A stretch of 64,000 nt of DNA from contig CANQSP010000001.1 of the NCBI GenBank assembly GCA_947626555.1, forward strand, positions 42 through 64,041, written 5' to 3'. A program made the translations under genes and the position numbers. Positions 1 to 64,000 of the stretch are shown here, piece by piece; positions within the stretch are counted from its first letter, which is position 1, and every line of letters starts with the position of its first letter. Source of the stretch: an uncultured Clostridia bacterium. GTDB lineage: Bacteria > Bacillota > Clostridia > TANB77 > CAG-508. The notes beneath the pieces are model-generated. The model saw nothing but the letters and a program-made list of their open reading frames with translations. It ran no database searches and was not told the origin of the DNA.

Positions 1-80
1 TAGAATTGCCAGACGTAATAGAAGCAATAAAATCATCTTTAGCCACAATGGTAGGTTGTATAACCTCAGTCTTTTTCATC
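1..80 (-). CDS. hypothetical protein, 5' end only (gene continues past window start)
   Basis: Minus-strand ATG (complement of 78-80) preceded by AAAGGAGAT RBS; N-terminus MKKTEVIQPTIVAKDDFIASITSGNS...; shares an upstream leader motif (TCTATTTCAATTGAAAGGAG) with the next gene. Confidence 0.4.
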
Positions 81-235
81 TTAAATCTCCTTTCAATTGA
101 AATAGATCATAACATATAATAAAATTTGCTAATATTATAGCATGATTGACATAAGTAGTCAATCTTATATAAAGAATTAGTTTAATATAAAATAGAGAAT
201 TCAAAATAAGAATTCTCTATCTAATAATGTTATTT

Positions 236-808
236 TTATTTAATAATGTCATTTTCAGAGGTATAAACTTTCCATAATCCATTTTCTTCTTGCACTTGAA
301 TAAATTCAGAATTATGATAGGCTATATTTGCAAATTCGCAAGGAATGATTAATTTACCATCATATGAATATAGGCCTTGTAAATGATTTTTATAAACGGT
401 AATTGTTTTAAAATCAAGTCTAATTTCATCAAATTGTATAGGAACAATAATTATGCCATCATAGGAATAAAAACCACATAGTGCATTATTATATACAATT
501 ATTCCTTCGAATACAGGTGTGATTCTTTTGAATTTATTAGGTACAATTAATTTGCCATCGTAAGAATAAAATCCATATAACTTATTTTTACAAGATATAA
601 TTCCGTTAAAATCTAGATAGATAGAATCAAATTCTATAGGCAGTATGAGAGTTCCATCATATAAGTAGAATCCACACAAATTTTCTTTATACACTATAAT
701 TCCTTCATCTTCTGGGAAAATCATGTCGAAATCTAAATTATTAATGTTAAAGATATTTGCAAGAACATCTAAAGATGGAAAATACTTTGAAAGTTGCCGA
801 TTATCCAT
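236..808 (-). CDS. WG-repeat-like protein (four to five ~35-aa repeats 'KNxLxGFYSYDGKLIVPxxFDxI')
   Basis: 190-aa ORF with strong AAAGGAG RBS; internal tandem repeats resembling WG/KWG-containing repeats; no TM. Confidence 0.55.
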   Translation of the reverse strand: MDNRQLSKYFPSLDVLANIFNINNLDFDMIFPEDEGIIVYKENLCGFYLYDGTLILPIEFDSIYLDFNGIISCKNKLYGFYSYDGKLIVPNKFKRITPVFEGIIVYNNALCGFYSYDGIIIVPIQFDEIRLDFKTITVYKNHLQGLYSYDGKLIIPCEFANIAYHNSEFIQVQEENGLWKVYTSENDIIK

Positions 809-1012
809 TATTTATATAACTCCTTTCAATTGAAATAGAAGTGTATTAAGTTACATATGCAAGCATTATAGCATAATATATAAAGCAAATCAACTTTTAA
901 TATCTATATTTTAAAGAGTAAATTTTTAAATATAGGAAAAAATATTATTGCTTACTTGTTTTTTATGTAAAAATATTATAAACTATTATAATATAAATGG
1001 GAGGATAAATTA

Positions 1013-1678
1013 ATGTATATAGTGATGTTAGGAAAGCCAGGCTCTGGAAAAGGTACGGTAGGAAACTTATTATCAAAAAAATTAAAAATACCTCATATAT
1101 CTAGTGGAGAACTATTTAGAAGTTATGTAAAAAAAGCTGGAAATATAGGAAAAGAAATAGATGAATATATATCAAAAGGAAATCTAGTTCCAGATAATTT
1201 GGCTATAAAATTAGTTGAAAAAAGATTATTAGAGCAAGATTGTGAAAAAGGTGTAATATTAGATGGCTTTCCAAGGACAAAGAGTCAAGCTATAGAATTG
1301 GATGATTTTTTGAAAAAGCGAAATAAAAAAGTAGATATAGCTATAGAATTAGATTTATCTGATAAAGATATAATAGATAGAATAGTAAAGAGAATGGTAT
1401 GTACCAATAAAGATTGTAGAGAAGTATATAATTCAGAATTTAAACCACCAAAGCAAGAAGGTATTTGTGATATATGTGGTAGCAAATTAGAAAAAAGAGA
1501 AGATGATGATGTAGAAACAGTAAGAAAAAGATTACAAAGTTATTATGAAACTTCAGCAGAATTAACGGATTATTATAAATCGCAACAATTGCTATATGCT
1601 GTAAAATTAAATTTACATTCAGGTAAAACATCAGAAGATGTAGCAAAAGAAGTGGAAGAATATTTGAAAGAAAAATAA
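1013..1678 (+). CDS. adk: adenylate kinase
   Basis: P-loop GKPGSGKGT, ISSGELFR, DGFPRT, CxxC...CxxC zinc LID; GGAGG RBS; position before map in ribosomal operon. Confidence 0.93.
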   Translation: MYIVMLGKPGSGKGTVGNLLSKKLKIPHISSGELFRSYVKKAGNIGKEIDEYISKGNLVPDNLAIKLVEKRLLEQDCEKGVILDGFPRTKSQAIELDDFLKKRNKKVDIAIELDLSDKDIIDRIVKRMVCTNKDCREVYNSEFKPPKQEGICDICGSKLEKREDDDVETVRKRLQSYYETSAELTDYYKSQQLLYAVKLNLHSGKTSEDVAKEVEEYLKEK

Positions 1679-1809
1679 AAGATTTTTTGCCATGGTTATA
1701 AAAATCTTGAATTTAGATATAGATAAAATTTTTAATAAGTCTATTTAAAGAAAATATTTATACAGATGCTTTATAAACCAAAATTACAGAGTAAAGGAAG
1801 GAAAAATTG

Positions 1810-2580
1810 ATGGTAACAATAAAATCAAAACAAGAAATAGAAAAAATGAGAGAAGCATGTAAGGTAGCATACTTAACACAAAAAGCTGTAGAAGAAGCTA
1901 TAAGACCAGGAGTATCAACATGGGAATTAGATAAAATAGCAGAAAATACAATGAGAGCAAATGGTGCTATTCCAGCGGAGAAGGGATATCCAAGTGGCGT
2001 GAAAGGAGTTCCTCCATTTCCGGGTTCAATTTGTGCATCTGTTAATGATGAAATAATACATGGAATTCCATCTAAAAATACCATTTTGAAAGAAGGAGAC
2101 ATAGTAAGTGTTGATTTAGTAGCATATAAAAATGGTTTTAATGGCGATTGTGCTAGAACTTACACAGTAGGAAAAGTAGATAGTGAAACAAAAAGATTAG
2201 TAGATATAACAAAACAAGCTTTTTTTGAGGGAATAAAATATGCTAAAAAAGGTAATAGAATAGGTGATGTATGCCATGCAATAGGTGAGTTTGTAAAGAA
2301 AAATGGATTTAGCATTGTAAAAGAATTTCAAGGTCATGGCATAGGAAGGCAAATGCACGAAGATCCAGGAATCCCCAATTATGGAAAAGAAGGTAGAGGA
2401 ATAAGACTAGAACCAGGGATGACGCTTGCAATAGAACCGATGGTTATATACGGTAGTGATGGTATTTTACAATTAGAAGATGGTTGGACTATAATAACAG
2501 AAGATGGTAGCAATGCGGCACATTATGAAAATACAATTTTAATTACAGAAAATGAACCAGAAATATTGACAATCTTATAA
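1810..2580 (+). CDS. map: methionine aminopeptidase type I
   Basis: M24 motifs (HGIGRQMHE, NTILITE); ORF track starts at TTG 1807, ATG at 1810 fits RBS GGAAGG. Confidence 0.93.
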   Translation: MVTIKSKQEIEKMREACKVAYLTQKAVEEAIRPGVSTWELDKIAENTMRANGAIPAEKGYPSGVKGVPPFPGSICASVNDEIIHGIPSKNTILKEGDIVSVDLVAYKNGFNGDCARTYTVGKVDSETKRLVDITKQAFFEGIKYAKKGNRIGDVCHAIGEFVKKNGFSIVKEFQGHGIGRQMHEDPGIPNYGKEGRGIRLEPGMTLAIEPMVIYGSDGILQLEDGWTIITEDGSNAAHYENTILITENEPEILTIL

Positions 2581-2751
2581 AAATATTATATACTATACTA
2601 GCTATTGTGTGTAAAACTATAAAAATTATGTACACATATTAATTTTTCTTAGATAAAATCAATAAAAATAGTAAAGTAGTTTTTAGAAAAATCAAATTTT
2701 CTTTTATAACTATTTATATGATTTTAGTAAATCGAAAGGAATGAAATTTAA

Positions 2752-2970
2752 ATGGCAAAAGAGGATGTTATAGAAGTAGAAGGAACTGTTGTTGAAACAT
2801 TACCTAATACTAATTTCAAAGTAGAACTTGAAAATGGACATCAAATATTAGCTCATATCTCTGGTAAGTTAAGAATGAATTATATAAAAATATTACCAGG
2901 GGATAAAGTTAGAGTAGAACTTTCACCATATGATTTAACTAGAGGAAGAATAACTTGGAGAGCTAAATAA
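2752..2970 (+). CDS. infA: translation initiation factor IF-1
   Basis: 72 aa [19 protein letters not shown]...RGRITWR, canonical S1-like IF-1. Confidence 0.95.
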
Positions 2971-3074
2971 TTTGAAATAAAACTTATTTAAATGCGAACA
3001 TTCTAATAATAATTACTTAAAAAATAGCAAAAAAAGTATATTAGGTACTATCAATTACAGGAGGTGTAATAGTA

Positions 3075-3188
3075 ATGAAAGTAAGACCATCAGTAAAGAA
3101 AATGTGCGAAAAATGCAAAGTAATTAAAAGAAAAGGTGTCATCAGAGTTATATGCGAAAACCCTAAACATAAACAAAGACAAGGGTAA
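3075..3188 (+). CDS. rpmJ: 50S ribosomal protein L36
   Basis: Unlisted small [40 protein letters not shown] (37 aa) with GGAGGTG RBS; canonical position infA-rpmJ-rpsM. Confidence 0.9.
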
Positions 3189-3379
3189 TTAAAAATAATT
3201 TAGATATTAGCACAAGTCTTGAGCGGCTGTAAGTTTTTTAAAACTTATAAATCAGATTTGTGTTTATATACATGTCTATGAGAAATTAAAAGATTGGGGT
3301 AGCTCCCAATGCATTTCACCTTTTATATTTCAAAAGGAGACAAACAATTAATAAAATAAAATTTGGAGGTGCTAAAAAA

Positions 3380-3751
3380 ATGGCTCGTATAGCAGGAGTA
3401 GATTTACCTAGAGAAAAAAGAGTAGAAATAGGACTTACATATATATATGGAATAGGTCTACCAACTTCTCAAAAAATATTAAAAGATGCTGGAGTAAATC
3501 CAGATACTAGAGTTAAAGACTTAACTGGAGATCAAGAGCAAGCAATAAGAAAAGCTATGGAAGGAATTGTAGTTGAAGGTGACTTAAGAAGAGAAGTAGC
3601 TTTAAATATTAAAAGACTTACAGAAATTGGTTGCTACAGAGGAATAAGACATAGAAAAAGTCTTCCAGTAAGAGGACAAAGAACAAAAACTAATGCTCGT
3701 ACAAGAAAAGGACCTAGAAAATTAGTAAGCAAAAGCAAAAAAGCAAATTAA
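3380..3751 (+). CDS. rpsM: 30S ribosomal protein S13
   Basis: [26 protein letters not shown]... Confidence 0.95.
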
Positions 3752-3837
3752 TTTTGGTGCATAAAATTATTATAAAAAAATCTAACTAATTTTAAAAAAT
3801 ATAAAAATTAAGTACAAAAAAGAGGAGGTAAACCTAA

Positions 3838-4236
3838 ATGGCAAAAGCTGTAACAAAAAGAACAACAACTAGAAGAAGAGATAGAAAAAACATTGAAAGA
3901 GGAATGGCTCATATTCATTCAACATTCAATAATACAATAGTTACAATAACAGATGTTCAAGGAAATGCAATTTCTTGGGCAAGTGCTGGAGAACTTGGAT
4001 TTAAAGGTTCAAGAAAAAGCACACCATTTGCAGCAGGAGAAGCTGCAGAAACAGCTGCAAAGGCAGCAATGGAACATGGTTTAAAAACTGTAGATGTTTT
4101 TGTTAAGGGACCAGGTTCAGGAAGAGAAGCAGCAATTAGATCTTTACAATCAGCAGGTTTGGAAATTAGTAGCATAAAAGATGTTACTCCAATACCACAT
4201 AATGGTTGTAGACCACCAAAAAGAAGAAGAGTATAA
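3838..4236 (+). CDS. rpsK: 30S ribosomal protein S11
   Basis: Conserved S11 sequence, GAGGAGG RBS. Confidence 0.95.
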
Positions 4237-4361
4237 AAAAGCTGAAAAATGGCAAAATATATAAAATGATAATTATAAAGAGCATAAAAATTAAAAAATG
4301 ATAATAAGCAGAAATAATATATAAAACTTTAGAAAGGAATAATTAAGGAGGGAAAAATAAA

Positions 4362-4988
4362 ATGGCAAGATATAAAGACGAACAATGCCGTATTTGCCGT
4401 AGAGAAGGTCAAAAGTTATTCTTAAAAGGTTCAAGATGTTATACAGATAAATGCAGTATTTCTAGAAGAAATTATGCACCTGGACAAAATGGACAAAAAA
4501 AGAAAAAACTTTCAGAATATGGTACTCAGTTAAGAGAAAAGCAAAAAACAAAAGCATTTTATGGAGTTGGTGAAAAACAATTCAGAAAATACTTTGATAT
4601 GGCTTCTAAATCAAGAGGAAAAACTGGTGAAGTTTTACTACAATTATTAGAAAGTAGATTAGACAATGTAGTATATAGATTAGGATACGGAAGTTCAAGA
4701 GCACAAGCTAGAATGCTTGTAACACATGGAGCTTTTGAAGTAAATGGAAGAAAGGTAGATATAGCATCATACTTAGTAAAAGCAGGAGATGTAATATCTG
4801 TAAGAGAAGTAAGAAAAGATAATGGAGCAATAAAATTAAACGTAGAAGAAAATGCAGGAAGACCTGTTCCAGAATGGTTAGAAAAAGATGCACAAAACTT
4901 AAGTGGTAAAGTTATAAGATTAGCATCAAGAGAAGATGTTGATATCCCAGTTGAGGAACACTTAATAGTAGAGCTTTACTCTAAATAA
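4362..4988 (+). CDS. rpsD: 30S ribosomal protein S4
   Basis: [31 protein letters not shown] zinc ribbon + S4 domain. Confidence 0.95.
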
Positions 4989-5125
4989 TGAGAAAACTTT
5001 AAACATTATATATGTACTTATAAAAAATATATATTATGTATTAAGAAGTAAAGTAATAGGGGTAAAATAGGGAAAATGGGCATAGAGCTAACCCAAACTT
5101 AGAACTTCTAAATTAGGAGGTAAAA

Positions 5126-6073
5126 ATGATAGAATTTGAAAGGCCAAATATAAAATGCTTAGAAATAGATAATGAGAACAATTATGCAAAATTTGTTTGT
5201 GAACCATTAGAGCGTGGTTATGGAGTTACAATAGGAAATTCTTTAAGAAGAATATTATTATCTTCATTACCAGGTGCAGCTATAACAAGCGTTAAAATTG
5301 AAGGCGTAGTTCATGAATTCTCTACAATACCAAATGTAGTAGAAGATGTACCTGAAATAATAGTTAATTTAAAAAGTGTAAGATTAAAACTTCATGAGAA
5401 TGAAGAAAAAATAATTAGAATAGACTATAAAGGCGAAGGAGAAGTAAAAGCTGGAGATATTATAACAGACTCTTCAGTGGAAATACTAAATCCAGATTTA
5501 CATATAGCAACACTTTCAGAGGGTGCACATCTTCAAATGGAAATGACAGTTGATATGGGCAGAGGATATAATTCTGCTGAAAAGAATAAAAAAGACAATC
5601 AACCTTTAGGAGTATTACCAATAGATTCAATCTACACACCAGTTAAAAAGGTTAACTATTCAGTAGAAAATACTAGAGTTGGGCAAATGGTAGATTATGA
5701 TAAATTAACAATAGAAGTTTGGACAGATGGAAGTTTAGCTCCATATGAAGCTTTAAGTTTAGCAGCAAAGGTTATGACAGGACATCTAGAGTTATTCATA
5801 GATTTATCAGAAACAGCAAAAAATACTCAAGTTATGGTAGAAAAAGAAGAGGACAAGAAAGAAAAAGTTCTAGAAATGACTATAGAAGATTTAGAGCTAT
5901 CTGTAAGATCATTTAATTGCTTGAAAAGAGCATCAATATCAACAGTAGAAGATATTACTAAAATGACACAATCAGAAATTATGAAAGTTAGAAATTTAGG
6001 AAAGAAATCTTTAGATGAAGTAACTGCTAAATTACATTCATTAGGTTTAGACTTTGCAAGTGAAGAAGACTAA
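5126..6073 (+). CDS. rpoA: DNA-directed RNA polymerase subunit alpha
   Basis: 315 aa, NTD/CTD conserved ([14 protein letters not shown]). Confidence 0.95.
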
Positions 6074-6097
6074 GAACAAAAAGGAAGGTGAAAAAAA

Positions 6098-6622
6098 TTG
6101 GCTATAAATAGAAAACTAGGTAGAAAAACAGATATACGTTTAGCAATGTTAAAAACTCAATTAACTGATTTAATTTTACATGAAAAAATAGAAACAACAG
6201 AAGCTAGAGCTAAAGAAGTTAAAGCTATGGCAGACAGTATAATTTCACTAGCTATCAAAGAAAAAGATAATTTCGAAACAGTAGATGTTAAAGTTGTAAA
6301 AGCAAAATTAGATAGCAAGGGAAATAAAGAAACTGAAATAGCAAAAAGCAAAAACGGTAAAGAATATTTGAAAGTAGTAAAAGAGACTACTACTGAAAAA
6401 AGACAAAAAGATATGCCATCAAGATTAAATGCTAGAAGAAAAATGATGAGAATGATGGATAAAGTTAAAGATGCAGAAGGAAATAAGGTAGATTTAACAG
6501 CTAAATTATTTAATGAGTTAGCTCCAAAATATGAAGGAAGAGTTGGAGGATATACTCGTATAATTAAAAAAGGTCAACGTAGAGGTGACGCTGCAGAAGT
6601 AGTTATATTACAATTAGTTTAA
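6098..6622 (+). CDS. rplQ: 50S ribosomal protein L17, long form with ~50-aa internal K/E-rich insertion
   Basis: TTG start after AAGGAAGGTG RBS; N-term ...[38 protein letters not shown] and C-term [25 protein letters not shown] are L17; 174 aa versus ~113-128 typical. Confidence 0.88.
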
Positions 6623-6691
6623 TATAATTTTACTATTTAAATGTTAAATTTAAATTATAATTAATATAAAAATATAAATTATGTATAATAA

Positions 6692-6722
6692 GAAGCCAAG
6701 TTTAAAACAAGGCTTTTTATTT
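6692..6722 (+). terminator. weak rho-independent terminator after rplQ
   Basis: AAGCC-loop-GGCTT followed by TTTTTATTTT. Confidence 0.35.
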
Positions 6723-6724
6723 TA

Positions 6725-6989
6725 AACTATTAGGGACGGGGTTAAATAGTTTAGTGGTAATAATTTTAACTATAAAAGCAAAACATTAATATATTATTTA
6801 TTTAGTAACATTTTGTGGGGACCAGCAAATTATAGCTTGTAAAAAAATTTATTTTGTAAAACTTGTTTTGCATAAATAAATTTTTAAACAAGCTATTATG
6901 TAGCTGGGAGTTACTAAATAAATAATATATTCACGTTTTGCAATAGAGTAATTAAACCACTAAACTATTTAACCCCGTCCCTAATAGTT
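6725..6989. mobile_element. MITE-like element copy A (family 1, single TIR pair), flanked by TA/TA
   Basis: Perfect terminal inverted repeats AACTATTAGGGACGGGGTTAAATAGTTTAGTG ... CACTAAACTATTTAACCCCGTCCCTAATAGTT; palindromic interior; no ORF. Confidence 0.8.
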
Positions 6990-7009
6990 TAATATTTTTA
7001 AAATAAGTA

Positions 7010-7038
7010 TTGACAAAACAAAAATTCGCATATATAAT
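7010..7038 (+). promoter_or_regulatory. sigma-A-type promoter for recN (TTGACA-17 nt-TATAAT)
   Basis: Perfect -35 (7010-7015) and -10 (7033-7038) hexamers with 17-nt spacer. Confidence 0.6.
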
Positions 7039-7088
7039 ACTAACATAGCAAACAAATATTTGCAGAAAATATTTTCGGAGGTATGTAT

Positions 7089-8717
7089 ATGATAACAACA
7101 ATAAATATTAAAAATATAGGTATTATAGATAGTTTAAGTATAGACTTAAATCAAGGTTTTAATGTTTTAACAGGTGAAACAGGAGCTGGAAAAACATTAA
7201 TAATAGATTCTCTTGGAATAATATCAGGTGGGAGATTTTCAAAAGAAATGATAAGAAAAGGTGAAAACCATTCATATATAGAGGCATGTATATATTTGCC
7301 AGAAAATGAATTATCTATAGATGGAAATATTATAGTATCAAGGGAAATATATGCAAATGGAAGAAATATGTGCAAAATAAATGGAAGATTAGTAACTGTA
7401 AATGAATTAAAAGAGTTTATGAAAAAAGTAATAGATATACATGGTCAAAATGATAATCAAACTTTGTTAGATAAAAATTCACATATTGCTTATTTAGATA
7501 GTTTCATTGGCGAAAAAGTAAAAAAGTTAAAGAATAATTATAGAGAATTATTCAATAGATATCAAGAAATACAAAATCTCTTAAAATTGAATTATGGAGA
7601 CGATAAAGAAAAACAAAGAAGATTAGATTTATTACGTTATCAATTCAATGAAATAGAAATTGCAAATTTAAAAGTAGGAGAAGATGAAAAGTTAGAAGAG
7701 CAAAGGAAGTTTATATTAAACTCAGAAAAGATAGCTGAAAATTTGGATATTTCTGACAATGCATTAAGTAATGGAGCAATAGATGGAATAAATGAAGCTA
7801 TTAAAGCATTAGAAAAAATAGAAACAATAGATGAAAAATATTCTCAAAAATTATCAGAATTAAAAAGTTCATATTATGAAATACAAGAAATTTCAAGAGA
7901 TATAAATAGTATGAAAGAAGACGTATATTTTGATGAAGAAGAAAGGAATGAAATAGAAACAAGGTTAGATTTAATATTTTCTTTAAAAAGAAAATATGGA
8001 AATAGTGTTGAAGAAATATTAGCATATAAAGATGAATTAGAAAAAGAAATAGAGCAAATAGAGAACATTGATGAGTATAATAATAAATTAAAAAAAGAGT
8101 TGAAAGAATTACAAAGTCAAATGGCGGAATTGGCAATGGAAATGGATAAAATTAGAAAAATATTTGCTAAAGATTTATCAGAAAAAATAAATAATGAACT
8201 TCAAGATTTAGAAATGAGAAATGCAAAATTTAATTGTAAAATAGACTTCAATGAAAACAATGAGTTTAATAAAAATGGGTTAAATAATGTTGAATTTTTA
8301 ATTGCTACAAATGTAGGAGATGAAGAAAAGCCACTAATAAAAATAGCTTCTGGAGGGGAAATGTCAAGGATAATGTTAGCAATTAAATCTGTATTATCAG
8401 ATGTAGATAAAGTACCTGTTTTAGTATTTGACGAAATAGATACAGGAATTAGTGGTAAAGCTGCTAAAGCAGTAGGAAGTAAAATAAAAAATATTGCTAA
8501 AAATCATCAAGTGCTATGTGTTACTCATTTAGCAAGTATTGCTGCAAAGGGAGATTATAATTATTTCATTAGCAAAAAGGTAGAAGGAAATACGACAAAA
8601 ACGCAAGTAAAACAATTAAATGAAAAAGAAATAATCGAAGAAATAGCAAGAATTGCCAGTGGAGATATTACAGAGGTTACAATAGAACATGCTATGGAAC
8701 TAAGAAAGTTAGCCTAA
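7089..8717 (+). CDS. recN: DNA repair protein RecN (SMC-like ATPase)
   Basis: N-term NVLTGETGAGKTLIIDSLG Walker A, coiled coil, C-term SGGEMSRIMLAIK signature / VLVFDEIDTGISG Walker B; ATG 7089 fits GGAGG spacing (ORF track start 7083). Confidence 0.85.
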   Translation: MITTINIKNIGIIDSLSIDLNQGFNVLTGETGAGKTLIIDSLGIISGGRFSKEMIRKGENHSYIEACIYLPENELSIDGNIIVSREIYANGRNMCKINGRLVTVNELKEFMKKVIDIHGQNDNQTLLDKNSHIAYLDSFIGEKVKKLKNNYRELFNRYQEIQNLLKLNYGDDKEKQRRLDLLRYQFNEIEIANLKVGEDEKLEEQRKFILNSEKIAENLDISDNALSNGAIDGINEAIKALEKIETIDEKYSQKLSELKSSYYEIQEISRDINSMKEDVYFDEEERNEIETRLDLIFSLKRKYGNSVEEILAYKDELEKEIEQIENIDEYNNKLKKELKELQSQMAELAMEMDKIRKIFAKDLSEKINNELQDLEMRNAKFNCKIDFNENNEFNKNGLNNVEFLIATNVGDEEKPLIKIASGGEMSRIMLAIKSVLSDVDKVPVLVFDEIDTGISGKAAKAVGSKIKNIAKNHQVLCVTHLASIAAKGDYNYFISKKVEGNTTKTQVKQLNEKEIIEEIARIASGDITEVTIEHAMELRKLA

Positions 8718-8981
8718 ACTATTAGGGACGGGGTTAAATAGTTTAGTGAATTGAATACTCTATTGCAAAACATTAATATATTATTTATTTAGTAACATTT
8801 TGTGGGAACTAGCAAATTATAGCTTGTAAAAAATTTATTTTGTAAAACTTGTTTTGCATAAATAAATTTTTTTTACAAGCTATTATGTAGTTGGGAGTTA
8901 CTAAATAAATAATATATTAATGTTTTGCTTTTATAGTTAAAATTATTTCCACTAAACTATTTAACCCCGTCCCTAATAGTT
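8718..8981. mobile_element. MITE-like element copy B (family 1), TA-flanked; its first bases complete the recN TAA stop
   Basis: Same TIRs as copy A; interior ~95% identical to A but with outer sub-segments swapped. Confidence 0.8.
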
Positions 8982-8997
8982 TAGTGATGTAAAAGAC

Positions 8998-9026
8998 TTG
9001 ATATATATGTAAAAAAATGGTATAAT
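8998..9026 (+). promoter_or_regulatory. promoter of the GC-rich island gene (TTGATA-17-TGgTATAAT, extended -10)
   Basis: -35 8998-9003, TG 9018-9019, -10 9021-9026; followed by GCACGC-N13-GCGTGC inverted repeat (9054-9079). Confidence 0.5.
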
Positions 9027-9094
9027 TATTATGTAATCTACAAAAAATAAAATAGCACGCCAATATAATTATAGCGTGCGGAAGGAGAAAACGG

Positions 9095-10270
9095 ATGGAC
9101 TGTAAAAGAAGTACTAAGGAGGATTTATTGTTCTTTTTTAAGTTTGTGCGGAAACGTGCAAAGAGGTTGCAGAGAAGATTGAAAAGGAAAATAAATCAAG
9201 GAATTCAGTGGCTTGATTATAACCTTTTCAATATAGTATTAAATATGGCAGCTATTTTTGCAGCAGCAATACTGGTCCCTTTAGTAGTCGCAGCAGGGCA
9301 GGAGGCTGAAGCCGAGAAAGTTGATAAGATTATGGAGAATTATACCCAGATGAGAGTGGGGGATTATATATATTTGAAAGAAAATTCCCCAGAAGAACAG
9401 CAACGACCAATAATAGTGATAAAATCTGGAACAGAAGAATTTCATCAAGAGGAACACATAATCCATACACAAGAGAGTGTAGAAGGAATTGAATTGATTT
9501 CTTCTGTTGGAGAAATTCCTCTTATGGCTAATCTAGAAAGCATTGAATCTCCCAGGGCTGAAACTCCAGCTGAGTCTCAAATTGAGGCTGAAACAGAAAC
9601 TCAAGCAGAGGCAAAGACCAGAACTGAAACACAACCTCAGACGGAACCTGAGACAGAGGCACCAACTAAGGCTGAAACGCAACCTCAGACAGAGGCACAG
9701 ACCGAAGCTGAAACAGAACCAAAAGAAACTCAGTCATCAGATGCCATATCTTCTAACCAAAGGGCGTGCAATGAATACGCGGATGCCTTACTGGAAGAGG
9801 GTGTAATTACTGAAGAAGAGGCAGAGATGATTAAAGCCAGAGGAAATGGACCAGAGAACCCGTGGATTTCCAATGTTTCTGAAAATGTAATTGGAAATTT
9901 GGCAGACGTAATGTATGCCGAAGCGGGAAATTTAATTTCTCTGGAAGGTTGGGCTAGAGGAAAAAGAGCTCTCCTACTTGTTGGAAGTGTGGTATGCAAT
10001 AGATACCATTATCCAACGTTAGGAAACTGTGATACTCTGGCTGAGATAATATCTCTTCCGGGAGCATACGCTTCTCGTACACAAAGGCGGATGGGAAAGC
10101 GATACTATATAAGCGATGGATATGCTTACATAGAAGATTGGGCCAGAGATTTATATACCTATGGTCCAATCGGCCCAAGGACACTCATATGGCAAGGACC
10201 AAGACAGGGAATTGTGTATGAGGTTATCCATGGGGAGTATTTCGGGGTGGATAAAAACCCACCATTCTAA
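9095..10270 (+). CDS. membrane-anchored protein with acidic T/E/Q-rich repeats and C-terminal SleB/CwlJ-type (Hydrolase_2) cell-wall hydrolase domain; compositionally foreign
   Basis: N-term basic stretch + TM (IVLNMAAIFAAAILVPLVVAAG), repeats ETQPQTEAQTEAETEP, C-term ...AEAGNLISLEGWARGKRALLLVGSVVCNRYHYPTLG...; codons GCC/CTG/CCC/GGG and visibly higher G+C than all neighbours. Confidence 0.7.
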   Translation: MDCKRSTKEDLLFFFKFVRKRAKRLQRRLKRKINQGIQWLDYNLFNIVLNMAAIFAAAILVPLVVAAGQEAEAEKVDKIMENYTQMRVGDYIYLKENSPEEQQRPIIVIKSGTEEFHQEEHIIHTQESVEGIELISSVGEIPLMANLESIESPRAETPAESQIEAETETQAEAKTRTETQPQTEPETEAPTKAETQPQTEAQTEAETEPKETQSSDAISSNQRACNEYADALLEEGVITEEEAEMIKARGNGPENPWISNVSENVIGNLADVMYAEAGNLISLEGWARGKRALLLVGSVVCNRYHYPTLGNCDTLAEIISLPGAYASRTQRRMGKRYYISDGYAYIEDWARDLYTYGPIGPRTLIWQGPRQGIVYEVIHGEYFGVDKNPPF

Positions 10271-10290
10271 TACTCTGAGGTACAAGGCTT

Positions 10291-10334
10291 AAAAGCAAGG
10301 AGAAAGCAATGCAATCTCCTTGCTTTCTCCGTTT
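10291..10334 (+). terminator. rho-independent terminator ending the GC-rich island
   Basis: AAGCAAGGAG-13 nt loop-CTCCTTGCTT then TCTCCGTTTT. Confidence 0.7.
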
Positions 10335-10556
10335 TAATAGTTAGTTTTTATATTAATTTTCCAATAAATTATAATAATTAATTTATAAAATGCAAAAAAT
10401 ATAATAAATAAAGGGTATGAACTAAAATGAAATATATAAAAATACATTTATAAAGTATTGAAGAAATAAAATGCCAATGATATAATAAATTAACATTATA
10501 TACAATATATTTTAATAGATATCAATAAAACAACAAGAAAGGAATTGATAATAAAT

Positions 10557-11987
10557 ATGAGAAAAACAAAAATAGTATGTACAATAGGACCAGCTACAGA
10601 AAAAGTTGAAATATTAAAAGAATTAATGAAACAAGGAATGAATGTTGCAAGAATTAATTTTTCACACGGTGGAATAGAAGAACAAAGAAAATATATAGAT
10701 GCCGTAAAGCAGGCAAGGCAAGAATTAGATTTACCAATAGCTTTACTATTAGATACACAAGGACCTGAAATAAGAACCGGAAAGCTTGAATATGCACCAG
10801 TAGTATTGGAAGCTGGAAATATATTTACTTTGGTAAATGAAGAAATAATAGGTGATAGTGCAAGAGTAAGTGTAACGTATAAAGAATTATATAAAGATTT
10901 AAAAGTAGGCTCTACAATTTTAATAGATGACGGAAAAATAGAATTAGAAGTAGTTGAAATAAAAGGAACGGATGTAGTTTGTAAAATAACGAATGGTGGT
11001 GAATTAGGTAATAGAAAAAGTATAAATTTACCAGGTACACATGTGAACTTACCATCTTTAAAAGATAAGGATATAAAAGATTTAATAGATGGATGTAAAG
11101 AAGATTTTGATTATGTAGCAGCATCTTTTATAAGAAATAAAGAAGATGTTCTTGCAATAAGAAATGTGCTAGATGAAAATGGTGGAAAGGATATTAAAAT
11201 TATATCAAAAATAGAAAATCAAGAAGGAATAGATAATTTTGATGATATATTACAAGTTTCAGATGGAGTTATGGTTGCTCGTGGTGATTTAGGAGTTGAA
11301 ATACCTTTTGAGGAAGTTCCAGTTATGCAAAAGAAATTTATACAAAAATGTAATGATGTAGGAAAACTTGTTATAACTGCAACTCAAATGTTAGAAACAA
11401 TGACAGTTAATCCAACTCCTACAAGAGCAGAAATAAGTGATGTTGCAAATGCTATATTTGATGTAACAGGAGCAATAATGTTATCAGGCGAAAGCGCAAT
11501 GGGAAAATATCCTGTAGAATGTGTAAAAACAATGGTTAGAATTGCAAATGCAGTTGAAAAAGATATAAGATATTGGAGAAGATATCAAAGAAGAGAGATG
11601 GATTTATCACAATTAGATTATGAATTTAATTTATGTCGTTCAGTTACATTAACTGCAATGGAAATGAATGCTAGGGCAATATTTGCATATACACAAACAG
11701 GAAATACACCTAGAATGCTTGCAAGTTTGTTACCTGCATGTCCAATATATGCGTTTACATCAAGTGAAAAAACATATAAACAATTAGCATTAGCTTGGAA
11801 TACTACACCTATTTTGATAAAAGATAAAATAGAACCAAATGATGTAATTTCAGAGGGGATAGAAGAAGCAATAAGAAGAAATTATGTAGAAAAGGGTGAT
11901 ATAGTTGTGCTTGCAGGAGGAGCATCTGTTATTGCAAATCGCCATGATGCAATAAATAGAACTATCGGTGGAGTTCTAAAAATATAG
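10557..11987 (+). CDS. pyk: pyruvate kinase
   Basis: MRKTKIVCTIGPAT..., FSHG, MVARGDLG motifs; ATG 10557 preferred over TTG 10545. Confidence 0.92.
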   Translation: MRKTKIVCTIGPATEKVEILKELMKQGMNVARINFSHGGIEEQRKYIDAVKQARQELDLPIALLLDTQGPEIRTGKLEYAPVVLEAGNIFTLVNEEIIGDSARVSVTYKELYKDLKVGSTILIDDGKIELEVVEIKGTDVVCKITNGGELGNRKSINLPGTHVNLPSLKDKDIKDLIDGCKEDFDYVAASFIRNKEDVLAIRNVLDENGGKDIKIISKIENQEGIDNFDDILQVSDGVMVARGDLGVEIPFEEVPVMQKKFIQKCNDVGKLVITATQMLETMTVNPTPTRAEISDVANAIFDVTGAIMLSGESAMGKYPVECVKTMVRIANAVEKDIRYWRRYQRREMDLSQLDYEFNLCRSVTLTAMEMNARAIFAYTQTGNTPRMLASLLPACPIYAFTSSEKTYKQLALAWNTTPILIKDKIEPNDVISEGIEEAIRRNYVEKGDIVVLAGGASVIANRHDAINRTIGGVLKI

Positions 11988-12102
11988 TTTTAACTAAACC
12001 AAAGAAATGAGATTCTTAAAGCTATAAATTATTAATAAAAATATTAAATGTATGAATATTTTAAAGAAAGTAATAAATAGTTATGGAAAGGAATAATTGT
12101 TT

Positions 12103-12496
12103 ATGATAGATATAAAAAATTTAATTGAAGTTGCAAAACAAGCAAGAAATAATGCTTATGCTCCATATTCAAATTATAAAGTAGGATGTGCTTTAGTTTC
12201 TAAAAATCGGAAAAGTTTTTTCTGGTTGCAATATAGAAAATGGTGGTATAATGTCAATTTGTGCTGAAAGAGTAGCCTTTTCGAAGGCAATTTCTGAAGG
12301 AGAAAAAAATTTTGAATGTTTACTGGTTTTAGGTGGAAAAGAAAATCTAATATATACTTCTCCATGTGGATATTGTAGGCAATTTATTTCAGAATTTTGC
12401 GATAAAAATTTTAAAATTTATATTTATTATGAAGATGGAAAAATTATTGAGAAGACTTTAGAAGAATTATTGCCAGATAATTTTGAATTAAAATAG
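12103..12496 (+). pseudogene. cdd: cytidine deaminase with +1 frameshift (inserted C at ~12208)
   Basis: N-part MIDIKNLIEVAKQARNNAYAPYSNYKVGCALVSKN then frame change; C-part (ORF 12251-12496) carries CAERVA...PCGYCRQ zinc motifs; deleting C12208 restores ...[27 protein letters not shown]. Confidence 0.8.
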
Positions 12497-12531
12497 ATAA
12501 TAAAATTGCTAAAAAAGAAAATCAAAAAAGT

Positions 12532-12570
12532 GAACCCTCCGTATTAAACCTAATATGAAGGGTTTTTTAT
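12532..12570. terminator. bidirectional terminator between convergent cdd and hlyIII
   Basis: AACCCTCC...GAAGGGTT stem with A-tract upstream and T-tract downstream. Confidence 0.5.
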
Positions 12571-12613
12571 ATATTCCATTTTTAATTTATAACTGTTTAG
12601 TAACATGTAAACG

Positions 12614-13276
12614 CTATATATATAATAGATATCTAAATATAAACCAATACTGGCAAAAACTACCTAGCATTACGAAAATATGAAATATTTCATGAAATCC
12701 AAAATACTTAGTAGTAAAAGGAGCTTTCTTTAGCCCATATATAACTCCTCCTATTGTATAGAATATACCGCCAGCTAATAACCATAGTAATGAAGAAGTA
12801 GCATTTAATTCATTAAAAGTTTTTAGTAAAGGATAAAGCATAATAACTACTAACCAACCCATTCCTATATAAATAGAAGTTGTAAGCCAACGAGGGGCTT
12901 TAATCCAAACAGCTGTGAAGATTGTGCCTAAAATAGCTAGTCCCCATACTATTCCAAAAATTGTCCAACCCCAAGGTCCACGTAATGGTCCTAAACATAT
13001 TGGAGTGTAGGTAGAAGCAATTAAAATATATATCATTATATGGTCAAATTTTTTTAATACTCTAGTTGCTCGTTCCTTTAAGTTTAAAAGATGATATAGG
13101 GAGCTAAAGGTGTATAAAAGAAGTAATCCTGTTCCAAAAACTATAAAAGTAACTATATCCCAAGCACCTTCTCCATATAAAGATGAATATACTATTAATA
13201 ATATTAAACCTACTAAAGCTAATATAGCACCTATTAAGTGAGAAATACCACTAACAGGGTCTTTTATTTTTTTCAA
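12614..13276 (-). CDS. hemolysin-III family channel protein (PAQR/HlyIII)
   Basis: 7-TM protein with HxxxH-like conserved histidines; likely TTG start at 13276 after GTAAGGAGTG RBS (ORF track extends to 13312). Confidence 0.75.
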   Translation of the reverse strand: MKKIKDPVSGISHLIGAILALVGLILLIVYSSLYGEGAWDIVTFIVFGTGLLLLYTFSSLYHLLNLKERATRVLKKFDHIMIYILIASTYTPICLGPLRGPWGWTIFGIVWGLAILGTIFTAVWIKAPRWLTTSIYIGMGWLVVIMLYPLLKTFNELNATSSLLWLLAGGIFYTIGGVIYGLKKAPFTTKYFGFHEIFHIFVMLGSFCQYWFIFRYLLYI

Positions 13277-13417
13277 TGAAATCACACTCCTTACAGTATG
13301 ATTATAGCACAATTTGCCAACATTTAAAACATTTTTTTAATCTAAAAGTATTTTTTTATGTATTCATGATATATTTAGCTTTTCATAATTGTATTTAATG
13401 TTGTTAGTGAAAGGAAA

Positions 13418-14401
13418 TTATTTATTATAATTAGACATTTCATGTATAATAAAGTTAAAAATATCATTACATGAACCTACAGCTGTGCAACCAGATGAAT
13501 AAGAATGTCCACCACCTTTTAATAATTTTCCTTCAGAAACAAGTTTACAGCAAATGGCATTTAAGTCAATGTTATTATTAAAAGTACGCAAAGAACCTCT
13601 AAACTCTCCATTATTATTTTCAATCAATAAAATTAAAGAAGAATATTTTATTGAATTTTGAAGTTCGGAGATGATAGCTTTATGATTAAGTGTATTCAAA
13701 CTTTTTTCAGAATCTAGCAAATCTTTTTGTAATAAATATGTGCAAAAAATAGAATTATTTGAAATGGAATGAAAACATCCTCTTTTTTTTGCAATTTCAG
13801 TTAACTGTATTGTTCTATCACTTGCAGAAGAAATTTTAGATGAAATAGAGTCTATATTAATATTAAGATTTTTCAGTTCATTTATAAGATTAATAGTTCT
13901 ATTTGTTATGTTTAAGGTTAAGTTGGATGTATCAGAGATTAAGCCTGTAGCAATGCACTCAAGAAATTCTTTTCTAGTACAATGTAAAGATTCATATATT
14001 ATACAAGTACAAGATGGAGCAGATGAATCAATAATACTATAAGTAGATTTTATTGATGTTTGTTCATGATGATCAAAACAAATAGAGGTTTTAGCATAAT
14101 TTAAAACATTAACACATTGTATTCTAGACATATTAGAGCAATCTACAACAATTACTACATCATATTGTTCTTTTTGGGGTTCTTTCTTTAAATTTTCAAT
14201 TCCTGGAACGAAGGAGAAATCGCTAATAAATTCAGGAATAATAATATCAATATTAGTAGCTTTTTTACCAATATCAATTAAATACCAAAATATTGAAAGG
14301 GAGCTGGAAATAGCATCTCCATCTGGCCTTATGTGAGTAATAATAGCAAAAGTTTCGGCTTTAGCAATAATTTTAGATAAATTAGTTAAAATGTTATTCA
14401 T
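13418..14401 (-). CDS. DHH/DHHA1 phosphoesterase, NrnA-like nanoRNase/pAp phosphatase
   Basis: HIRPDGDAISS (DHH motif I), CFDHH, GGGHSYSSG (DHHA1); second ATG (14401) aligns with NrnA N-termini. Confidence 0.75.
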   Translation of the reverse strand: MNNILTNLSKIIAKAETFAIITHIRPDGDAISSSLSIFWYLIDIGKKATNIDIIIPEFISDFSFVPGIENLKKEPQKEQYDVVIVVDCSNMSRIQCVNVLNYAKTSICFDHHEQTSIKSTYSIIDSSAPSCTCIIYESLHCTRKEFLECIATGLISDTSNLTLNITNRTINLINELKNLNINIDSISSKISSASDRTIQLTEIAKKRGCFHSISNNSIFCTYLLQKDLLDSEKSLNTLNHKAIISELQNSIKYSSLILLIENNNGEFRGSLRTFNNNIDLNAICCKLVSEGKLLKGGGHSYSSGCTAVGSCNDIFNFIIHEMSNYNK

Positions 14402-14560
14402 ATAGACCTCCATTTATAAAGTTAAGTTAAAAATCAACTATATTATAAATGAATAAAATCCTTTATACAACAAAAAATAACATTTTTTTGCAATATTAAT
14501 TTTATATAATATAAAGAATTTTATTTTCAAAATACGGTGTCAGCATTTTACCGAAGAATG

Positions 14561-14589
14561 TTGACTTTTGTCATAAAATTTAATAAAAT
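14561..14589 (+). promoter_or_regulatory. promoter of giant surface-protein gene (TTGACT-17-TAAAAT) overlapped by palindromes
   Basis: -35 14561-14566, -10 14584-14589; inverted repeat GTCAGCATT...AATGTTGAC (14540-14566) and TGACttttGTCA (14562-14573) overlap -35. Confidence 0.5.
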
Positions 14590-14637
14590 TAAAGTGTATA
14601 CTATGCATAATATAGTATTAAGTGAAAATAAAAAAGG

Positions 14638-17600
14638 ATGATGGAGAATATGAAAAAAATAACATTTTTTTTAATTACTATGATTCTATCTTTAGCTGTT
14701 GCAACAAGTGTAAATGCAGTAGAAAATATAGAATTAAAAACTTCTAAAGATAAAGTAAATTTAGGAGAAGAAATTATAGTTTCATTAGACTTAAATATAG
14801 AAAATAAAGAGGAAACATCTTTATATGCTTATACTGCGAAGTTAAGTTATGATAAGGATGTTTTTGAAGTAATTGATGAATCTGATTTTGAAGAAAGTGA
14901 AAATTGGTCTGATATTACTTACAATAAAAGGAATAACAAATTTGCATTGATTAATAAAAAAGGAGAGACCGACGAAAGTATTTTAAAAATCAAGCTAAAA
15001 GTTAGAAAAAATGCTACCCCTGGAAATACTTCTATTACTGTAAATAGTATTACTGCATCAGATGGAAAAAAAGACATACCAATAGAAGGCAAAACAGTTG
15101 ATGTTATGGTAATAAAAACTGGGCTAGCAGAAGGTGAAAGCATTCCGTTAAATAAAACAAATGAAGTTGTAGAAGATACATCCAATATTGAAGTGGGAAA
15201 AGATTTCTCATGGATTGCTTATATACTTATAGCCTTAATAATTGTTATATTCATATTCACAATCTATTATTATATAAGTAGTAAAAAAAGAAATACTTCA
15301 AAAAATAAGAGAATCACAATTATGGTAGCATCTATTATAATTTTAGTTATTTTATTAATTACTACGATAATTCTGTTAACTGATAAAAAAGCAGATGTTA
15401 ATAAAGACGGTAAAGTTGATTATGATGATACAAAAGATATAATAGAATATTTGTTAGAAATAAAAAATCCACAAGAAGATGAAAATTTAAGTGATAAAGA
15501 TATAAACAAAGATGGACAGATTACAATAGGGGATGTTGCAGCATCTACTAATCAAGCAACAAATCAAGACTATCATGCTAATGTAAATGGCTCAAATAAT
15601 AACAGTAATACTAATGGAAGCACTAATAATCAAAGTAGTGAAGCTAATGCGAGCAAGCCAAATAACCCAAGTAATTCAACTAATCCAAGCGAACCAAGTA
15701 ATCCAAACGAACCAAGTAACCCAAGTGGTTCAACTAATCCAAATGAACCAAGTAATCCAACCAATCCAACCGAGCCAAGTAATCCAGCCAATCCAAACGA
15801 ACCGGACAATCCAGATAATCCAAACATCCCAAGTGAACCAACTAAGCCAGATAATCCTAATACCCCAAGTGACCCAACTAAACCAGATAATCCAAACACT
15901 CCAAGTGAACCTACTAAACCAGAAGAGCAATACTCATCAGTTGTAGAAACTACAACAGTAAGTAACCTTACTCCAAAGAAAGGTCAAGAAATAACATTAG
16001 ATTTATATATTGATGTAACACCATATACTGAAATTGAAGCTATTGAAATAGAAGGAAAATCGTATAAAGTAACAAAGGTTGAAGAACCTTCTGTAAGAAT
16101 AGCAAGTCTTGTACCAGTGAAATTTAAAGCAATTGCATCAAACATAAACGGAGGAGAAAATAATCATTATAAGGTAACAATACAAGCACCAACATCAGCA
16201 GGGGTACAGGATATACATATTACAAAAATAGAATTAGATAATGGAAAGAAAGTAAGTATAGACTATAGTGTTAAAGTAGATGTATTAAAAGATGCACCTA
16301 AAGTAAATGATTTTTATATTGATGATAAAAATGAGATTCCAGAAATAAGTTTTAACATTGAAGATTCAGATGGTGCTTTTAAAGGTGGAAAATTTAGTAT
16401 TACTGATGTAGATGGCAATGTTGTTTTTGTGTCAGAGAATATAAAAGTAGGTAAAAATACATTTAGTGCAAACTTAGAGGATGGAAAAACTTATCATTAT
16501 GATTTAGTAGCTGATTATGACTTAGACCATGATTATTTTGCTGAGAATATTGCGCCAAATCATAGAGAAGAAAAAGATTTTATAGATGATATTATTGAAG
16601 ATGAAGAAGGAAATCTTGAATTTACGAGAGAATATAATTTCTTAAGTAAAAATATGATGATAACTCCAGAAGTATCTAGTGAAGATGAACTAATACTTTC
16701 ATTTGAAAATGGTGCAGAATCATATTATAAAGTAACTTATGTAAAAGTAAATGGAGTAGAATATGAAGTTAAATTAGAAAATGGAAAATATATAACCAAA
16801 TTAAAGAAAGGAAGCAAAGGAAACAATACAATAACAGTAGAATCTGTTAAACTTGAAAATGGACATATTTTTACAGTTAATCAAACTTTTAGCTATGTAT
16901 ATTTAAAAGATAAACCAACAATAGGAGATATAGAAGTTAAATTAGAAGAAGGTAATTTGCATGTAAGTGCTCCTATAACGGACCAAGATAATACAATAAA
17001 AAGTGTTCAAGTTAAAATTAAAGACCAAAATGGAAATGTAATTAAAACAGAGAAATTAAATAAAAATTCAAATAATGGTTTATATTTGAATGATATAGAA
17101 ATAGATGTATCTGGAAAATATACAGTAGAAGTAGAAGTAACCTATGATTTAGGAAATGGAAAAGAAAATAAAGTAAGTAAAATATATGCTAAAAATATTA
17201 CTGAACCAATAAAGGCAACTATTTTAAAAGAACAATCTAGTATGGCTGAATATGCTACTAGAGGGAAAAAAGTAGAAGCAATTTATACTATAGAAGATAA
17301 TACAGAAAAAGAAGTAACCCATATAACCATAAATGGAGTAAAAATACCTGCAACTAAGTTAAGCGATGAAAAATATAAAGTAGAATTTTTAGCACCTAGT
17401 GAAAGACCACAAAATGGTAAAACTACAATAATAGCATCAGAATTATATTATAAAGATGAAGTAGAGCCAATAGAAGTAGAATGTGCATTTGAAATTGAAA
17501 TATTAAAATCTGTACCTACTATTGAAGATTTGCATATAAATGATTCAAGAGAAAAGCCAGAAATAAATTTTGTGCTTGTTGATGCTGAAAATGCCTTTAT

Positions 17601-20600
17601 AAGTGGAAAAATAATTATTACAGATGAGAATGAAAATAAAGTTACAGAAATAGAAATGTCTTTAATTGATACAGAAAATGGAATACAAACATATACCTTA
17701 GACAATATAGAGCAGGGTAAAGGCTATGAAATATCAATAGAAGCAACATACGATTTAGATATAGATAGAACAAATAATAAAAATGAAGAAACCAAAATAA
17801 TTAAAACTCATAAATTTAAAATTGAAAAAGATTATGAATTTACATTAAGTGATTTTAAATTTATAAACATAGAAAATGAAAAAGTAACTTTACAATTTAC
17901 AAGCACCAATAAAACAGAATATATTATTGAAAAAGTTGAAATAGAATTAAACGGAATTAGACATGAATATAAAGTTATAAAAAACGGAGATAATTATACA
18001 ATAGAAATTCCATTAACTGATATAAATAATACAAGAACAGAATTGACACTAGAAGAAGTTATATTAAGTAATTTAAAAGAATTTAACAGAGAAACGGATT
18101 TTGAATTATTTAGTAGCTTAGAAAAACAAGTAATATTTAAAAACAAGCCTACGGCAACAATAGGAAATGTTATAGTAAATGAAGAAGAAACACAGATAAT
18201 TGTAAGCAATATTAGTATAGAAGATACAGATAATGCATTACTTTCAGATAAACTTACAGTACAACTAAGAGATATAAATGGTACAGTTGTGGATAGTAAA
18301 AATATTAGTAGAACTGATACAGCAGTAACATTTGATTATAATAAAGCAGGAGACTACAAAGTAGTCATAGTTGCAGATTATGATATTGTTGACTTACAAA
18401 ATCATACAAATGAAGAGATTGCACAATCATCTATTATAACAATACATATAAAAGCAGAAATTATTAACAGCGAATTTAATAAATATCCAAACAAGAAAGA
18501 GCAAATGACAATAAAATACACAATAAAAGACAACACAAATAAAGATGTAACAGCAATTTATTTTAATGATATAAGGGTTGATGCAGTAAAACTAGGAGAA
18601 GATTTATATGAAGTAGTATACATTGCTCCAACAGAACATGGAAAGAAGTCAATTACTGCTAGTGAATTATATTATGGTGAAGAAGAAGTAGATGTAGTTG
18701 ATAAGAATGATGAAATAGATGTATTAAAAGATAAGCCAATAATTTCTAATTTTAAAGTTGTTACAGCAGGAGATAAGCCTAAGGCAACATTCGATATTAT
18801 AGATACTGATAATTCTTTTGTAGACGGAAAAATTATTATTAAAAATAAGGCTAATGATTCAATTAAAGAAGTTATAATTGTAAAAAATGATACAGGAATT
18901 ATAACAGAATATGAACTAGAAATTGATTCATTTGAACAATATGAAGTTAAATTACAAATAAATTATGATTTAGACTCTAATATTTTACCTTCACAAGGAG
19001 AAAATGATAATGTAGGAATACTTGAACAAGTTATAGAAATTGTTGAAGATATACAACCTTCTAAATTACAAATAAATGACTTAAAACTAAAAGAGGTAAA
19101 TGAAGAACAAGAAACAATAACACTAGAATTTACAAGCAAAAATCCATCTAAACATCATATAGCAAAAGTTAAGTTAGAGGGAAAAGAAGAAGAATTCTAT
19201 GTAACATATGATGAAGCAAGCGATACATATACATTAGTTTTACCATATAATAATGGAGAAAAAGAAACAATAACAATAGAAAAAGTTATTTTGGATAATG
19301 ATACACAAGATGAAGTAATTCTAGAGGAAAAAGCAAGTATCGAATTATTTAAAACAAAGCCTACAGTTCAAGAATTACGAGCTACTTATAATAAAGAAAC
19401 CAAAGTTATAAGTGCAACATTACTTATTAAGGATACGGATAATATAGTTACTAAGGCTTATGCTAAAGTTATTTGTCCAGATGGCGAAGAAAAGACTCAA
19501 GAAGAAGTTACATTAGAAAATAAATCAGGAGAGGTAACATTTGAAAATATAACTAAGGCTGGAACATATAAAGTTGAAATATTAGCAGACTTTAATGCAT
19601 TAGATGGAAAAATACATAATTCCGAAACTCTTGAATTAGAAGATAATGTAACAGATGAAGTATATGTTGAGATAAAAGTTAATGCAGTTTCTACAATAGA
19701 ACTTTCTAATAAGTATCCAGAAAAAGGTGGAACTGTTCAAGTAACATACAACATTGAAGACAATACAGATGAAAAAATAACAGCTATAGAGTATGGTGCA
19801 ACACATATAGCAAATAATCTTGAAGAGATAGACGGAAATTATAAAGCTATTCTTGGAGAGGAATTTACAGCTCAAGCAGGTGTAAGTACACTAAAAATAA
19901 CAAAAATACATTATGGAGATAAAATAATAGATGTAACACATGAGGGTGACAAGATAGATGTTTTAAAAGAAAAAATTTCATTTAATGAAAATACATTTAC
20001 TTCTACAGAAAATTTAGAAAAATCAACTGTTGCATTTACATTTGATATTATAAACCCTGATAATGCAATTATAGATGGAACAGCTTCTGTAGGAGAAAGT
20101 ATACAGAATTTTTCAAAAGCTCAGAATACATTAATATTTAATGTGGAAAAAAATAAAACATTAGAATTATTAATTAAAGTAAATTATGACAGAGATACAA
20201 ACACAATAGTTGAAGATGAAAATAAAAATGTTGAAACGTTAACAGTTGTAAAAGAATTTTCTTTAGATGAAGATATGGAATTTGATATAACGGATATATA
20301 CACAAGTAAAGTAAATACTGAAACATTACAAGAAACAAACACACAATACTTTAATAAAGGAGAAGAATTTAGAGTAAACTTTAAAACTGCTACAAATTCA
20401 GCACTTAAAGTATCCTACGTAACAATTGGTGGAACGAAATATAATGCACAAGAAATAAATAGTGAAGCAAACATAGAAGAAGTTGAAGGATACTATGCAA
20501 TTGTTAAAGCATCAGAAAGTGAAAAAGGAGTAAAAGAATTAAACATAGATTCTGTTACTTTATCAGATGGAAAAGTTATAACACTTGAAAATAAAAACTT

Positions 20601-23600
20601 AAAATATGAAATATTAAAAGATAAGCCTATTATAAATACATTTAATGTAAGCAATATAGGAACAGATGTCAATATTTTAGTAGATGTACTAGATCCAGAT
20701 GATGCATTAAAAGAGACGGCAAAAGTCACAATAACAGACAATTCAAATGGAGAAGAATTATTTAATAGCCCAATTATAAAAGGTACAAATCATTATGAAT
20801 ATAAAGCAGAACTTAATAAAGAATATTTAATTAAAGTTATAAATGGATATGACTTGGATTCAAATGAACTAAATGTTGGAAGTGAAAACTTAAATGTATA
20901 TGAAGAACTATATACACAACAACTTTTAAAAATAGAGGATACGGCTAAATTTTCAGCAGTTCATGTAACAGTACCAAGTATTGTAACAGATGATGATGAA
21001 AACGTAATACTAACTTTTGAAAATGTATACCAATCAATTTATGATGTTAAAGAAGCTACTATAAATGGAATTCCATATACAGTCACAAAAGAAGATAATG
21101 TATACAAAGTAGTTTTAGAAAAAGGAGAAAAAGGTGACAATATATTAAAATTTACATCAGTAAAGCTTTCAAATGATTCTGTATTTGAAGTTAATAGAAA
21201 TATAAAATATTTATATGAAAATGTAAGACCAATAGCTGAAAATATAGAAATAAATGAAGTTCGTAGTGAAGATATGGTAAAAGCTACATTTACAGTTAAT
21301 GATAAAGATGAAGCAACTGAAAAACTATATGCAAGGTTATACAATAGTAATGGAGTTCAAATAGAAGAAACTGAATTAGACAAAAATGCTACAGAAGTTA
21401 GTTTCTCATTGCCAAAAGCATATAAATATAGTATTGATATTTTAGCTGATTATGATAAAGGTAATGGAACAAATTATGAAAAAATTGTAATTGGTTCTAA
21501 AGTTCACGAAGTTGGACCGGTTGTAGAAATAACTGAATTTAAAACAGAAGATAAAAAATTCTTTGAAAAAGATGAAGAAAACGTAAAACTTATATATAAA
21601 ATAAATACAAATATAGATGAGAATGTAAGACTATTTAGAATAAATGGAGTAACATATGATGCAGAAAAAATAGATACGGATACTTATAGAGTGTTATTTG
21701 ATGGTGTTGGAAATCAAGGAGGAACTTTAACTTTAGAAGTACAACAGATTGTATTTGAGAAGACAATGCATAAATTAGAAAACTATTATAAGTCAACTAT
21801 TGAAGTCTTGAGGCAAAAGCCAGAAGTTTCACAGGTAATAGCCGAAAATAAAGATGGCAAATTCGAACTATCATTTAAAATGAAAGATGATGATGAGGCT
21901 CTAACAGGAAACATTAATTTAAGAATACTAGACGAAGAAGAACAAGTTTATTTAGAAGAAAATATACAATTAAATGATAAACAATATAATAAAATTATAG
22001 ATAATTTACAATTTAATAAGGATTACAAGATAATTATAACTGCAAATTATGACTTAGATGGTGATTTAACAGGTAATGGTAATGAATATACAGGTGAGCA
22101 ACTTTTAGAACAAACAATTAAGGTTGAAAATAATATAGAGTACAACTTTAAATTTAGTGATTTTGGACTTATGACTCCAGATATGCCATTAGCATGGCCA
22201 GGATATCCATTATATTTACAATTTATAAGTACAAACGATTCTCAATATAAAGTAGACTCAATTGTTTTAAATGGAGTAGGATATAAAGTTGAAGAAATGT
22301 ATGGATTATATATGATATCAGAATATATTCCTGAAATAAAAAGTGGTATTCAAGAAGTTAAAGCAGAAAAAGTAATATTAAGTAATGGTAAAGCTTTTGA
22401 TATAAATGGTGAGGAAAATAAAGCTAAATTTGAAGTATTAAGAGATTATCCTAAGGCTAGTATTTTATCAATGACAGAAGATACAGAAAGAGGAAAACTA
22501 AAGATTGTATTTCAAATTCGAGATGATTTTAATACAATTAAGGATCCTACAGATATTAAAGTTTTAATATATAGTAGTGACTCAGATGAACCATATCAAA
22601 CCAAAAAAATCTCTATAGGTGATACAGAAGTTGAACTTGATACACCATTAGCCTCTGAATATGTTATAGAATTTTTAGCTGATGCTACAGTTTCAGAATT
22701 GATGCCTGAATATAACCAATTAAACTCTAAATTAGTTGAAAAAACATTTGAAGCTAAACAAAGTACTGTTATTACAGAAGTAAAACCAGAGACATATTAT
22801 CCTGAAAAAGGTGCAATTTTTGGAGTAAATTATAAGATTTTAACATTAAGTAAGAAAAAGGTAGTTGCAATAACTATAAATGGACAGAGAAGTATAGTTG
22901 ATGAAAATGGTACAAATACTTATAAAGCATGTCTTTCAGCAAATAATGAAGCAGGTTTAATGACATTTACAACATCTACAATAGAATTTGAAGATGGGTC
23001 AACAGTTGATTTTAAAGCAAGTGACCAAGTAGAAGTAATAAAAGAATTACCAATAATTACAAATCTTACAAGAACAGATAATTTTGATGAAAAATCTGCA
23101 ACATTTACATTTAATGTAGAAGATCCTGATGGAATAATAAATGAAGGTGGAACATTTAAAGGAAGTATTAATGGGCAAAATAAAGATTTAAATATTGGTG
23201 AGAATTCTATGACATTTACAAATCTAACGCCTAATGCCAATATAGAGTTCAATGTTATTGGTACTTATGATTTAGATACAAATGCATTAAATAGTGTTAC
23301 AGGAAAGAATGATAATAATCATATAGGAGATAAAATCTTTACAAGACAATTCTTATTTACTGAAAATAATGACTTATATAGAGTTACAAAACTAGAAACA
23401 CAAAAAAATAATAAACAAAATACTTATTTTGAAAAGGATGATGAAATAAGACTAAAATTTAACTTTATTTGGGTAGATGACACATATGTAGAAAAAGCAA
23501 AAGTTAACGGAGAAACTTATGATGCTTACAAAAATGGCGAAGATTATACTATTGTTTTAAATAAAATGACCGATGTAGGAATACATGAAATTAAATTAGA

Positions 23601-26600
23601 AAGCATTAAATTAAGCAATGGTAAAGAAATACCACTTAAAGAAAATAATATTGTAAAAATAGAAATACTAAAAGATAAACCTTCAATGAGTAAATTTAGT
23701 TTTAATGATAATGACAAAGATATTTCTTTAAATATTACTATATTAGACAAAGATAATGCTATTCCAGAAAACAATCAACTTGATATTGAAGTACTTGACG
23801 AAAATAATAAAAATGTTTGTTCTGAAAAATTAAATGTAGGAGAAAACACGGTTACATTTAATAAAAATGATAGTAATAGATATTTAATAAAAGTTATAGC
23901 TTCTTATGATAGAGATACAAATGAAATAGATCAAAACTCTAATGAAATTAAAAATGGTGAAATTGCATTTGAAAACATTAATATAAATGAACGTAAATAT
24001 GAATTAAAAGACATTACAAATATTGATGTATACCACTTCTCAGAAGACGGAAACGTTGAAAAGACTAATACTATAGAATATAGTAAAATAAATAGCTATA
24101 AAGAAACTTATATAGTAAAAGTAGAAATGAAATCTCTACCATCATATTATGGAAAGATAGAAGAATATAGGAATGAAAATGGTAAATTAGTATTTACTCT
24201 AAGTAATGAAAATATAATTTTATACAATAATGATGAACCAACTGAAAAATGTGACATAGTTTATGGAACAATAGTAGGTGATATAGCTACTAAAGAAGAC
24301 ATCTATTCTTTAAATGATAGTAGTCCAGAAGGACTATATATTCCTGATTATAATAGAATTAGCAAATTACAAGGATTTAGTACAGAGAAACATAAATTAT
24401 ATCATAACTTAAATAAATTAATGCCATTTTATGATTCTAAATACTTAGTAAGAGACGGAGAAAAAATAGAAAAAGAAAATATATTAAATACAAAACTAAT
24501 AAAAGAAGTAATTCCTGTAAATAAAAATGGTGAAGCGGTTATTGCAGTTTCAACAGATGATTACCAAAATTTATCAAGCATAAAAGTAATATTTGATGAT
24601 GACGAAATGAAAAAATATAATATTGAGTTTAATGAATATTATAGTGGAATAGCATCATATATTATTCCAGAACTAGGAATTGAATATAACTATAATAATT
24701 ATGTTATAAAATCAGATGCTAGAATTATAAAGGATTTAAAAGATACAATAAGTAAATTCAACTATAGAACTGATTTAGATGTATTAACAGCAGATTTAGA
24801 TAGTAGAATTTATAGAGAATATTACGAAGATACATTAAAACAAGAATTTGATGATTTTATTAAAAAATTATTAGTTAGCAAAAATTATAGTGTAGTAATA
24901 GAAAGTGATACCTATAACGAACTAATTAAAAAGGACTTATTAAGTGAAACAACTTTAATGAAATGGATATATGCATACAATTATATTCATCGTTGGTATT
25001 CTTTCGATATAGATGGCTTAAAGATGAGTGATATACTTGTATTTAAAGGTAATTTATTAAATAAACCTACAACAATAGAAAGCATATCTCAAGATGTTTT
25101 AAGCGGAAATATAACTACCTATTCAACAGGAGAATTCTATAAAAATAAATTAGCACAATACACAGGACAACAAGATGTATTTGAATTTGTAAAATATTAT
25201 GTGCAAAAATATGCGGAAGACAAAAATATAGAGACTTGGTATAGAGATAATGTTCCAGGTATAGTTGTAGAAGCACAATGTATAAATAAAGAAGTACAAT
25301 ATTCACTATGGCATAATTTAAGTATAAATGTAGGAAAGTATAATAAATATGTACTTGTACTTCTAACACTTCCAGATGATGCAGCATATATAATTTCAAA
25401 TCCAACATCTATATTGTTCGGATCTCAAAGAACATACGTACAAAATCCTAAAGATCCAGTACAAAGAGCTAAGTTACAAGCATTAGCTGATAGTTTTGCT
25501 AATGATGTATCAAAATTCTTCTCAACACTTTCAACATTTGTATCAATTGAAGAGATGAATAGAATGAGTACGGTGCATTTAGATACATTATTAACATATG
25601 TTGATGGAGGTACTGGTTCAAGAGTTGTTCAAAAACCTTTAACGACACAAGAGCCATTCCATAAAAACTTCTGCGAAGTTTTAAATGATTGGACAATTTT
25701 GAAAGGAGCTGGAGCATACTGTGGCGGAGGTAGTGTATACTTTGTTTATGAAGATGCATTACGTGCATACTCAGTATGGACTCATGAAAATGCACACTTA
25801 GGAGCATTCCAGAATTTGCTATGTGGTGGATGCAGAAATAGAATTATAAGAGAAGATATGCCTGATGGAAATATAACGCAAGGTTCAGGAGATGGTGGAA
25901 TAAGCTTTAACTTAACTTATGATTATGACAAAAATGCTTTAGTTACTACAAATTTAACAACGGAAAGAATAAATACTCCTGAAAAAATGAAGCAATTCTA
26001 TAGCAGATTGATAGATACAAGTGATTTCTTAGATTATATTGAAGCTAAAGCATTCTTACAGTTAAATGCTGAACAACAAGCTAAATTATGCTTACAAGTG
26101 TCTTATCCGAAAGGATCAGGTCAATATATAGATGGAGAAATAACTAAATACGAAAAAATAGATAAAGAAAAAATTGAAGCAATGCATTTAGATGATGTTC
26201 ATGATTTATGGACAAATCAAATAGTAATGGTGCCTGGTGTAACAGAAAGAACAATGACACCAAGTCTGTATGGAGGAGATTCAATATACACAAGACATTG
26301 GTATCAACCATATAATGACAATGGTAGAGCTGATTCATATAGTTTTAAATGGTTAGCATTTGAAATGATTGCAACAGGAGGATATAAGGAGGGCTATAGA
26401 TATTGGTATGGTAGCAACGGAGGAAAAATAAAAAATGATTTACAATCATTAAGAGCAATTACTAAAAATGAAAATATGACATTTGAACAATATAAAATAG
26501 ACAGATATAATAAGATGCAGAATAACTGGGAGAATATGAAATTCTTTGATGCAACTGAAGTACAAAAAGAATACTTAGAAGCATTAAAGAAAGATGCAGA

Positions 26601-28215
26601 AGAAAATGATAATAAACTTACAAATAGTACAGCTGTTAAAAGAAAATATTATTATATGGTAAAACAAGGAACAGATGATTTTAGACAAGAGATATTTGAC
26701 TATGTGCCAGAAAAAGTTGAATCTAAAGAGTATGTTTCTACAGCAAAAGAATTTGTTGATGCATGTAAATTAAAATCAAGTAGCACAATTTACTTAGAAA
26801 AAGATATTGATTTATCTGAATACGATACAGGAAGTGCTATTGTAACAAATGCATTTACTGGAACAATTGAAGGTCAAAATAATACAATAACAGGACTTAA
26901 ATTACCATTATTTGCATCATTGTCAGGGGCAACTGTTAAAGATTTAATTATAGACGATTCTACTATAATTATAAATAGTACAGATATAGGAGCATTAGCT
27001 AAAACAATGACAGGAACAGAGTTAAATAATATTACTATTAAAGGTTTATTAATGAGTTCTAAAAATAACAAACAAGTGGGTGCTTTAGTTGGTTCTGCTT
27101 ATAACTCAAATATTAAAGATTGCCATGCTATTAATGTAAATGTATTTGGTTCAACTAGAACAGGAGGACTTATAGGATATGCTGTAAATAATTGTACTAT
27201 TGAGGAGAGTACTTCGAATGCAACAGTAACAGCTACAGCTGATGCAGCGGCAGTACTTGTAGGAGAGTGCAACAGTTCAACTATAAAAAATTGCTATGCA
27301 ATTGGAAGTATTAATGTATCTAGTGCAGCAAATTATGCAGGTGGAATTGTAGGCTGGGCTGATGGCACATCTATACATAATAATTATGCTAAAGTTTCAG
27401 TATCTGCAGTTAAGAGTAATTCGGGTGTATTTAGTGGTACTATTAGAAATAAATTTGATGTTCAAAATAATATTGCTATAGCAAACGGACTTTCACATGT
27501 TAATATAGGGCTATTCGATAACGATACTGAAGCAAGTAAAATGAATAGTAGTGATACATTTAAAAATAATTATGAAATAGCAAATGGATTTACAGGTAAA
27601 ACAAGTAGTGCAAGAGGAGTAAAAGCAGAAAAAATTAAATCAATGACAATACAAGAACTTACAAAGGAATTCATGCAAGAAAATTTACATTGGGATGAAA
27701 AAATATGGAACTTGGATTCTCTTGAGGAAGGTGGCTTACCAACATTAAGAAATCACGATCCAAATAAATCAGAGAGTGCATTAATATTAATGAATGAATC
27801 TAATAAATTAGATTCACTAGATGAGTTAAAAGTTAATGATGAAGAAGTTGTGAATACTATTGAAGACACAAACATAGTCGACACTAATACGCTAAATACA
27901 GCAAATGAAATAAATAATACAAATATGCTAAATGAGGCAAATGAGACAAATGAAATAAATAATACGAATGTGCTAAATGAAGCGAGTACGACGAATGAAA
28001 TAAATAATACGAATATGCTAAGTGAAGCAAGTACGACGAATGAAATAAATAATACGAATATGCTAAGTGAAGCAAATACGACGAATGAAATAAATAATAC
28101 AGATATTCTAAATGAAAAGAATACAAACAACATAGTAGATAGCAATACTTTGGAAGAGAAAAGCGAAAATGAAGTAATTAGTGATACAGTTAATAGTATA
28201 GAAACAACTGAATAA
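14638..28215 (+). CDS. giant (4525-aa) multidomain surface protein: signal peptide, cohesin-like domain, two TM helices, type-I dockerin, P/N-rich linker, ~13 tandem ~290-aa modules, HExxH zinc-metallopeptidase (M26/IgA-protease-like) region with GLUG-type Gly-rich repeats, C-terminal 15-aa tandem repeats
   Basis: MKKITFFLITMILSLAVATSVNA signal (probable start ATG 14650); DVNKDGKVDYDD / DINKDGQITIGD Ca-loop pairs; recurrent ...VLKDKP...YDLD module boundaries; WTHENAHLGAF; GGLIGY/GGIVGW/GALVGS repeats; single uninterrupted ORF. Confidence 0.85.
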   Translation: MMENMKKITFFLITMILSLAVATSVNAVENIELKTSKDKVNLGEEIIVSLDLNIENKEETSLYAYTAKLSYDKDVFEVIDESDFEESENWSDITYNKRNNKFALINKKGETDESILKIKLKVRKNATPGNTSITVNSITASDGKKDIPIEGKTVDVMVIKTGLAEGESIPLNKTNEVVEDTSNIEVGKDFSWIAYILIALIIVIFIFTIYYYISSKKRNTSKNKRITIMVASIIILVILLITTIILLTDKKADVNKDGKVDYDDTKDIIEYLLEIKNPQEDENLSDKDINKDGQITIGDVAASTNQATNQDYHANVNGSNNNSNTNGSTNNQSSEANASKPNNPSNSTNPSEPSNPNEPSNPSGSTNPNEPSNPTNPTEPSNPANPNEPDNPDNPNIPSEPTKPDNPNTPSDPTKPDNPNTPSEPTKPEEQYSSVVETTTVSNLTPKKGQEITLDLYIDVTPYTEIEAIEIEGKSYKVTKVEEPSVRIASLVPVKFKAIASNINGGENNHYKVTIQAPTSAGVQDIHITKIELDNGKKVSIDYSVKVDVLKDAPKVNDFYIDDKNEIPEISFNIEDSDGAFKGGKFSITDVDGNVVFVSENIKVGKNTFSANLEDGKTYHYDLVADYDLDHDYFAENIAPNHREEKDFIDDIIEDEEGNLEFTREYNFLSKNMMITPEVSSEDELILSFENGAESYYKVTYVKVNGVEYEVKLENGKYITKLKKGSKGNNTITVESVKLENGHIFTVNQTFSYVYLKDKPTIGDIEVKLEEGNLHVSAPITDQDNTIKSVQVKIKDQNGNVIKTEKLNKNSNNGLYLNDIEIDVSGKYTVEVEVTYDLGNGKENKVSKIYAKNITEPIKATILKEQSSMAEYATRGKKVEAIYTIEDNTEKEVTHITINGVKIPATKLSDEKYKVEFLAPSERPQNGKTTIIASELYYKDEVEPIEVECAFEIEILKSVPTIEDLHINDSREKPEINFVLVDAENAFISGKIIITDENENKVTEIEMSLIDTENGIQTYTLDNIEQGKGYEISIEATYDLDIDRTNNKNEETKIIKTHKFKIEKDYEFTLSDFKFINIENEKVTLQFTSTNKTEYIIEKVEIELNGIRHEYKVIKNGDNYTIEIPLTDINNTRTELTLEEVILSNLKEFNRETDFELFSSLEKQVIFKNKPTATIGNVIVNEEETQIIVSNISIEDTDNALLSDKLTVQLRDINGTVVDSKNISRTDTAVTFDYNKAGDYKVVIVADYDIVDLQNHTNEEIAQSSIITIHIKAEIINSEFNKYPNKKEQMTIKYTIKDNTNKDVTAIYFNDIRVDAVKLGEDLYEVVYIAPTEHGKKSITASELYYGEEEVDVVDKNDEIDVLKDKPIISNFKVVTAGDKPKATFDIIDTDNSFVDGKIIIKNKANDSIKEVIIVKNDTGIITEYELEIDSFEQYEVKLQINYDLDSNILPSQGENDNVGILEQVIEIVEDIQPSKLQINDLKLKEVNEEQETITLEFTSKNPSKHHIAKVKLEGKEEEFYVTYDEASDTYTLVLPYNNGEKETITIEKVILDNDTQDEVILEEKASIELFKTKPTVQELRATYNKETKVISATLLIKDTDNIVTKAYAKVICPDGEEKTQEEVTLENKSGEVTFENITKAGTYKVEILADFNALDGKIHNSETLELEDNVTDEVYVEIKVNAVSTIELSNKYPEKGGTVQVTYNIEDNTDEKITAIEYGATHIANNLEEIDGNYKAILGEEFTAQAGVSTLKITKIHYGDKIIDVTHEGDKIDVLKEKISFNENTFTSTENLEKSTVAFTFDIINPDNAIIDGTASVGESIQNFSKAQNTLIFNVEKNKTLELLIKVNYDRDTNTIVEDENKNVETLTVVKEFSLDEDMEFDITDIYTSKVNTETLQETNTQYFNKGEEFRVNFKTATNSALKVSYVTIGGTKYNAQEINSEANIEEVEGYYAIVKASESEKGVKELNIDSVTLSDGKVITLENKNLKYEILKDKPIINTFNVSNIGTDVNILVDVLDPDDALKETAKVTITDNSNGEELFNSPIIKGTNHYEYKAELNKEYLIKVINGYDLDSNELNVGSENLNVYEELYTQQLLKIEDTAKFSAVHVTVPSIVTDDDENVILTFENVYQSIYDVKEATINGIPYTVTKEDNVYKVVLEKGEKGDNILKFTSVKLSNDSVFEVNRNIKYLYENVRPIAENIEINEVRSEDMVKATFTVNDKDEATEKLYARLYNSNGVQIEETELDKNATEVSFSLPKAYKYSIDILADYDKGNGTNYEKIVIGSKVHEVGPVVEITEFKTEDKKFFEKDEENVKLIYKINTNIDENVRLFRINGVTYDAEKIDTDTYRVLFDGVGNQGGTLTLEVQQIVFEKTMHKLENYYKSTIEVLRQKPEVSQVIAENKDGKFELSFKMKDDDEALTGNINLRILDEEEQVYLEENIQLNDKQYNKIIDNLQFNKDYKIIITANYDLDGDLTGNGNEYTGEQLLEQTIKVENNIEYNFKFSDFGLMTPDMPLAWPGYPLYLQFISTNDSQYKVDSIVLNGVGYKVEEMYGLYMISEYIPEIKSGIQEVKAEKVILSNGKAFDINGEENKAKFEVLRDYPKASILSMTEDTERGKLKIVFQIRDDFNTIKDPTDIKVLIYSSDSDEPYQTKKISIGDTEVELDTPLASEYVIEFLADATVSELMPEYNQLNSKLVEKTFEAKQSTVITEVKPETYYPEKGAIFGVNYKILTLSKKKVVAITINGQRSIVDENGTNTYKACLSANNEAGLMTFTTSTIEFEDGSTVDFKASDQVEVIKELPIITNLTRTDNFDEKSATFTFNVEDPDGIINEGGTFKGSINGQNKDLNIGENSMTFTNLTPNANIEFNVIGTYDLDTNALNSVTGKNDNNHIGDKIFTRQFLFTENNDLYRVTKLETQKNNKQNTYFEKDDEIRLKFNFIWVDDTYVEKAKVNGETYDAYKNGEDYTIVLNKMTDVGIHEIKLESIKLSNGKEIPLKENNIVKIEILKDKPSMSKFSFNDNDKDISLNITILDKDNAIPENNQLDIEVLDENNKNVCSEKLNVGENTVTFNKNDSNRYLIKVIASYDRDTNEIDQNSNEIKNGEIAFENININERKYELKDITNIDVYHFSEDGNVEKTNTIEYSKINSYKETYIVKVEMKSLPSYYGKIEEYRNENGKLVFTLSNENIILYNNDEPTEKCDIVYGTIVGDIATKEDIYSLNDSSPEGLYIPDYNRISKLQGFSTEKHKLYHNLNKLMPFYDSKYLVRDGEKIEKENILNTKLIKEVIPVNKNGEAVIAVSTDDYQNLSSIKVIFDDDEMKKYNIEFNEYYSGIASYIIPELGIEYNYNNYVIKSDARIIKDLKDTISKFNYRTDLDVLTADLDSRIYREYYEDTLKQEFDDFIKKLLVSKNYSVVIESDTYNELIKKDLLSETTLMKWIYAYNYIHRWYSFDIDGLKMSDILVFKGNLLNKPTTIESISQDVLSGNITTYSTGEFYKNKLAQYTGQQDVFEFVKYYVQKYAEDKNIETWYRDNVPGIVVEAQCINKEVQYSLWHNLSINVGKYNKYVLVLLTLPDDAAYIISNPTSILFGSQRTYVQNPKDPVQRAKLQALADSFANDVSKFFSTLSTFVSIEEMNRMSTVHLDTLLTYVDGGTGSRVVQKPLTTQEPFHKNFCEVLNDWTILKGAGAYCGGGSVYFVYEDALRAYSVWTHENAHLGAFQNLLCGGCRNRIIREDMPDGNITQGSGDGGISFNLTYDYDKNALVTTNLTTERINTPEKMKQFYSRLIDTSDFLDYIEAKAFLQLNAEQQAKLCLQVSYPKGSGQYIDGEITKYEKIDKEKIEAMHLDDVHDLWTNQIVMVPGVTERTMTPSLYGGDSIYTRHWYQPYNDNGRADSYSFKWLAFEMIATGGYKEGYRYWYGSNGGKIKNDLQSLRAITKNENMTFEQYKIDRYNKMQNNWENMKFFDATEVQKEYLEALKKDAEENDNKLTNSTAVKRKYYYMVKQGTDDFRQEIFDYVPEKVESKEYVSTAKEFVDACKLKSSSTIYLEKDIDLSEYDTGSAIVTNAFTGTIEGQNNTITGLKLPLFASLSGATVKDLIIDDSTIIINSTDIGALAKTMTGTELNNITIKGLLMSSKNNKQVGALVGSAYNSNIKDCHAINVNVFGSTRTGGLIGYAVNNCTIEESTSNATVTATADAAAVLVGECNSSTIKNCYAIGSINVSSAANYAGGIVGWADGTSIHNNYAKVSVSAVKSNSGVFSGTIRNKFDVQNNIAIANGLSHVNIGLFDNDTEASKMNSSDTFKNNYEIANGFTGKTSSARGVKAEKIKSMTIQELTKEFMQENLHWDEKIWNLDSLEEGGLPTLRNHDPNKSESALILMNESNKLDSLDELKVNDEEVVNTIEDTNIVDTNTLNTANEINNTNMLNEANETNEINNTNVLNEASTTNEINNTNMLSEASTTNEINNTNMLSEANTTNEINNTDILNEKNTNNIVDSNTLEEKSENEVISDTVNSIETTE
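15655..15930 (+). repeat. ~18-bp tandem repeats encoding PSNP(N/T)EP linker
   Basis: ccaagtaatccaaacgaa-type units, in-frame inside giant gene. Confidence 0.7.
27904..28128 (+). repeat. five 45-bp tandem repeats encoding NEINNTNMLSEASTT
   Basis: Near-identical 45-bp units at C-terminus of giant gene. Confidence 0.8.
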
Positions 28216-28247
28216 CTAAAGGAGAGCGTCCTAGAATACAAACTCGA

Positions 28248-28282
28248 AAACAAAAATTCCAGTGAGAGATTGCTGGAATTTT
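28248..28282. terminator. terminator between convergent giant gene and cotJC
   Basis: AAATTCCAG-loop-CTGGAATTT stem + TTTTGC. Confidence 0.65.
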
Positions 28283-28330
28283 TGCTTTGGGTTTCCTATT
28301 ATTTTAGGACACCTTCTTATTTTAGTAAAA

Positions 28331-28777
28331 TTATTGGCAATTACAACTATTATTGTTGTCGCACATTTTTTTAGAGCAATTAGACATATAGAATTTCTTT
28401 TCAGCCAATTTATCTTGTACTCCACGAAGAGCTTCTCCAAATCTTTGGAAGTGAACAATTTCTCTTTGACGTAAGAAACGAAGTGGATCTAATACATCTG
28501 GGTCATCTCTACATAAATCTATTAATTTTTCATAAGTTGCTCTTGCTTTTTGCTCTGCTGCTAAGTCTTCTTGAAGGTTTGCAACAGGGTCACCTTTACA
28601 AGCAATATATGCTGCTGTCCATGGGGTTCCAGAAGCGGATACTGGGTATACATCTACACCATGGTCTGTATAATATGCGCCTAATCCTGCTTTTTCTATA
28701 TCTTCAGGACCAACACCTTCTGTTAATTGATGAACTATTGAACCTACCATTTCTAAGTGAGCTAATTCTTCTGTACC
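28331..28777 (-). pseudogene. cotJC: cotJC 3' segment (Mn-catalase-like spore coat protein CotJC, residues ~71-218), separated from its 5' segment by a 5-kb element
   Basis: Translation begins abruptly at HGTEELAHLEMVGSIVHQL... (Mn-catalase signature) with in-frame TGA immediately upstream; no start or RBS. Confidence 0.8.
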
Positions 28778-28919
28778 ATGATGTTGTCAATCATAATAAT
28801 CCTAAAAAAAGTAATACTTTCTATCTATTATTGTCTAAGGAAAAATTACACAATTAAAAGTATCTTTTTTATCACTATTACCATATTATATATTACTATT
28901 TATGAAAGAAGGAGATTTT

Positions 28920-29729
28920 ATGTTTTTTATTCCATCAAATGATAATGCAAATATAGCGGTTTATGAATTAAATCCAAATGCATATAAAACGATAGTTTTA
29001 ATACATGGTTGGCCTTTATCACACAAAATGTTCGAATATCAGCTACCAGATTTAATAAGAAATGGTTATAGAGTTATAAGTATTGATATAAGAGGATTTG
29101 GAAACTCTGATGTAACAAGTGATGGATATAATTATAATCAATTTGCAACTGATTTATATTATGTAATATATGCTTTAAATTTATCAAATTTTGATTTACT
29201 AGGTTTTTCAATGGGAGGAGCAATTGCTACAAAATACATGCAAATGTATAATGGATATGGTGTTAGAAAATTATGCTTATTAGATTCTTCTGTTCCTTCA
29301 TATTCAAAAACAACAAATAATCCATATGGTCAAACAATACAATCTACCAATGATTTAATAAATCTAGGATATAATGATAGACCAGTTTTAAATGAAAATT
29401 TCGGAAATATGTTTTTTTACAAAAGACCTTCTGATGCGTTTAAAAATTGGTTTCAAAATTTAAGCAATAGTGCTTCTGGAATAGGAGAAATGAATTCTTT
29501 AATTGCTCTTAGGGATGAAGATATATTTGATTCGTTAAAATATATTCATATTTCAACAGCTATTTTTCATGGAAAGGAAGATAGAATATGTCCTTTTCCT
29601 ATGGCAGAAATTATGCATAATAATATTCGTTCTTCAATTTTGTTTCCACTTGAAAATGCTGGGCATGGTGCATTTTATGACGTTAAAGATGAATTTAATA
29701 GGTCTTTAATAAAATTTTTAAATTATTAA
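28920..29729 (+). CDS. alpha/beta-hydrolase fold protein (element cargo)
   Basis: HGWPLS oxyanion region, GFSMGG nucleophile elbow, C-terminal His; AAGGAGA RBS before ATG 28920. Confidence 0.7.
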   Translation: MFFIPSNDNANIAVYELNPNAYKTIVLIHGWPLSHKMFEYQLPDLIRNGYRVISIDIRGFGNSDVTSDGYNYNQFATDLYYVIYALNLSNFDLLGFSMGGAIATKYMQMYNGYGVRKLCLLDSSVPSYSKTTNNPYGQTIQSTNDLINLGYNDRPVLNENFGNMFFYKRPSDAFKNWFQNLSNSASGIGEMNSLIALRDEDIFDSLKYIHISTAIFHGKEDRICPFPMAEIMHNNIRSSILFPLENAGHGAFYDVKDEFNRSLIKFLNY

Positions 29730-29801
29730 TTTAATTATGAAAATCCGTACCATAATGTTGTCAATTAAAAAAATTTAGGGCTATTTGCTGTATAAAATAT
29801 A

Positions 29802-30335
29802 AGTTCACTGAGTGTACTTAATGAAATACACTTAGTGAACTTTTTATTTTATGCTTTAATTTTATATTCAACACTTTTTTCTTCTAATAACTTGAAATTA
29901 CAACTTACAAATATGGGGGATACTTTTATAAGTACCCCCTAATTTTTCAGGAAACTCGTTTATAGTTAAACTAAAGGCTCGTTTCTAACCTAATGTTCAA
30001 TAGGATATTTGTTTATAGAATTTTCATTCTAAAGGCTCATATCTAACCTAATGTTTAAATTGCACTTGTTTATGAAGTTAATCAAAGGTTCGTGCTAACC
30101 TAGTTTATTTGATAAATTGCTTTACCAATATTAGTATATTCATTATACTATATTTTATTTACAAAATCAAAACTTATACACAAATTCTAATTCAAAATTT
30201 GTATTCACTTAGTGTATTTTTTTCAATTCATTTAGTGAACGAAATTATTACACCTAGTGAACTTTTCGGTTCATTTAGTGAATTTTAGTACTCTGATAAG
30301 TTTTTTTTAGCAATACATTCGGTGAATTATTGCAT
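29802..30335. promoter_or_regulatory. array of 7 palindromic operator-like sites (consensus TTCACTtAGTGAA) plus three ~50-bp iterons (29957-30112)
   Basis: Sites at 29803, 29827, 30205, 30228, 30252, 30270, 30316; iterons GTTTATnnn...AAAGGCTCGTnTCTAACCTAATGTT x3; 900-bp non-coding tract upstream of recombinase. Confidence 0.5.
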
Positions 30336-30475
30336 CATTTTTGCATAACTTTTTTGCTCACTTCTCAATTCTCTTTGCCTTTTATCTTCTTTGAATTCTT
30401 CTACTGTCCATTTCTTTACTTGTCTTGGGCATTTTTTTGTGTTTATTTTCATAAATTTTAAAGAGGCGATTTAAT

Positions 30476-30613
30476 ATGGTAATAGAAGAATATACGATTG
30501 AAAATACAAAGATAAAATTTTATGATGACTGTATTGTAGCAGATACTGTTACTCAAAAAGAATATATAGATAACATTATTATTAATTTAATACAAAATTC
30601 TCCTTTGTTGTAA
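30476..30613 (+). CDS. small hypothetical protein (45 aa) upstream of recombinase; candidate directionality/regulatory factor
   Basis: AAAGAGG RBS 9 nt before ATG; MVIEEYTIENTKIKFYDDCIVADTVTQKEYIDNIIINLIQNSPLL. Confidence 0.3.
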   Translation: MVIEEYTIENTKIKFYDDCIVADTVTQKEYIDNIIINLIQNSPLL

Positions 30614-30676
30614 TTTGGCATATTTTCTTATATAATGTTTACAAGTTAAAGACAAATTACAAGGAAAGGAGGAAAT

Positions 30677-32239
30677 GTGCAAAATGATGGCACATATGCA
30701 ATATATTTAAGAAAATCAAGAGAAGATATTGAAGCAGAAAAATACGGAGAAGGCGAAACTTTAGCAAGGCATGAAAAGATTTTAACTACTTTAGCAGAAA
30801 AAAGGAATTTACATATTTCAAAAATTTATAGAGAAGTTGTAAGTGGCGAAACAATTAGCGAAAGAAAAGAAATGCAGAAACTTCTTAAAGATGTTGAGAA
30901 TGAAAAATGGACAGGTGTTTTGGTTGTTGAAGTAGAAAGGTTGGCTCGTGGAGATACAGCAGACCAAGGTATAGTATCAAAAGCATTTAAATATTCGCAT
31001 ACAAAGATTATTACACCTGTTAAAACTTATGATCCAGATAATGAATTTGATGAAGAATATTTTGAATTTGGATTGTTTATGTCTAGAAGAGAGTATAAAA
31101 CAATAAATAGGCGTCTGCAAAGAGGTCGTGAGATTTCAGTCCAAGAAGGTAAATTTGTAGGCAATATTGCACCTTTTGGTTATGATAGAGTTAAATTAAA
31201 AGATTCAAAAGGTTATACATTATCTATTAATGAAAATGAAGCACTTATTGTTAAAGAAATATTTAGGTTATATACTTTTGAAAATAATACTATTAGTTCA
31301 ATTGTAAAGCAGTTAAATAATATGAATTTAAAGCCTAGAATTTCTAATGAATGGACGATTTCTACTGTTAAAGAAATTCTTTCTAACCCAACATATATTG
31401 GTAAATTAACATGGAATAGAAGAAAACAAAAAAAGAAAACTAAGAATGGACATATTATAATTTATAGACCACGCAATAAAGATTATTTAATTTATGATGG
31501 ACTACATGAACCTATTATTGATAATAAAACATGGGAATTAGTTCAAGAAAAAAGAAAGCAAAATACTCCAAAAGCAAAGCATAGTTATCAAATTCAAAAT
31601 CCACTAGTAGGACTAGTATTTTGTGAAAAATGTGGAAAGCCAATGCAAAGAAGACCTTATAACAAAGCCAATAAACCTGCAACTCTTATGTGCTCTAATT
31701 CTGTATGTAATAATATAAGTTCTAAACTTTATATTGTTGAAGATAAAATAATTGAAGCTTTGGAAATATGGCTTGAAAATTATAAAGTAGATTATGAAAT
31801 TAAAGACAATTTAAAATCTAATAACAATGAAATAATAAAAAAGTTCATTACTACAAATAAGAAAGAGTTAAAAAAAGAAAATATTAAACTTAATAAAATT
31901 TATGACTTTTTAGAAAATGGTATTTATAATAAAGAAGAGTTTATAAATCGTTCAAAGGCTATTAAAGAGAATATAGAAATTTTAGAAAATAAGTTAAAAG
32001 AGTATAATTCTTTATTGGAAGATAATGCTAAAATAAAAAATGAAAAAGAAACAATGATACATAAACTAAAGAATGTTTTAGATTTATATTATAAATTAGA
32101 AGTAGCTGAAGATAAAAATATTTTACTAAAAAGTATTGTTACTAAAATTACCTATTTAAAAACTAAAAAATCCATAAAAAAGGGTTCTAATCCAACTGAT
32201 TTTGAATTGCATATATATCCTAAAATACCTAAAAGTTAA
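30677..32239 (+). CDS. large serine recombinase (resolvase catalytic domain + recombinase domain + zinc ribbon + coiled coil)
   Basis: GTG start 4 nt after GGAGG; N-term YAIYLRKSREDIEAEKYGEGETLARHEKIL (catalytic Ser region), central recombinase domain, CEKCGKPMQ...CSNSVCNN zinc ribbon, C-terminal coiled coil. Confidence 0.88.
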   Translation: MQNDGTYAIYLRKSREDIEAEKYGEGETLARHEKILTTLAEKRNLHISKIYREVVSGETISERKEMQKLLKDVENEKWTGVLVVEVERLARGDTADQGIVSKAFKYSHTKIITPVKTYDPDNEFDEEYFEFGLFMSRREYKTINRRLQRGREISVQEGKFVGNIAPFGYDRVKLKDSKGYTLSINENEALIVKEIFRLYTFENNTISSIVKQLNNMNLKPRISNEWTISTVKEILSNPTYIGKLTWNRRKQKKKTKNGHIIIYRPRNKDYLIYDGLHEPIIDNKTWELVQEKRKQNTPKAKHSYQIQNPLVGLVFCEKCGKPMQRRPYNKANKPATLMCSNSVCNNISSKLYIVEDKIIEALEIWLENYKVDYEIKDNLKSNNNEIIKKFITTNKKELKKENIKLNKIYDFLENGIYNKEEFINRSKAIKENIEILENKLKEYNSLLEDNAKIKNEKETMIHKLKNVLDLYYKLEVAEDKNILLKSIVTKITYLKTKKSIKKGSNPTDFELHIYPKIPKS

Positions 32240-32317
32240 AGTCTTTGATTATTTTGTTGAATGATAGTAAAAAATATAGTAAAATAAGTAAAATATAATT
32301 TATAAAGGGAGAAAAAA

Positions 32318-32821
32318 ATGAATCAAAATTTATATGAAGAATTAATTAAAAGAAAAAATGGGGGAGAAAAGTTAGATTGGAGCTCTATAACCAAAGAAGA
32401 ATTAGAAAATTTATTTGAAGAACATAGCGACAGTATGATAGCTGAACTATATAATATAACCAAATCACAAGTAATCAATAAAAGGAGAGAGTGGGATATA
32501 AAACAATATAATTATTTATTAAAAAATTTTCTAAAAGATGATAAAAATGATATTTTATTAAAAAATTTAAACCAAGGTTCTAAAGATAGATTATTAAATA
32601 AAAAAAATATAGACACTATTGCAATAGCTTTAACACATTATTTATTTAGAAATGGACCTGTAGAAGATATGCATAGTAGCGGAAAATTATCTCAAAATGA
32701 TATGAAAACGCTTAACAAATTTATGGTAAATAGAATAGCTGGGTTACTACAAACTATAAATAGAGAAGAATGGCTAAAATTAGAATTATTGTTAAATTAT
32801 TATAATACATTTTCTCGGTAA
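32318..32821 (+). CDS. hypothetical protein with N-terminal HTH-like segment (element cargo)
   Basis: AAGGGAG RBS; IAELYNITKSQVINKRREW resembles sigma-r4/HTH; no confident family. Confidence 0.4.
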   Translation: MNQNLYEELIKRKNGGEKLDWSSITKEELENLFEEHSDSMIAELYNITKSQVINKRREWDIKQYNYLLKNFLKDDKNDILLKNLNQGSKDRLLNKKNIDTIAIALTHYLFRNGPVEDMHSSGKLSQNDMKTLNKFMVNRIAGLLQTINREEWLKLELLLNYYNTFSR

Positions 32822-33135
32822 AGATTGGGATAAGCCGGTTGCAGATACAAAAGAAATAGATTTAGAATATAAAAAGTTTTTAGATAAAATTTAATTTACA
32901 GTCAATAAACAAAGTTATAATTTGGTTGGTTTTTGAGGCTATTCCAATTACAAATAACTTATATTTTTAGCTATTGACAACATATTGGTATGCATTCTTT
33001 TGTATCACAATATTGTCAATTTGAAGAATTAAAGGCTTTTGGCTGTAAAATTTTAATAATTTTAAAGAAAAATCTAAGGTTTGATTGAAAAATGCATATA
33101 TATGTAGTACAATGATTTTCGAAAGGAAAGATTTA

Positions 33136-33549
33136 ATGCAAGAAAAAGAATACATAGAAATTGGTAAATTAAATACAGAACTTTTTGAAAAAATTGGTGA
33201 GCATTTAATAACAAATGAAGTTATTTTTACTTATGAGAGAATGAATCATGTTAAAACAAAAAGAGTTCAATTATTTAATGAGGTAAAAGGTATTTTGCCA
33301 GATGTTTTATATAATCCAGATTACATATATAAAGATTGGAACAACAGAAATAATACATTAGTATTGATTAAATCTATAGATGAGAAGTTGAACCTAAATG
33401 TAGTATTAAAAATTGCTATATTAAATGATGATAAGCATACCAAAAATTCTATAATAACTATGATAAAAATAGGTAATAAAACTTTTAACAAAATAAAAAG
33501 AAACAAAAAAGCTAATTTATTATTTGAAAAACTAGACATTTATGAATAA
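33136..33549 (+). CDS. hypothetical protein (element cargo)
   Basis: ATG 33136 after GAAAGGAAAG RBS (ORF track 33085); no recognisable domain. Confidence 0.4.
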   Translation: MQEKEYIEIGKLNTELFEKIGEHLITNEVIFTYERMNHVKTKRVQLFNEVKGILPDVLYNPDYIYKDWNNRNNTLVLIKSIDEKLNLNVVLKIAILNDDKHTKNSIITMIKIGNKTFNKIKRNKKANLLFEKLDIYE

Positions 33550-33790
33550 AAGTTGTATAATTAAAGTACAATATAGAATAGTTATTTGAGGTGGTAAATT
33601 GTGTCAACCACGCACCCTATGGGTCAAAAGAGATGTAGGAAATGATACACCTACCAAATAACTAACAATCGAAAAAAGGGCTATGGAAACATAGCTCTTT
33701 TACTTATTTTACAACATTATAAATTTCTTCAAACACTGCTGGTCTTTTAGAATAGTCTTGTCTTTAGCTATTGACAACATATTGGTACGT

Positions 33791-34013
33791 ATTCTTCTGT
33801 ACCTATATCATTTAAAGTTGCTTTAGAGTTTTGGTCTGGCATTCCGAATCTTTGAGATAAATATCTTAAAGAAGCTGAAAGCTCTCCATCAGGGCCACCG
33901 TATTGAGAAATTATAAATTTAGCAAGTCTTGGATTTGGACATTTTATATTGATAGGATATTGTAATACTTTGTTATAAGTCCACATTAAAAATTCCCCCT
34001 TTCCCATGGCCAT
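33791..34013 (-). pseudogene. cotJC: cotJC 5' segment (residues 1-74) truncated by element insertion
   Basis: MAMGKGEFLMWTYNKVLQYPINIKCPNPRLAKFIISQYGGPDGELSASLRYLSQRFGMPDQ...DIGTEE then reads into element (YVPICCQ*); overlaps cotJB stop as in cotJ operons. Confidence 0.8.
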
Positions 34014-34360
34014 GGTTCTTCAAGCCATCTCCACTTATTACATGGAAAATAGATAGAAAGAGGTCCATAAACCTTTTGATATTTTTCCTTTAAATCTTTA
34101 AGCTTCTTTGAATATTCTTTATGAAGACAAATAGCTCTTTCGTCATCTGGGTGAGTATTTAAATATTCAGAAATATCAACAACAGCGAAATCTAAAGCAC
34201 GAATTTTATTAAGCATTTCATCTCTTTGCATTTGCTTTTCTCCACAATTATTATCATTTTGCATATTAGTAAATTCATAAGAATAAGTTGAAACTGCAGG
34301 TGATTGATTATTTGAAGAACAACAGCAGTTACAATTTCTGTTTTCGCAATCTTCTAACAT
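33986..34360 (-). CDS. cotJB: spore coat protein CotJB with Cys-rich N-terminal extension
   Basis: GGGGAGGG RBS 9 nt upstream; ...MLNKIRALDFAVVDISEYLNTHPDDERAICLHKEYSKKLKDLKEKYQKVYGPL matches CotJB; N-term CENRNCNCCCSS. Confidence 0.8.
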   Translation of the reverse strand: MLEDCENRNCNCCCSSNNQSPAVSTYSYEFTNMQNDNNCGEKQMQRDEMLNKIRALDFAVVDISEYLNTHPDDERAICLHKEYSKKLKDLKEKYQKVYGPLSIYFPCNKWRWLEEPWPWERGNF

Positions 34361-34710
34361 TTGTTACATCCCTCCCCAATAGTATTTGTAGCTTCTATAA
34401 AAGCATTTTCTTCTAATGATTGACAAGGTGAATAAGGATTTACAAGTTCAGGGAAGATTGTTCCCATTTTTAATCCAACACTAGGAGTAAAAGTTTGATT
34501 CATTGTTTGAATTGGAACATAACTTTGACCAAACATTGGATTAGCTGGAAATACAGATGGTGCTTCATCAAATCCACAACCACAGTCATCATTGTCATTA
34601 TTTGCTGAGTAATAATCTGCTTTAATACCACAGTTACTACAAGCAGTTTCTATAATGTCACTATTATAATTTTGCTGACAACAACATTTTTTATATTTGC
34701 AATTATACAT
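34354..34710 (-). CDS. cotJA: spore coat protein CotJA with Cys-rich N-terminal extension
   Basis: AGGAGG RBS; ...SYVPIQTMNQTFTPSVGLKMGTIFPELVNPY matches CotJA core; N-term CKYKKCCCQQNY; overlaps cotJB start. Confidence 0.75.
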   Translation of the reverse strand: MYNCKYKKCCCQQNYNSDIIETACSNCGIKADYYSANNDNDDCGCGFDEAPSVFPANPMFGQSYVPIQTMNQTFTPSVGLKMGTIFPELVNPYSPCQSLEENAFIEATNTIGEGCNKC

Positions 34711-34858
34711 TTTTAATCCTCCTTATTAAGTTGTATAGTACATAATATGTAGTAAAATCAAGAATTGTGTATAAAACGTATAAAAAAAGTCGAATTAATA
34801 ATTTAAAAATATATTAATTAAGGTATAAATATGATATTATAAAAGAGGGAGGTATATA

Positions 34859-35281
34859 ATGAAAAGAATAGTATTTATTATAATAGGGGTATTAGTTATT
34901 CTCTTTGGTATAGCAAATATGTGCATGAATATAGATGCTTTAATGAATTATGAATTGGAATCAAAAAATGTATGGATTACTTCTGAAGTTTATGAAAAAG
35001 GACAAGATTCAATCTATTCATCTTATGTAACATATGATGATCATAATGGAGAACAGGGAATTTTATATACAGATAGCCTTTCAAAAGGAGATATGGTTAC
35101 AGTATATAGAAATAAAAATAGTTATGATAAAAGTGATAGTACAAATGGATGGATATTATCTAGTAGCGGAACAATTGGAAAATCTATATTAGCATTAATT
35201 ATAGATAGTATATTAATAATTATAGGAAGTATTGTATTATATAAAAATGTAAAAAATAAAAATATTAAAGATAAAATATAA
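34859..35281 (+). CDS. small membrane protein (TM - beta-rich domain - TM; DUF3592-like)
   Basis: GAGGGAGG RBS; N- and C-terminal hydrophobic helices. Confidence 0.4.
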   Translation: MKRIVFIIIGVLVILFGIANMCMNIDALMNYELESKNVWITSEVYEKGQDSIYSSYVTYDDHNGEQGILYTDSLSKGDMVTVYRNKNSYDKSDSTNGWILSSSGTIGKSILALIIDSILIIIGSIVLYKNVKNKNIKDKI

Positions 35282-35396
35282 ACGAAAAATGTCGAAATAA
35301 CAAGAAAATTATGTTAATTATTTTTATAATATGTCTGGACTTTTTATTCAATTTGTTATAAAATATAAGATAGACCGTTAAAAAGGAAGGATGTAA

Positions 35397-36698
35397 ATGT
35401 CTAGTATAAGAGATGAATACAAAGTACAAAAAAGTTCTATACAAGAATCTTATGAAAGACAATTAATTTTAAAATTAAATAAAGAATACGAGGATATTTC
35501 AAACAATGCATTTGTTATGATAACAAATTATTTTAAAGAATTATATCCAGAAGTAGTAATCGAAGAACCAAAAGCTAGGGAGAAATCACCTAAAAGTTTA
35601 TATGGAAAAATAAAAAACTTACAAATAGAAAGAATATCAAAATTATTTGTAGTAGGAGAAGTGAAAGATTCTGAAAAAGAAGAACTTTTAAATTTATTAA
35701 TTGAAAGAGTGCACGAACATAAGGAATTAAAACAAAATGTAATAAACTATATACAACAATTAATATATGATGATATAAATGCAATTAACATAGAGGAATT
35801 TTTAGCTAAAGTTATTGAAACAAATTTAAGTGCAAGTACAAAAACAGCATTGCTTAGAATTTTGAAACATAAAGTGGAAGAAAGTAATTTACCAAATAAA
35901 TCAAATATATTGCAACAGTTAGAAAACAAATATGGAAGTACAAGAGCCAAAATTACAGGAAAAGTAGAAGATGACTTACTAAGATATGAAACTATAAATA
36001 TGTTGAGAAATGATGCAGAAAAAAGAGAAAATTTATATGATGTGCAAGATTACTTAAGAGCAAAAGATTTAAGGGGAATGAAAATTGTAATTTGCGATAT
36101 ACCACAGAATTTTCAAACTGAAAATGAAAATTTAAGAAAATTATTAGAACGTAGGGAATTAGCATCAAATCCAGAAATAAAAAAGAAATACAATAATGAG
36201 AGTATAATAGAATTAAGTAAAGAATTTGTAGATAGACTTTCAGCAAATAGTAAACTATTAGAAGCAATGAATGTAGAAGTTATAAAAGATTCAAGAAAGC
36301 ATAAAAATAAAACCAATGGTTATATAGCAGATCATATAAAATTTCAATCTAAAAAAGATAAAACATATTGCTTTGAATTGCAAGTTAAATCTGTATATGT
36401 AGAAGAAATAGCAAAGGGAAATGGAAGTGCATCACACAGTAAAAGACCAGGTAAAGAAAGAGTTTTACCTGTTATAGGTGTGGGCGTAAATTTTATAAAA
36501 GAATTACAATATGTTTTGCCAAAATACACTTTAATAACGCAAAAAGAAGGTACATATATTGCACGAAAATGTTCTTTATTAGAAAATACAAAAATGTTTT
36601 TTCAAAATCAATTAAAGCCAAATACAAAAGAATATGAAGAAGTACAGAATATTATAACTGAATATGAAGAAAATCAGAAAGAAGCATTATTGCAATAA
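35397..36698 (+). CDS. RelA/SpoT-synthetase-fold nucleotidyltransferase (small-alarmone-synthetase-like) with ~150-aa insertion
   Basis: AREKSPKSLYGKIK (G-R-V-K-S motif region), DLRGMKIVICDI, GYIADHIKF...YCFELQVKS...SASHSKRPGK align to RelQ/RelP synthetase motifs; 433 aa. Confidence 0.6.
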   Translation: MSSIRDEYKVQKSSIQESYERQLILKLNKEYEDISNNAFVMITNYFKELYPEVVIEEPKAREKSPKSLYGKIKNLQIERISKLFVVGEVKDSEKEELLNLLIERVHEHKELKQNVINYIQQLIYDDINAINIEEFLAKVIETNLSASTKTALLRILKHKVEESNLPNKSNILQQLENKYGSTRAKITGKVEDDLLRYETINMLRNDAEKRENLYDVQDYLRAKDLRGMKIVICDIPQNFQTENENLRKLLERRELASNPEIKKKYNNESIIELSKEFVDRLSANSKLLEAMNVEVIKDSRKHKNKTNGYIADHIKFQSKKDKTYCFELQVKSVYVEEIAKGNGSASHSKRPGKERVLPVIGVGVNFIKELQYVLPKYTLITQKEGTYIARKCSLLENTKMFFQNQLKPNTKEYEEVQNIITEYEENQKEALLQ

Positions 36699-36781
36699 TT
36701 TAATAAAAATAATAAGTAGAGAATATTTTATCTTAAGACGAGTTAAAAAATGAAAAATAGCATGTGTAGATAAATTATTCT

Positions 36782-37516
36782 CTATCCTAATTTTATAATT
36801 GCATGGATGTTCTTTTCATCAAAACTTTTTACTGTAACAAAATAATCATTATCAATTAAAGAACACATACATTTTAAAGTGTCTCCTAATTTGGCACTTT
36901 TTTTATACATTATTTCAACATTATTAAAAATACAGTTTTTATAAATGTCATAAGGCAAGGCTTCATAAGCTAGGTCCAAATAATACAAATTATGCATATG
37001 TTCATTAATATCAATTACATGTCTTGGAACAGTATAATTTATAGTATTTAAAAATGAAGAAGGTTTATCTAATTTTGAAAATTCTATTTCATCGAATACA
37101 GATTTATTTTCTGATTCATATTTTGAAATAACATTATCATCTAATTTTACAAGACCTTTATTAATATCAATTAAGGACCATTTAGAAGAGGCTATTGCTT
37201 TAAGTTTTCCATCTTTACCGTACATTTCGAAATCACGGTAAGAGTAAAATTTAAATGGGTTTCTAGACCAAGTATTTACAATAACATCTTCGCCATAATT
37301 TGGTCTATCTATTACTTTTAATTTCCAATGTAATAAAACCCAACTTAAATGAGTTCTTTCAATATCATTAATTCCATATCCCACTTTATCTGAATGAAAA
37401 CTTGCAATATCTTCAAAAAATCCTAAGATTGATTTATTTGATATTTTACAATTTATATCTATATCTTTTAATCCGATTGTATATTTATGCTCAATTATTG
37501 CCAATTTGAAAATCAC
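36782..37516 (-). CDS. acyl-ACP thioesterase (FatA/FatB family)
   Basis: Two hot-dog halves, conserved NxWxRN... pattern (VNTWSRNPFKFYSYRDFEMY); 244 aa. Confidence 0.75.
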   Translation of the reverse strand: MIFKLAIIEHKYTIGLKDIDINCKISNKSILGFFEDIASFHSDKVGYGINDIERTHLSWVLLHWKLKVIDRPNYGEDVIVNTWSRNPFKFYSYRDFEMYGKDGKLKAIASSKWSLIDINKGLVKLDDNVISKYESENKSVFDEIEFSKLDKPSSFLNTINYTVPRHVIDINEHMHNLYYLDLAYEALPYDIYKNCIFNNVEIMYKKSAKLGDTLKCMCSLIDNDYFVTVKSFDEKNIHAIIKLG

Positions 37517-37755
37517 CTCTTTTTAAAATAATAAATTTTGCTTATATATAAAATGTAATAAACACATCTTATAATATCACAAAACAAAATGTAATAATAG
37601 ACTAATTAGAAAAAATATGGTAAAATTAAAAGCAAGTTGCTATAACTTCTGGTTGATAGTATAAAAATTTATTATAATTTTTTGCTGTAAGTTAGAGTTT
37701 AATTAATATTGAAAGAATATGTTTATAAAATAAACTATTATACGAGGAAATAAAT

Positions 37756-38659
37756 ATGTTTATAAAACAATATATAAATTGCGAAATATGTCCGCATAAA
37801 TGTAAAGTAAATAGATTAGAAGGTAAAATAGGAAGATGTAAGTGTAATGATAAAATAAAAATAGCACTTGCATCTATACACATGTATGAAGAACCATGTA
37901 TAAGTGGTAAAAATGGTTCTGGGACGGTATTTTTTTCTAATTGCAATATGAATTGTAAATTTTGTCAGAATTATGAAATAAGTCAAGAGTCAAAAGGATA
38001 TGAAATAGAAATAGAAGATTTAGCTAAAATTTTTTTAGATTTACAGAATAAAGGTGTAAATAATATAAATTTAGTAACACCTACAACGTATGTATATCAA
38101 ATTATTGAAGCAATAAGAATCGCAAAAGGGGAAGGGCTTGAAATACCTATTATATACAATTCTAATGCATATGAAAGAGTAGAGACCTTAAAGGACTTGA
38201 AGCGGGTATATAGATGTCTATTTACCAGATTTAAAGTACTTTTCTGAAGAGATGGCAAAAAAATATTCTAATGTAACAAATTATTTTGAAATGGCAACAA
38301 AGGCAATACAAGAGATGATTAATCAAGTAGGTGCTCCAAAATTTGATGAAAATGGAATTATACAAAAGGGGGTTATGATAAGACATTTAGTTCTTCCAAA
38401 TCATATATTAAACACAAAACATATTTTAAAGTGGATAAAAGATAATATAGATGAAAATGTGTATGTGAATGTTATGGCACAATATTTCCCAACATATAAA
38501 GCAAAGGAAGATGAACTTATTAATAGAAAATTAACTAGAAGAGAGTATAATGAAGTTCAGGAATATTTTTATTTGCTAAATTTCAAAAATGGATATATGC
38601 AAGAGTTGGGAGAACATGAAGAAGAATATGTGCCAAATTGGGAATGCTCAAGCATATAA
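37756..38659 (+). pseudogene. radical SAM activase-family gene (PflA-like, CxxxCxxC) with +1 frameshift (inserted C at 38203)
   Basis: CNMNCKFC cluster; ORFs 37756-38247 and 38252-38659 are one gene: deleting C38203 gives ...TLKDLKGYIDVYLPDLKYFSEEMAKKYSNV... Confidence 0.75.
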
Positions 38660-38776
38660 AAATACATAAAGAAAAATGTCGAATTTTGCTTGTAAAAGTA
38701 AAGTGATTGTGATAAACTTACCGTGTAAATTTTTAATAACTTTTATAACATTATTATGTTAAAAGGAGGGAAATGT

Positions 38777-39928
38777 ATGCGGTCAAGAGTGATAGCATCA
38801 ACAAAGGTAGGTTATGAACTTCCTATCGAGGAAGCAATCGAGTTTTCAGGCAAAGAAGCGGGTATTTGCTATATGCCTGATACGGTGGACGAGATTTTTA
38901 ACGAGCCGACAGAAAAAACGATGAAAAGGGTTATGGGAAACATGGCGTCTAACCATCATAGTGTGTTTGGACATGTTAGGTATAACTTTGTATTTGAGGA
39001 TATTCCGAAAATATTAGCTATGTTTCTTAATAACGAGAAGGTATACGACACTTCTGAGAAGTCGGCAAGGTTTACTAAAATGAAACCTTCAAAAGACGAA
39101 AAAGAGCTGTATGAGAAGTGGATTGAAATTTTTAAAATTCGTATACATGAGTTGTATCCTGACATCAAAGAAAGGCAATTAGGGAGACTTGCCCAGGAAA
39201 ATGCACGCTATTTAATTAGTGTATTTACGCCGGCAACGGTCATGGGCTATTCGGTTACCTTTCAACAGTTCAGCTATATTCTTCATTTTATGGAGGATTA
39301 CATTCAAAAAGAGGAAGATACAGAGTTTAATAAGTTGCTTAAACCGTATTTACAGGAATTTGTGGATATCCACGCTAAATTTAAAGTGGAAGGAATTAAC
39401 CCAGATTCCAAAAACAGAAAGCTTGCCTTATTTTCAAAGGTACGAAGAAAAGAAGAATGGGGAGAAAATTATTGTTGCAACTATTTAGCAACATTTTCTC
39501 AAGAAGCACAAGGAATGCGTCACAGAACAACGAAAAATGAAATTTATGAGTATTCTTTGTATTCAAATCTGTTTTTCACACCTCCTTGCATTAGAGGAAC
39601 GGCGTTGGAGGAAAAGTGGTTAGATGATATTAGAAGTCTTTCCAAGAATTTCCCGCAGGGAAAGTTAGTTCTTGTTAACGAAAGAGGTTCAGTAGAAGAT
39701 TTTGTGCAAAAATGCAAGGAACGCTTATGCGGATGTGCACAGCTTGAAATTGCACTTCAGACAAAGAGAACTTTAGAAGAATATTTAAGAAATACAAAAG
39801 AAACAGATGAAAGAGTATACAACTACCTTTTACAGTATGCAAATGGCGCAAGGTGTACGTTCCCAGATTATACATGTAATAAGCCTTGTATCTGGGGAGC
39901 CAAAGGTGCGTTTGAAAGGTTAGTGTAA
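38777..39928 (+). CDS. ThyX-like (flavin-dependent thymidylate synthase family) protein, divergent long paralog 1
   Basis: HHSVFGH (cf. HExxxEH), SEKSARFTKM (cf. SxxSxRY), ENARYLISVFTPAT (cf. ARxxLP) but RHR replaced by NNEK, RHR found ~180 aa downstream; ATG 38777 after GGAGGG. Confidence 0.5.
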   Translation: MRSRVIASTKVGYELPIEEAIEFSGKEAGICYMPDTVDEIFNEPTEKTMKRVMGNMASNHHSVFGHVRYNFVFEDIPKILAMFLNNEKVYDTSEKSARFTKMKPSKDEKELYEKWIEIFKIRIHELYPDIKERQLGRLAQENARYLISVFTPATVMGYSVTFQQFSYILHFMEDYIQKEEDTEFNKLLKPYLQEFVDIHAKFKVEGINPDSKNRKLALFSKVRRKEEWGENYCCNYLATFSQEAQGMRHRTTKNEIYEYSLYSNLFFTPPCIRGTALEEKWLDDIRSLSKNFPQGKLVLVNERGSVEDFVQKCKERLCGCAQLEIALQTKRTLEEYLRNTKETDERVYNYLLQYANGARCTFPDYTCNKPCIWGAKGAFERLV

Positions 39929-39936
39929 TAAAAAGT

Positions 39937-39975
39937 TAGGGACTTGCTAGCAAACTTGTTGGCAAGTTCCTTATT
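39937..39975 (+). terminator. terminator after ThyX-like 1
   Basis: GGGACTTGCTAGCAAACTTGTTGGCAAGTTCC near-perfect palindrome + T-run. Confidence 0.5.
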
Positions 39976-40154
39976 GTTTGCTAAATGTGCAAAAATATTA
40001 AGCCAAAATAACAGAAAAATAACGAAAAGTAATGCAAAAGTACTTGACAAAATTGAAAAAATAGTGTAAAGTATAATAGCATTACAAAAGAGCAAGGGTA
40101 AATAAAATAATTTTAAGGATTATTTTTTTGTGCCTTATGGAAGGATGGTAGGAA

Positions 40155-40502
40155 ATGGAGAAAAACGTTAAAGTAAGTATGCTATGTGAAATATATGGCA
40201 AGCTTTTAACTAAAAAACAGCTTGAAGTCTTAACAGACTATTATAATAATGACCTATCACTTTCTGAAATTGCTGAAAACAATAAAATAACAAGGCAAGC
40301 TGTTAGAGACATTATAAAGAAAGGGGAGAATAAACTTTTCGAACTAGAAGAAAAGCTTTTGTTTATGAAAAAGATGATGGAACAAGAACAAAAATTACAA
40401 GAAGTTTTAAATGAACTAAGTAAAATAGAAGACACATCTTCTGACAAGAAAATTGAAAAGATTTTAAATCATGTAAGAAAAGAATTAAGTTGTTTAGTTT
40501 AA
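40155..40502 (+). CDS. ylxM: YlxM/UPF0122 HTH protein upstream of ffh
   Basis: 115 aa; conserved position and sequence (LTKKQLEVLTDYYNNDLSLSEIAE). Confidence 0.85.
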   Translation: MEKNVKVSMLCEIYGKLLTKKQLEVLTDYYNNDLSLSEIAENNKITRQAVRDIIKKGENKLFELEEKLLFMKKMMEQEQKLQEVLNELSKIEDTSSDKKIEKILNHVRKELSCLV

Positions 40503-40547
40503 TATCTTAAAAACTTCTAAATAACACATAAGATGGGAGGATTAAAG

Positions 40548-41900
40548 ATGGCATTTGAGGGATTATCTTCAAAACTTCAAGATATAACAAGAAAATTAAG
40601 AGGTAAAGCGAGAATTACAGAGTCAGATTTAAAAGATATGCTAAGAGAGGTTAAATTAGCATTATTAGAAGCTGATGTTAACTATAAAATAGTAAAAGAT
40701 TTTATAGCAACAATACAAGAAAAAGCTTTAGGTCAAGATGTGCTAAAATCTTTAACTCCAGGTCAACAAGTAATAAAAATAGTAAAAGATGAACTAATAG
40801 AACTTTTAGGTGGACAAGAGAGTAAAATTAACTTTACACCTAATCCTCCAACAATTATAATGTTGGTGGGTTTGCAAGGTTCAGGTAAAACTACTACAGC
40901 AGGAAAGCTTGCAAACATATTAAGAAAACAGGGGAAAAAGCCATTATTAGTTGCATGTGACGTGTATAGGCCAGCTGCTATTAAACAATTACAAGTTGTT
41001 GGTAGCCAGCTTTCAATACCAGTATATGCAAACGAAAATTCAAAAGATGTTGTTCATATAGCAAAACAGGCAGTAAGTGTTGCAATTAGTAAGTTGAATG
41101 ATGTTGTAATACTAGATACAGCAGGTAGACTTCATATAGATGAAGAATTAATGCAGGAACTAAAAAATATAAAAGCAAATGTTAGACCACATGAAATATT
41201 ATTAGTTGTAGATTCTATGACAGGTCAAGATGCAGTAAATGTTGCTACTTCATTTAATGAAAGTGTAGGAATAGATGGAGTTGTTTTAACAAAATTAGAT
41301 GGTGATACTCGTGGTGGAGCTGCTCTATCTGTAAAAAAAGTTACAGGAAAGCCTATAAAATTTGCAGCAATAGGTGAAAAACTAAGCGATATTGAAGTAT
41401 TTAGTCCAGAAAGAATGGCATCAAGAATCTTAGGTATGGGAGATGTACTTTCAATTATAGAAAAAGCGGAAGAAGCATTTGATGAAGAAGAAGCTAAGAA
41501 AATTGAGGAAAGTTTAAAAAAGAAAGAATTTGATTTAGAAGACTATTTAACTCAATTAAGACAAGTAAAGAAAATGGGTTCATTTTCATCACTTTTAAAA
41601 ATGATACCAGGAATGGCAAACATAAATGACTTAAAAGTGGATGATAAAGAGTTTGTTAGAATAGAAGCAATGATTTGTTCTATGACTAAGGAAGAAAGAA
41701 AAAATCCTAGATTATTAAATGCTAGTCGCCGAATAAGAATTGCCAAAGGAAGCGGAACAAGTGTGCAACAAATAAATCAATTTATGAAATCTTTTGAAAT
41801 GACACAAAAAATGATGAAAAAAGTACAAAATGGAAAAGGTGGATTAAAAAATATGATGAAAAACTTTAATCCAAATGACCTTAAACAGTACATGAAATAG
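40548..41900 (+). CDS. ffh: signal recognition particle protein Ffh
   Basis: GLQGSGKTTT, DTAGR, TKLDGD GTPase motifs + M domain; ATG 40548 after GGGAGG. Confidence 0.95.
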   Translation: MAFEGLSSKLQDITRKLRGKARITESDLKDMLREVKLALLEADVNYKIVKDFIATIQEKALGQDVLKSLTPGQQVIKIVKDELIELLGGQESKINFTPNPPTIIMLVGLQGSGKTTTAGKLANILRKQGKKPLLVACDVYRPAAIKQLQVVGSQLSIPVYANENSKDVVHIAKQAVSVAISKLNDVVILDTAGRLHIDEELMQELKNIKANVRPHEILLVVDSMTGQDAVNVATSFNESVGIDGVVLTKLDGDTRGGAALSVKKVTGKPIKFAAIGEKLSDIEVFSPERMASRILGMGDVLSIIEKAEEAFDEEEAKKIEESLKKKEFDLEDYLTQLRQVKKMGSFSSLLKMIPGMANINDLKVDDKEFVRIEAMICSMTKEERKNPRLLNASRRIRIAKGSGTSVQQINQFMKSFEMTQKMMKKVQNGKGGLKNMMKNFNPNDLKQYMK

Positions 41901-42015
41901 TTATATTAGATTTAGCTCATATAAATTATTTTTTAAATTCATATATGAGTGAAATTAATATATAAATTTAGTTTTTAATTTTAAAATATATATATTTTAT
42001 TTGGAGGTGAAAATA

Positions 42016-42249
42016 ATGGTAAAAATTAGATTACAAAGAGTTGGTGCTAAAAAAGCTCCATTTTACCATATAGTAGTTGCAGATTCTAGAGTAGCTAGAG
42101 ATGGAAAGATAATTGAGCAAATTGGAACATATGATCCAATGACAAATCCATCTAAAATAGTTCTAGATAAAGAAAAAGTAGCAACATGGATAAAAAATGG
42201 TGCAAAACCAACTGATACGGTAAAAGCTTTAATAGATAAAGTTAAATAA
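42016..42249 (+). CDS. rpsP: 30S ribosomal protein S16
   Basis: [25 protein letters not shown]; ATG 42016 after GGAGGTG. Confidence 0.93.
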
Positions 42250-42353
42250 TTAATATGATACCTAAAGATATTTAATAAAGTAAAAAAATAGAGTTATAAT
42301 ATTAAATTACAATAAAGTAAGAATTATTATAAGCTTAAGTAGGAGGAATCCTA

Positions 42354-42587
42354 ATGAAGGAAATTTTAGAAATAATAATAAAGAATCTTGTAGAAGATGA
42401 AAACTCAGTATCTGTAACAGAAAAAGAAGAAAATGGAACAATTATTTTAGAAGTAAAAGTATCAGATAAAGATATGGGAAAAGTAATTGGAAGACAAGGA
42501 AGAATTGCAAAAGCAATAAGAACAGTAATGAAATCAGTATCAGCCAAAGAACATAAAAAAGTTAATGTTGAATTTTTAGATAATTAA
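42354..42587 (+). CDS. KH-domain RNA-binding protein (YlqC/UPF0109)
   Basis: VIGRQGRIAKAIRTV KH motif; conserved operon position. Confidence 0.85.
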   Translation: MKEILEIIIKNLVEDENSVSVTEKEENGTIILEVKVSDKDMGKVIGRQGRIAKAIRTVMKSVSAKEHKKVNVEFLDN

Positions 42588-42596
42588 GAGGTATTT

Positions 42597-43106
42597 ATGC
42601 AGAAGTATTTAGAGGTTGGTCAAATTGTAAATACATTTGGAGTAAAGGGTTATGTAAAAGTAAAGCCATTTACAGATGATATTAAAAGATTTGAAGAGTT
42701 AAAAACAATATATATTTGCAGAAAAAATGAAATGGAGCAAGTTCAAATAGAAGAGGTAAAATATCATAAAGATATGGTTCTGTTAAAAATAAAAGGAATA
42801 GAAGATTTAACAGAGGCAGAAAAGTATAAAGGTTTATTTTTAAAAATAGACAGAAAAGATGCTAAGAAATTACCAGAAGGAACTTATTTTATTGCAGATT
42901 TAATAGGCTTGGAAGTGTACTCAGATAATGAAGACTATTTAGGAAAAGTAGATGATATATTTCCAGCTGGAAGTAGAGATGTATATGTTGTTAAAGATGA
43001 GTCAGGCAAGCAATTATTACTTCCGGGAATACCAGATGTTATAAAAAAGATTGATTTAGAAAATGAAAGAATAATAGTTCACTTACTTGAAGGTTTAGTA
43101 GATTAA
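42597..43106 (+). CDS. rimM: 16S rRNA processing protein RimM
   Basis: N-terminal conserved GxxxxxxGxKGxVKV, PRC barrel; position. Confidence 0.9.
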   Translation: MQKYLEVGQIVNTFGVKGYVKVKPFTDDIKRFEELKTIYICRKNEMEQVQIEEVKYHKDMVLLKIKGIEDLTEAEKYKGLFLKIDRKDAKKLPEGTYFIADLIGLEVYSDNEDYLGKVDDIFPAGSRDVYVVKDESGKQLLLPGIPDVIKKIDLENERIIVHLLEGLVD

Positions 43107-43122
43107 AGAAAGAGGAAGAAAA

Positions 43123-43788
43123 ATGCAATTTGATGTGCTTACACTTTTTCCTGAAATGTTTGAACCAGTTAAACAAAGCATAGTAGGAAGAGCAGAGGAA
43201 AAGGGGCTAATAAGAATTAATTTAATAAATATTAGAGACTTTTCAAAAGATAAACATAAAAAAGTAGATGATACACCATATGGCGGTGGAGCTGGAATGG
43301 TTATGAGACCAGATGTTGTGTATGATGCATATTCTTCTATAAAAAATAAGGAAAATGCAAAAATGATTTATTTGTCTCCACAAGGAAATGTATTAAATCA
43401 AAAAAAAGTAGTAGAACTATCTAAACAAGAACATATAATTTTACTTTGTGGGCATTATGAAGGTATTGATCAAAGAGTTATAGATGAGATTGTAGATGAG
43501 GAAATATCAATAGGTGATTATGTACTAACAGGAGGAGAACTTCCTGCAATGGTACTTATAGATTCAGTAAGTAGATATGTAGAAGGCGTTTTAGCAGAAG
43601 AATCAACGAAAGAAGAATCATTTAGTGAAAATCTTTTAGAGTATCCTCAGTATACAAGACCAGAGGAATTTAGAGGTAAAAAGGTTCCAGAAGTATTAGT
43701 GTCTGGACACCATCAAAATATTCACAAATGGAGAAAAGAAAAGTCGTTAGAAATAACAAAACAAAAAAGGCCAGATTTATTAAAATAA
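43123..43788 (+). CDS. trmD: tRNA (guanine37-N1)-methyltransferase
   Basis: MQFDVLTLFPEMF..., DDTPYGGGAGMVMRPD SPOUT motifs. Confidence 0.93.
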   Translation: MQFDVLTLFPEMFEPVKQSIVGRAEEKGLIRINLINIRDFSKDKHKKVDDTPYGGGAGMVMRPDVVYDAYSSIKNKENAKMIYLSPQGNVLNQKKVVELSKQEHIILLCGHYEGIDQRVIDEIVDEEISIGDYVLTGGELPAMVLIDSVSRYVEGVLAEESTKEESFSENLLEYPQYTRPEEFRGKKVPEVLVSGHHQNIHKWRKEKSLEITKQKRPDLLK

Positions 43789-43858
43789 TTTGGAAAAATT
43801 AGGCGCCATCGTCAAAGGCGATGCGACACTTAAGTATATATGAAAGGAGAATATCGAA

Positions 43859-44497
43859 ATGGATATTATAAAATCAATAGAACATGAACAATTAAAAAAT
43901 AAAATTCCTGACCTTCATGTAGGTGATACTGTTAGAGTACACCAAAAAATAAAAGAAGGAAACAGAGAAAGAATACAAGTATTTGAAGGAATAATAATAA
44001 AGAAACAAAATGGGGGAGTTAATGCTACATTTACTGTAAGAAGAATATCTTATGGTGTAGGTGTAGAAAAAACATTCTTAATTCATTCACCATTAGTAGA
44101 AAAAGTTGAATTAGTTAGAGTTGGAAAATCTAGAAGAGCAAAATTATATTATTTAAGAGATAGAGTTGGAAAGTCTGCTAAGACTAGAGAAAATTTAGCA
44201 GCTAGAATAGAAGACAAAGAAATAACTGTTAAAGAAGATTTAGTAGAAGAAGTTCCAGAAGAGACAACTGTAGAAACTAAGAATGATGCTACAGAAAGTG
44301 CTAAAAGTGAAACTACTGCAAAAGAGAGTACTGAAGTTAAAGAAGCTACTAAAGTGGAAGAAAAAGTTGAAGTTAAGGAAGATGCAAAAGTAGAATCAGC
44401 TCCAGAAGAAGCTCCAGCAGTTAAAACAGAAAAACCAGTAGAACAAGAAGTTGTAGATACAGTTAAAGAAGAAAAAGTAGATGAAGTAAAAGATTAG
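43859..44497 (+). CDS. rplS: 50S ribosomal protein L19 with ~100-aa acidic K/E/T-rich C-terminal extension
   Basis: Residues 1-115 canonical L19 ([25 protein letters not shown]...), then low-complexity tail [24 protein letters not shown]...VDEVKD in same ORF. Confidence 0.88.
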
Positions 44498-44507
44498 AAT
44501 TCGAAGG

Positions 44508-44546
44508 CAAATAAACCTAAATTGAATTTGGGTTTATTTGCTTTTT
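44508..44546 (+). terminator. rho-independent terminator after rplS
   Basis: GCAAATAAACC-loop-GGGTTTATTTGC + TTTTT. Confidence 0.8.
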
Positions 44547-44584
44547 GATTATTAAAATTACAAAGGAAAATGGAGGAGTATAAA

Positions 44585-45505
44585 ATGGAAAAAAAGTCAA
44601 ATACAGTATGGATAATAACAACAGTATTATTAATATTAATAATATTTGGCTTATTAGCTTATATTTTTTGGGGTTTCATTAATGATAAAAATGAGAATAT
44701 TAATGAACAGATATTATCAGAGGTAGAAGAAAATATAAATCAAAATAAAAAAGACCAGTTATTAATAAAATCTGAAATCTATACTACTGACTTAAACCAA
44801 AATAATGACAAAGAAGAAACGCAAATTAATTATTATGGAAATGCTAAAGAAAAATATGATGGTAAAGACTTTAGAGCATATACATACAACAAGGTAGAAA
44901 TAGTAGTAAAAGAATCTGAAAAAACAAATTCGTTAATTGTAGATGGAAATTTTACAGTTTCTAATATTGTAGATATTAGTAAAGATGATCATTTTTCTGA
45001 AATAGTACTTATGGAAGAGGTAAGCGACGAACAATATAAAGATTCAATATTTATAGAGTATGATGGAAAGACATTAAAAACGATTAAAGTAAATTATGCT
45101 GATGATTCAATAAAAACGTATAACTATATGAATAATATGGATAAGGAAGTTCAATATATAAGTAATGGTAAAGATGGTAAAATGGAAATTTCAGATGGTG
45201 AAAATTATGTAACAGTAATTTCTCAATTAGGAAAAATGGAAAAGTATGTATTAAATGAATCACATGAATTTGAGTTGGAAGAGTGTAAACTTATATATGA
45301 CAAAGACTTTTATCAAGATAATTTGAAAGAAGTACAAAGTAGTATAAAAGTTTATGATGACGCAAATTTATCTTCAGAGTCTTATGGAGCACAGGAAGTA
45401 TCAAATATAGAAGTGCTTGAAGTATTGGATAATTGGCTAAAAGTAAAATTAAAGTCTACAGGAGTAATTACATTTGCATATATAGATGATATTAAGGATT
45501 TATAA
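44585..45505 (+). CDS. hypothetical N-terminally membrane-anchored protein
   Basis: GGAGGAG RBS 6 nt before ATG 44585; single TM (VWIITTVLLILIIFGLLAYIFWGF) then soluble domain. Confidence 0.45.
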   Translation: MEKKSNTVWIITTVLLILIIFGLLAYIFWGFINDKNENINEQILSEVEENINQNKKDQLLIKSEIYTTDLNQNNDKEETQINYYGNAKEKYDGKDFRAYTYNKVEIVVKESEKTNSLIVDGNFTVSNIVDISKDDHFSEIVLMEEVSDEQYKDSIFIEYDGKTLKTIKVNYADDSIKTYNYMNNMDKEVQYISNGKDGKMEISDGENYVTVISQLGKMEKYVLNESHEFELEECKLIYDKDFYQDNLKEVQSSIKVYDDANLSSESYGAQEVSNIEVLEVLDNWLKVKLKSTGVITFAYIDDIKDL

Positions 45506-45546
45506 AAATATATACTAAATAAATTTATTTAAAATACTTTTTAACA

Positions 45547-45590
45547 AAAAATAGAGAATATTTTACTATTAATAAAATGTTCTCTATTTT
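45547..45590. terminator. bidirectional terminator between convergent genes
   Basis: AAATAGAGAA-loop-TTCTCTATTT flanked by A/T runs. Confidence 0.6.
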
Positions 45591-45613
45591 TAACTTTTTT
45601 GTATAAAAAATAC

Positions 45614-47995
45614 TTATTTTGACAATTCTGCGTATTTTTTTAATTTTTCATAGACTAAATTATTGATACTTCCAGCAGGGAATTTTCCTTTTGAGTCTTT
45701 TTTTCCACCAGGAACACCTGTTAAAATTTCAATTCCTTCATCTATGTTAGAAATAGGGTATATATGGAATTTGTTTTCTTTAACTGCATTAAGTACTTCA
45801 TCTGATAGAGTTAAATTTTTTACATTCTGGATAGGTATCATAACTCCATGTGAACCATCTAAGCCTCTTAATTTGCAAATTTGGAAGAAACCTTCTATTT
45901 TATCATTTACACCACCAATAGGTTGAATTTCACCTTTTTGATTTACAGAACCAGTAACAGCAATAGATTGATTAATTGGAATTCCTGAAAGACTAGAAAG
46001 TAGGGCATAAAGCTCAGTACTAGAAGCACTATCACCATCTACACCATTGTATAGTTGTTCAAAGCATATACTAGCTGTAAGAGATAAAGGAATGTCTTGC
46101 GCAAATTTTTCTCCTAAATATGCACTTAATATAAATACACCTTTTGTATGAGAAGAACCAGAAAGTTCTACTTCACGTTCTATATTTATAATTCCATTTT
46201 TACCTGTATAAGTATTGGCTGTAATTTTTACAGGTTTACCAAATGTATAATCTCCAATAGTCATAATAGTTAAGCCATTAATTTGTCCTACTTTAAATCC
46301 AGAAGTATCTATTAAAAGAGTATTATCTTGTATCATTTCCAAATATTTGGCATCATATTTTTTTATTCTTTCGATTCTTTCTTTTAAAGCTTTATCTACA
46401 TATTCTGCAGATACTACTTTTTTCTTATCCATTAAAGCCCATGTTCCAGATTCACCTACTACTTCTGCTAAATCGTTAAATCTAGTAGACAATTTTGTTC
46501 TATCCTCAGATAATCTACTTGCGTATTCAACAATTTTTGCAACTGCTGTTTTATCTAAAGGTGGAAGATCTTCTTGTTTGCAAAAACCACATATAAATCT
46601 AGCGAGTTTTACTTTATTTTCAGTAGTATTTGGAGCATCATCTTCAAATTCTACTTTAATTTTAAATAATTTCTTAAAATCATTATCCATAGCAAGAAGT
46701 GTTTGATATATAGCTTCACTTCCAATTAAAATAACTTTTAAGTCTAAAGGAATAGGTTCAGGTTTTAATGAAACCATTACCATAGAGCTACGTTGGTCTG
46801 CTGTATTTTCAATTGCAATTTCTTTTACACGTAAAGCTTTTTTTAAAGCATCATAACAAATACCATTTGAAAGCAAATCATTTGCTTGGAAAATAATATA
46901 ACCACCGTTTGCATTTTGCATAAGTCCTGGTTTTAGCATAGTATGGTCAGTTTTTAAAGCACCATAATAATTCTCATATTCTAATTTTCCAAATATATTG
47001 TGATAAGAATAATTAGAATCCATAATTACAGGAGCACCTTGTAAATTACTATTATCTACAAATAAATTAACTCGATAATTTAACCAAGGTTTTGGCATTT
47101 CAGGTCTTGGTGCAGATGCTTGTTGATGTTTAATATTATCATCTCTATTAATGAATAAAGGAATATTTTTTAAAATATCTTGCTTTATATCATTTAAAAA
47201 TTTATTAATTTTTTTATTTCTTTTATATTTAGATTTTATATAGTTTATGTGTGTATTAACTGTAAGAAGAGCAATATTTGATTGCCAATCATCAATTCTT
47301 TTATCAGATGCTCTTTCAATTTCTTTAATTTTGCTAATAACCTCAATAATTTGCTGTTGAACAATATTAGATTTTTCCTCAAAATCCTTTTTTACGTCTT
47401 CATCTAATTTATCAAATTCATCTTCTTCAATGGTTTTTCCATCTATAACAGGCATCATGTAAATACCATTTTGAGCAGATTTTACCTGAAAACCATATTT
47501 TAAAGAGTCTAAATTTAATTTTTCAAGTAAAGAAGCACGTTTAGCTTCAAATTCTTGCTTGATTATACTTTTTTCTTTCTCAAAGTCATCATTATTAAAA
47601 GTTTTAGTAATATCTGTACGGATTTCTTTTATAAAAGTATCCATAGTTTCTTTAAATTCTTTACCTTGACCAGCAGGGAAAGAAACAGCAATAGGTTCAT
47701 TCGGATTGTCAAAATTATATATATAACACCAATCTGAAGGAACTTTTTTCTTTTTTGATAGTTCATCTAAATAATTTTTTGCATACATGGTTTTACCAAC
47801 ACCGCTAGGACCTTCCATATATATGTTATATCCTTTAACATTAACATTAACACCAAAATCTAATGCCTTAATACCTCTATCTTGACCTATACCTGTACTA
47901 ATAGGTTCTAATTCAGAGGTATCTTTAAAATCAAATATATCAGGGTCACATACGACCTTTAAATCCTTATAAGATAGTTCATTTCCTTTTTTCAT
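45614..47995 (-). CDS. Lon-like ATP-dependent protease (AAA+ module + S16 peptidase domain; LonC-type)
   Basis: GPSGVGKT Walker A; C-terminal DGDSASSTELYALLS...GGVNDKIEG Ser-Lys dyad region. Confidence 0.75.
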   Translation of the reverse strand: MKKGNELSYKDLKVVCDPDIFDFKDTSELEPISTGIGQDRGIKALDFGVNVNVKGYNIYMEGPSGVGKTMYAKNYLDELSKKKKVPSDWCYIYNFDNPNEPIAVSFPAGQGKEFKETMDTFIKEIRTDITKTFNNDDFEKEKSIIKQEFEAKRASLLEKLNLDSLKYGFQVKSAQNGIYMMPVIDGKTIEEDEFDKLDEDVKKDFEEKSNIVQQQIIEVISKIKEIERASDKRIDDWQSNIALLTVNTHINYIKSKYKRNKKINKFLNDIKQDILKNIPLFINRDDNIKHQQASAPRPEMPKPWLNYRVNLFVDNSNLQGAPVIMDSNYSYHNIFGKLEYENYYGALKTDHTMLKPGLMQNANGGYIIFQANDLLSNGICYDALKKALRVKEIAIENTADQRSSMVMVSLKPEPIPLDLKVILIGSEAIYQTLLAMDNDFKKLFKIKVEFEDDAPNTTENKVKLARFICGFCKQEDLPPLDKTAVAKIVEYASRLSEDRTKLSTRFNDLAEVVGESGTWALMDKKKVVSAEYVDKALKERIERIKKYDAKYLEMIQDNTLLIDTSGFKVGQINGLTIMTIGDYTFGKPVKITANTYTGKNGIINIEREVELSGSSHTKGVFILSAYLGEKFAQDIPLSLTASICFEQLYNGVDGDSASSTELYALLSSLSGIPINQSIAVTGSVNQKGEIQPIGGVNDKIEGFFQICKLRGLDGSHGVMIPIQNVKNLTLSDEVLNAVKENKFHIYPISNIDEGIEILTGVPGGKKDSKGKFPAGSINNLVYEKLKKYAELSK

Positions 47996-48161
47996 TAGTT
48001 GCTCCTTTCAAAATTACAAATACGTTTAAATATTTTTAAATATTATTTAAATATTATTTTAATATTATATATTAGAAATTATATATTAGAAAAATATGGA
48101 GTTAAAAATCAAGTCATTAGGATTAAAATATTCAAAATGCAAGATATAAAAATTAAATAAA

Positions 48162-48608
48162 TTAAAAATATAAAGTCATTATAATTGCATTTTCTTTACC
48201 ATCATAGTATTTTTTTCTAACACCGACATTCTTAAAACCAAATTTTTCATATAAATGTATAGCTATTTTATTATTTTCATTGACTTCTAGGGTAATTAAA
48301 GAGCAGTTCTTTTTAGAAAATTCGATTAATTCACGAAGTAGGGAAGAAGCAACACCTTTATTTCTATAATCTTTTCTTGTTACTATATTCATAATATTTG
48401 CTTCATCTAGAATTCTCTTTATACCTGCAAAACCTACAATCTCATCAGAAACACTAGAAGATTTTGCTACAAAATAACTAGAATTAGTATTTACAATTTC
48501 TTCTTTTAATATTTCATAATTCCAAAAATTATCAAAATCTTTTTGCAAATTATCTTTAATAGATTCTAAATCACTAATTTTCATTTGTGAAATCTCTATG
48601 TTCAGCAT
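48162..48608 (-). CDS. rimI: ribosomal-protein-alanine N-acetyltransferase (GNAT)
   Basis: GNAT motifs (RNKGVASSLL), downstream of tsaB. Confidence 0.8.
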   Translation of the reverse strand: MLNIEISQMKISDLESIKDNLQKDFDNFWNYEILKEEIVNTNSSYFVAKSSSVSDEIVGFAGIKRILDEANIMNIVTRKDYRNKGVASSLLRELIEFSKKNCSLITLEVNENNKIAIHLYEKFGFKNVGVRKKYYDGKENAIIMTLYF

Positions 48609-48672
48609 AGTTAATTTTTAACCCCCGTCCCAAATTGTCCCATTTGTCTCAATTGGGGACAGTCCCCAATTG

Positions 48673-49446
48673 CTACTTTTCTCCTTCTAAAGCACGTTCC
48701 GCTTGAGATTTTCTTAAATATAAAGGAGTAACTGAATTTGAATCTCCATATAAACCTTGTTTATATTTGTAATAAGCACATTTTCCAATGCTTATACTGT
48801 TTTCGCTGTTAAGAGCTTCCATAACAAAGATTGATTTTGGTAATTTTTCTAAAATATTATATTTATATGATACAGAACCATCACCAACAAAAATAATAGG
48901 TCTTGAAGAATATTTTTTATCTAAATATTCTATCATTTGATTAATATTAAAAGCTTTAACATTTTCAATAGGTCTATAATGATTTTCATTTTCTTTAGTA
49001 GATGTTTTATCATCAAATTTTTTATCATCAAATTTTTCATCGTTAAATTTTTCAAATAGTCCGAAATAAACATTATCGTTTTTTGCATCTATTAATGAGC
49101 ATACAAGGTCAGTTTCATCTTTAAAATAAGATTTATTAACATTATGTGCTAGACCTTCTAATGAGCTTACAGAAACAACAGGTTTATTTGTAACATCAGC
49201 AAAGGCTTTTACTGTAGAAACTGCAATACGGACTCCTGTAAATGAACCAGGACCAATAGAACAAGCAAATAAATCAATGTCATTAATTGTGATATTTTGA
49301 CTTTTTAATATTGTATCTATAAGAGGCATTAGCTTTTGAGAATGTGTTTTTGTGTCTGTAATATGGTTCTCTATTATTACCTTTAAGTCATCTAATAAAG
49401 CAACTGAACATACATTTGATGATGTAGTAATGGCTAAAATTTTCAA
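48673..49446 (-). CDS. tsaB: tRNA t6A biosynthesis protein TsaB (YeaZ), with ~35-aa D/K-rich insertion
   Basis: MKILAITTSSNVCSVALLDD..., SIGPGSFTGVRIAVSTVKA; insertion FNDEKFDDKKFDDKTST. Confidence 0.85.
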   Translation of the reverse strand: MKILAITTSSNVCSVALLDDLKVIIENHITDTKTHSQKLMPLIDTILKSQNITINDIDLFACSIGPGSFTGVRIAVSTVKAFADVTNKPVVSVSSLEGLAHNVNKSYFKDETDLVCSLIDAKNDNVYFGLFEKFNDEKFDDKKFDDKTSTKENENHYRPIENVKAFNINQMIEYLDKKYSSRPIIFVGDGSVSYKYNILEKLPKSIFVMEALNSENSISIGKCAYYKYKQGLYGDSNSVTPLYLRKSQAERALEGEK

Positions 49447-49667
49447 TCTACGTTCCTCCTAAATAATCATCATTTTACAAACATATTCTATATTAAGAAG
49501 TTGAATTTGTAAATAATTTGACGAAAAAAAGTTGTAGAAAAAATTACGGTATGATATAATGACGAAAATTGAAAAATATAGTATTTTTTTGATAATTATA
49601 AAGTTGAATCTAAAAATCTAAAGATGAAGAAAATAAATGTTTTAAAGTAAAAGGAGGAAATGTAGTA

Positions 49668-50861
49668 ATGAAAGTTAGAGTATTAGCATCAACAAAATTA
49701 GGTTATGAATTACCAATAGAAGAAGCTATTAAATTTTCTGGAACAGAGGCAGGAGTTTGTTATATGCCAGATGATATTGACGCACTTCTTAATGAAGATG
49801 AACAAAAAACAAATAAAAGGGCATCAATGACAATGAGTTCTGGACATCATAGCGTATTCGGACATAGCAAATATAATTTCGCTTTTGAAGAAATTCCTAA
49901 AATATTAGCAATGATTCTTAACAATGAAAAAGTATATGATACTTCAGAAAAGTCAGCGAGATATACAAAAATGAAACCTTCAAAGGAAGAAGAAGCATTA
50001 TATGAGAAGTGGATTGAGTTATATAGTAAAGAGATAGATAAAATATATCCACCAATAAATACTGAAGGCAAAACTGAAGAAGAAATAGAAAAAGCTCAAA
50101 AATCTAGAAGTACAGCTATAAGAAAAAAAGCCCAAGAAAATGCAAGATATCTAATAAGCGTATTTACACCAGCTACTACAATGGGCCATACTATTGATTT
50201 AAGGCAATTTAGCTATATATTGCATTGGATAGATGATTTTGTGAAAAATGCAGAAAATACAAAGTTTAATGAACAGTTAAAACCAATACTATCTGAATTT
50301 GTAAATATGTGTGAAAAATATAAAATAGATGGAATTAATACTGATGTAAAACATAGAAAACTTTCATTATTTACCGATATAGAAAGAGAAGACGAATGGG
50401 GAGAAAATTATTGTACTACATACATTGGAACGTTTGCAGAACTTGCACAGGCTCAAAGGCATAGGACTATTTCTTATGAAATGAGTTTATTACCAGAACC
50501 ACAATTTTTTGTTCCACCAATTATAAAAGGTACAGAACTTGAAAATGAATGGCTAAAAGATATTTCTTCATTAGCAGATAGATTCCCACAGGGTATGTTA
50601 ATAAAAATAAATGAAAGAGGAACAGTGGAAAATTTTGTACTTAAGGGTTATGAACGTTTATGTGGAGAGGCACAATTAGAAATTGCACATCAAACAGATG
50701 AAACAATGAAAAAATATTTACAGAATACAAAAGACGTTAAACCTAGAGTATATGATTATTTAAAACAATATTCAAATGGTGCAAGATGCACATTTCCAGG
50801 GTTTAAATGTGTAAAACCATGTATATGGGGCGCAAAAGGTGCTTTAAATAGAGTATTTTAA
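49668..50861 (+). CDS. ThyX-like protein, divergent long paralog 2 (~60% identical to 38777-39928)
   Basis: Same motif set (HHSVFGH, SEKSARYTKM, ENARYLISVFTPAT, late RHRT). Confidence 0.5.
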   Translation: MKVRVLASTKLGYELPIEEAIKFSGTEAGVCYMPDDIDALLNEDEQKTNKRASMTMSSGHHSVFGHSKYNFAFEEIPKILAMILNNEKVYDTSEKSARYTKMKPSKEEEALYEKWIELYSKEIDKIYPPINTEGKTEEEIEKAQKSRSTAIRKKAQENARYLISVFTPATTMGHTIDLRQFSYILHWIDDFVKNAENTKFNEQLKPILSEFVNMCEKYKIDGINTDVKHRKLSLFTDIEREDEWGENYCTTYIGTFAELAQAQRHRTISYEMSLLPEPQFFVPPIIKGTELENEWLKDISSLADRFPQGMLIKINERGTVENFVLKGYERLCGEAQLEIAHQTDETMKKYLQNTKDVKPRVYDYLKQYSNGARCTFPGFKCVKPCIWGAKGALNRVF

Positions 50862-51156
50862 TTCAAAGTTAGAATAATTTTATTTTTTATTATAGGTGCA
50901 TAAAGTTATTTACATATGCTATTATATTCTAAATTGTATATATCTGTTGAGTTTTTGTTATGTATTAAGTTTTTATGCTATTAATATAAATAGTTTATAC
51001 AAAAATAAGGCAACATTATACCTAAAGTTATTAATAGAACTACTTTATTTTATATAAATTGATTTTTATATAAGTTTGGTCTATATAAGTTTTTTATATA
51101 AATTTGGTTTTATATAGGTACTTTAGTTAAAATGTTAGCCTTATTTTTATGATAAA

Positions 51157-51405
51157 TTATTGCTGTGCCATGTATTTTTGTTTTGCAGTATCAACTTTAT
51201 TTTGTTCAGCGTTGTCTGTTTTGTACCAGCCTTTTTCTGCCATCATGTTATAAAGTTTGTTTTGGATGTTTAAAGATTCATTTAAAGCATCTTTAAAAGC
51301 AGTATGAACATCTTGTGATGTAGACTCTAATGCACCATGAAGATATAAATCGCAAACACCTTTAATTGTTAATAATTCACTTTCCATTAAATCTTTGTCT
51401 TCCAT
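51157..51405 (-). CDS. Coat F-domain spore coat protein
   Basis: ...LNIQNKLYNMMAEKGWYK matches Coat_F; own RBS AAGGAGGGG. Confidence 0.65.
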   Translation of the reverse strand: MEDKDLMESELLTIKGVCDLYLHGALESTSQDVHTAFKDALNESLNIQNKLYNMMAEKGWYKTDNAEQNKVDTAKQKYMAQQ

Positions 51406-51415
51406 AAGCCCCTCC

Positions 51416-51589
51416 TTATAATAAATTTAAAAATTTGTTATACAACCCTGCATGTTTCTGTTCTAATTCACTTAAATAATTAGAAAGATTAGGGTCTGTT
51501 AATTTTGCAGATGCATTTTGACTACATGTTTTCATAAAATTTTCATGTCCTAAAGCATCTTCAATGTACAATAGTTCTTTGCTTGTCAT
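51416..51589 (-). CDS. small Coat F-like spore coat protein
   Basis: MTSKELLYIEDALGHENF...; ATG 51589 after GGTGGTGA RBS (ORF track GTG 51601). Confidence 0.5.
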   Translation of the reverse strand: MTSKELLYIEDALGHENFMKTCSQNASAKLTDPNLSNYLSELEQKHAGLYNKFLNLL

Positions 51590-51735
51590 ATATATCACCA
51601 CCTACAAATATAATTGCCAAATTTGATAAATATATACATGCATTTAGCATATAATGGTAATAGAGTATTAAATATCAAATTATATTAAAGTAAAGCACTG
51701 TAAAATTTTGTGCATAGAGAAAGGAATGTGTTTAT

Positions 51736-52032
51736 ATGGATGGTAATTATGAAACGGTTATAAATACACCAATGGGAAATTTAAATACCAAAATACAATT
51801 AAGAACAAATGGTGATGAACTAAATGGAACTGTTAATATAATGGGAATGACAAATAATATAACAGGAGGAAAGGTAAATGGTAATAAGTGTTATTTTAAA
51901 GGAAGATTAAACAATAATGTTCTAAATTTGCAATATGAAATTGCGGGAGAATTAATAGGCAATATATTAAATATATGTGCTCGAACTAATATGGGGGAGT
52001 TTAAATTACAAGCAAGAAAAGTGAACTGTTAG
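51736..52032 (+). CDS. hypothetical protein (98 aa, Asn/Gly-rich)
   Basis: GAAAGGAA RBS; no recognisable domain. Confidence 0.35.
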   Translation: MDGNYETVINTPMGNLNTKIQLRTNGDELNGTVNIMGMTNNITGGKVNGNKCYFKGRLNNNVLNLQYEIAGELIGNILNICARTNMGEFKLQARKVNC

Positions 52033-52275
52033 TTAGATAAATTTGATTTAGCAAAATTGAAATTTTATTTAATTATGATAGATAAAAGGAATTTTAGTTT
52101 GAAAAATAGAAGAACATACTAGAAAAGATTTTTCTAGTATGTGTTATCAAAGAATTAATTTTATTTGTGAAATAAAAAGATGTTGAAAAATAAAAAAACA
52201 AAAAAATAGTAAAAAATATAGAATTCATGAAAAAAGTATGCTATTATATATAGTGTACTTTTTAATTTTAAATAT

Positions 52276-52351
52276 TGGGGTATCGCCAAGCGGTAAGGCA
52301 TCGGACTCTGACTCCGACATTTCCTAGGTTCGAATCCTAGTACCCCAGCCA
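52276..52351 (+). tRNA. tRNA-Gln (anticodon CTG), CCA encoded
   Basis: Acceptor TGGGGTA/TACCCCA, anticodon stem TCGGA/TCCGA with loop CTCTGAC, T-arm CTAGG-TTCGAAT-CCTAG, discriminator G + CCA. Confidence 0.85.
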
Positions 52352-52355
52352 AAAA

Positions 52356-52412
52356 GCAGGGTTTTGAAAGGTATTTCAAAAAGTATGAAATATATTCAAA
52401 ACCCTGCTATTA
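52356..52412 (+). terminator. long-hairpin terminator after tRNA-Gln
   Basis: GCAGGGTTTTGAA ... TTCAAAACCCTGC. Confidence 0.6.
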
Positions 52413-52728
52413 TTAGGTTGTAGGCTTTCAAACTTTTTTTGACCGATGTTCAAATATAATTGAAAACTTTTCGCACGGCTGTAAAATTTTACGTTAGATG
52501 GCGATAGAAAAGCAATTAGTTAGAAATATAAAACTAATGCTTTTTTTTTGCTTATATTACTTTTGTATCATCAATTAAGGGTCTTTTCTTTTTTATGTGC
52601 CATATTTAACAAGTATAAGAATAAATTATAAAAAATAGAAACATAATTAGAATAATAGAAAATATTGCATGATATAAATTAGCATTTTATATCTATAAAT
52701 ACTTATAAAAAGAAAGGATGAATATTGT

Positions 52729-53994
52729 ATGAAAGACTATTTAGGAATAGAAGACGTTAAGGCTATGGAGGTATTTGATTCAAGAGGAAATCCTACGGTT
52801 CAAGTAGAGGTAGTAACAGAAGGAGGATTTTCAGGTGTAGCAATAGTTCCATCAGGAGCATCAACAGGAAGTTTCGAAGCTATGGAATTAAGAGATGGTG
52901 ATGAAAGATTAAATGGAAAAGGAGTTCAAGTTGCAGTAAATAATGTAAATAAAAAAATAGCAAAGGCACTAAAAAAAATGAATGTGTATGAGCAAAGTAG
53001 AATAGACAGAATTTTAATAGATTTAGATGGAACGGAGAATAAAGAAAAATTAGGAGCAAATGCAATACTTGGAGCATCAATAGCTGTTGCAAAAGCAGCA
53101 GCAAATTCTTTAGGAATGAGCTTGTATAAATATTTAGGTGGAACAAATGCTAAAATATTACCTACCCCAATGATGAATATATTAAATGGGGGAAAACATT
53201 CAGATAATAACATAAGCATTCAAGAATTTATGATTATGCCTGTTAGTGGCAAAACTTTTAGAGAAAAGTTAGAAATGGGAGTAGAAGTTTATCATACTCT
53301 AAAGAAGATTTTAAAAGAAAAAGGATATAGTACAGCGGTTGGAGATGAAGGGGGTTTTGCACCAAACTTAGAAGGAGAAGAACAAGCGATAGAATTGTTA
53401 GTGGAAGCAATAGAAAAGTCAGGTTTTATTCCTAAAGATGACATTGCTATAAGTTTAGATATAGCAAGTACAGAAATGTATGATGAAGCAAAAAAAATAG
53501 GAAAAGATGGATATTACTTTTGGAAAAAAGATATCTTTAAAACAAAGGAAGAAATGATAGATTATATAGTAAATTTGACAGAAAAATATCCAATAATTTC
53601 AATAGAAGATGCTTTAGCAGAAGAAGATTGGGAATCATGGAAAATATTAACAGAAAGAATAGGAAACAAAATTCAATTAGTTGGTGATGATTTATTTGTT
53701 ACAAATACAAATAGATTACAAAAAGGAATAAATAATAAAGTAGCAAATAGTATATTAATAAAACCAAATCAAATTGGAACAATAACGGAAACATTAGATA
53801 CGATAGAGTTAGCAAAGAAAAATGGTTATACAACAGTAATATCTCATAGGTCAGGAGAGACTGAAGATACAACAATAGCCGATGTTGCAGTAGCTGTAAA
53901 TAGTGGTCAAATAAAGACAGGTGCTCCGTGTAGAACAGATAGAGTGGCTAAATATAACAGATTGCTAAATATTGAAGCAGAGCTAAACTATTAG
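52729..53994 (+). CDS. eno: enolase
   Basis: [15 protein letters not shown]..., SHRSGETED; stop TAG lies inside MITE copy C TIR. Confidence 0.95.
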
Positions 53995-54314
53995 GGACGG
54001 GGTTAAATAGTTTAGTACAACTATTAATTTATAAAGAGTTAAACTATTAGGGACGGAGTTAAATAGTTTAACAACTTAATTGTTATATAGCAAAACATTA
54101 ATATTATATATTTTGAAGTGATTCGTGGGGACCGTTTTAGAAAATGTTACGAACATGTGTGAGTTACATTTTCTTAAATGGGGCAACGCAAAAATATATA
54201 ATATTAAGGTTTTGCAAGTAATATGATTTAAATTTTGTTAAACTATTTAACTCCGTCCCTAATAGTTTAATTAAAAAATAAGTGCTAAACTATTTAACCC
54301 CGTCCCTAATAGTT
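53986..54314. mobile_element. MITE-like element copy C (family 2: nested, double TIRs), TA-flanked
   Basis: Outer TIR AACTATTAGGGACGGGGTTAAATAGTTTAG + inner TA-flanked element with TIR AACTATTAGGGACGGAGTTAAATAGTTTAAC; palindromic core with GTGGGGACC. Confidence 0.8.
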
Positions 54315-54421
54315 TAGCAAAATAATAAAATTGTGTTGAATATTGTATAATTTTGTAATATACTAAATAAAGAATTTGCGATACAATTAGTTTATCAAAC
54401 TGTGAAAGGAATGTTAAAATA

Positions 54422-56308
54422 ATGACAGAAAAGATATTGGATCAAATAAATGAGCCAAAAGATTTAAAAAAATTAGATTATACACAGAAGAATAAACTAG
54501 CAGAAGAAATACGAGAAGAAATAATAAACACTGTGTCAAAAACGGGAGGGCATCTGGCTTCTAATTTAGGAGTTGTAGAACTTACCATAGCATTACACAG
54601 TGTATTTAATATGCCAGAAGATAAAATTATATGGGATGTAGGGCATCAGACATATGTTCATAAGATTTTGACTGGAAGGAAAGATAAACTAGGAACTTTA
54701 AGGCAGTTAGATGGAATGGCAGGATTTCCAAAGTCAAAAGAATCTGAATATGATAGTTTTAATACAGGTCATAGCAGTACATCTATTTCAGTTGCTTTAG
54801 GAATGGCAAGAGCAAGAGATTTAAAAAAAGAAGAAAACAACATTGTCGCTGTAATTGGAGATGGTGCATTAACTGGAGGTATGGCATTAGAAGCATTAAA
54901 TGATGCAGGTAATAGTGAAACGAGGTTAATAATTGTTTTAAATGACAATGAAATGAGTATTTCTAAAAATGTTGGTGGTATTTCTACTTTTTTAACAAGA
55001 ATAAGAACAAGGAAGTTTTATAAAAAATCTAATAACTTTGTAAGAAAAATTTTAGAAAAAATCCCTAAGTTCGGTCCATTTGTTATAAGATTTGCAAGGA
55101 AAATAAAATATAGTTTAAAGCAACTTATGATTCCTAATATGTTTTTCGAAGATATAGGATTAAAATATTTAGGTCCAGTAGATGGTCATGATATAGAAAG
55201 AGTAGAATGGATTTTAAACTTAGCAAAAAAAGAAATTGGACCAGTCTTAGTACATATTATAACTAAAAAAGGAAAAGGATATAAACCAGCAGAAGATAAT
55301 CCAGACAAATTTCATAGTACTTCTAGTTTTGATATAAAAACAGGAAAAAGTAAAAATGAAAAGAAAAAGGATTATTCAGAAGTATTTGGAAATAAATTAG
55401 TAAAGCTTGCTAAGAAAAATAAAGATATTGTTGCTATAACAGCTGCTATGACTGATGGAACAGGTCTTTCAAAGTTCAAAAATGAATTTCCAAATAGATT
55501 TTTTGATGTTGGAATAGCAGAACAACATGCAATAACAATGGCAGCAGGGCTTGCAAAAGCTGGATTAAAGCCTGTAGTATCAATATATTCATCATTTTAT
55601 CAAAGGGGTTATGATCAAATAATACATGATGTATGTATTCAAAATTTGCCAGTGGTTCTTTGTGTAGATAGAGCAGGTATAGTAGGAAATGATGGAGAAA
55701 CACATCAGGGAATTTATGATTTATCATTTTTTAATATAGTTCCAAATTTAACTATTATGGCACCAAAGGATTTTGAAGAATTAGAACAAATGCTTGAATT
55801 TGCATTAAGTTTAAATTCACCTGTAGTTATTAGATATCCAAGAGGTGGAGAAGAGGCACAAAAGTTTGAAAAGCACGATAGAGTAGAATTGGGAAAGTCA
55901 GAAATTTTAGATAAAATAAAAAATAAAGAGCATATCAAAAGTACTAAAGCAACTATATTAGCAATAGGAAAAATGGTAGCAAGGGGAAAAGAAGTTGCAG
56001 AACAGTTAAAAGAAAAAAATATAGAAGCAGAACTTATAAATGTTAGATTTTTAAAGCCAATAGATGAAGAAACAATAAAAAAATCAATAGAAAAGACAAA
56101 AAGGGTAATAACTATAGAGGATAATATAATAAAAGGTGGATTAGGAGATGAGGTAAAGAATATTATATGTAAAAATGAAATAAAGGATGTAAAAATAAAA
56201 TGTTTTGGTTATCCAGATGAATTTATAAAGCATGGAAGTATGCAGGAGTTAGAGAAAATTTACGGATTAGATAAAGAAAGTATATTACAAGATAAAATAT
56301 GGGAATAA
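54422..56308 (+). CDS. dxs: 1-deoxy-D-xylulose-5-phosphate synthase
   Basis: GGHLASNLG, GDGALTGG TPP motifs; 628 aa. Confidence 0.95.
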   Translation: MTEKILDQINEPKDLKKLDYTQKNKLAEEIREEIINTVSKTGGHLASNLGVVELTIALHSVFNMPEDKIIWDVGHQTYVHKILTGRKDKLGTLRQLDGMAGFPKSKESEYDSFNTGHSSTSISVALGMARARDLKKEENNIVAVIGDGALTGGMALEALNDAGNSETRLIIVLNDNEMSISKNVGGISTFLTRIRTRKFYKKSNNFVRKILEKIPKFGPFVIRFARKIKYSLKQLMIPNMFFEDIGLKYLGPVDGHDIERVEWILNLAKKEIGPVLVHIITKKGKGYKPAEDNPDKFHSTSSFDIKTGKSKNEKKKDYSEVFGNKLVKLAKKNKDIVAITAAMTDGTGLSKFKNEFPNRFFDVGIAEQHAITMAAGLAKAGLKPVVSIYSSFYQRGYDQIIHDVCIQNLPVVLCVDRAGIVGNDGETHQGIYDLSFFNIVPNLTIMAPKDFEELEQMLEFALSLNSPVVIRYPRGGEEAQKFEKHDRVELGKSEILDKIKNKEHIKSTKATILAIGKMVARGKEVAEQLKEKNIEAELINVRFLKPIDEETIKKSIEKTKRVITIEDNIIKGGLGDEVKNIICKNEIKDVKIKCFGYPDEFIKHGSMQELEKIYGLDKESILQDKIWE

Positions 56309-56502
56309 CTCTATGCAATATAATGAAATTAATGCAATATGCTATAAGAGAAGGCGAATTTTGGACTGAAAAAACATAAATAGTAATTAAAAATTTAAAA
56401 AAGTATAATCAATAATAAAGTAATGAAAAATTGAAAAATCAAAATAAAGTAATATATTAGAGAAATTTTATATTAAAAGAAGATGATAATAAGAGGTAAA
56501 TT

Positions 56503-57300
56503 ATGGATTGGAAAAAAGATGACAATCAATTCTTAATGTCAAAAATAATAGATAAATTTAATCTTTGTGAAACTAGAAATAAAGTAGAAAATACAGATTT
56601 TTTAGATGAAAATCAAAAGCAATTAGTATACAATTTTTTACAATCTCAAAAATATAGGCACTATTTGTTTTATGGAGGTATAGAAAATGCTGAACGAAAT
56701 GTGCTTATAGTTTTTCCAGATAAATTGGAACGAGTTATTGAAAATGATGAGTTTGATTTTAATAATATTCTGGATGCTATAAGAATACAACTTCCAAATG
56801 AGTTGTATGGTAAATATGTTCATAGAAATTATTTAGGTGCACTAATGAAATTGGGAATAAAAAGAGAGAAAATAGGAGATATAGTTGTTAAAGAAGATGG
56901 GGCAGATATAATATTAAGTAAAGATATTACAAAGTTTGTATTAATTAATTTAGGTGAATTAATAAGATTCAAGAAAGCACAAATTACTCAAATAAAGTTA
57001 CAAGAAATAAGAATTAATGTAGTAGTTAAAGAAGTATTTCAAATTACAATTCCATCTATGAGACTAGATAATATTGTTTCGGAATTAATTAATTCTTCTA
57101 GAAGCAAAGCTGTTGAATTAATTTTAAATGAAAAGGTTTTTATAAATTATGAAGCAATAACAAAAACTTCAAAGGAAGTAAAAGAAAATGATAAAATTAC
57201 AATTAGAGGAAAAGGAAAATTTGAAATATTAGAAATAATGGGAAGTACAAGAAAGAACAAAATAATTTTAAAGGTATCACAAATTGGTGGAAAACAGTAA
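56503..57300 (+). CDS. S4-domain RNA-binding protein, YlmH-like
   Basis: C-terminal S4 fold (MRLDNIVSELINSSRSKAVELI); 265 aa. Confidence 0.6.
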   Translation: MDWKKDDNQFLMSKIIDKFNLCETRNKVENTDFLDENQKQLVYNFLQSQKYRHYLFYGGIENAERNVLIVFPDKLERVIENDEFDFNNILDAIRIQLPNELYGKYVHRNYLGALMKLGIKREKIGDIVVKEDGADIILSKDITKFVLINLGELIRFKKAQITQIKLQEIRINVVVKEVFQITIPSMRLDNIVSELINSSRSKAVELILNEKVFINYEAITKTSKEVKENDKITIRGKGKFEILEIMGSTRKNKIILKVSQIGGKQ

Positions 57301-57380
57301 AAATTTAAATGATTGATTTTAGGTTATAAAAAAATAAGCAAGATGTGAATAACAAAAGAAAATAAAGGGGGTATTTAAGA

Positions 57381-58982
57381 TTGAAAACTAAGTATATTTT
57401 TGTAACAGGAGGGGTTGTATCAGGATTAGGAAAAGGCATAACTGCGGCATCGTTAGGAAGGTTATTAAAAAATAGGGGATATAAGGTAGTAAATCAAAAA
57501 TTTGATCCATACTTAAATGTAGATCCTGGAACAATGAGTCCATACGAACATGGAGAGGTTTTTGTTACAGATGATGGCGCTGAAACAGATTTGGATTTGG
57601 GACATTATGAAAGATTTACTGATGAAAATTTAACAAAAAATTCAAGTATAACTATGGGAAAAATTTATCAAAATGTATTAGAGAGAGAAAGAAGAGGAGA
57701 TTATTTAGGTAAAACGGTTCAAGTAATTCCACATGTTACAAATGCTATAAAAGAGAAAATATATGCTTTTGAAAAAACAGATGTAGATATTGTAATAACT
57801 GAGATTGGTGGAACTGTAGGAGATATTGAAGGATTATCTATTATAGAGGCAATAAGACAAGTTGGAATAGAAAAGGATGTAGAAGATGTAATATATGTTC
57901 ATGTAACTTTATTACCATATATAAGTGGTTCAAATGAATTAAAATCAAAGCCAACTCAGCATTCTGTAAAAGAATTGCAATCTTTTGGAATAAAGCCAGA
58001 TATATTAGTTTGTAGAACAGAAGTTGATATACCAGATAATTTAAGAGAAAAAATAGCATTATTCTGCAATGTTAGGAAAGAAAGCGTTATAGCAAACAAA
58101 ACGGCATCTTGTTTATATGAGGTACCAATATTATTAGAGCAAGAAGGGTTAGCAAAAGAAGTTTGTAAACATCTATGCTTAGAAAAATGTGAGCCACATA
58201 ATGAAAAGTGGGAAGAAATGTTAAGTAAAATAAAAAATGCTTCTAATAACAAGATAAAGGTTGCGATAGTAGGAAAATATGTAAAGCTGGAAGATTCATA
58301 TTTGTCTGTTGCAGAAAGTTTAAAACATGCTGGTTTCGAAAATGGAGTTAATGTAAAGGTAGATTTTATAGATGCTGAATTAATAACTTCTAAAAATGCA
58401 AAGGATAAGCTAAAAGATTATTCAGCTATAGTAGTTCCTGGAGGTTTTGGCAATAGAGGAATAGAAGGAAAAATTCAAACTATAAAATATGCAAGGGAAA
58501 ATAAAGTCCCATTTTTAGGAATATGTTTAGGAATGCAAATGGTAGTTGTTGAATTTGCAAGAGATGTATTGAAATTAAAAAATGCAAATTCTGAAGAATT
58601 TGACGAATTATGTGAAGACCCAGTTATACATATAATGTATAGTCAAAAAGATGTGACTAAAAAAGGTGGTACTATGAGGCTTGGAAGCTATCCTTGTGTA
58701 ATAAAAAAAGGAACTCTTGCAGAAAAAGTATATAATCAAATTGAAATAAATGAAAGACATCGCCATAGATTTGAATATAATAATGATTATAAAGAGAGAT
58801 TAGAAGAAGCGGGATTAAAATGTTCAGGTGTATCTCCTGATGGCACTTTAGTAGAAATGGTAGAGCTAGAGCAGGACAAGCACCCATTCTTTATTGCAAG
58901 TCAATTTCACCCAGAATTTAAATCAAGACCAGATAGACCAGCGCCTCTTTTTGTAGGGTTAATAAAAGCTTGCTTGAAATAA
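57381..58982 (+). CDS. pyrG: CTP synthase
   Basis: TTG start after AAAGGGGGT; [17 protein letters not shown], glutaminase GICLGMQ. Confidence 0.95.
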
Positions 58983-59073
58983 AAAAGTTGAGTAAATATC
59001 CAACGTTTTTCAAAATGAATAAAAAACACCAAATTTGGAAATTATATTTTCAAGAAGAGGTGTTTTTATTTAT

Positions 59074-59778
59074 ATGAGAAAAAAAATAAAACAGAATTTT
59101 AAGAAAAATTTGAGATGTATAATAATATTAATTATGTTATTTGTAATGTTTATATCTTATAATGTATTTTTTAGAAATGACGAGATATATGCTCTTTCTA
59201 AATATGGTTCAAGAGGGTCAGAAGTAACACAAATACAAACAAAACTTAAAAGATGGGGGTATTATTCTGGAAGTATAGATGGAATATATGGAAGTAAAAC
59301 ACTAGAAGCTGTAAAATATTTTCAAAGAAAAAATGGTCTCACAGCAGACGGAATAGCTGGAACAAAAACGCTACAAGCAATGGGTATATATACATCATCT
59401 AATACAAGTTCTTCATCAAGTACAAACTCAAGTAATTTAAATTTGTTAGCAAGATTAGTGTATGGAGAATCAAGAGGAGAACCATACTCAGGTCAAGTTG
59501 CAGTAGCAGCGGTTGTATTAAATAGAGTGAAAAGTTCAAATTTTCCTAATACAATTTCAGGTGTAATATATCAATCAGGTGCTTTTGATGCTGTATCAGA
59601 TGGACAAATAAATTTGTCACCAAATAGTACAGCTATAAAAGCAGCTCAGGATGCTATAAATGGTTGGGATCCATCTTATGGAGCAATTTATTACTTTAAT
59701 CCAGCAACAGCCACCAACAAATGGATTTGGTCAAGACCTGCAACTGTAACAATAGGCAGACATAGATTTTGCAAGTAA
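59074..59778 (+). CDS. sleB: spore cortex-lytic enzyme SleB-like (signal/TM + PG_binding_1 + Hydrolase_2)
   Basis: YGSRGSEVTQIQTKLKRWGYYSGSIDGIYGSKTLEAVKYFQRKNGLTADG (PG-binding), ARLVYGESRGEPYSGQVAVAAVVLNRV (SleB domain); stop TAA shared with MITE D end. Confidence 0.8.
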   Translation: MRKKIKQNFKKNLRCIIILIMLFVMFISYNVFFRNDEIYALSKYGSRGSEVTQIQTKLKRWGYYSGSIDGIYGSKTLEAVKYFQRKNGLTADGIAGTKTLQAMGIYTSSNTSSSSSTNSSNLNLLARLVYGESRGEPYSGQVAVAAVVLNRVKSSNFPNTISGVIYQSGAFDAVSDGQINLSPNSTAIKAAQDAINGWDPSYGAIYYFNPATATNKWIWSRPATVTIGRHRFCK

Positions 59779-60106
59779 ACTATTAGGGACGGGGTTAAAT
59801 AGTTTAGCACAATTAGTAATTTATAAAGAGTTAAACTATTAGGGACGGAGTTAAATAGTTTAACAAAATTTAAACTATATTACATGCAAAACATTAATAT
59901 TATATATTTTTGCGTTGACCCATTTAAGAAAATGTAACTCACATATGTTCGTAACATTTTCTAAAACGGTCCCCACGAATCACTTAAAAATATATAATAT
60001 TAATGTTTTGCTATGTAACAATTAAGTTGTTAAACTATTTAACTCCGTCCCTAATAGTTTAATTAAAAAATAAGTGCTAAACTATTTAACCCCGTCCCTA
60101 ATAGTT
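59778..60106. mobile_element. MITE-like element copy D (family 2, nested); inner segment inverted relative to copies C and E
   Basis: Outer TIRs/spacers co-linear with C, inner ~260 bp is reverse complement of C interior. Confidence 0.8.
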
Positions 60107-60170
60107 TAGTTGACAAAGCAGTACATAAATGATAAAATGAAACGGAATTTAAGAATAGTTGGAGGGCTAA

Positions 60171-60671
60171 ATGATATTTTACCCAAAATTATATATAGAA
60201 AATGTTCAAAAAATAAAAATAGATTATTTAAAACAAAATAAAATTAAAGCATTAATACTGGATGTAGACAATACGTTGGTAGACTTTTATAAAAAAATGC
60301 CAGAAGGTACAAAACAGTGGTGTGAAAGTTTGAAAAAACAAGGAATAAAGTTTTGTATATTGTCTAATAGCAATAATATAGAAAAAGTAGAAAAAGTCGC
60401 AGGAGAATTGCAAATACACTATATATATTTAGCAATGAAGCCACTAAAAAGAGGGTTTAAAAAGGCTATAGATTATTTAAAAGAAAAACCAGAAAATATT
60501 GCAGCAGTAGGAGACCAAATCTTTACTGATGTAATAGGGGCAAATAGATGTAAAATTATGTCAATATTAGTAAAGCCATTAGAAGAAAAAGATATATTAA
60601 TAACAAGAATAAAGAGACCTTTAGAAAATTTTGTTATAAAAAGGTATTTGAAAAGTGTGAAAGATAACTAA
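60171..60671 (+). CDS. yqeG: YqeG-family HAD-IIIA phosphatase
   Basis: LILDVDNTL, GDQIFTDV HAD motifs; 166 aa. Confidence 0.85.
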   Translation: MIFYPKLYIENVQKIKIDYLKQNKIKALILDVDNTLVDFYKKMPEGTKQWCESLKKQGIKFCILSNSNNIEKVEKVAGELQIHYIYLAMKPLKRGFKKAIDYLKEKPENIAAVGDQIFTDVIGANRCKIMSILVKPLEEKDILITRIKRPLENFVIKRYLKSVKDN

Positions 60672-60689
60672 AGAAAAGGAAGGAAAAAG

Positions 60690-61442
60690 ATGTATATAAA
60701 TGAAATAAATATATTATACTATGTTCTTTTTGGTATAATAGGATTGTTTGTAGGACAATTTATAGATTGGTGTGATATACGTTTAGCGGAATATAAAAAA
60801 GTATTTTCAAAAGAATTTTTTACAGAATATAGGAAAATATTTAAGCCAAAATACATATTAATGTTTTCGACTGCTATAATATACATAGTTCTGTTATATT
60901 TATTTGGTAATAAAGAAGGAATTCTATATAAAATTGAATTTATAAAATATTTATTATTAACTCCTATGCTTATTTGTGCATTAGTAGTAGATTTAAAATA
61001 TCAAATTATACCGAATAGGCTAAATTTAACTTTACTTGAAGTAGGATTAGCTACTACATTTATACAGGGAATTTTGGATATAAATATAGCAATAAATATG
61101 CTACTAGGAGCTATTATTGGTGCTGGAGTTTTTTTGGCAATTACTGCAATAGGAGGTTTAATTGCTGGAAAGGAAGCAATGGGCTTTGGTGATATTAAAC
61201 TAATGGGGGCATTAGGATTATTTTTCGGATGGTTGAATATATTAGTAATTTCATTAATAGCTTTCTTATTAGGAGCAATAATAAGTATAATTTTATTAAT
61301 ATCAAGAAAAAAGAAAAAGGATGAATATATTGCCTTTGGACCGTTTATAGTAATTGCAACGTTTATAGTAATAATAGTACCTAATGAATTATTAATAAGT
61401 CTTTTATTGAAAATATTTACACTTGGAATGATAAATGCATAG
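60690..61442 (+). CDS. prepilin (type IV leader) peptidase, A24 family
   Basis: Polytopic membrane protein with GFGDIKL catalytic Asp region. Confidence 0.7.
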   Translation: MYINEINILYYVLFGIIGLFVGQFIDWCDIRLAEYKKVFSKEFFTEYRKIFKPKYILMFSTAIIYIVLLYLFGNKEGILYKIEFIKYLLLTPMLICALVVDLKYQIIPNRLNLTLLEVGLATTFIQGILDINIAINMLLGAIIGAGVFLAITAIGGLIAGKEAMGFGDIKLMGALGLFFGWLNILVISLIAFLLGAIISIILLISRKKKKDEYIAFGPFIVIATFIVIIVPNELLISLLLKIFTLGMINA

Positions 61443-61498
61443 TAGAAACATGAAAATATACACGTAGATATAATGAAAAGATGAAAGAAGGTGTTGTA

Positions 61499-62575
61499 AT
61501 GAATCCAAACATAAAGTGGTTAAGAGAAAAGATGAAATTATTAGATATGCAAGGAGCAATAATTTCAAATCCAGTAAATATAAGATATTTAACAGGAATA
61601 GTTGCAGAGGGAATATTGTTAATAACTAGAAAGGAAAATATATATTTAACGGATGGGCGTTATACAGAAGCTGTAAATAGTGTGCTAACAGTAGATGATG
61701 AAATTATAGTACATGAATTTAAAGATTTTTCAAATGATGAATATGAAAATTTCTTTCTTTTTTGTGAAAACGTAGGATTTGAAGGCGATTATGTGACATA
61801 TAATGGTTATAGAAACTTTATGCAAAGATATAAAATAAATAATCTTCAAGAGATGGAAAAAGTAATAGAAAAGCAAAGAATGATAAAAGATTCTGAAGAA
61901 ATAGAAAAAATAACAAAGGCTTGTGAAATTACAGACGAATGTTTTAAACATTTATTAGATTTTATAAAAATTGGAAAAACAGAAAAAGAAATTGCTATAG
62001 AAATAGAAACATATTTTAAAACTCATGGAGCAGATGGAGTATCATTTGATCCTATAGTAGCTTCAGGTAAAAATTCATCAAAACCGCATGCAGTACCTAC
62101 AGATAAAAGGATAGATTTAGGAGATGTAATAACAATAGATATGGGGTGCAAATATGAAGGTTATTGTTCAGATATGACAAGAACAATATTTGCAGGTTAT
62201 ATTCCAGAAGAAACCAAAAAAATCTATGATTTAGTATTAGATAATCAATTAAAAGTACAAGAAGAATTAAAAGAAGGAGCAAATGTTAAGACACTTACTA
62301 AAATGGTGGAAAGTTCATTTGAAGAAAACAATTATTCTTTAGTACATAGTTTAGGACATGGAGTAGGATTAGATATACATGAATATCCTTATTTAGCAAA
62401 TAAAAATGATTTTTTATTAAAAGATAAAATGGTGGTAACAAATGAACCAGGAATATATATACCAGAAAACTTTGGAGTTAGAATAGAAGATACTGTTTTA
62501 ATTACAAAAAATGGTTGTATAAATTTAACCAAATCAGACAAAAATTATATTATAGTAGATAAACAGCTAAACTAA
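61499..62575 (+). CDS. Xaa-Pro aminopeptidase / M24B family peptidase
   Basis: HSLGHGVGLDIHE, NEPGIY, RIEDTV metal ligands; ATG 61499 after AAGAAGGTG; stop TAA completed by MITE E. Confidence 0.85.
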   Translation: MNPNIKWLREKMKLLDMQGAIISNPVNIRYLTGIVAEGILLITRKENIYLTDGRYTEAVNSVLTVDDEIIVHEFKDFSNDEYENFFLFCENVGFEGDYVTYNGYRNFMQRYKINNLQEMEKVIEKQRMIKDSEEIEKITKACEITDECFKHLLDFIKIGKTEKEIAIEIETYFKTHGADGVSFDPIVASGKNSSKPHAVPTDKRIDLGDVITIDMGCKYEGYCSDMTRTIFAGYIPEETKKIYDLVLDNQLKVQEELKEGANVKTLTKMVESSFEENNYSLVHSLGHGVGLDIHEYPYLANKNDFLLKDKMVVTNEPGIYIPENFGVRIEDTVLITKNGCINLTKSDKNYIIVDKQLN

Positions 62576-62904
62576 TAGGGACGGGGTTAAATAGTTTAGC
62601 ACTTATTTTTAAGTTAAACTAATAGGGACGGAGTTAAATAGTTTAACAACTTAATTGTCATATAGCAAAACATTAATATTATATATTTTTAAGTAGTTCG
62701 TGAGGACCGTTTTAGAAAATGTTACAGACATGTGTGAGTTACATTTTCTTAAATGGGGCAACGCAAAAATATATAATATTCATGTTTTGCAAATAGTATA
62801 AATAAAATTTTGTTAAACTATTTAACTCCGTCCCTATTAGTTTAATTGTTACTTTATAAATTACGAATCGTGCTAAACTATTTAACCCCGTCCCTATTAG
62901 TTTA
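62570..62904. mobile_element. MITE-like element copy E (family 2, nested); all four TIR copies carry the CTAATAGG variant
   Basis: Left AACTAATAGGGACGG / right CCGTCCCTATTAGTT and inner TIRs share the same TATT->TAAT change. Confidence 0.8.
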
Positions 62905-62989
62905 AGTTATACTATTGATTTTTAACTATAAATGTGGTATTATGTATAAGATTAAATAAGATATGAAATAAAGAAAGGGGAATTAAATT

Positions 62990-63556
62990 ATGGCAGAAGT
63001 ATATATGGCAGGAGATTTTAGAAATGGAACAACATTTGAAATGGAAGGAAATGTATACAAAGTAGTAGAATTTCAACATGTAAAACCAGGAAAAGGAGCA
63101 GCTTTCGTAAGAACAAAATTAAAAAATGTAATAACAGGAGCAGTGTTAGAAAAAACATTTAATCCTTCAGAAAAATATCCAGGAGCAGAAATAGAAAAAA
63201 GAGAAATGCAATATTTATATAAAGATGGAGACTTATATTACTTTATGGATAACGAAACATATGAGCAAATTCCATTAAATGAAGATCAAATAGGAGATGC
63301 TTTAAAATATATAAAGGAAAATATGAGTGTTAAAATATTATCATATAAAGGAAAGGTTTTCTCAGTAGAACCACCAATGTTTGTTGAATTAGAAGTTACA
63401 TATACAGAGCCAGGTTTTAGTGGAAATACATCAACAACAGCAGGAAAACCTGCAACATTAGAAAATGGTTATGAAATATCAGTTCCATTATTTATAAACA
63501 TAGGAGATGTTATTAGAATAGATACAAGAACAGGCGAATATATGGAAAGAATATAA
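62990..63556 (+). CDS. efp: elongation factor P
   Basis: [19 protein letters not shown] (KPGKG loop), 188 aa. Confidence 0.93.
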
Positions 63557-63581
63557 ATTTAGAAAAGAGGATTTATAATAT

Positions 63582-64000
63582 ATGTCAGGCATAAGTGAAA
63601 ATTATAATAGGATATTATCTGAAATAGAACAAAAAATATCTAATCCAGATGAAAAAGAATTTGTAAAAAATAAAGTAGCAGAGTTAATGTTAATATTTAT
63701 GGATACTATTGATAAGATATCTGATGTTGTAGAAACAGAAATAGGTGATATACAAGAAAGACAAAAAGAGTTAAAATTAAATATGGAGAGTATATCTAAA
63801 AAAGTAAATAGAATTGAAGATGATATTTATGAAGATGATGAAGATTTTGATTTAGAGATAGTTTGTCCATATTGCAATCACGAGTTTGTGGCAGATTTAG
63901 ATGAAGAAAATAATATAAAAGATGAAGTAGAATGTCCAGAATGTCATAATATTATAGAGTTAGATTGGAACGAAGAAGATGAGGATGGTTGCTCAGGTTT
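63582..64000 (+). CDS. hypothetical protein with C-terminal CxxC...CxxC zinc ribbon (3' end outside window)
   Basis: AAGAGGA RBS; coiled-coil N-part then CPYCNHEF...CPECHN. Confidence 0.45.
   Translation, partial: MSGISENYNRILSEIEQKISNPDEKEFVKNKVAELMLIFMDTIDKISDVVETEIGDIQERQKELKLNMESISKKVNRIEDDIYEDDEDFDLEIVCPYCNHEFVADLDEENNIKDEVECPECHNIIELDWNEEDEDGCSG

Follow-up and report, generated by a model that had tools for sequence, protein, structure and literature searches.

The REPIN populations described to date are mostly proteobacterial. IS200/IS605 elements are autonomous and multicopy, have asymmetric ends, and insert 3' of a fixed target of 4 to 5 nt. Abundant REPs occur only with RAYT groups 2 and 3, mainly in Enterobacteria and Pseudomonas, and Group 1 RAYTs have been noted in Clostridia without large repeat populations (PMC5581495). 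Compensatory changes are reported to be common in REPINs (PMC3116915), and REP termini often give a TAG stop codon to the flanking ORFs (Di Nocera 2013, PMC3733652). Firmicutes are absent from the phyla listed for REPs tagged with GTAG or CGTC; the same work describes TIRtrons/TIRYTs, which are tyrosine-transposase genes with long TIRs, and their moderately abundant repeat families, often dimers (PMC3733652). In addition, some TA-duplicating bacterial MITEs are fused to the 3' ends of genes (PMC2759123).

Here, we analyzed a 64,000-nucleotide stretch of a contig from an uncultured Clostridia bacterium (the window), in which an earlier note had described five copies of a MITE-like family. Our analysis indicates that these elements are probably REPIN-like doublets, with two inverted REP-type stem-loops around a palindromic spacer, and that a single-copy, vertically inherited RAYT (Y1/HUH) most likely mobilizes them in trans.

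Elements in the window

A 27-nt terminal repeat, AACTATTAGGGACGGGGTTAAATAGTT, has 16 matches at up to 3 mismatches in the window and none in 100 shuffled versions; the five copies are thus real. Two of their boundaries had to be shifted: copy 2 starts at 8717 rather than 8718, and copy 5 ends at 62902 rather than 62904, where the TA flank had been included. The perfect ~30-bp TIRs of the earlier note are inverted terminal repeats, each of which is itself a stem-loop. In the three long copies (copies 3, 4, and 5; 329 to 333 bp), a nested arrangement of an outer repeat pair, GGGACGGGG, and an inner pair, GGGACGGAG, had been missed. The identities of the genes beside the copies were confirmed by Pfam, and Rfam, at its gathering threshold, gave no match to an RNA family at the elements.

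Copy 1 (6725 to 6989, 265 bp; like the other copies, without assigned strand) is an un-nested long palindrome bordered by TA at 6723-6724 and at 6990-6991. The element is located ~100 bp past rplQ (L17), downstream of the terminator-like hairpin of rplQ, and a 12/12 promoter-like site for recN follows after 20 bp. As single-stranded DNA, copy 1 folds into a near-perfect hairpin (-84 kcal/mol, z -16.9), and an L17 look-up found its site likewise occupied in other samples. Copy 2 (8717 to 8981, 265 bp) follows the recN-like gene, whose stop TAA (8715-8717) is composed of the flank TA and the first A of the element; the pre-insertion stop was reconstructed as TAG (gcc TAg tga). The orthologous site in locus L076 is occupied too, by 227 bp.

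Copy 3 (53986 to 54314, 329 bp) is nested, with outer REP units at 53986-54012 and 54288-54314 and an inner element at 54042-54267, and its RNA folds into a near-perfect hairpin (z -22). The insertion point is a codon, cTA, two codons ahead of the enolase stop. The present stop of enolase, TAG (53992-53994), lies within the repeat, two codons in and not one as noted earlier. According to our reconstruction, the insertion probably altered the enolase C terminus from ...ELAK to ...ELNY; the length fits, and the C termini of relatives are too variable for proof. In copy 4 (59778 to 60106, 329 bp), the inner element (59834-60059) forms a core that is inverted with respect to that of copy 3. The flank TA and the A of copy 4 form the stop TAA (59776-59778) of a SleB-like hydrolase, the ancestral stop of which was TAG, abutting the -35 of the next gene (TTGACA, 60110).

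Copy 5 (62570 to 62902, 333 bp) has an inner element at 62617-62842 and an outer shell that is inverted with respect to copies 3 and 4, and all four of its REP units carry an AACTAAT variant. The stop TAA of the M24 peptidase (62573-62575) lies within the repeat, one codon in; in relatives without the element, the stop (TAA) directly follows the same Gln. An ancestral M24 C terminus ...QLSYTIDF was considered and dropped: relatives end in ...VDKQ with TAA at the same TA, and the window lineage has an extra C. The earlier statement that TA plus the first A of the element forms the stop codon in four of the five cases therefore holds literally for two, the recN-like and SleB-like genes (both TAA), the eno and M24 stops being located inside the repeat. 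On the minus strand at 48612 to 48650, in the gap between GNAT and TsaB-like genes, ACAATTTGGGACGGGGGTTAAAAATT carries the loop motif and may be a degenerate solo hairpin; its membership in the family is uncertain.

Doublets of a REP-type stem-loop

Related rabbit-gut Clostridia MAGs are full of the same repeat family. Our family sample comprised the window and at least 79 eight-kb stretches from three MAGs (~630 kb). At least 111 unique doublets were counted in the window and the loci listed, and the flanking repeat is highly over-represented in extragenic space. The REP unit is a 31-nt stem-loop (TAAACTATT, loop AGGGACGGGGTTA, AATAGTTTA) with a 10-bp stem and a 13-nt loop (z -4.3 versus shuffles), and the loop of every terminal repeat reads GGGACGGRG. 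The feet of the hairpin read CTAAAC... and ...GTTTAG; the unpaired tetranucleotide GTAG or CGTC is absent from the foot, and the conserved motif sits in the loop.

Among the matches listed, 224 of 254 are paired into inverted doublets. These fall into size classes of about 64, 100, 220, 265, and 330 bp, and the length of the palindromic spacer varies from 0 to about 200 bp. The arms of a copy share variants (0.18 mismatches inside one element versus 2.28 between elements). Spacers are unrelated between subfamilies, and the REP ends alone are conserved.

Insertion signature

As the earlier note had stated, TA is present on both sides of all five window copies, and this extends to 108 of the 109 unique elements with both flanks readable in the window and the loci listed. 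The target consensus is RY-TA-RY, mostly GCTAGC, GTTAAC, or ATTAAT; among the matches listed, TTAA (39) and CTAG (37) are the commonest core targets. The orthologous site of copy 1 in L076 is empty and contains a single TA. Likewise, un-nested homologues of a nested shell have a single TA where the inner element sits. The description of a non-autonomous, MITE-like palindromic family fits these data. TA on both flanks with a single TA at the two empty or un-nested sites may reflect a TA duplication, and a TA-ended element inserting beside a TA would look just the same. A junction-spanning search for empty sites in the window and the 79 loci listed gave one clean case, and an EF-P look-up returned just one short contig, broken at the element.

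Presence and absence with a clean single-TA empty site, together with nested insertions at TA, indicate insertion events. Four of the five window sites are occupied also in genomes that are just 85-93% identical. Because architecture differs between orthologous occupied sites, where a core has been inverted in situ, some of the spread or remodeling may be recombinational and not transpositional.

Concentration at stop codons

Our analysis bears out the reported concentration of insertions at stop codons, often with the third base of TAA supplied by the element. Among the matches listed, the insertion lies in an ancestral stop codon at 18 of 61 independent sites (~25-fold enriched; binomial p of about 2e-10 against a null of 4.6%, derived from RYTARY sites outside CDS interiors). 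The last ten codons hold 12 of the 61 sites (~11-fold enriched) and the 30 nt past the stop hold 11 (~6-fold enriched), and positions 31-150 nt past it are depleted. TA and the A of the element now form TAA at 23 of the 61 sites; at 9 further sites the repeat brings a stop in its first 9 nt, and just four read through. The insertions leave host genes essentially intact, as had been proposed. The rplS stop codon is occupied in L002 and empty in the window; a strain-specific 311-aa ORF beside it (44570-45505), considered as a transposase, was rejected as it has no Pfam match.

The preferred target includes TAR, so that an in-frame target would be a stop codon. The element end, TA-AAC-TAT-TAG, would recreate a stop immediately in one reading frame and no more than two codons later in another, and insertions in or just before the stop would be nearly harmless because of this quick restoration. 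In this compact genome, promoters also often abut stop codons. The pile-up may reflect both targeting and selection. It is conceivable, but rather doubtful, that a RAYT-driven REPIN population actively homes to stop codons by integration into ORF-terminal YTAR palindromes, at their TA, with an apparent TA duplication and with termini that evolved to rebuild the stop.

The sharp peak at gene 3' ends could alternatively reflect structural repeats under host selection that act as terminators, stabilizers, or RNA hairpins at 3' ends and spread mainly by recombination or gene conversion. Such repeats would account for the very stable predicted RNA hairpins, the window sites shared with 85-93% identical genomes (four of five), and the in situ remodeling and core inversion at orthologous sites. 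Nevertheless, we consider this explanation improbable. The element end, ...AATAGTTTA, has neither a T-run nor a short G+C-rich stem, and a terminator scan revealed no terminator-like site within or beside the five elements, which argues against the terminator role suggested for them earlier. Host selection also fits poorly with the clean single-TA empty site, with nested insertions at TA, and with spacers that are unrelated among subfamilies that keep only the REP ends.

A candidate RAYT gene

The sole coding unit bounded by the repeats in ~630 kb is located in L052 (4806-5936, 1131 bp) and encodes a Y1/HUH protein. The length of this protein, 252-255 aa, exceeds that of Escherichia coli TnpA-REP by about 90 aa. 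The L052 protein is Y1_Tnp by Pfam (E 1.8e-13), and its top NCBIfam model is REP_Tyr_transpos with 66.6 bits (curated cut-off, 80), compared with 25 for the IS200 model. A phmmer search of the PDB with the single protein gave no match, and a profile of 30 homologues was required; this profile matched 4ER8 (E. coli TnpA-REP) at E 2.8e-6 versus 0.18 for ISDra2. With the AF2 model (pLDDT 84), the best Foldseek match was again 4ER8 (TM 0.70 by 4ER8 length and 0.47 by query). TnpA-REP is a better match than IS608, ISDra2, and IS200 in both sequence and predicted fold, and on these grounds the associated transposase appears to fall in the RAYT clade and not in IS200/IS605. Its invariant residues are HUH (H60, H62) and Y121-I-H-x-N-P.

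The gene had one tblastn match among all loci listed, the genomes being fragmented MAGs. The gene order fhs-RAYT-groES-groEL is kept at 85% and 53% identity. The RAYT gene is flanked by inverted copies of the same repeat also in L080-L083, and by variant hairpins in L084-L088 and 18 metagenome loci. At 21 homologous loci, the inverted flanking hairpins keep GGGACGGRG and their stems differ (mean contiguous stem, 7.3 bp versus 2.8 bp when shuffled).

An apparent 2-bp TA duplication with a palindromic target is typical of classic DDE (IS630/Tc1) transposition and counts against the involvement of a RAYT; the target of IS630 is CTAG, with TA duplication. IS200/IS605-type enzymes are not known to leave a duplication, and no report of a target duplication for REPINs was found in the REPIN literature examined. 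Following the affiliation given in the earlier note, the elements would be MITEs derived from an IS630/Tc1-mariner IS, the DDE transposase of which makes a staggered cut at TA (CTAG or TTAA) and thereby duplicates it. The TA flanks (108 of 109 among the matches listed), the single TA at two empty or un-nested sites, the predominance of TTAA (39) and CTAG (37), and the perfect terminal inverted repeats agree with such an origin. We still hold it to be very unlikely, since repeat pairs more than 340 bp apart enclose nothing but the Y1/HUH gene in ~630 kb. Judged by repeat spacing, neither a DDE transposase bounded by AACTATTAGGGACGGGG repeats nor, more generally, a cognate IS630/Tc1 transposase with matching TIRs was found in the ~630 kb of loci listed, although a multicopy DDE element could be lost in assembly because many contigs of these fragmented MAGs terminate in the repeat. 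Furthermore, a TIR bound by a DDE enzyme does not explain why the loop motif of the repeat flanks RAYT homologues at 21 unrelated loci with covarying stems, and concerted variation of both arms is unexpected for DDE MITEs.

Least probable of all are conventional IS200/IS605-derived palindrome-associated elements (PATEs), for which the mobilizing enzyme would be a standard multicopy TnpA(Y1) with insertion 3' of a fixed target of 4 or 5 nt: the associated protein does have the Y1_Tnp fold and HUH/Tyr motifs, and the ends are hairpins, but the Y1 gene is single-copy among the loci listed and syntenic across lineages to 53% identity, its product is closer to TnpA-REP than to IS608, ISDra2, and IS200 (sequence and fold), and the doublets are symmetric, with identical inverted ends in place of asymmetric LE/RE.

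We therefore favor REPIN-like doublets with the RAYT as a candidate mobilizer acting on single strands. The enzyme would recognize the GGGACGGRG loop on the folded single strand and cut at TA, at the foot of the hairpin; the element would then integrate at the TA inside a short palindrome (RY-TA-RY), with TA left on both sides. Binding and cleavage of the single-stranded REP by the RAYT are predicted.

Implications

Our findings bear on how RAYTs move REPINs and where insertion occurs. This lineage offers what is probably a REPIN population of Gram-positive Clostridia that is dense and looks young, and the signature of insertion can be read unusually well from the TA flanks, the RY-TA-RY target, and the nesting. 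In hundreds of RAYT relatives, the GGGACGGRG loop is conserved and the stems covary. Loop motif and insertion signature are concrete substrates for biochemistry. At almost no cost, a mobile element can sit in core-gene stop codons (recN, eno, rplS, and fhs), a point to be considered in gene calling and in the interpretation of 3'-end variation in MAGs. Should active homing be true, RAYT-mediated REPIN insertion would for the first time have a clear signature at target site and junction, and a widespread Firmicute RAYT clade would read a GGGACGGRG hairpin loop.

Comparison with known systems

With IS200/IS605 elements (IS608 and ISDra2), the system shares the HUH/Y1 catalytic fold and hairpin ends of the kind recognized on single strands; it differs in its identical inverted ends and in a partner gene that is single-copy among the loci listed and syntenic. 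RU/ERIC-type enterobacterial repeats (Delihas 2007, PMC2759123) and IS630-derived MITEs which show TA target duplication, resemble the elements in small size, TIRs, stable stem-loops, terminal TA, and what in the present elements is an apparent TA duplication. However, those repeats are not tied to a Y1/HUH gene, whereas the terminal repeat of the present elements is the hairpin that also flanks the RAYT, and a DDE partner was not found in the loci listed. Compared with GTAG/CGTC-tagged REPs, the elements have no foot tag, and the stop is usually a TAA formed from the flank TA and A. REP ends that supply stop codons have been described before; the novelty here is the Clostridial system with its loop motif and TA signature.

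The closest likeness is to REPIN-RAYT systems (PMC2817692, PMC3116915, PMC5581495), which also have short palindromic units in inverted doublets that form long hairpins, compensatory arm symmetry, many extragenic copies, and one vertically inherited Y1/HUH gene flanked by inverted copies of the same unit, 4ER8 being the best structural match. In contrast to those systems, the host is a low-G+C Clostridia lineage, the loop itself carries the conserved recognition motif (GGGACGGRG), and a protein of about 250 aa has an extra helical C-terminal region. The doublets here are nested (+ + - -) and as long as 330 bp, their TA/TA flanks are clear, and the target is RY-TA-RY.

Repeat elements in the window

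Five copies of the repeat element are present in the window, at 6725-6989 (copy 1), 8717-8981 (copy 2), 53986-54314 (copy 3), 59778-60106 (copy 4), and 62570-62902 (copy 5), and they occupy 2.4% of it. They are bounded by the repeat AACTATTAGGGACGGGG and have TA on both flanks, and their 27-nt terminal repeat has 16 matches in the window at up to 3 mismatches versus 0 in 100 shuffles. The long copies (3, 4, and 5) are nested, with an outer repeat pair GGGACGGGG around a second pair GGGACGGAG, and the orientations of shell and core vary independently among them. Each terminal repeat is itself a stem-loop, CTAAACTATT-[AGGGACGGGGTTA]-AATAGTTTAG. Outside the five elements, GGGACGG occurs twice more in the window, at 48612-48650 (-) and at 37921 (+); the intergenic one, at about 48626, has only a weak stem and could be what is left of a solo unit after decay. 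The Rfam “skipping-rope” sRNA motif (RF02924), which is unconnected with the elements, lies at 33581-33662 (+), with 74.7 bits, well over the gathering score. A single ORF of 4525 aa, encoding a giant protein, occupies 14638-28215 (+) in an otherwise compact region.

A family of mobile elements with a TA-centered target

When one genome per species was scanned for the exact pattern, at least 79 eight-kb stretches matched, and all stretches among the matches listed lie in three rabbit-gut “uncultured Clostridia” MAGs. The window is 85 to 93% identical to these MAGs and thus derives from a related species. Among the matches listed, the repeats pair into 111 unique doublets (size classes of about 64, 100, 220, 265, and 330 bp), which outnumber singlets and 28 of which sit inside another doublet. 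TA is found on both sides in 108 of the 109 listed elements with both flanks readable, and removal of one TA leaves, among these matches, the target RY-TA-RY (GCTAGC, 18; GTTAAC, 14; ATTAAT, 12), with TTAA (39) and CTAG (37) as cores.

Unoccupied sites bear out the earlier proposal of a mobile, MITE-like family. In the related locus L076, the copy 1 site is empty and shows a single TA. Likewise, a nested shell minus the inner element and one TA aligns over its full length with 107-bp doublets that are not nested, in which a single TA stands where the inner element would sit. Relatives with identities of 85% and 78% have no element in the M24-efp spacer, and their stop TAA is at the corresponding TA. 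The rplS stop TAG, free in the window (44495-45633), carries an element exactly on it in L002 (5121-5370), a related MAG. The 311-aa ORF that follows rplS in the window is missing from L002 and had no match in a Pfam search. The TA flanks could represent a true 2-bp duplication or an element ending in TA that inserted beside a TA, which the sequence alone cannot separate.

The repeats bound a RAYT-like gene

The earlier note had assigned the family to IS630/Tc1. However, the sole repeat pair more than 340 bp apart among the matches listed (L052, another related locus, 4806-5936, 1131 bp) encodes a Y1/HUH protein (255 aa in the listed ORF, 252 aa in database entry P0001). It matches Pfam Y1_Tnp, and its best NCBIfam model is the REP-associated tyrosine transposase (RAYT), at 66.6 bits, which is below the cutoff of 80 (IS200, 25). 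A profile of 30 homologues gave an E value of 2.8e-6 against Escherichia coli TnpA-REP (4ER8) versus 0.18 against ISDra2. The top Foldseek match of the AlphaFold model (pLDDT 84) was 4ER8, with a TM score of 0.70 normalized to the length of 4ER8, followed by IS608, ISDra2, and IS200 at about 0.55. The HUH and Y-I-H-x-N-P motifs are invariant.

The RAYT gene was found once among the loci in the matches listed. It has fhs on one side and groES-groEL on the other in homologues at 85% identity and also in those at 53%, which come from human-gut samples, and in these and 18 further loci inverted hairpins stand on both flanks. GGGACGGRG is retained in their loops, but the stems are wholly different (e.g., AAGATGATTTT, TGCCAAAA, and TGAACACTT), with a mean contiguous stem of 7.3 bp versus 2.8 in shuffles; in each of the three lineages, the left hairpin of the RAYT unit adjoins the stop codon of fhs. 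Within the repeat family, doublet arms share private variants (0.18 mismatches within versus 2.28 between elements). Taken together, gene identity, synteny, and loop-conserving, covarying hairpins are the signature of a REP-RAYT unit and not of a DDE transposon. The family is most likely RAYT/REPIN-like rather than IS630, whereas its description as mobile, TA-flanked, and stop associated stands.

Related hairpins occur elsewhere. A solo REP hairpin lies between groES and groEL (L052, 6440-6465; L080, 4506-4538; L084, 4298-4325), at the same place in lineages with RAYTs only 53% identical, and a CIRCE-like inverted repeat, TTAGCAGTC-N9-GACTGCTAA, is found upstream of groES. The loop motif is also present in L177 (about 60-95), from a relative that lacks the repeat expansion; there a hairpin specific to that lineage (ggaaattttaagCCCCGTCCCtaaaatttcc) carries it upstream of a HAD gene, in the intergenic region that holds copy 4 in the window. 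Tight +/- loop-motif doublets are present in the RAYT-homologue loci L171 (4850-4886, 6395-6431, and 10058-10094) and L172 (4922-4966), near the RAYT-homologue gene and kilobases away. These two loci are from bioreactor and other metagenomes (33 to 40% G+C), and their doublets may represent independent small REPIN-like expansions in other Firmicutes.

Association with stop codons

It had been proposed that the flanking TA plus the element's first A forms the stop codon of the upstream gene. In the window this holds for the recN-like (TAA, 8715-8717, copy 2) and SleB-like (TAA, 59776-59778, copy 4) genes, whereas the enolase (TAG, 53992-53994, copy 3) and M24 peptidase (TAA, 62573-62575, copy 5) stops lie within the repeat, the latter because copy 5 has AACTAAT instead of AACTATT. 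Pfam matches confirm all four gene identities.

For the wider family, elements were excised in silico, long ORFs were called, and the 81 unique outer elements among the matches listed were reduced to 61 independent, orthology-clustered sites, which were compared with RYTARY motifs at the same distance from a stop. Among these listed matches, the element lies in the ancestral stop codon at 18 of 61 sites (about 25-fold enrichment; binomial p of about 2e-10 against a 4.6% null), in the last ten codons at 12 (about 11-fold), 1 to 30 nt after the stop at 11 (about 6-fold), and 31 to 150 nt after it at 3 (about 0.45-fold), so that the association itself is upheld. The working TAA is TA plus the element's A at 23 of the 61 listed sites. 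Nine more sites have the stop inside the repeat's first 9 nt, and at only four does the ORF continue into the element.

Three features can explain the peak, with no weighting possible among them. (i) The preferred target contains TAR, which in frame can only be a stop. (ii) Two of the three reading frames regain a stop from the element end, TA-AAC-TAT-TAG. (iii) Spacers in this compact genome are short (median, 90 bp), with promoter-like boxes a few bases past several stops. Strong sigma-70-like boxes at 7010-7038 (12/12), 8998-9026 (11/12), and 60110-60138 (11/12) begin about 4 to 20 nt to the right of copies 1, 2, and 4 (TTGACA 4 nt past copy 4; the 12/12 site 20 nt past copy 1). Copies 2 and 4 are wedged between a stop codon and the next promoter, and copy 1 lies between a 3' UTR and a promoter.

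A terminator role, also suggested earlier, is unsupported: the terminator scan found no intrinsic-terminator-like site in or at the five elements, which have no T-run, and a separate hairpin with a T-run lies upstream of copy 1. As RNA, the elements are predicted to fold into very long and stable hairpins, which may influence mRNA decay or translation.

Possible remodeling in situ

Orthologous sites in three genomes differ in architecture: some are nested and others single, and the core may be deleted or inverted. At the M24 site of three species (window, 62570-62902; L012, 2738-2964; L016, 4296-4521), nesting and core orientation differ while the site-specific variant AACTAAT/ATTAGTT is common to all REP units, which suggests in-situ remodeling or gene conversion. 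AACTAAT is commoner where TA forms codon positions 2 and 3 (5/9 versus 8/52 insertions among the matches listed), and there it creates a TAA one codon earlier.

Comparison with known systems

REP and REPIN-RAYT systems have been described in detail (PMC2817692, PMC3116915, PMC5581495). GTAG REP termini often supply the TAG stop of neighboring ORFs (Di Nocera et al., PMC3733652), and Firmicutes are not included among the phyla given there. The same study describes genes for tyrosine transposases with long TIRs on their flanks, which can give rise to repeat families of moderate abundance, often in dimeric form. Group 1 RAYTs are recorded in Clostridia, with abundant REPs only for groups 2 and 3 (Bertels 2017, PMC5581495); we found no published description of a clostridial REPIN population. 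As in REPINs (Bertels and Rainey 2011, PMC3116915), arms share private variants and doublets prevail over singlets. In contrast to the described systems, the recognition motif is borne in the loop, without a GTAG or CGTC tag; the RAYT has about 250 aa and an additional C-terminal region that is helical; doublets are nested, up to 333 bp; and the TA/RY-TA-RY signature is clear. The system matters mainly as a tractable case for RAYT target choice.

Follow-up and report, generated by a model that had tools for sequence, protein, structure and literature searches.

Gene X, an ORF of 391 aa in a 64,000-nucleotide stretch of clostridial DNA (the whole of which we call the window), probably encodes a resident, membrane-anchored and divergent wall hydrolase of the Hydrolase_2 superfamily, the alleles of which would turn over by recombination between conserved flanks—an account that we favour with moderate confidence. 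The gene resides on the chromosome and is confined to a single clade of uncultured, low-GC Clostridia of the gut, and two ENA assemblies carry a protein identical to it, with downstream genes that are also alike. The features on which the analysis draws are compiled in Table 1.

Table 1 Features of gene X and its surroundings, together with the canonical SleB of the window
Feature	Coordinates	Strand	Remarks
recN	7083..8717	+	Upstream anchor of the slot; NCBIfam TIGR00634, 489.6 bits (cut-off 407.85)
MITE-like palindromic repeat	8714..8984	.	Between recN and X; perfect 35-nt terminal inverted repeats, nested 32-nt and 18-nt arms
Sigma-A-type extended -10 promoter (predicted)	8998..9026	+	TTGATA-17-TGgTATAAT; 11/12 consensus positions plus TG
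5′ UTR stem-loop	9055..9079	+	GCACGC...GCGTGC; fold -10.2 kcal/mol, z = -2.3 (weak)
Ribosome-binding site	9080-9088	+	GGAAGGAGA; directly after the 5′ UTR stem-loop
Gene X	9095..10270	+	391 aa ORF; membrane-anchored, divergent Hydrolase_2-superfamily protein
Lys/Arg-rich N-terminus, aa 1-44	9095..9226	+	Net charge +10
Single transmembrane helix / signal anchor, aa 45-68	9227..9298	+	Only hydrophobic 19-mer; Kyte-Doolittle 2.65
Acidic low-complexity stalk, aa 69-215	9299..9739	+	Net charge -24
T/E/A/Q/P-rich imperfect repeats, aa 151-215	9545-9739	+	Within the acidic stalk
Helical hairpin (YA..LL.EGVIT..EA), aa 216-257	9740..9865	+	Precedes the catalytic domain in the close clade
Catalytic domain, divergent Hydrolase_2, aa 258-391	9866..10267	+	Invariant residues, profile, AF2 model
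Terminator-like hairpin closing the variable cassette	10292..10326	+	17-nt arms; -20 kcal/mol, z = -3.9
pyk	10545..11987	+	Downstream anchor of the slot; Pfam PK + PK_C
Canonical SleB of the window	about 59035-59778		PG_binding_1 + Hydrolase_2; TIGR02869, 305.5 bits

Composition, signals and genomic slot of gene X

The first-pass annotation had described X as markedly richer in G+C than its flanks and built from codons that are rare elsewhere in the window, and a sliding-window GC and codon calculation confirmed both. GC amounts to about 41.7%, against 27.7% for the window (52.8, 39.8 and 32.4% at codon positions 1, 2 and 3), while the other long ORFs of the window (n = 36) average 28.1% GC (sd 3.2) and 14.6% GC3 (sd 4.2), which places X at z = 4.2 for GC and z = 4.2 for GC3. 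The steps are abrupt: GC per 100 bp is 0.33–0.52 across 9100–10299, 0.23–0.28 immediately upstream, and 0.21 followed by 0.15 immediately downstream, and the GC-richest kilobase in the window is 9001–10000 (0.396). When the amino acids of X were held fixed and its codons redrawn by the window's own usage, the prediction was 34.7% GC (sd 0.5) and 13.5% GC3 (sd 1.5), as opposed to about 41.8% and 32.3% observed (GC3 z = 12.7; codon log-likelihood z = -13.8). Since redrawing yields a GC of 34.7% and not the observed 41.8%, amino-acid composition and codon choice each account for roughly half of the GC excess. The composition of X is thus unlike that of its host both by the standard of the other ORFs and by that of its own amino acids, and the only other gene of the window with a comparable codon or GC departure lies at 38756–39928.

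X would be transcribed as a unit of its own from the predicted extended -10 promoter, which the first-pass annotation had also called. The site scores best in the region, where promoter-like sites (10, versus 8.5 expected from shuffles) are not more numerous than chance would have it, and a 50-nt stretch at this promoter, AAAAGACTTGATATATATGTAAAAAAATGGTATAATTATTATGTAATCTA, is identical in the window and in its two closest species, L008 and L009. The 5′ UTR that follows diverges in both species, and with it begins the variable segment. Downstream of the gene, the proposed strong terminator stood as far as its hairpin is concerned; its U-tract is poor, and a terminator scan gave no call. The hairpin is kept in L008 and L009 with compensatory A>G and T>C changes. 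The variable segment is made up of the 5′ UTR and the CDS, with the conserved promoter on one side and the conserved terminator on the other. An Rfam search found no element upstream of X or elsewhere near it, and we accordingly rejected a ydaO-type riboswitch such as lies upstream of SleB2 and SleB3 of Clostridium botulinum.

X indeed lies directly downstream of a MITE-like repeat (copy B of the first-pass annotation), the first bases of which overlap the recN stop codon. This element is dispersed genome-wide, with at least five copies in the window, and it occupies the same site in L008 and L009. It therefore predates the split of these two species, is not specific to X as a cargo, and is uninformative on the mobility of the gene; as a carrier of X it was dismissed on the same grounds.

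The synteny of the locus contradicts the earlier proposal of a single-gene island acquired horizontally, as all close relatives sampled have an X orthologue at this position. In L008 and L009 (RecN 90–91% and pyk 92–93% identical) the gene order is rpoA-rplQ-recN-[X]-pyk-cdd-hlyIII, with the same promoter, terminator and MITE. In five further lineages, X orthologues lie next to recN, pyk or prmC, in the orders recN-(radical SAM)-[X]-prmC (L001/L010), recN-[X] (L022), [X]-pyk (L023) and recN-[X]-prmC (L026/L027), and in L028 recN is followed by two X-family members (RecN 84–85% identical in L010/L022 and 74% in L028). An empty site was thus found in none of L008, L009, L010/L001, L022, L023, L026/L027 and L028, and the slot is empty or otherwise filled only where RecN identity is 75% or lower. 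Depending on the lineage, its occupants are Hydrolase_2-like, canonical Hydrolase_2 or 3D-domain enzymes: Pfam-positive Hydrolase_2 proteins come after recN in L099, L103, L030, L045 and L046 (RecN 61–75% identical), and 3D-domain proteins fill the slot in L012 and L013. We also considered an in-place domain swap, by which the latter would share the N-terminal part of X, and discarded it on an unconvincing BLASTP alignment (14-residue match, E = 0.1). Hallmarks of mobility, namely an integrase or transposase, a tRNA target or a flanking direct repeat, were not found at X, which is neighboured by recN and pyk; the sole tRNA in the window is at 52276, and such direct repeats as surround X are weak and AT-rich.

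Architecture and family of the encoded protein

The layout first read from the translation—a basic N-terminus, one transmembrane segment, an acidic T/E/Q/P repeat stalk and a C-terminal domain—was borne out by the charges and by the single hydrophobic segment (Table 1). By the positive-inside rule, aa 1–44 would be cytoplasmic, and the predicted topology has the N-terminus inside the cell and a disordered acidic stalk holding the hairpin and the catalytic domain outside the membrane. X would remain tethered in this way, with the length of the stalk fixing its reach into the wall. A hydrophobic segment precedes the domain in 105 of the 163 complete family members. The stalk is conserved among orthologues neither in length nor in sequence, and its repeat is weak in the DNA (36-nt unit, 2.1 copies, 81% matches). 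X carries a conserved GQEAEA motif, a candidate site of cleavage. The helical hairpin, modelled by AF2 as helices at aa 220–234 and 240–249 (pLDDT about 97), is conserved solely in the close clade; matches of CtsR_C and CARD to this segment were weak, fell under their cut-offs and were set aside.

For the C-terminal domain, the earlier assignment to Hydrolase_2 holds at the level of the superfamily, and no curated model detects X directly. Neither the whole protein nor its C-terminal 151 aa matched Pfam Hydrolase_2 (PF07486, gathering score 27 bits) at E <= 10, NCBIfam gave no match in the domain (the SleB equivalog model TIGR02869 failed), and no Hydrolase_2 match came from sequence searches of the PDB, whether the query was the full-length protein or its C-terminal domain. 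The precomputed Pfam field of the close homologues P0001 and P0002 likewise reads '-'. The connection came from intermediate sequences and profiles. A profile of three close-clade sequences retrieved 116 proteins among 1.84 billion representatives and matched P0014 (E = 6.4e-15), which in turn matches PF07486 at 38.1 bits; 17 of the 29 aligned family members match PF07486 (best E = 3.3e-13); and searched against the PDB, the family profile had the SleB structures 4F55 and 4FET as its top matches, with the catalytic Glu aligned. By hhalign, the 29-sequence family profile matched the window's own SleB with a probability of 92.3% (E = 5.4e-7, 64 columns), the C-terminal third of the X domain lying outside the match, and a 9-sequence close-clade alignment gave no signal (probability 0.7%).

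The structural model may agree with this placement. AF2 modelled the X domain with a pLDDT of 95.3 (a first run on a 3-sequence alignment reached 43.7 and was discarded), and while Foldseek against the PDB returned nothing with E below 2, the top matches of a BFVD fold search were all phage cell-wall hydrolase or SleB-domain proteins, the best with E = 4e-4, TM 0.55 and 3.4 A over 128 columns. Across 29 sequences, E276 (codon 9920–9922), R303, Y325, A350, G357 and Q367 are invariant. In alignments with 4F55 and with the window's SleB, E276 falls on the Glu of the YGE motif, and the family has the catalytic Glu in a (Y)(A/G)E motif as well as the NR and GQ(F/Y) motifs. By profile and hhalign, the X domain belongs to the Hydrolase_2 (SleB/CwlJ/YkvT) superfamily, within which it is highly divergent, and the model may fit this as well.

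Divergence of the cassette and rival accounts

Between L008 and L009, nucleotide identity is 0.94–1.00 in the flanks and drops to about 0.68–0.87 exactly over X. For the same pair, dS is 0.06 in rpoA, 0.17 in recN and 0.12 in pyk, and X reaches a pS of 0.61 across its full length and of 0.76 in the catalytic domain, at a dN/dS of about 0.1–0.15. pS is distributed along X as a mosaic; in columns 281–320 of the three-way alignment, the comparison of the window with L009 gives pS 0.50 and pN 0.03. Identity matrices reveal that the gene tree of X is incongruent with that of its flanks: L008 and L009 share 97% identity in RecN and 78% in their X domains, whereas the X domains of the window and L009 are 85% identical. 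X has an evolutionary history distinct from that of its flanks, and horizontal replacement of alleles within a resident slot is therefore likely, as a new insertion is not. Of the horizontal origin suggested earlier, what stands is the differing history of the CDS, seen in saturated sites and incongruent trees; what falls is the insertion.

In the account that we favour, the cassette would comprise mosaic alleles far older than the surrounding genome, most likely because homologous recombination within the conserved flanks has replaced alleles time and again. Were these alleles drawn from a gene pool with a GC-richer codon usage of its own, this would explain a 'foreign' composition at a fixed position. 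Apart from recombination, balanced alleles of ancient origin or a locally elevated mutation rate may have caused the divergence of X. The anomaly itself is shared by orthologues (GC/GC3 of 0.424/0.306 in L008, 0.431/0.362 in L009 and 0.378/0.244 in L023); it is less pronounced in L010 and L022, and L026 shows no excess of GC3 (0.133). As to the donor pool, no close-clade relatives of X were found in scans of IMG/VR and JGI metagenome contigs or by tblastn in INPHARED phages and PLSDB plasmids. A diversity-generating retroelement was considered as the source of the variability, with which the gene-wide synonymous saturation is at odds, since such elements direct adenine-targeted mutagenesis to a short variable region.

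The strong codon and GC anomaly, the sharp steps at both ends of X, the adjoining MITE and a word-indexed search of 5.8 billion proteins that gave just two relatives would all suit a recent genomic island, that is, a single gene inserted horizontally, perhaps with the aid of the MITE, and not yet ameliorated. Such an event is nonetheless extremely improbable given that the two closest species have X in this slot too, with the promoter identical, the terminator conserved and the MITE in place, and given the linkage to recN, pyk or prmC in five further lineages, the dispersed nature of the MITE, and the lack of an integrase, tRNA or direct-repeat boundary at X. Strictly vertical descent accords with a slot conserved across deep divergence. 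Here, GC-ending rare codons would be selected, for example by throttling the translation of a potentially lethal autolysin or slowing membrane insertion, and raised local mutation or relaxed synonymous constraint would inflate dS. Orthologues and other wall hydrolases of the slot also show the excess of GC3 (mean GC3 of 0.316 for membrane-anchored Hydrolase_2, 0.228 for 3D-domain and 0.168 for secreted Hydrolase_2 proteins, and ~0.125 for housekeeping neighbours), the donor searches (IMG/VR, JGI, INPHARED, PLSDB) were negative, and a dN/dS of ~0.1 signifies ordinary purifying selection. Yet codon selection is expected to lower rather than saturate synonymous divergence, the dS excess is at least about ten-fold and stops at the promoter and terminator, the trees of X and of its flanks disagree, and the pS values within X form a mosaic; moreover, the L026 orthologue implies that the GC3 excess is not required for function, and the window's canonical SleB has ordinary codon usage. 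Taken together, we consider strictly vertical descent unlikely.

With regard to function, X could do the job of SleB/CwlJ as a spore-cortex lytic germination enzyme anchored in the spore membrane, given its superfamily membership and retained catalytic Glu, the spore genes of the organism (including SleB, TIGR02869) and the several SleB-like paralogues of unknown role held by Clostridia (PMC5083711). This is very unlikely, however, as a canonical SleB is already present in the window, X has no peptidoglycan-binding domain and fails the SleB equivalog model, and such enzymes are normally well conserved, whereas X is hypervariable. Its near-consensus, housekeeping-type promoter would likewise make X more likely a vegetative wall-remodelling enzyme than a germination enzyme. 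There is equally little likelihood that X is a domesticated or exchanged phage lysin, derived from phage membrane-anchored Hydrolase_2 lysins and still recombining with them. Phage proteins are the best structural matches to the X model, distant Pfam Hydrolase_2-positive members of ~200 aa reside on phage-like contigs with DnaB, Pol III alpha, PD-(D/E)XK and many small ORFs, and P0008 adjoins a large serine recombinase (GC3 0.466 versus 0.08–0.15 in its flanks); but the phage-borne members are only ~30–35% identical to X and not GC-rich relative to their own contigs, searches of IMG/VR and INPHARED found no close-clade relative, and phage genes flank X in none of the loci. Finally, we think it doubtful, and quite unlikely, that the position after recN is a dedicated diversification locus for membrane-anchored wall hydrolases, with alleles that pass from species to species by way of an invariant promoter and terminator while keeping their GC-rich codon signature. 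If it were, balancing or frequency-dependent selection could maintain the alleles—candidate pressures being phages for which the enzyme or its wall product is either a tool or a barrier, antibodies of the host, and kin discrimination—and the rare-codon signature would be a built-in translation brake.

Known relatives and wider meaning

With SleB and CwlJ (PF07486; 4F55, 4FET), X has in common the superfamily, as judged by profile and hhalign and perhaps by fold, three conserved motifs, namely ..YAE.. with the catalytic Glu, ..VV.NR.. and ..GQ(Y/F).., and probably the chemistry; its putative activity would be cleavage of peptidoglycan glycan strands in the manner of a SleB-like lytic transglycosylase. 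Unlike SleB, X has no direct Pfam or NCBIfam match and, in place of PG_binding_1, possesses a basic tail, a transmembrane helix, an acidic stalk and a helical hairpin; it also differs in its housekeeping-like promoter and in being hypervariable rather than conserved. SleB proper is recognized by its expression in the forespore under sigma-G, by its partner YpeB and by its dependence on muramic-delta-lactam. X has no ypeB-like gene beside it, and the true SleB orthologue of this genome lies elsewhere in the window.

Of the other relatives, YkvT of Bacillus subtilis, a third Hydrolase_2 paralogue that belongs to the WalR regulon and whose function is not determined (PMC10653849), resembles X by description as a non-germination paralogue tied to vegetative wall metabolism, a role that X may share; in contrast to X, YkvT is Pfam-positive for Hydrolase_2 (5.8e-28, table in PMC10653849). 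As SleB2 to SleB5 of C. botulinum illustrate, clostridial genomes have several extra Hydrolase_2 proteins, with varied N-terminal modules and unknown roles, and some of these are on mobile DNA, SleB4 being encoded on a conjugative plasmid (PMC5083711). These SleB-like proteins carry LysM or peptidoglycan-binding domains, where X has a transmembrane helix and an acidic stalk. The phage 'Cell Wall Hydrolase / SleB domain' proteins that best match X in structure (BFVD A0A8S5R6I4, A0A8S5UCB2 and others) are 15–23% identical to it in structural alignments, ~170–230 aa long and without linkage to recN, and the X-family members P0120 and P0037 are on phage-like contigs. For the evolutionary behaviour, a parallel is offered by pneumococcal lytA, an autolysin gene that exchanges segments with phage lysin genes. 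Like X, lytA is a chromosomal wall hydrolase gene at a fixed locus, with mosaic alleles older than the flanking genome; it differs in encoding an amidase, and searches of IMG/VR and INPHARED turned up no phage donor of X.

The findings overturn nothing in current understanding and constitute a lead of moderate weight. They describe a branch of the SleB/CwlJ superfamily so divergent that it escapes Pfam and NCBIfam and has thus been overlooked by annotation, comprising 116 representative clusters in gut Clostridia and on phage-like contigs, with a recurring layout of basic tail, transmembrane helix, acidic stalk and catalytic domain. For genome scans, they counsel caution: a sharp GC and codon anomaly beside a repeat looks like an island, and here belongs to a gene resident in all close relatives. 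If allele turnover holds, this wall hydrolase would be among the fastest-changing loci in these uncultured gut bacteria, which would point to pressure on the cell surface from phage, host immunity or competitors.

Composition of the gene downstream of recN and its place in relatives

The gene lying between recN (assigned by TIGR00634) and pyk, here termed X, is G+C-richer than its surroundings and atypical in its codons, as the first-pass annotation had proposed by eye and as sliding GC and codon calculations now bear out. At about 41.7–41.8% GC versus 27.7% for the window, it occupies the GC-richest of the window's 64 kilobases, with steps up at ~9100 and down at ~10300 at 100-bp resolution. 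GC by codon position is 52.8/39.8/32.4%, and relative to the 36 other long ORFs (mean GC 28.1%, sd 3.2; mean GC3 14.6%, sd 4.2) X scores z = 4.2 for GC and z = 4.2 for GC3. With the amino-acid sequence fixed and each codon redrawn from the window's own usage, expected GC was 34.7% (sd 0.5) and expected GC3 13.5% (sd 1.5), the latter versus 32.3% observed (z = 12.7; codon log-likelihood z = –13.8); hence, about half of the GC excess stems from an Ala/Glu/Thr/Pro/Gly/Arg-rich protein and about half from atypical codons. A comparable codon anomaly is seen in just one further gene of the window (GC 37.3%; GC3 35.0% versus 15.0% expected, z = 12.7; for codon log-likelihood, z = –13.5), which is flanked by a small radical-SAM-like ORF and ffh; the N-terminus of its product weakly resembles Thy1/ThyX (40.8 bits in Pfam; 30.6 bits for TIGR02170, under the cut-off).

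Features of the window (coordinates on the forward strand)
Feature	Position	Description
MITE-like copy	6722–6992	
recN	7083–8717 (+)	stop 8715–8717
MITE-like copy	8714–8984	overlaps recN end
Promoter-like site	8998–9026	TTGATA-17-TATAAT, upstream TG
X	9095–10270 (+)	391 aa
Hairpin	10292–10326	17-nt arms
Deaminase gene	12097–12496 (+)	two overlapping ORFs, 56 + 81 aa
Giant ORF	14638–28215 (+)	4525 aa
Skipping-rope RNA	33581–33662 (+)	Rfam RF02924
Thy1-like gene	38756–39928 (+)	390 aa
MITE-like copy	53983–54317	overlaps ORF ending 53994
sleB	59035–59778 (+)	stop 59776–59778
MITE-like copy	59775–60109	overlaps sleB end
MITE-like copy	62567–62905	overlaps ORF ending 62575

Loci of relatives, all from MAGs of uncultured gut Clostridia, were collected via RecN with one genome per species. 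The two closest species (L008 and L009; RecN 90–91% identical) share the gene order of the window, and their X proteins share its architecture. The compositional anomaly goes with X from locus to locus (background GC3 0.09–0.16), although it is weaker in L010 and L022 and, for GC3, lost in L026. X had been described as a single-gene island, with its presence in the same context in relatives named as the observation that would speak against this; the synteny check found the same slot occupied in all close relatives sampled, and the island is therefore given up.

X in the close clade: gene order and composition
Locus	Gene order	GC of X	GC3 of X
L008	rpoA-rplQ-recN-[X]-pyk-cdd-hlyIII	0.424	0.306
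L009	rpoA-rplQ-recN-[X]-pyk-cdd-hlyIII	0.431	0.362
L001/L010	recN-(radical SAM)-[X]-prmC	0.373 (L010)	0.179 (L010)
L022	recN-[X]	0.333	0.189
L023	[X]-pyk	0.378	0.244
L026/L027	recN-[X]-prmC	0.303 (L026)	0.133 (L026)

Further out, at L028 (RecN 74%), a family member with a domain ~32–34% identical to that of X lies downstream of recN. Positions 6947–10410 of this locus encode three consecutive putative membrane-anchored wall hydrolases (GC3 0.22–0.24 versus 0.10–0.13 in housekeeping neighbours): two X-family members followed by a protein of 322 aa that reaches only 28 bits with an NCBIfam peptidoglycan-hydrolase model (cut-off 500) and was judged glucosaminidase-like by eye. Across 80 more distant metagenome loci (RecN 61–75%) the first gene past recN varies, and at five of them the slot holds a Pfam-positive Hydrolase_2 protein, membrane-anchored in L099 and L103 and secreted in L030, L045 and L046. 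At L012, L013, L031, L032 and L034 (RecN ~72–75%) it holds a mutually related membrane-anchored protein of mildly raised composition (mean GC 0.347, GC3 0.228), identified as Pfam 3D domain (PF06725) in L012 (11723–12535) and L013 (12025–12714), the remaining three being grouped with these by BLASTP clustering only. No significant similarity between this group and X was found, and its domain assignment predicts a distinct wall-cleaving enzyme, broadly of X's kind, at this position. The rplQ–recN interval is variable too, since L001 and L010 alone have a 296-aa ORF inserted there (L001 4716–5606; GC 0.341, GC3 0.212; no Pfam match).

Other features of the window were recorded alongside. The cytidine/deoxycytidylate deaminase gene is called with the same split on L006, an independent assembly, and is intact in L008 (130 aa); the split is a frameshift or pseudogene specific to the window species. 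The giant ORF is of ordinary composition, and its protein on L006 gives Peptidase_M26_C and faint Glug matches, and is therefore probably a giant surface protein. The skipping-rope RNA scored 74.7 bits versus a gathering score of 36.7.

Domain identity, predicted membrane anchor and putative transcript boundaries

The proposed C-terminal Hydrolase_2 domain holds at superfamily level, by profile and hhalign comparison, but not as a direct match: the domain had no Pfam match even at E ≤ 10, no NCBIfam match and none among PDB sequences, and a word-indexed search of 5.8 billion proteins returned only two relatives, each 52% identical and without Pfam domains. A profile from these three sequences, run against 1.84 billion cluster representatives, recovered 116 proteins, many of which—outside the close clade—are also Pfam Hydrolase_2-positive (family member P0014 at 38.1 bits); of 29 aligned family members, 17 match that model (best E = 3.3e-13). 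The best PDB matches of the family profile were the SleB catalytic-domain structures 4F55 and 4FET (E = 0.03–0.09), with an invariant family Glu aligned to the Glu of the SleB YGE motif. Likewise, hhalign of the 29-sequence alignment against the window's canonical SleB (probability 92%, E = 5.4e-7) paired LLADVMYAE with LLARLVYGE, GSVVxNR with AAVVLNR and GQY with GAF; six columns are invariant (E276, R303, Y325, A350, G357 and Q367 in X). An AF2 model with a deeper alignment (pLDDT 95.3, pTM 0.92; a three-sequence model with pLDDT 43.7 was discarded) had only phage proteins as top BFVD matches, labelled 'Cell Wall Hydrolase', 'SleB domain' or 'spore cortex-lytic enzyme' (best E = 4e-4, probability 1.0, TM 0.55, 3.4 Å over 128 columns), and this predicted structure is in part consistent with the placement. 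By these comparisons the domain is predicted to belong to the Hydrolase_2 superfamily, on a branch missed by current models.

X was rejected as a SleB orthologue; SleB is encoded elsewhere in the window, with PG_binding_1 and Hydrolase_2 (126 bits), TIGR02869 at 305.5 bits and ordinary codon usage. Given this canonical SleB, the organism is probably a spore former. Downstream of sleB lie a MITE-like copy and then a YqeG-family phosphatase gene, with no ypeB-like gene next.

The suggested architecture of X was recovered in full: a basic N-terminus (aa 1–44, net charge +10), a single hydrophobic segment (aa 45–68; Kyte–Doolittle 2.65) and an acidic stalk (aa 69–215, net charge –24) whose last 65 residues are E/T/A/Q/P-rich, the underlying DNA repeat being weak (36-nt unit, 2.1 copies, 81% matches). 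A hydrophobic segment is present near the N-terminus in 105 of 163 complete family members, and the stalk is net acidic in 84% of those 105. By the positive-inside rule, the N-terminus would lie in the cytoplasm, and stalk and domain outside.

The extended –10 promoter assigned to X ranks first among the promoter-like sites of the region (11/12 positions), where the number of such sites does not exceed chance; a 50-nt stretch containing it is identical in the window, L008 and L009 (3/3 genomes). What had been called a strong terminator stands as a hairpin (–20 kcal/mol, z = –3.9), kept in L008 and L009 with compensatory changes, but has a poor U-tract and was not called by a terminator scan of the region. 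The palindromic MITE-like element directly upstream of X was confirmed, and a same-site copy between recN and X is present in both L008 and L009. Its family (five or more copies within the window, ~270–340 bp, termini CTAAACTATTAGGGACGGGGTTAAATAGTTTAGTG) also occurs in these two species and was absent from those more distant relatives that were examined. For four of the five copies listed, the start lies at the 3′ end of the preceding ORF or within that end; the elements may be a source of stop codons or terminators, or have gene ends as targets.

History of X relative to its flanks

In nucleotide sequence, L008 and L009 have an identity of 0.94–1.00 over rpoA, rplQ, recN and pyk, which drops to 0.68–0.87 exactly across X and is back at 0.98 ahead of pyk. 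Nei–Gojobori estimates for this pair gave dS of 0.06 (rpoA), 0.17 (recN) and 0.12 (pyk), versus pS of 0.61 for the whole of X and 0.76 (saturated) for its catalytic domain, at dN/dS ~0.1–0.15; along X, pS is a mosaic of 0.26–0.41 in the N-terminal and transmembrane part and 0.63–0.87 in the domain. Identity matrices conflict—L008 and L009 are 97% identical in RecN but 78% in the X domain, for which the window and L009 reach 85%—and the window and L009 share an X segment with pS 0.50 and pN 0.03. X has a history different from that of its flanks, with an at least ten-fold excess of synonymous divergence under purifying selection, bounded by conserved promoter and terminator.

Allele replacement at X by homologous recombination would yield purifying selection and excess synonymous divergence between conserved bounds, and the same pattern would be expected of allelic lineages maintained over long periods. 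Selection for rare codons would not, on its own, raise dS. The best reading is that X is a resident hypervariable cassette, replacing the island interpretation; of the horizontal acquisition originally envisaged, the history unlike that of the flanks stands, while insertion does not, the slot being resident in relatives. As to a donor pool for this cassette, we found no close X relatives in IMG/VR, a JGI metagenome scan, INPHARED phages or PLSDB plasmids; more distant family members lie on phage-like contigs. Of the family members seen, P0008 (L029 1451–2209; GC 0.44, GC3 0.466; flanks GC3 0.08–0.15) contrasts most strongly in composition with its surroundings; it is bordered by the gene of a large serine recombinase (GC3 0.146) and one with a PASTA domain (GC3 0.078), a context that looks like a mobile element.

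Proposed function

The conserved Glu and the relationship to SleB, reported as a lytic transglycosylase (PMC10653849), suggest that X cleaves glycan strands. Clostridia carry several SleB-like paralogues whose function is not known (PMC5083711). With a near-consensus housekeeping promoter, a canonical SleB encoded by another gene and no peptidoglycan-binding domain of its own, X would have a vegetative, membrane-tethered role in wall remodelling, closer to YkvT—an uncharacterised paralogue of the WalR regulon—than to germination. The X protein adds a new and strongly diverged variant to a known enzyme superfamily; without showing a new kind of system, it has an evolutionary pattern that is uncommon among wall hydrolases.

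Follow-up and report, generated by a model that had tools for sequence, protein, structure and literature searches.

A giant M26-family protease with its own cohesin and dockerin flanking a membrane hairpin in an uncultured gut Clostridia bacterium

In an uncultured gut Clostridia bacterium, we identified an intact, real gene for a 0.5-MDa surface zinc protease in which a cohesin and a type-I dockerin flank a pair of transmembrane (TM) helices. On balance, we favor an explanation, which we hold to be somewhat probable as a whole, in which the product is an extracellular M26 protease rooted in the membrane, with a cohesin and a dockerin that recognise each other as a cognate pair. The window is the whole stretch of DNA that was analysed (64 kb); the gene and its parts are located on it as follows, all on the forward strand.

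14561..14589 (+), promoter-like site TTGACT-17-TAAAAT upstream of the gene, a consensus match only (consensus scan)
14650..14718 (+), signal peptide (MKKITFF...SVNA), with a hydrophobic N-terminal segment at aa 5-27
14722..15117 (+), cohesin domain, aa ~29-160 (Pfam, AF2, Foldseek)
15118..15201 (+), acidic flexible tether from cohesin to TM1, aa 161-188 (pLDDT <50)
15202..15378 (+), TM hairpin by hydropathy: TM1 aa ~189-212, basic loop SSKKRNTSKNKR, TM2 aa ~225-247
15385..15567 (+), type-I dockerin with Ca-loop repeats DVNKDGKVDYDD and DINKDGQITIGD (Pfam, family alignment)
15568..15924 (+), low-complexity linker, aa 311-429 (N 26%, P 23%, S 15%)
15925..24270 (+), stalk: a lone beta-sandwich-like segment (aa 430-548) and 13 two-domain FN3-like modules
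24334..26715 (+), M26 catalytic region, matching residues 436-1148 of a solved IgA1-protease chain
25783..25854 (+), active site H3716-E3717-N-A-H3720 with E3739 as putative third zinc ligand (alignment to IgA1 protease)
26716..27672 (+), beta-helix/GLUG domain, homologous to the N-terminal beta-helix of IgA1 protease but placed after the catalytic region
27673..28212 (+), acidic N/E/T-rich tail with 4.7 repeats of 15 aa (TRF, composition)
28251..28284 (+), terminator-like hairpin 36 nt past the stop codon, with a 15-pair stem followed by a T-rich tail

The sequence-only reading had described a single 13.6-kb ORF of 4525 aa at 14638-28215 (+), and it does run without interruption. The true start is likely the ATG at 14650 (MKK...) rather than 14638 because homologues and the public gene call begin at MKK; this gives a product of 4521 aa and 511 kDa, predicted to be very acidic (pI 4.6). 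A 64,287-bp NCBI contig is recorded as encoding an identical product of 4521 aa, and a 43,480-bp ENA contig from another sample (ERZ27249684) carries an intact ORF of the same length, with 3 amino acid substitutions, 7 nucleotide mismatches, and no gaps. These two assemblies from different samples argue against an assembly artefact or a pseudogene, as does the fact that 4525 sense codons could not remain open by chance at ~27% GC, and the architecture and catalytic motif are kept across dozens of orthologues. Repeat collapse is not a concern because the 13 long modules are not repeats at the DNA level; with pairwise module identities of just 13-32%, repeats able to collapse are absent. What speaks for an artefact or pseudogene is that several relatives carry frameshifts or an in-frame TAA and that L042, a third assembly of the same species at a low coverage of 4.6x, has a 1-nt deletion in an A5 run (window 20522-20526). 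Altogether, we regard it as very improbable that the ORF is anything other than a real expressed gene, and the contrary reading as largely refuted already.

The protein comprises, in order, the signal peptide, cohesin, TM1, TM2, dockerin, N/P/S-rich linker, lone beta-sandwich-like segment, 13 modules, M26 catalytic region, GLUG beta-helix, and N/E/T-rich tail. While a whole-protein Pfam scan returned only Glug and a borderline Dockerin_1, and a whole-protein NCBIfam scan only sub-threshold TM and low-complexity noise, the Cohesin, Dockerin_1, M26, and GLUG profiles proposed as a check all matched when the protein was scanned in segments, which is how the cohesin and M26 regions were found. The cohesin match (PF00963, aa 36-155) scored 42.1 bits (E=1.3e-10; cut-off 24.1), and the AF2 model of the domain has a pLDDT of 80-93 across most of its length. 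Its best Foldseek matches were the C. perfringens cohesins 2jh2, 2vo8, and 2w1n (target TM-score 0.78-0.82 for 2jh2 and 2vo8), and 47 of 50 among the matches listed are cohesins (target TM-score up to 0.82). The dockerin match (PF00404, Dockerin_1, aa ~251-300) scored 30.1 bits (cut-off 22.9), and its two Ca loops, DVNKDGKVDYDD and DINKDGQITIGD, are conserved throughout the family alignment; AF2 places dockerin helices at aa 262-272 and 297-308 with a pLDDT of only ~67-74. Hydropathy, HMMs, and fold search thus agree with the signal peptide, cohesin, paired TM helices, and type-I dockerin that had been read from the sequence. Also as read, the full protein has no LPxTG-like motif ([LIVSN]Px[TSA][GANS]).

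AF2 models the hairpin as helices at aa 192-218 and 222-247, and the 12-aa loop between the hydropathy-defined segments, SSKKRNTSKNKR, has a strongly basic composition. This character is shared by the family: in 92 members, the median net charge of the loop is +4 and the flanks on either side are net negative, which places the loop in the cytoplasm and the cohesin and dockerin both outward. The two modules had been described as lying on opposite sides of the hairpin; this is so in the linear sequence but not in the predicted topology, where they share the outer membrane face. The dockerin begins ~4 residues past TM2 (~3-12 aa across the family), and the tether between cohesin and TM1 varies more widely in length (10th-90th percentile about 14-80 aa).

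Beyond the dockerin, the linker contains tandem arrays of 9, 27, and 36 nt (15654-15923) and is a putative wall-spanning segment. The ~13 tandem two-part modules noted earlier were counted as exactly 13, each 196-217 aa long, starting at aa 549, 755, 955, 1166, 1362, 1570, and 1775 (modules 1-7) and at aa 1992, 2191, 2390, 2600, 2800, and 3010 (modules 8-13). The structural check on the modules gave an FN3-like fold, each module being a pair of FN3-like sandwiches, and the resulting ~27 FN3-like domains may form a stalk of roughly 100 nm. Among the Foldseek matches of the modules are SiiE and the ice-binding adhesin MpIBP, which likewise project a functional head on a long stalk of tandem beta-sandwiches. 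Both are adhesins of Gram-negative bacteria, secreted by a T1SS, that have BIg-type repeats rigidified by Ca and lack a protease head, in contrast to the FN3-like pairs, Sec export, N-terminal membrane hairpin, and catalytic head of the protein described here. At the C-terminus, an array of five repeats had been reported; the array exists (27904-28116, period 45 nt, 90% matches), but TRF counts 4.7 copies.

The catalytic region supports the earlier call of an M26-type HExxH protease. The Peptidase_M26_C profile (PF07580/PF05342 = family M26) matched aa ~3337-3601 at 59.5 bits (cut-off 22), and phmmer aligned aa 3240-3922 (~680 residues) with residues 436-1148 of the S. pneumoniae IgA1 protease chain (PDB 6xjb/7jgj/6xja, E=7e-37 to 6e-36). 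The only HExxH motif in the protein, HENAH at aa 3716, and E3739 align with the HEMTH and downstream Glu of that enzyme, for which the zinc-ligand and catalytic roles have been described (PMC9637739). Based on catalytic homology and the HEXXH + Glu motif, we assign the protein to peptidase family M26. GLUG repeats as in IgA1 protease had also been noted; the domain is present (three Glug matches and the tail of Peptidase_M26_N, profile 175-250, 40.2 bits, aa ~4065-4250), and aa 4026-4308 align by phmmer with residues 102-397 of the IgA1 protease chain, but it follows the catalytic domain, the reverse of the streptococcal order. Neither Pfam segment scans nor phmmer found a GLUG/beta-helix copy before the catalytic region. 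More distant relatives have beta-helix copies on either side of it, which implies loss of the N-terminal copy in this protein and in L007/L008.

The closest well-studied enzymes are the streptococcal and Gemella M26 proteases (IgA1 protease ZmpA, ZmpB, ZmpC, ZmpD; 6xja/6xjb/7jgj, 7uvl), which share the catalytic homology with its HEXXH and downstream Glu and the homologous GLUG beta-helix. They are likewise surface proteins of great size, whose N-terminal anchor consists of a signal peptide and a pair of hydrophobic segments, with variable repeats coming after it; two N-terminal TM segments have been described for the streptococcal Zmps (PMC3518915). In our protein, by contrast, a cohesin occupies the place of the LPXTG segment, a dockerin comes after TM2, the catalytic region precedes the beta-helix, and the repeat region is a 2,800-aa FN3-like stalk. 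An N-terminal LPXTG is listed as universal for metallo-IgA1 proteases (PMC9637739), and compared with a metallo-IgA1 protease (ZmpA) in the strict sense, the protein lacks both LPXTG and G5: no Pfam match to G5 was found, with modules 3-12 (aa ~1022-3132) covered by the less sensitive whole-protein scan only. It aligns only distantly with the solved IgA1 proteases, and given the low identity (sparse alignments) and the absence of G5 and LPXTG, the substrate is not transferable from IgA1 protease.

The architecture had been called unusual. This holds against the literature that we searched for cohesins or dockerins combined with M26/IgA1 proteases or TM anchors, in which it was not found described, but it is not a one-off: many uncultured gut bacteria have the cohesin/two-helix hairpin/dockerin module. 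A search with the N-terminal module reached 188 protein clusters at E<=1e-10, and the full order of cohesin, two TM helices, dockerin, modules, and M26 was found at 29 genome loci, in MAGs with labels such as Lapin and MGBC; at least 18 of the MAGs with these proteases are labelled Lapin. The same order is the commonest architecture among 154 surveyed family sequences, which nearly always have one cohesin and one dockerin, and proteins of this M26 branch span 2,400-6,700 aa. The best GTDB locus shares 79% identity with the window protein over the N-terminal module; no synteny was seen between the flanks of the window and the closest GTDB loci. Frameshifts and an in-frame stop in several relatives raise the possibility that the gene is frequently off or in decay; the in-frame stop in L039-L041 is not explained by an alternative genetic code, as the codon is TAA, not TGA. 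Two relatives, L036 and L001, encode the cohesin-TM-TM-dockerin unit on its own, in a gene of 314-316 aa located 76-77 nt upstream of a gene with a signal peptide. The downstream gene encodes a 4547-aa M26 protease in L036, while in L001 just its first 152 aa are on the contig; no cohesin or dockerin was found in the readable parts of either. The position of a separate anchor gene directly upstream of a protease gene indicates that the anchor is functionally tied to the protease.

We used direct coupling analysis (DCA) on 120 sequences to look for coevolution of the cohesin with the dockerin. The top couplings between the two domains (2.06 and 2.04) were stronger than the best intradomain couplings and than those in each of 20 pairing shuffles, and they map to positions 8-11 and 17 of the second dockerin repeat, where the canonical recognition helix lies. 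At D146/T296, the swaps are charge-compatible, with D/E paired with T/S in 81 sequences and K/R with D in 9. In a third-domain control, cohesin-to-stalk couplings reached 1.36, compared with 1.75 and 1.18 for cohesin-dockerin, so that only one cohesin-dockerin pair is clearly above background. Meff is small (about 85-110) and phylogeny can mimic coupling, which makes this signal underpowered and suggestive only. There is an experimental precedent in Ruminococcus bromii Amy4, whose own cohesin binds its own dockerin (PMC4611034). Amy4 likewise has one cohesin and one dockerin on one enzyme polypeptide, but it is a soluble secreted GH13 amylase with no TM hairpin and no membrane-adjacent modules, and it is part of a multi-protein network, binding dockerins of other amylases as well. 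With weak support from coevolution, it is plausible that the cohesin and dockerin of one protein form a cognate pair.

The same 1:1 co-occurrence and the same coevolution signal would also suit the self-polymerising arrangement suggested at the outset, in which the cohesin binds the dockerin of the next molecule and the proteases polymerise or cluster into a surface coat. Amy4 offers a precedent for multimerisation via its own cohesin and dockerin (PMC4611034), and the stand-alone anchors of L036 and L001 could join such a lattice. However, a tether of ~20-30 residues beside a membrane-pinned dockerin would give a very high local concentration for intramolecular binding, which should compete with chain formation unless geometry forbids it, and we consider such daisy-chaining a genuine possibility but an unlikely one. 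Another arrangement, in which signal peptidase cuts behind TM2 and the freed dockerin-stalk-protease rebinds the cohesin held by TM1, would account for both modules being on one polypeptide. It would mirror the secretion in two fragments that has been proposed for streptococcal IgA1 protease: the Zmps have a signal peptide, LPXTG, and two TM segments, the second proposed to be a cleaved signal peptide (PMC3518915). AxA-like sequences do follow TM2 in some mouse-type relatives (for example ...VAAATLSF... in P0020 and ...YSFALKG... in P0004), but in the protein studied here and its close relatives TM2 is joined to the dockerin by ...LLTDKKA|D, which puts Lys at -3, and the -1 residue varies in the family (A/S/I/V/Y/T/P), making a poor signal-peptidase I site. 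Judged on these -3 and -1 residues, the case for cleavage behind TM2 is weak; moreover, stand-alone anchors would shed a useless free dockerin, and we consider this arrangement improbable.

We likewise put little weight on docking to partners encoded elsewhere in the genome, in the manner of a cellulosome or "mucinolysome." Gut Clostridia do have non-cellulosomal cohesin-dockerin networks with dockerin-bearing peptidases (PMC12997984; M26 is absent from the main text of that paper), the relative L010 has an extra small cohesin ORF ~3.3 kb upstream, and the inspected part of this genome is limited to 64 kb. C. perfringens toxin complexes and Limousia mucinolysomes are likewise host-directed hydrolases of gut Clostridia that use cohesin-dockerin pairs outside plant-fibre degradation, and the C. 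perfringens GH84C/GH33 cohesins are the best structural matches of the window cohesin. Those systems join separate enzymes and multi-cohesin scaffoldins and are anchored by LPXTG, whereas the protein described here has just one cohesin and one dockerin, placed on either side of a membrane hairpin within the enzyme itself, and the near-strict 1+1 stoichiometry is unlike that of a hub or scaffold. The search for partner genes proposed earlier found no further cohesin or dockerin in the 64-kb window, which also lacks a multi-cohesin scaffoldin with several dockerin-bearing enzymes, and no conserved neighbour, partner, or accessory gene was found around the 29 related loci; scaffold-docked display, as first suggested, thus finds no support. 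In addition, a site at the membrane surface beneath the wall would be poor for recruiting secreted enzymes.

Under the explanation that we prefer, that of a cognate pair at the membrane, the protein, made by an uncultured, spore-forming, low-GC gut Clostridia bacterium, would be exported by Sec and lose its signal peptide, with the hairpin rooting the protein in the cytoplasmic membrane and its short basic loop in the cytoplasm. With both modules facing outward, the cohesin, tethered flexibly by ~30 residues, and the dockerin, fixed ~4 residues above TM2, would lie side by side on the outer membrane face. There they may bind as a cognate, calcium-dependent pair, either within one molecule, as the tether geometry favors, or between neighbours, and binding in cis or trans would clamp or cluster the anchor. 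The stand-alone anchors, which lack cargo, cannot be explained by a pure clamp for a covalently attached stalk. The 120-residue linker starting from the dockerin would cross the wall, and the stalk, estimated at ~100 nm, would bear the catalytic HEXXH+E head, for which the beta-helix may serve as a lid as in IgA1 protease. The head would cut an extended host substrate; by family analogy, candidates are the Pro/Ser/Thr-rich hinge of immunoglobulin A or a mucin-like glycoprotein.

To our knowledge, descriptions of M26 proteases come almost solely from streptococci and Gemella; as virulence factors of these bacteria, they disarm mucosal IgA or cut host glycoproteins. Our analysis adds a large, unstudied M26 branch in commensal-type gut anaerobes, whose hosts are apparently rabbits and mice. 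Rabbits have 14-15 IgA subclasses with divergent hinges, for which an arms race has been proposed as the explanation (PMC6082545, PMC10435986, PMC9247829). A joint reading, which we consider improbable, would combine three elements: the cohesin-hairpin-dockerin unit, as a new self-locking anchor fused to the enzyme or encoded by a separate gene, would replace sortase/LPXTG for giant M26 proteases of uncultured gut Firmicutes; the radiation of these proteases in rabbit-gut Clostridia, as seen in the Lapin MAGs, would represent the bacterial counterpart in the rabbit IgA arms race; and frameshifts in homopolymer runs would switch the gene on and off. Were the head to cleave IgA hinges, the family would provide a concrete microbial driver for the unusual diversification of lagomorph IgA. 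A two-helix hairpin that keeps a cohesin next to a dockerin on the surface of the membrane is an anchoring solution for which we found no description, and if the pair is self-cognate, cohesin-dockerin binding would here serve as part of a membrane anchor rather than for enzyme-complex assembly and could provide a compact, genetically encoded, self-locking display module for engineering.

The giant gene is a single uninterrupted open frame of 4525 codons on the plus strand (14638-28215), as the sequence-only reading had described it, encoding a product of 511 kDa with a pI of 4.6 and a net charge of about -297. A product of 4521 aa is likelier, because homologues and the public gene call start at the MKK of 14650. 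A promoter-like site and a terminator-like hairpin bracket the gene, which contains only two DNA-level arrays:

14561-14589, promoter-like site upstream of the gene
15654-15923, array in the proline-rich linker
27904-28116, array of 4.7 copies of 45 nt
28251-28284, terminator-like hairpin downstream of the gene

The 45-nt array had been counted as five C-terminal repeats, which its measured copy number does not bear out. The thirteen ~200-aa modules, 13-32% identical to one another, are undetected as DNA repeats. Re-sequencing, raised earlier as a check on the frame, did not refute it: the 64,287-bp NCBI contig has an identical protein on record, and a 43,480-bp contig from another sample (L037, ERZ27249684) has the same gene order and an intact 4521-aa ORF with 3 substitutions, with 7 nt mismatches and zero gaps to the window across 14 kb. 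Homopolymer indels do occur: in a third assembly (L042, same species, 4.6x coverage), the loss of one nt from an A5 run (window 20522-20526) splits the ORF.

Neighbouring genes are housekeeping (ribosomal-protein-sized ORFs, pyruvate kinase, Ffh, enolase, Dxs, CTP synthase), and the presence of cotJA/B/C marks the organism as a spore-former. An insert of about 5 kb interrupts the spore-coat gene cotJC (Mn_catalase; window 28331-34013) and looks like a skin-like sporulation intervening element, an arrangement common to L037:

28331-28750 and 33768-34013, minus strand, cotJC halves
28902-29729, alpha/beta hydrolase in the insert
30677-32239, large serine recombinase in the insert
32318-32821, ORF in the insert
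33085-33549, PBECR-type nuclease in the insert
33581-33662, skipping-rope RNA in the insert
33986-34710, cotJB and cotJA, after cotJC

Two paralogous ~390-aa ORFs (38756-39928 and 49668-50861) have only a weak partial Thy1 (ThyX-like) match (E=2.6e-10 and 2.6e-15).

Scanned whole against Pfam, the protein returned just Glug and a borderline Dockerin_1. Scanned as separate segments, it yielded every domain named in the sequence-only reading: Cohesin (PF00963, aa 36-155; 42.1 bits, E=1.3e-10), Dockerin_1 (30.1 bits), Peptidase_M26_C (59.5 bits), and the C-terminal part of the Peptidase_M26_N profile (40.2 bits) with three Glug motifs. HMM and fold together place the two binding modules among the cohesins and dockerins, with binding itself predicted.

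The head matched the Streptococcus pneumoniae IgA1 protease (IgA1P, 6xjb) in two pieces (phmmer against PDB, E=7e-37): aa 3240-3922 align with chain residues 436-1148, the catalytic part, and aa 4026-4308 with residues 102-397, covering the beta-helix (domain limits from PMC7695701). The single HExxH of the protein, HENAH at aa 3716, pairs with HEMTH of IgA1P, as E3739 does with the Glu further downstream. In the M26 family, these positions supply the zinc ligands and the catalytic Glu (PMC9637739). By catalytic homology and zinc motif, the protein belongs to peptidase family M26 and would work as its members do. The M26-type head with GLUG repeats stands in its catalytic homology, HENAH motif and Glug repeats, but its layout departs from IgA1P, in which the beta-helix is an N-terminal lid gating the active site (PMC7695701), whereas here it follows the catalytic region. 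A motif scan of the whole protein found no LPxTG-like motif, as first read, and Pfam scans found no G5 domain. Given these absences and the different beta-helix placement, the protein, whose activity is predicted, falls outside the ZmpA-type IgA1 proteases as strictly defined.

Hydropathy picks out the signal peptide and two further hydrophobic stretches, at aa ~189-212 and aa ~225-247. AF2, run on a 16-sequence alignment of the N-terminal module, produced a confident beta-sandwich at aa 29-159 (pLDDT 80-93 over most of it), two long helices at 192-218 and 222-247, and a dockerin with three helices (pLDDT about 70). Among the Foldseek matches listed against PDB, 47/50 were cohesins, the best being 2jh2, 2vo8 and 2w1n, non-cellulosomal cohesins of Clostridium perfringens glycoside hydrolases. 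The inter-helix loop is SSKKRNTSKNKR; across 92 relatives, its medians are 11 aa, 5 K+R and net +4, and the 15 residues flanking each helix on the outside are net negative. Basic loops lie on the cytoplasmic side under the positive-inside rule, so the loop is predicted to be cytoplasmic and both cohesin and dockerin extracellular. Thus the two modules, earlier placed on opposite sides of the hairpin, are so in sequence order but not in space. The first calcium loop of the dockerin begins about 3-12 residues (median ~4.5) past TM2, and the cohesin tether is disordered, at about 14-80 residues.

Beyond the dockerin, a 120-aa linker (N 26%, P 23%, S 15%) leads to a lone ~120-aa segment like the second half of a module and then to 13 two-domain modules. 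For one module, modelled by AF2 from an alignment of the 13 copies in the window, two all-beta domains were predicted (pLDDT 80.7), in agreement with the tandem two-part modules first noticed. With typical FN3 domains measuring roughly 3.5-4 nm, about 27 domains would make a stalk of about 100 nm.

The N-terminal module was found at 29 loci among 185,579 species genomes, all in metagenome-assembled genomes of 24-32% GC. Nineteen loci belong to 18 'uncultured Clostridia bacterium isolate Lapin-...' MAGs (41-79% identity), whose host we infer to be rabbit from the French word 'Lapin'; one is 'uncultured Clostridium sp.', and nine are 'uncultured Bacilli/Tenericutes/Mycoplasma' MAGs, several with MGBC names, which we take to denote the mouse gut catalogue. 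In almost all 29, the giant ORF begins with this module, and the common order (local phmmer, window segments as queries) is cohesin, hairpin, dockerin, modules, M26. More distant versions have beta-helices on both sides of the catalytic region; the upstream copy has been lost in the window protein and in L007 and L008, the relatives closest to it. An exhaustive HMMER search of aa 1-320 against 1.84 billion representatives returned 614 proteins at E<=1e-3, 188 at E<=1e-10 and 40 at E<=1e-30, many of them 2,400-6,700 aa. The commonest class among 154 sequences classified has one cohesin, two TM helices, one dockerin, modules and M26, while 12 are anchor-only proteins of ~300-345 aa. For two of these (P0014 and P0009), a stand-alone gene was confirmed:

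L036 (GCA_947631665.1) 4709-5653, P0014, signal peptide-cohesin-TM-TM-dockerin
L036 5729-15653, M26 protease gene (4547 aa), 76 nt downstream
L001 2171-3121, P0009, stand-alone anchor
L001 3199-3654, next gene, 77 nt downstream, first 152 aa only on the contig

Both stand-alone anchors are 314-316 aa. Besides a signal peptide of its own, the 4547-aa product carries a Big_2 domain rich in lysine, modules of the same type and Peptidase_M26_C; neither the 3,317 residues read nor the precomputed Pfam hits for the whole product showed a cohesin or dockerin. The L001 downstream gene has a signal-peptide-plus-basic N-terminus of the same kind. This fission/fusion pattern links the anchor functionally to the protease. 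At L010, a small ORF (5858-6658, 267-aa frame) ~3.3 kb upstream of the giant gene encodes a cohesin of the same family (59 bits), the only extra one seen near any family member. P0013 (474 aa, ENA metagenomic) fuses a same-type N-terminal cohesin and TM helix to an FtsX-like permease domain (PF02687), with no protease.

Several relatives are disrupted. At least five assemblies (L002-L005, L025) carry one extra A in an A-run that lies between cohesin and TM1 (L002 8897-8910), and frameshifts fall in the cytoplasmic-loop codons of L030 (A7 run, 10866-10872) and L038 (lysine-rich, ~1160-1195). The window gene has A7 runs at its start (14653-14659) and in the loop codons (~15279-15285). Frameshifts in relatives, like the A5 to A4 change in L042, fall at A-runs of the giant gene, and many short 'cohesin + TM' database proteins stop within the lysine-rich loop. 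This suggests that the runs are hot spots of slippage or serve phase variation; decay or low-coverage errors may instead lie behind the breaks. Three assemblies of one lineage (L039-L041) have an in-frame TAA exactly at a module boundary (L039 4354-4356; …DYTIKL*VLKDLP…), beyond which the reading frame stays open. Read-through could account for it, as could a split gene or a pseudogene; TGA recoding was rejected, the stop codon being TAA.

We argue that the cohesin and dockerin of one protein are likely partners, given their near-strict 1:1 co-occurrence and the geometry of a membrane-pinned dockerin beside a tethered cohesin. In mean-field DCA on 120 non-redundant pairs (Meff 110), the two top inter-domain couplings (2.06, 2.04) exceeded the top intradomain ones (1.71, 1.69) and the maximum of 20 pairing shuffles (1.67). 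The top pairs join repeat-2 positions 8, 9, 10, 11 and 17 of the dockerin, the stretch where characterised dockerins have their recognition residues, to cohesin residues 118-123, 137-146 and 99. At D146/T296, D/E occurs with T/S in 81 sequences versus K/R with D in 9, and acidic-acidic combinations are absent among the 14 commonest pairs. A fairer control included the first stalk domain as a third domain taken not to interact (91 sequences); cohesin-stalk couplings then reached 1.36 versus 1.75 and 1.18 for cohesin-dockerin, so the coevolution signal is suggestive, not conclusive.

The enzyme would thus be exported by Sec and rooted in the membrane by the hairpin, the long stalk projecting it through the wall and beyond, while its own cohesin and dockerin bind one another. 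Intramolecular closure is favoured because of local concentration; the main alternative is chaining through the cohesins and dockerins of neighbouring molecules, as for Ruminococcus bromii Amy4, in which the cohesin binds the dockerin of the protein itself (PMC4611034). Streptococcal Zmps, like the window protein, have two TM segments near the N-terminus, there following an N-terminal anchor motif, and for the second a role as a cleaved signal peptide has been proposed (PMC3518915). By analogy, cleavage behind TM2 could let a dockerin-headed enzyme re-dock onto membrane-bound cohesin, but this is less likely here given the residues before the dockerin (…DKKA|D, with Lys at -3), and the -1 residue varies across the family. 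Docking to an external scaffold, one of the two displays first proposed, has no support: the 64-kb window holds no second cohesin or dockerin, and no conserved accessory gene was found adjoining family members. None of these models accounts well for the stand-alone anchors.

Cohesin and dockerin in one protein are already known from Amy4 and adaptor scaffoldins; of their position around a TM hairpin at the base of a giant protease, the literature search found no description. The architecture is unusual in that sense, as first judged, but its order recurs in the 29 related loci. The M26 member ZmpA cleaves the IgA1 hinge, and substrates of most other members are largely uncharacterised (PMC9637739). 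In rabbits, IgA comprises 14-15 subclasses whose hinges diverge (PMC6082545, PMC10435986), and the resistance of rabbit hinges to IgA1 proteases is named as the topic of PMC9247829. With sampling as a confounder, one MAG project having supplied most loci, we speculate that the giant M26 family may be linked to the diversification of rabbit IgA.

Follow-up and report, generated by a model that had tools for sequence, protein, structure and literature searches.

Within the window (the whole 64-kb stretch of DNA analysed, from an uncultured host known from its assembly alone), the minus strand carries intact cotJA and cotJB and, downstream of them, a cotJC gene that is interrupted at codon 65 (Table 1). 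The original prediction described an otherwise intact cotJA-cotJB followed by cotJC in two pieces around an insert, with a 13-bp direct repeat at both junctions and no start codon for the 3' piece at its junction, and all of this is borne out: by the Pfam matches of CotJA and CotJB; by tblastn with CotJC, which aligns residues 1-65 to 33986-33792 and residues 62-209 to 28777-28334, both at 100%, the homology ending and restarting precisely at the two copies of ATTCTTCTGTACC; by the occurrence of exactly two copies of that repeat in the 64 kb (in a window scan allowing up to one mismatch, the chance expectation is 0.13 matches); and by direct reading of the sequence. Beyond codon 65, the 5' piece reads into the element for seven more codons (YVPICCQ) before a stop codon ends it at 33768. 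Removal of 5026 bp in silico, the check that the prediction had proposed, yields a single in-frame ORF matching Pfam Mn_catalase (E=3e-54, residues 1-185), and the full-length Mn-catalase domain (PF05067) is reached only after this excision.

The length predicted for the joined gene, 657 nt and 218 aa, is obtained only if an upstream ATG inside cotJB (at 34013) is used, and the residue numbers first assigned to the two pieces (1-74 and ~71-218) were counted from that codon. CotJC homologues all begin MWTYN, corresponding to an ATG at 33984-33986 that overlaps the cotJB stop; therefore the native 5' piece comprises residues 1-65, the 3' piece residues 62-209, and cotJC once restored is 630 nt long and encodes 209 aa. 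Intact CotJC homologues (200-213 aa, ~90% identity) cover 97-100% of the restored protein. The restored protein possesses E35 and E65-x-x-H68, which we take to be metal ligands from what is known of the Lactobacillus plantarum Mn catalase. Upstream of cotJA there is a mother-cell-type -10 element (ACATATTATGTA, ~34740), and a TCATAT(A/T)ATGTA motif at this location is kept across the clade; the cotJ operon of Bacillus subtilis is sigma-E dependent.

Table 1. Genes, attachment sites and RNA features of the interrupted cotJ operon and its insert (window coordinates).
Feature	Position	Strand	Evidence or remark
cotJA	34354..34710	-	First operon gene; intact; Pfam CotJA E=5.7e-12
cotJB	33986..34360	-	Intact; Pfam CotJB E=1e-25
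cotJC 5' piece	33768..33986	-	Native codons 1-65 (33792-33986); tblastn 100%
attR core	33791..33803	+	One copy of ATTCTTCTGTACC; encodes G62-T63-E64-E65 on the minus strand
Right-end (P) arm, TTTAGCTATTGACAACATATTGGTACGT	33763..33790	+	Kept in 46 loci; arm motif scores above chance
Two-way terminator hairpin	33674..33701		Follows skipping-rope RNA (+) and truncated cotJC 5' ORF (-)
Skipping-rope RNA	33581..33662	+	Rfam RF02924; 74.7 bits (gathering score 36.7)
PBECR2-like nuclease gene	33085..33549	+	Cargo of segment C; Pfam E=4.8e-6, just at cut-off
Internal attP-like site	32966..33023	+	P arm, degenerate core ATTCTTTTGTATC, P' arm
o167 (167 aa)	32318..32821	+	Cargo ORF after Rec
Rec, large serine recombinase (520 aa)	30677..32239	+	GTG start; Pfam domains
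o45 (45 aa)	30476..30613	+	Candidate recombination directionality factor (RDF)
Internal left-end (P') half-site and canonical left-end sequence GTACCATAATGTTGTCAATTAAAAAAATTTAGGGCTATTTGCTGT	29747..29795	+	Start of segment B
Alpha/beta-hydrolase gene (esterase/lipase-like)	28902..29729	+	Cargo, segment A; Pfam Abhydrolase_1 E=1e-24
Left-end (P') arm at attL, ATGATGTTGTCAATCATAA	28778..28796	+	Arm alignment and motif scoring
attL core	28765..28777	+	Other copy of the 13-bp repeat
cotJC 3' piece	28331..28777	-	Codons 62-209 and stop; tblastn 100%

The 13-bp core that attL and attR share sits inside 19-bp inverted arms, and arms and core can be aligned across 46 loci. These sites are best explained by a recombinase whose target is the stretch of cotJC codons specifying the E-x-x-H metal-ligand motif of Mn catalases (GTEELAH). 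Because of the symmetry of the arms, crossover most likely occurs at the TC dinucleotide at core positions 3-4, corresponding to GA in the codon for Glu65.

The large serine recombinase (LSR) that was expected within the insert is present and has the domains Resolvase (PF00239), Recombinase (PF07508) and Zn_ribbon_recom (PF13408); its catalytic serine, loss of which would have inactivated it, is in place as Ser14 of YLRKSRED and is invariant throughout the family. A pN/pS of 0.17 over 79 genes indicates purifying selection. The closest solved structure is that of SPbeta SprA (E=1e-48, the full-length alignment spanning residues 9-511), the PHROG assignment is 'integrase' (E=1e-99), and the phage relatives include the sigK-targeting integrase of Clostridium perfringens PhiS63 (42% identity). 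Rec is preceded by a sigma-A-like promoter (TTGTAA-17-TATAAT, 30608-30636) in a conserved intergenic region, and the TATAAT is kept across the family.

Directly upstream of Rec in nearly all loci is o45, which has a pN/pS of 0.36 and relatives in 126 protein clusters, 45-47 aa in length. A Pfam search of o45 found no domain; its AF2 model consists of a beta-hairpin and a helix, and the top-ranked Foldseek match in the PDB is to the SprB RDF chains of 9dxd, at a non-significant score (E=3, TM 0.37). Position and size make o45 a candidate for the RDF of Rec: its length is in line with those of GirX (42 aa; PMC5595907) and of CD1234 of the Clostridioides difficile skin element (72 aa). Upstream of o45 are CTTGTCTTGGGCA (30418-30430) and a conserved -10-like element, CATAAATT (30450-30457); among the loci, a CATA-type element, TTCTCATAAATTT, is invariant ~20 nt ahead of the o45 ATG, and the cotJA promoters of the clade read TCATAT(A/T)ATG. 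These promoter assignments rest on short motifs, a generic sigma-70 scan having performed at chance (48 found, 46 expected). In the C. difficile skin element, sigma-A drives the recombinase gene, and expression of the RDF CD1234 depends on sigma-E and SpoIIID, with a transcription start 14 bp before the ATG (PMC5025042), an arrangement that the predicted regulatory layout of o45 and Rec parallels.

The window copy of the element is a tandem or composite of three segments, with an internal attP-like site and an extra half-site: segment A is the hydrolase module, segment B the o45-Rec-o167 core element, and segment C a mini-element of the PBECR2-like gene and the skipping-rope RNA. Similarity of the internal attP-like site to attR starts exactly at the arm boundary, and the site marks the junction of two tandem elements; gene restoration results from the outermost att pair only. 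The hydrolase gene is found at differing positions in eight relatives (L002, L029, L030, L047, L068, L072, L076 and L087), and o167, for which Pfam gives no match, occupies the matching position after the recombinase in five (L026, L045, L058, L061 and L086). The PBECR2-like gene (PHROG 29609, E=3e-19) belongs by its Pfam match to the phage-Barnase-EndoU-ColicinE5/D-RelE fold family, and the skipping-rope RNA lies directly 3' of it in all seven relatives tested; this strict pairing with a nuclease gene may help to explain an orphan RNA. Neither the window element nor the larger relatives examined contain phage structural, packaging or lysis genes, for which reason a prophage or prophage remnant was rejected, and a scan of IMG/VR viral contigs for the attP pattern gave no match.

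Relatives of Rec are encoded in 199 GTDB species representatives. The best 80 of these 199 loci were examined, all of them from uncultured gut Clostridia; almost every one has Rec at the identical cotJC codon with the same att architecture, Rec adjoining cotJC codons 1-65 and the 3' piece beginning at codon 62. The elements are 3-11 kb in size, with one recombinase and variable cargo. For a relative (L084), the precise-excision junction exists in nature: in public contigs from two samples (L097 and L098), both flanks of the element-bearing locus are joined at the core, at nucleotide identities of 99.8-100% and 100%, respectively. On a JGI contig, a complete attP (P-core-P') comes after a Rec of 54% identity, and syntenic relatives have an intact cotJABC. 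Among ~15 billion public proteins there is no exact match to the reconstituted CotJC, be it that of the window or of the eight other species tested, and thus no rejoined junction is seen for the window strain.

The best explanation of the locus as a whole, to which we assign a probability of about 0.7, is a non-phage, horizontally mobile LSR element in cotJC that is excised during development. The 5,026-bp insert would be a small integrative element whose recombinase recognises a site in cotJC; its integration (attP x attB) would have left cotJC in two pieces between attL and attR. Rec would be made constitutively from its own sigma-A-like promoter, and the o45 protein, acting as its RDF, would be supplied from the CATA-type promoter, which sigma-E or sigma-K would read in the mother cell. 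The element would then leave as a circle, rejoining the 209-aa cotJC behind cotJA-cotJB, while the forespore chromosome would retain it and so pass it on at little cost. We infer the RDF role of o45, the identity of the sigma factor and the mother-cell timing; for sporulation-specific excision the indications are indirect, namely the CATA-type motif before o45 and the precise empty site found in nature for the relative L084.

An ordinary site-specific mobile island, which knocks out cotJC and comes and goes in the germ line of hosts that tolerate the loss of CotJC, is an unlikely alternative. Horizontal mobility is clear: near-identical Rec genes (pS 0.05-0.15) occur in hosts whose cotJB genes are synonymously saturated (pS ~0.6) and closely related hosts carry divergent Rec. 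The divergence of Rec shows no correlation with that of the hosts, so the element moves between hosts, which also fits a germ-line element. Occupied and empty alleles coexist inside one CotJC cluster of 90% identity, the empty site of L084 is isogenic, and the cargo of the relatives (candidate defence genes, transporters and surface proteins) is of the accessory-island type. Mutants of the B. subtilis cotJ operon have mild phenotypes, by analogy with which the hosts could possibly tolerate a plain cotJC knockout; four relatives (L035, L046, L068 and L083) have a frameshift in the cotJC 5' piece, and therefore restoration is not maintained everywhere. However, both halves of cotJC are under purifying selection (pN/pS 0.16 and 0.24), and such constraint would not persist in a gene whose loss was free of cost. 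Of 46 junction pairs, 30 give ORFs of 196-234 aa on in-silico excision, and further insertions or contig ends explain most of the others. The small ORF with its invariant CATA-type upstream element at the RDF position also argues for developmental excision, as does the fact that the cotJ operon, only 1.3 kb long, has been targeted convergently by four or more unrelated LSR lineages: other elements interrupt cotJC and cotJB in relatives at three further sites, the four landing sites being cotJB codon ~117 and cotJC codons 65, ~100 and ~136. Such insertions fit a gene that can bear being interrupted because a terminal cell undoes the interruption, and convergence of LSRs on mother-cell genes is documented for sigK, spsM, spoVFB, spoVR and gerE.

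It is considerably less probable that the window's composite copy is a decayed, immobile remnant, unable to excise, with cotJC a pseudogene in this strain. Among 87 loci, internal arm motifs occur in the window only, the core of its internal site is degenerate, the junction between segments A and B lacks a P arm, and the sigma-A promoter and hairpin found before o45 in most relatives are missing; on the other hand, the outer attL and attR have the same 13-bp core, both outer arms fit the family consensus, Rec, o45 and both halves of cotJC are intact ORFs with no frameshift, and conservation is retained over the 45 nt immediately upstream of o45. A false joining of a mobile element to cotJC fragments during assembly or binning can be virtually dismissed, for although conserved elements can cause chimeric joins in metagenome-type assemblies such as this one, the architecture recurs across mouse, rabbit, human and chicken samples in >80 independent assemblies, including a complete 1.70-Mb long-read MAG chromosome (OZ006978.1), and an independent contig (L001) reproduces the window element at 100% protein identity over the seven ORFs compared (six element ORFs and part of the cotJC 3' piece).

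The developmentally excised element thus favoured had been predicted to be a skin-like candidate, and the mother-cell-type sporulation operon as target, the intact LSR, the repeats within inverted arms and the in-frame restoration support that reading, but the closer likeness is to gin, the element in gerE of Bacillus cereus ATCC10987 with the recombinase GirC and its RDF GirX (PMC5595907). Both are non-phage elements of composite structure that interrupt a short mother-cell sporulation gene, pair an LSR with a tiny, motif-less RDF (a candidate in the present case), have a short core within imperfect inverted repeats and bear signs of horizontal movement. They differ in target (gerE versus cotJC), in size and number of recombinases (28.6 kb with three versus 3-11 kb with one), in regulation (GirC and GirX both sporulation-induced versus an apparent sigma-A-like promoter for Rec) and in that excision has been demonstrated for gin, whereas the cotJC element is known from sequence. 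With skinCd of C. difficile (LSR CD1231 and RDF CD1234, in sigK; PMC5025042) the cotJC element shares a clostridial host, a constitutive sigma-A-dependent recombinase (predicted here), a small RDF gene, candidate in the case of o45, with a promoter immediately upstream, and location in a mother-cell gene whose ORF is restored by excision (here in silico). In contrast, skinCd is a vertically inherited, 14.6-kb prophage remnant in a regulator, and therefore its excision sets the timing of the entire late programme; cotJC encodes a structural component or enzyme of the coat, and its elements are smaller, variable in cargo and exchanged between species. SPbeta, in spsM of B. subtilis with SprA and SprB (PMC4191935, PMC5499854; structures 9dxd and 9dxh), likewise targets a spore-envelope gene rather than a regulator and has a small RDF gene (sprB) inside it, and its SprA is the solved structure nearest to Rec, albeit at low sequence identity; SPbeta is a 134-kb active phage, whereas the cotJC element has no phage genes. 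SCCmec-type islands (with Ccr LSRs) are, like the three segments of the window copy, built up by tandem insertion at a single attB, with att-like sites remaining inside, but SCC enters orfX at its 3' end, does not inactivate the gene and has no developmental role.

The cotJ operon may even be a landing pad shared by these unrelated serine-recombinase elements, a platform for multi-excision cassettes, a proposal that we regard as tentative and somewhat doubtful. If it holds, some species need two or three independent, precise mother-cell excisions for each coat enzyme, the elements are horizontally exchanged carriers of cargo (defence candidates, a nuclease-plus-RNA module, surface proteins) that can stack in tandem and reshuffle via internal attP sites, as in the window, and an LSR-driven cassette platform is hidden in a terminal-cell gene.

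Developmentally reversible interruption, otherwise a matter of regulators and a few envelope genes, would with the cotJC element extend to the gene for a spore-coat enzyme in abundant, uncultured gut spore formers. The element also suggests that intervening elements can be non-viral and small, can be common (199 species representatives) and can pass actively from one species to another. Annotation of such MAGs will label cotJC (and cotJB in relatives) as pseudogenes or fragments, and inferred sporulation capacity is therefore biased. The family also supplies many natural variants of integrase, attB, attP and candidate RDF, matched sets of which are wanted for serine-integrase genome engineering.

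Our literature survey found no account at the level of the family, whether of its att sites, RDF candidate and mobility or of the multiple splits in the cotJ operon of gut Clostridia; the large family of cotJC elements is apparently undescribed, while the kind of sporulation gene rearrangement is already known. Earlier sources list cotJC among sporulation genes interrupted by phage-like, transposon-like or skin-like elements, and an interrupted cotJC is attributed to Abe 2013 (cited in bioRxiv 10.1101/2021.11.22.469490); such notes concern single genomes of Bacilli and their relatives, as opposed to the family in gut Clostridia described here. Interrupted cotJC is credited to Galperin 2022 as well, and the gene is reported as interrupted in Laceyella sacchari (bioRxiv 10.1101/2022.02.25.481979).

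The cotJC gene of the window is in two pieces around a ~5-kb insert, as the original prediction had it: the 5' piece carries 65 codons of CotJC homology, departs from the family after ...NDIGTEE and stops seven codons on; the 3' piece resumes 5 kb downstream with GTEELAHLEMVG...; and the two overlap in a 13-bp direct repeat, ATTCTTCTGTACC (28765-28777 and 33791-33803), that is present at both junctions and exactly twice in 64 kb. In-silico removal of one repeat and the intervening DNA (5026 bp), the check that had been proposed, yields a single 209-aa ORF with the junction ...AATGATATAGGTACAGAAGAATTAGCTCAC... and a Pfam Mn_catalase match (E=3e-54), both parts of which are 100% identical to the window by tblastn (residues 1-65 at 33986-33792; residues 62-209 at 28777-28334). 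The in-frame restoration stands, but the predicted 218 aa, 657 nt and residues 1-74 do not, because that count began at an ATG (34013) within cotJB; homologues of CotJC all start at MWTYN. Intact homologues of 200-213 aa (~90% identity) span the whole rejoined ORF. With one mismatch tolerated, 0.13 chance matches to the 13-bp core are expected; near-matches at 9428 and 29284 were rejected as chance, and the window has no second Mn-catalase gene. Numbering aside, the split of cotJC is confirmed, and its interpretation as a skin-like developmental rearrangement is supported as a candidate.

Features of the cotJ operon and of the insert that divides cotJC
Feature	Position	Strand	Remarks
cotJA	34354-34710	minus	
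cotJB	33986-34360	minus	
cotJC, 5' piece	ATG 33984-33986; ends 33768	minus	ATG overlaps cotJB stop
cotJC, 3' piece	28777 to stop at 28331	minus	
Alpha/beta hydrolase (Abh)	28902-29729	plus	
Non-coding DNA, ~750 bp	29730-30480		between hydrolase and o45
Left-end half-site with canonical left-end sequence	29747-29795		inside element
o45, 45-aa ORF	30476-30613	plus	
Rec, 520-aa large serine recombinase	30677-32239	plus	Resolvase, Recombinase and Zn_ribbon_recom domains; PHROG 'integrase' E=1e-99
o167, 167-aa ORF	32318-32821	plus	no assigned function
attP-like site	32966-33023		inside element; complete but degenerate
PBECR2-like nuclease ORF	33085-33549	plus	
Skipping-rope RNA, Rfam RF02924	33581-33662	plus	74.7 bits; gathering score 36.7
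Terminator hairpin	right of skipping-rope RNA		

The insert encodes the large serine recombinase that had been predicted (Rec), the three domains of which are all recognizable, and phage structural, lysis and conjugation genes are absent from it. The catalytic serine is kept in the motif YLRKS(14)RED, Ser14 being invariant among relatives. Among solved structures, the SPbeta integrase SprA comes nearest to Rec (E=1e-48). The phage relatives of Rec (41-48% identity) include the integrases of Clostridium tetani phiCT453A and of Clostridium perfringens PhiS63, a phage that inserts in sigK (PMC3442830). An Rfam E-value search of the non-coding DNA between the hydrolase and o45 returned only spurious hairpin matches, and Tandem Repeats Finder gave nothing relevant there. 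Within this DNA, a stretch conserved in 10-20 relatives and without an Rfam match (29790-30300) carries palindromes of the GTTCAC...GTGAAC type, a repeat, TTAGTGAA, in four copies, and direct repeats of 29 nt in two to three copies (29971-30000, 30029-30058). A 41-aa minus-strand ORF (30327-30452), which overlaps the region upstream of o45 and corresponds to a portion of a longer minus-strand ORF (129 aa) of three relatives (L002, L003, L027), is probably a gene remnant.

Both host junctions have the structure expected of serine-integrase products: attL reads host, core, ATGATGTTGTCAAT, and attR reads TTTAGCTATTGACAACATATTGGTACGT, core, host, the two ends of the element being mutual inverted repeats. 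The motif ATGWTGTCAAT occurs four times in the window versus 0.11 expected. The consensus arms, GGTAC-N10-GTACC, have their centre of symmetry at nucleotides 3-4 of the core, TC (GA in the codon for Glu65), which would place the crossover at this dinucleotide, and the predicted attP junction of a circularized window element is ...ATTGACAACATATTGGTACGTATTCTTCTGTACCATGATGTTGTCAAT.... The core codes for G62-T63-E64-E65, inside the E-x-x-H motif (E65...H68), which supplies metal ligands in Mn catalases; this location would explain both the conservation of the target across distant hosts and why neither cotJC fragment could work alone.

Rec has thousands of homologues, with 119 other protein clusters at 83-87% identity. 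A scan in which each GTDB species was represented by a single genome places relatives of Rec at 199 loci; the best 80 (77-87% identity) are all in metagenome-assembled genomes of uncultured Clostridia from the gut of mouse, rabbit, human and chicken, and one of these genomes is a complete 1.70-Mb long-read chromosome. Mapping of the window's proteins onto these 80 loci and six context loci (L002-L007) gives a near-universal order: cotJC from codon 62 to the end, variable cargo, o45, Rec, cotJC codons 1-65, cotJB and cotJA. Junctions were anchored by codon, in place of longest-common-substring junctions, which proved unreliable; anchored in this way, they align in 46 loci with a common core (ATTCTTCnGTnCC) and common arms, delimiting elements of 3.2-11.1 kb. 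For 30 of the 46 junction pairs, excision in silico leaves an ORF of 196-234 aa; contig ends or additional elements account for most of the shorter products. In four loci (L035, L046, L068, L083) the cotJC 5' piece is frameshifted, and these copies may be decaying or may reflect assembly errors; the shift is 1 nt and, in L046 (complete genome OZ006978.1, about 11863-11880), falls right at the junction.

Only o45 and Rec are common to all of the elements, the cargo being a mosaic. Among the cargo products are ABC transporters, members of two PADLOC candidate defence families (an AAA_14/DUF4143 ATPase and a RhuM protein), and a sortase accompanied by a Big_2 surface protein. Seven relatives (L013, L014, L016, L019, L025, L048, L060) have cotJC split again at codons about 100 and 136, and ten (L010, L011, L013, L014, L017, L030, L051, L054, L081, L082) have cotJB split near its 3' end at codon about 117, in each case by other serine recombinases that are 23-28% identical to Rec, so that some relatives have the cotJ operon in up to four pieces. 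Removal of both elements of L048 (3359 bp and 3276 bp) in silico restores a CotJC of 216 aa; removal of one gives 112 aa.

The copy in the window is a tandem or composite. Among 87 loci, arm motifs inside the element are found in the window only, save for an identical copy on another contig (L001): a left-end half-site lies beyond the hydrolase gene, and an attP-like site, at which similarity to attR begins precisely at the arm boundary, lies between o167 and the PBECR2-like ORF. With these internal sites the insert reads as three segments: the Abh module comes first, then a canonical element with o45, Rec and o167, and last a mini-element of 0.8 kb with PBECR2 and the skipping-rope RNA. Such an arrangement could arise by tandem insertion or by re-integration of a circle with two attP sites. 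Only the outermost att pair, the cores of which are identical, restores cotJC.

Selection statistics for each gene are given as pN/pS, with median pS in parentheses: Rec 0.17 (0.41), o45 0.36 (0.37), the cotJC 5' half 0.16 (0.53), the cotJC 3' half 0.24 (0.58), cotJB 0.34 (0.61) and cotJA 0.40 (0.58). Divergence of Rec is unrelated to that of the hosts as gauged by cotJB, cotJA and both cotJC halves, whether nonsynonymous (Spearman -0.15 to 0.00) or synonymous (-0.05 to 0.06): nearly identical Rec genes (pS 0.05-0.15) are found in hosts with saturated cotJB (pS about 0.6), and hosts with nearly identical cotJB (pS 0.02-0.05) yet have Rec at pS 0.25-0.41. The element therefore moves between species, in contrast to a domesticated remnant with strictly vertical inheritance.

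Public sequences, examined for rejoined and circular forms, offer evidence from relatives that the element does excise and does so exactly. Exact look-up of reconstituted CotJC from the window and nine other loci among about 15 billion proteins finds the rejoined protein of L084, a relative bearing the element, and of no other of the ten; that of the window strain is absent. Two 1.3-kb contigs from different samples (L097, L098) contain intact cotJABC with the rejoined CotJC of L084, and consist of the L084 flanks (6551-6988 and 11627-12524) joined at the 13-bp core, with nucleotide identities of 100% for L098 and of 99.8% and 100% in the two segments of L097; these contigs represent either a natural empty site or an excision product. 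In the 90%-identity CotJC cluster of L084, intact genes are frequent and so are split fragments; in relatives syntenic with the window (acyl-ACP thioesterase, 420-433-aa protein, cotJABC), cotJC is uninterrupted. A scan of IMG/VR for the attP pattern finds no match, and a scan of JGI metagenomes finds one contig only (L099, Ga0172378_10108184), on which a 54%-identical Rec is followed at 1640-1830 by a complete site of P arm, core (ATTCTTCGGTACC) and P' arm, with no cotJC sequence; it is an attP form, free or in tandem, that belongs to a relative more distant than the others. Neither scan revealed a circular form of the window's element; L001 (5102 bp) was considered as a circle and rejected, being a linear fragment equivalent to window 28537-33641.

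The 45-47-aa o45 protein, represented by 126 clusters, is a candidate recombination directionality factor (RDF). Searches of Pfam, PHROGs and PDB with its sequence find nothing, and AlphaFold2 predicts a beta-hairpin and a helix (mean pLDDT 73) for which the two top-ranked of 350,542 PDB chains by Foldseek belong to the RDF SprB in 9dxd, the complex of the SPbeta integrase with its RDF, a match that on its own is not significant (E=3, TM 0.37). Known RDFs of this class are of comparable length, such as the 42-aa GirX (PMC5595907).

The interval between o45 and Rec contains a conserved sigma-A-like promoter (TTTGT...-17-TATAAT; 30608-30636) and a ribosome-binding site; a generic sigma-70 scan performs at chance level and was given no weight. 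Directly upstream of o45, 70 loci have ...TTGTCTTGGGTATTTTTTTATGcTTTTCTCATAAATTTtAAAGAGGCGATTTATATG in common, including an invariant CATAAATT ~20 nt before the ATG (30450-30457) that is similar to the CATA-type -10 sequence recognized by mother-cell sigma factors and also to TCATAT(A/T)ATG, which is conserved upstream of cotJA in the clade. A weak lead is AGACAAG (complement of CTTGTCT), which resembles the SpoIIID box, GGACAAG, and would be centred near -42. The inferred regulatory layout of Rec and o45 is the same as that of the Clostridioides difficile skin element (skinCd), in which the recombinase CD1231 is sigma-A dependent and the 72-aa RDF CD1234, with a transcription start 14 bp before its ATG, depends on sigma-E and SpoIIID (PMC5025042). 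A candidate mechanism is excision that is specific to sporulation, confined to the mother cell and driven by the 45-aa protein. In most relatives, the region ~60-150 nt upstream of o45 (about 9640-9785 in L011) also contains a strong sigma-A-like promoter (TTGATT-17-TATAAT) and, ~25 nt past it, a hairpin and T-run (CTCAAGACAAG..CTTGTCTTGGGTATTTTTTT) that immediately precede the o45 promoter. Only the right half is retained in the window (30418-30430). This arrangement could represent a short transcript, an insulator or a site for protein binding.

The cotJC element is supported as a candidate member of the established class of sporulation gene-intervening elements, which includes skin/sigK, SPbeta/spsM, vfbin/spoVFB, vrin/spoVR and gin/gerE (PMC4191935, PMC5595907, PMC5025042). 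Interrupted cotJC is already listed in one preprint (bioRxiv 10.1101/2021.11.22.469490), which credits Abe et al. 2013, and is mentioned for Laceyella sacchari in another (bioRxiv 10.1101/2022.02.25.481979). In the literature, we found no description of this clostridial element family, its att sites, RDF candidate or mobility, or of a multiply split cotJ operon; the prevalence of the family, its horizontal exchange, its stacking and the presence of several elements per operon merit specialist attention.

A skipping-rope RNA (71-77 bits) lies 30-50 nt after a PBECR2-like ORF in the window (33085-33662) and in all seven relatives tested (L002, L004, L016, L028, L058, L065, L084). In seven relatives, unlike in the window, the pair is at the left end of the element. 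Skipping-rope is an orphan RNA reported to be associated with a nearby protein gene (PMC5737381), and the two may together form a module of the toxin/RNA or defence type. Outside the insert, a giant plus-strand ORF of 4525 aa (14638-28215) comes to within 116 nt of the cotJC stop. Its N-terminus is like a signal peptide, a GLUG motif is found close to the C-terminus, and the ORF also has a dockerin-like repeat, an HExxH motif and long stretches that are Pro/Asn-rich and repetitive; it probably encodes a surface or secreted protein.
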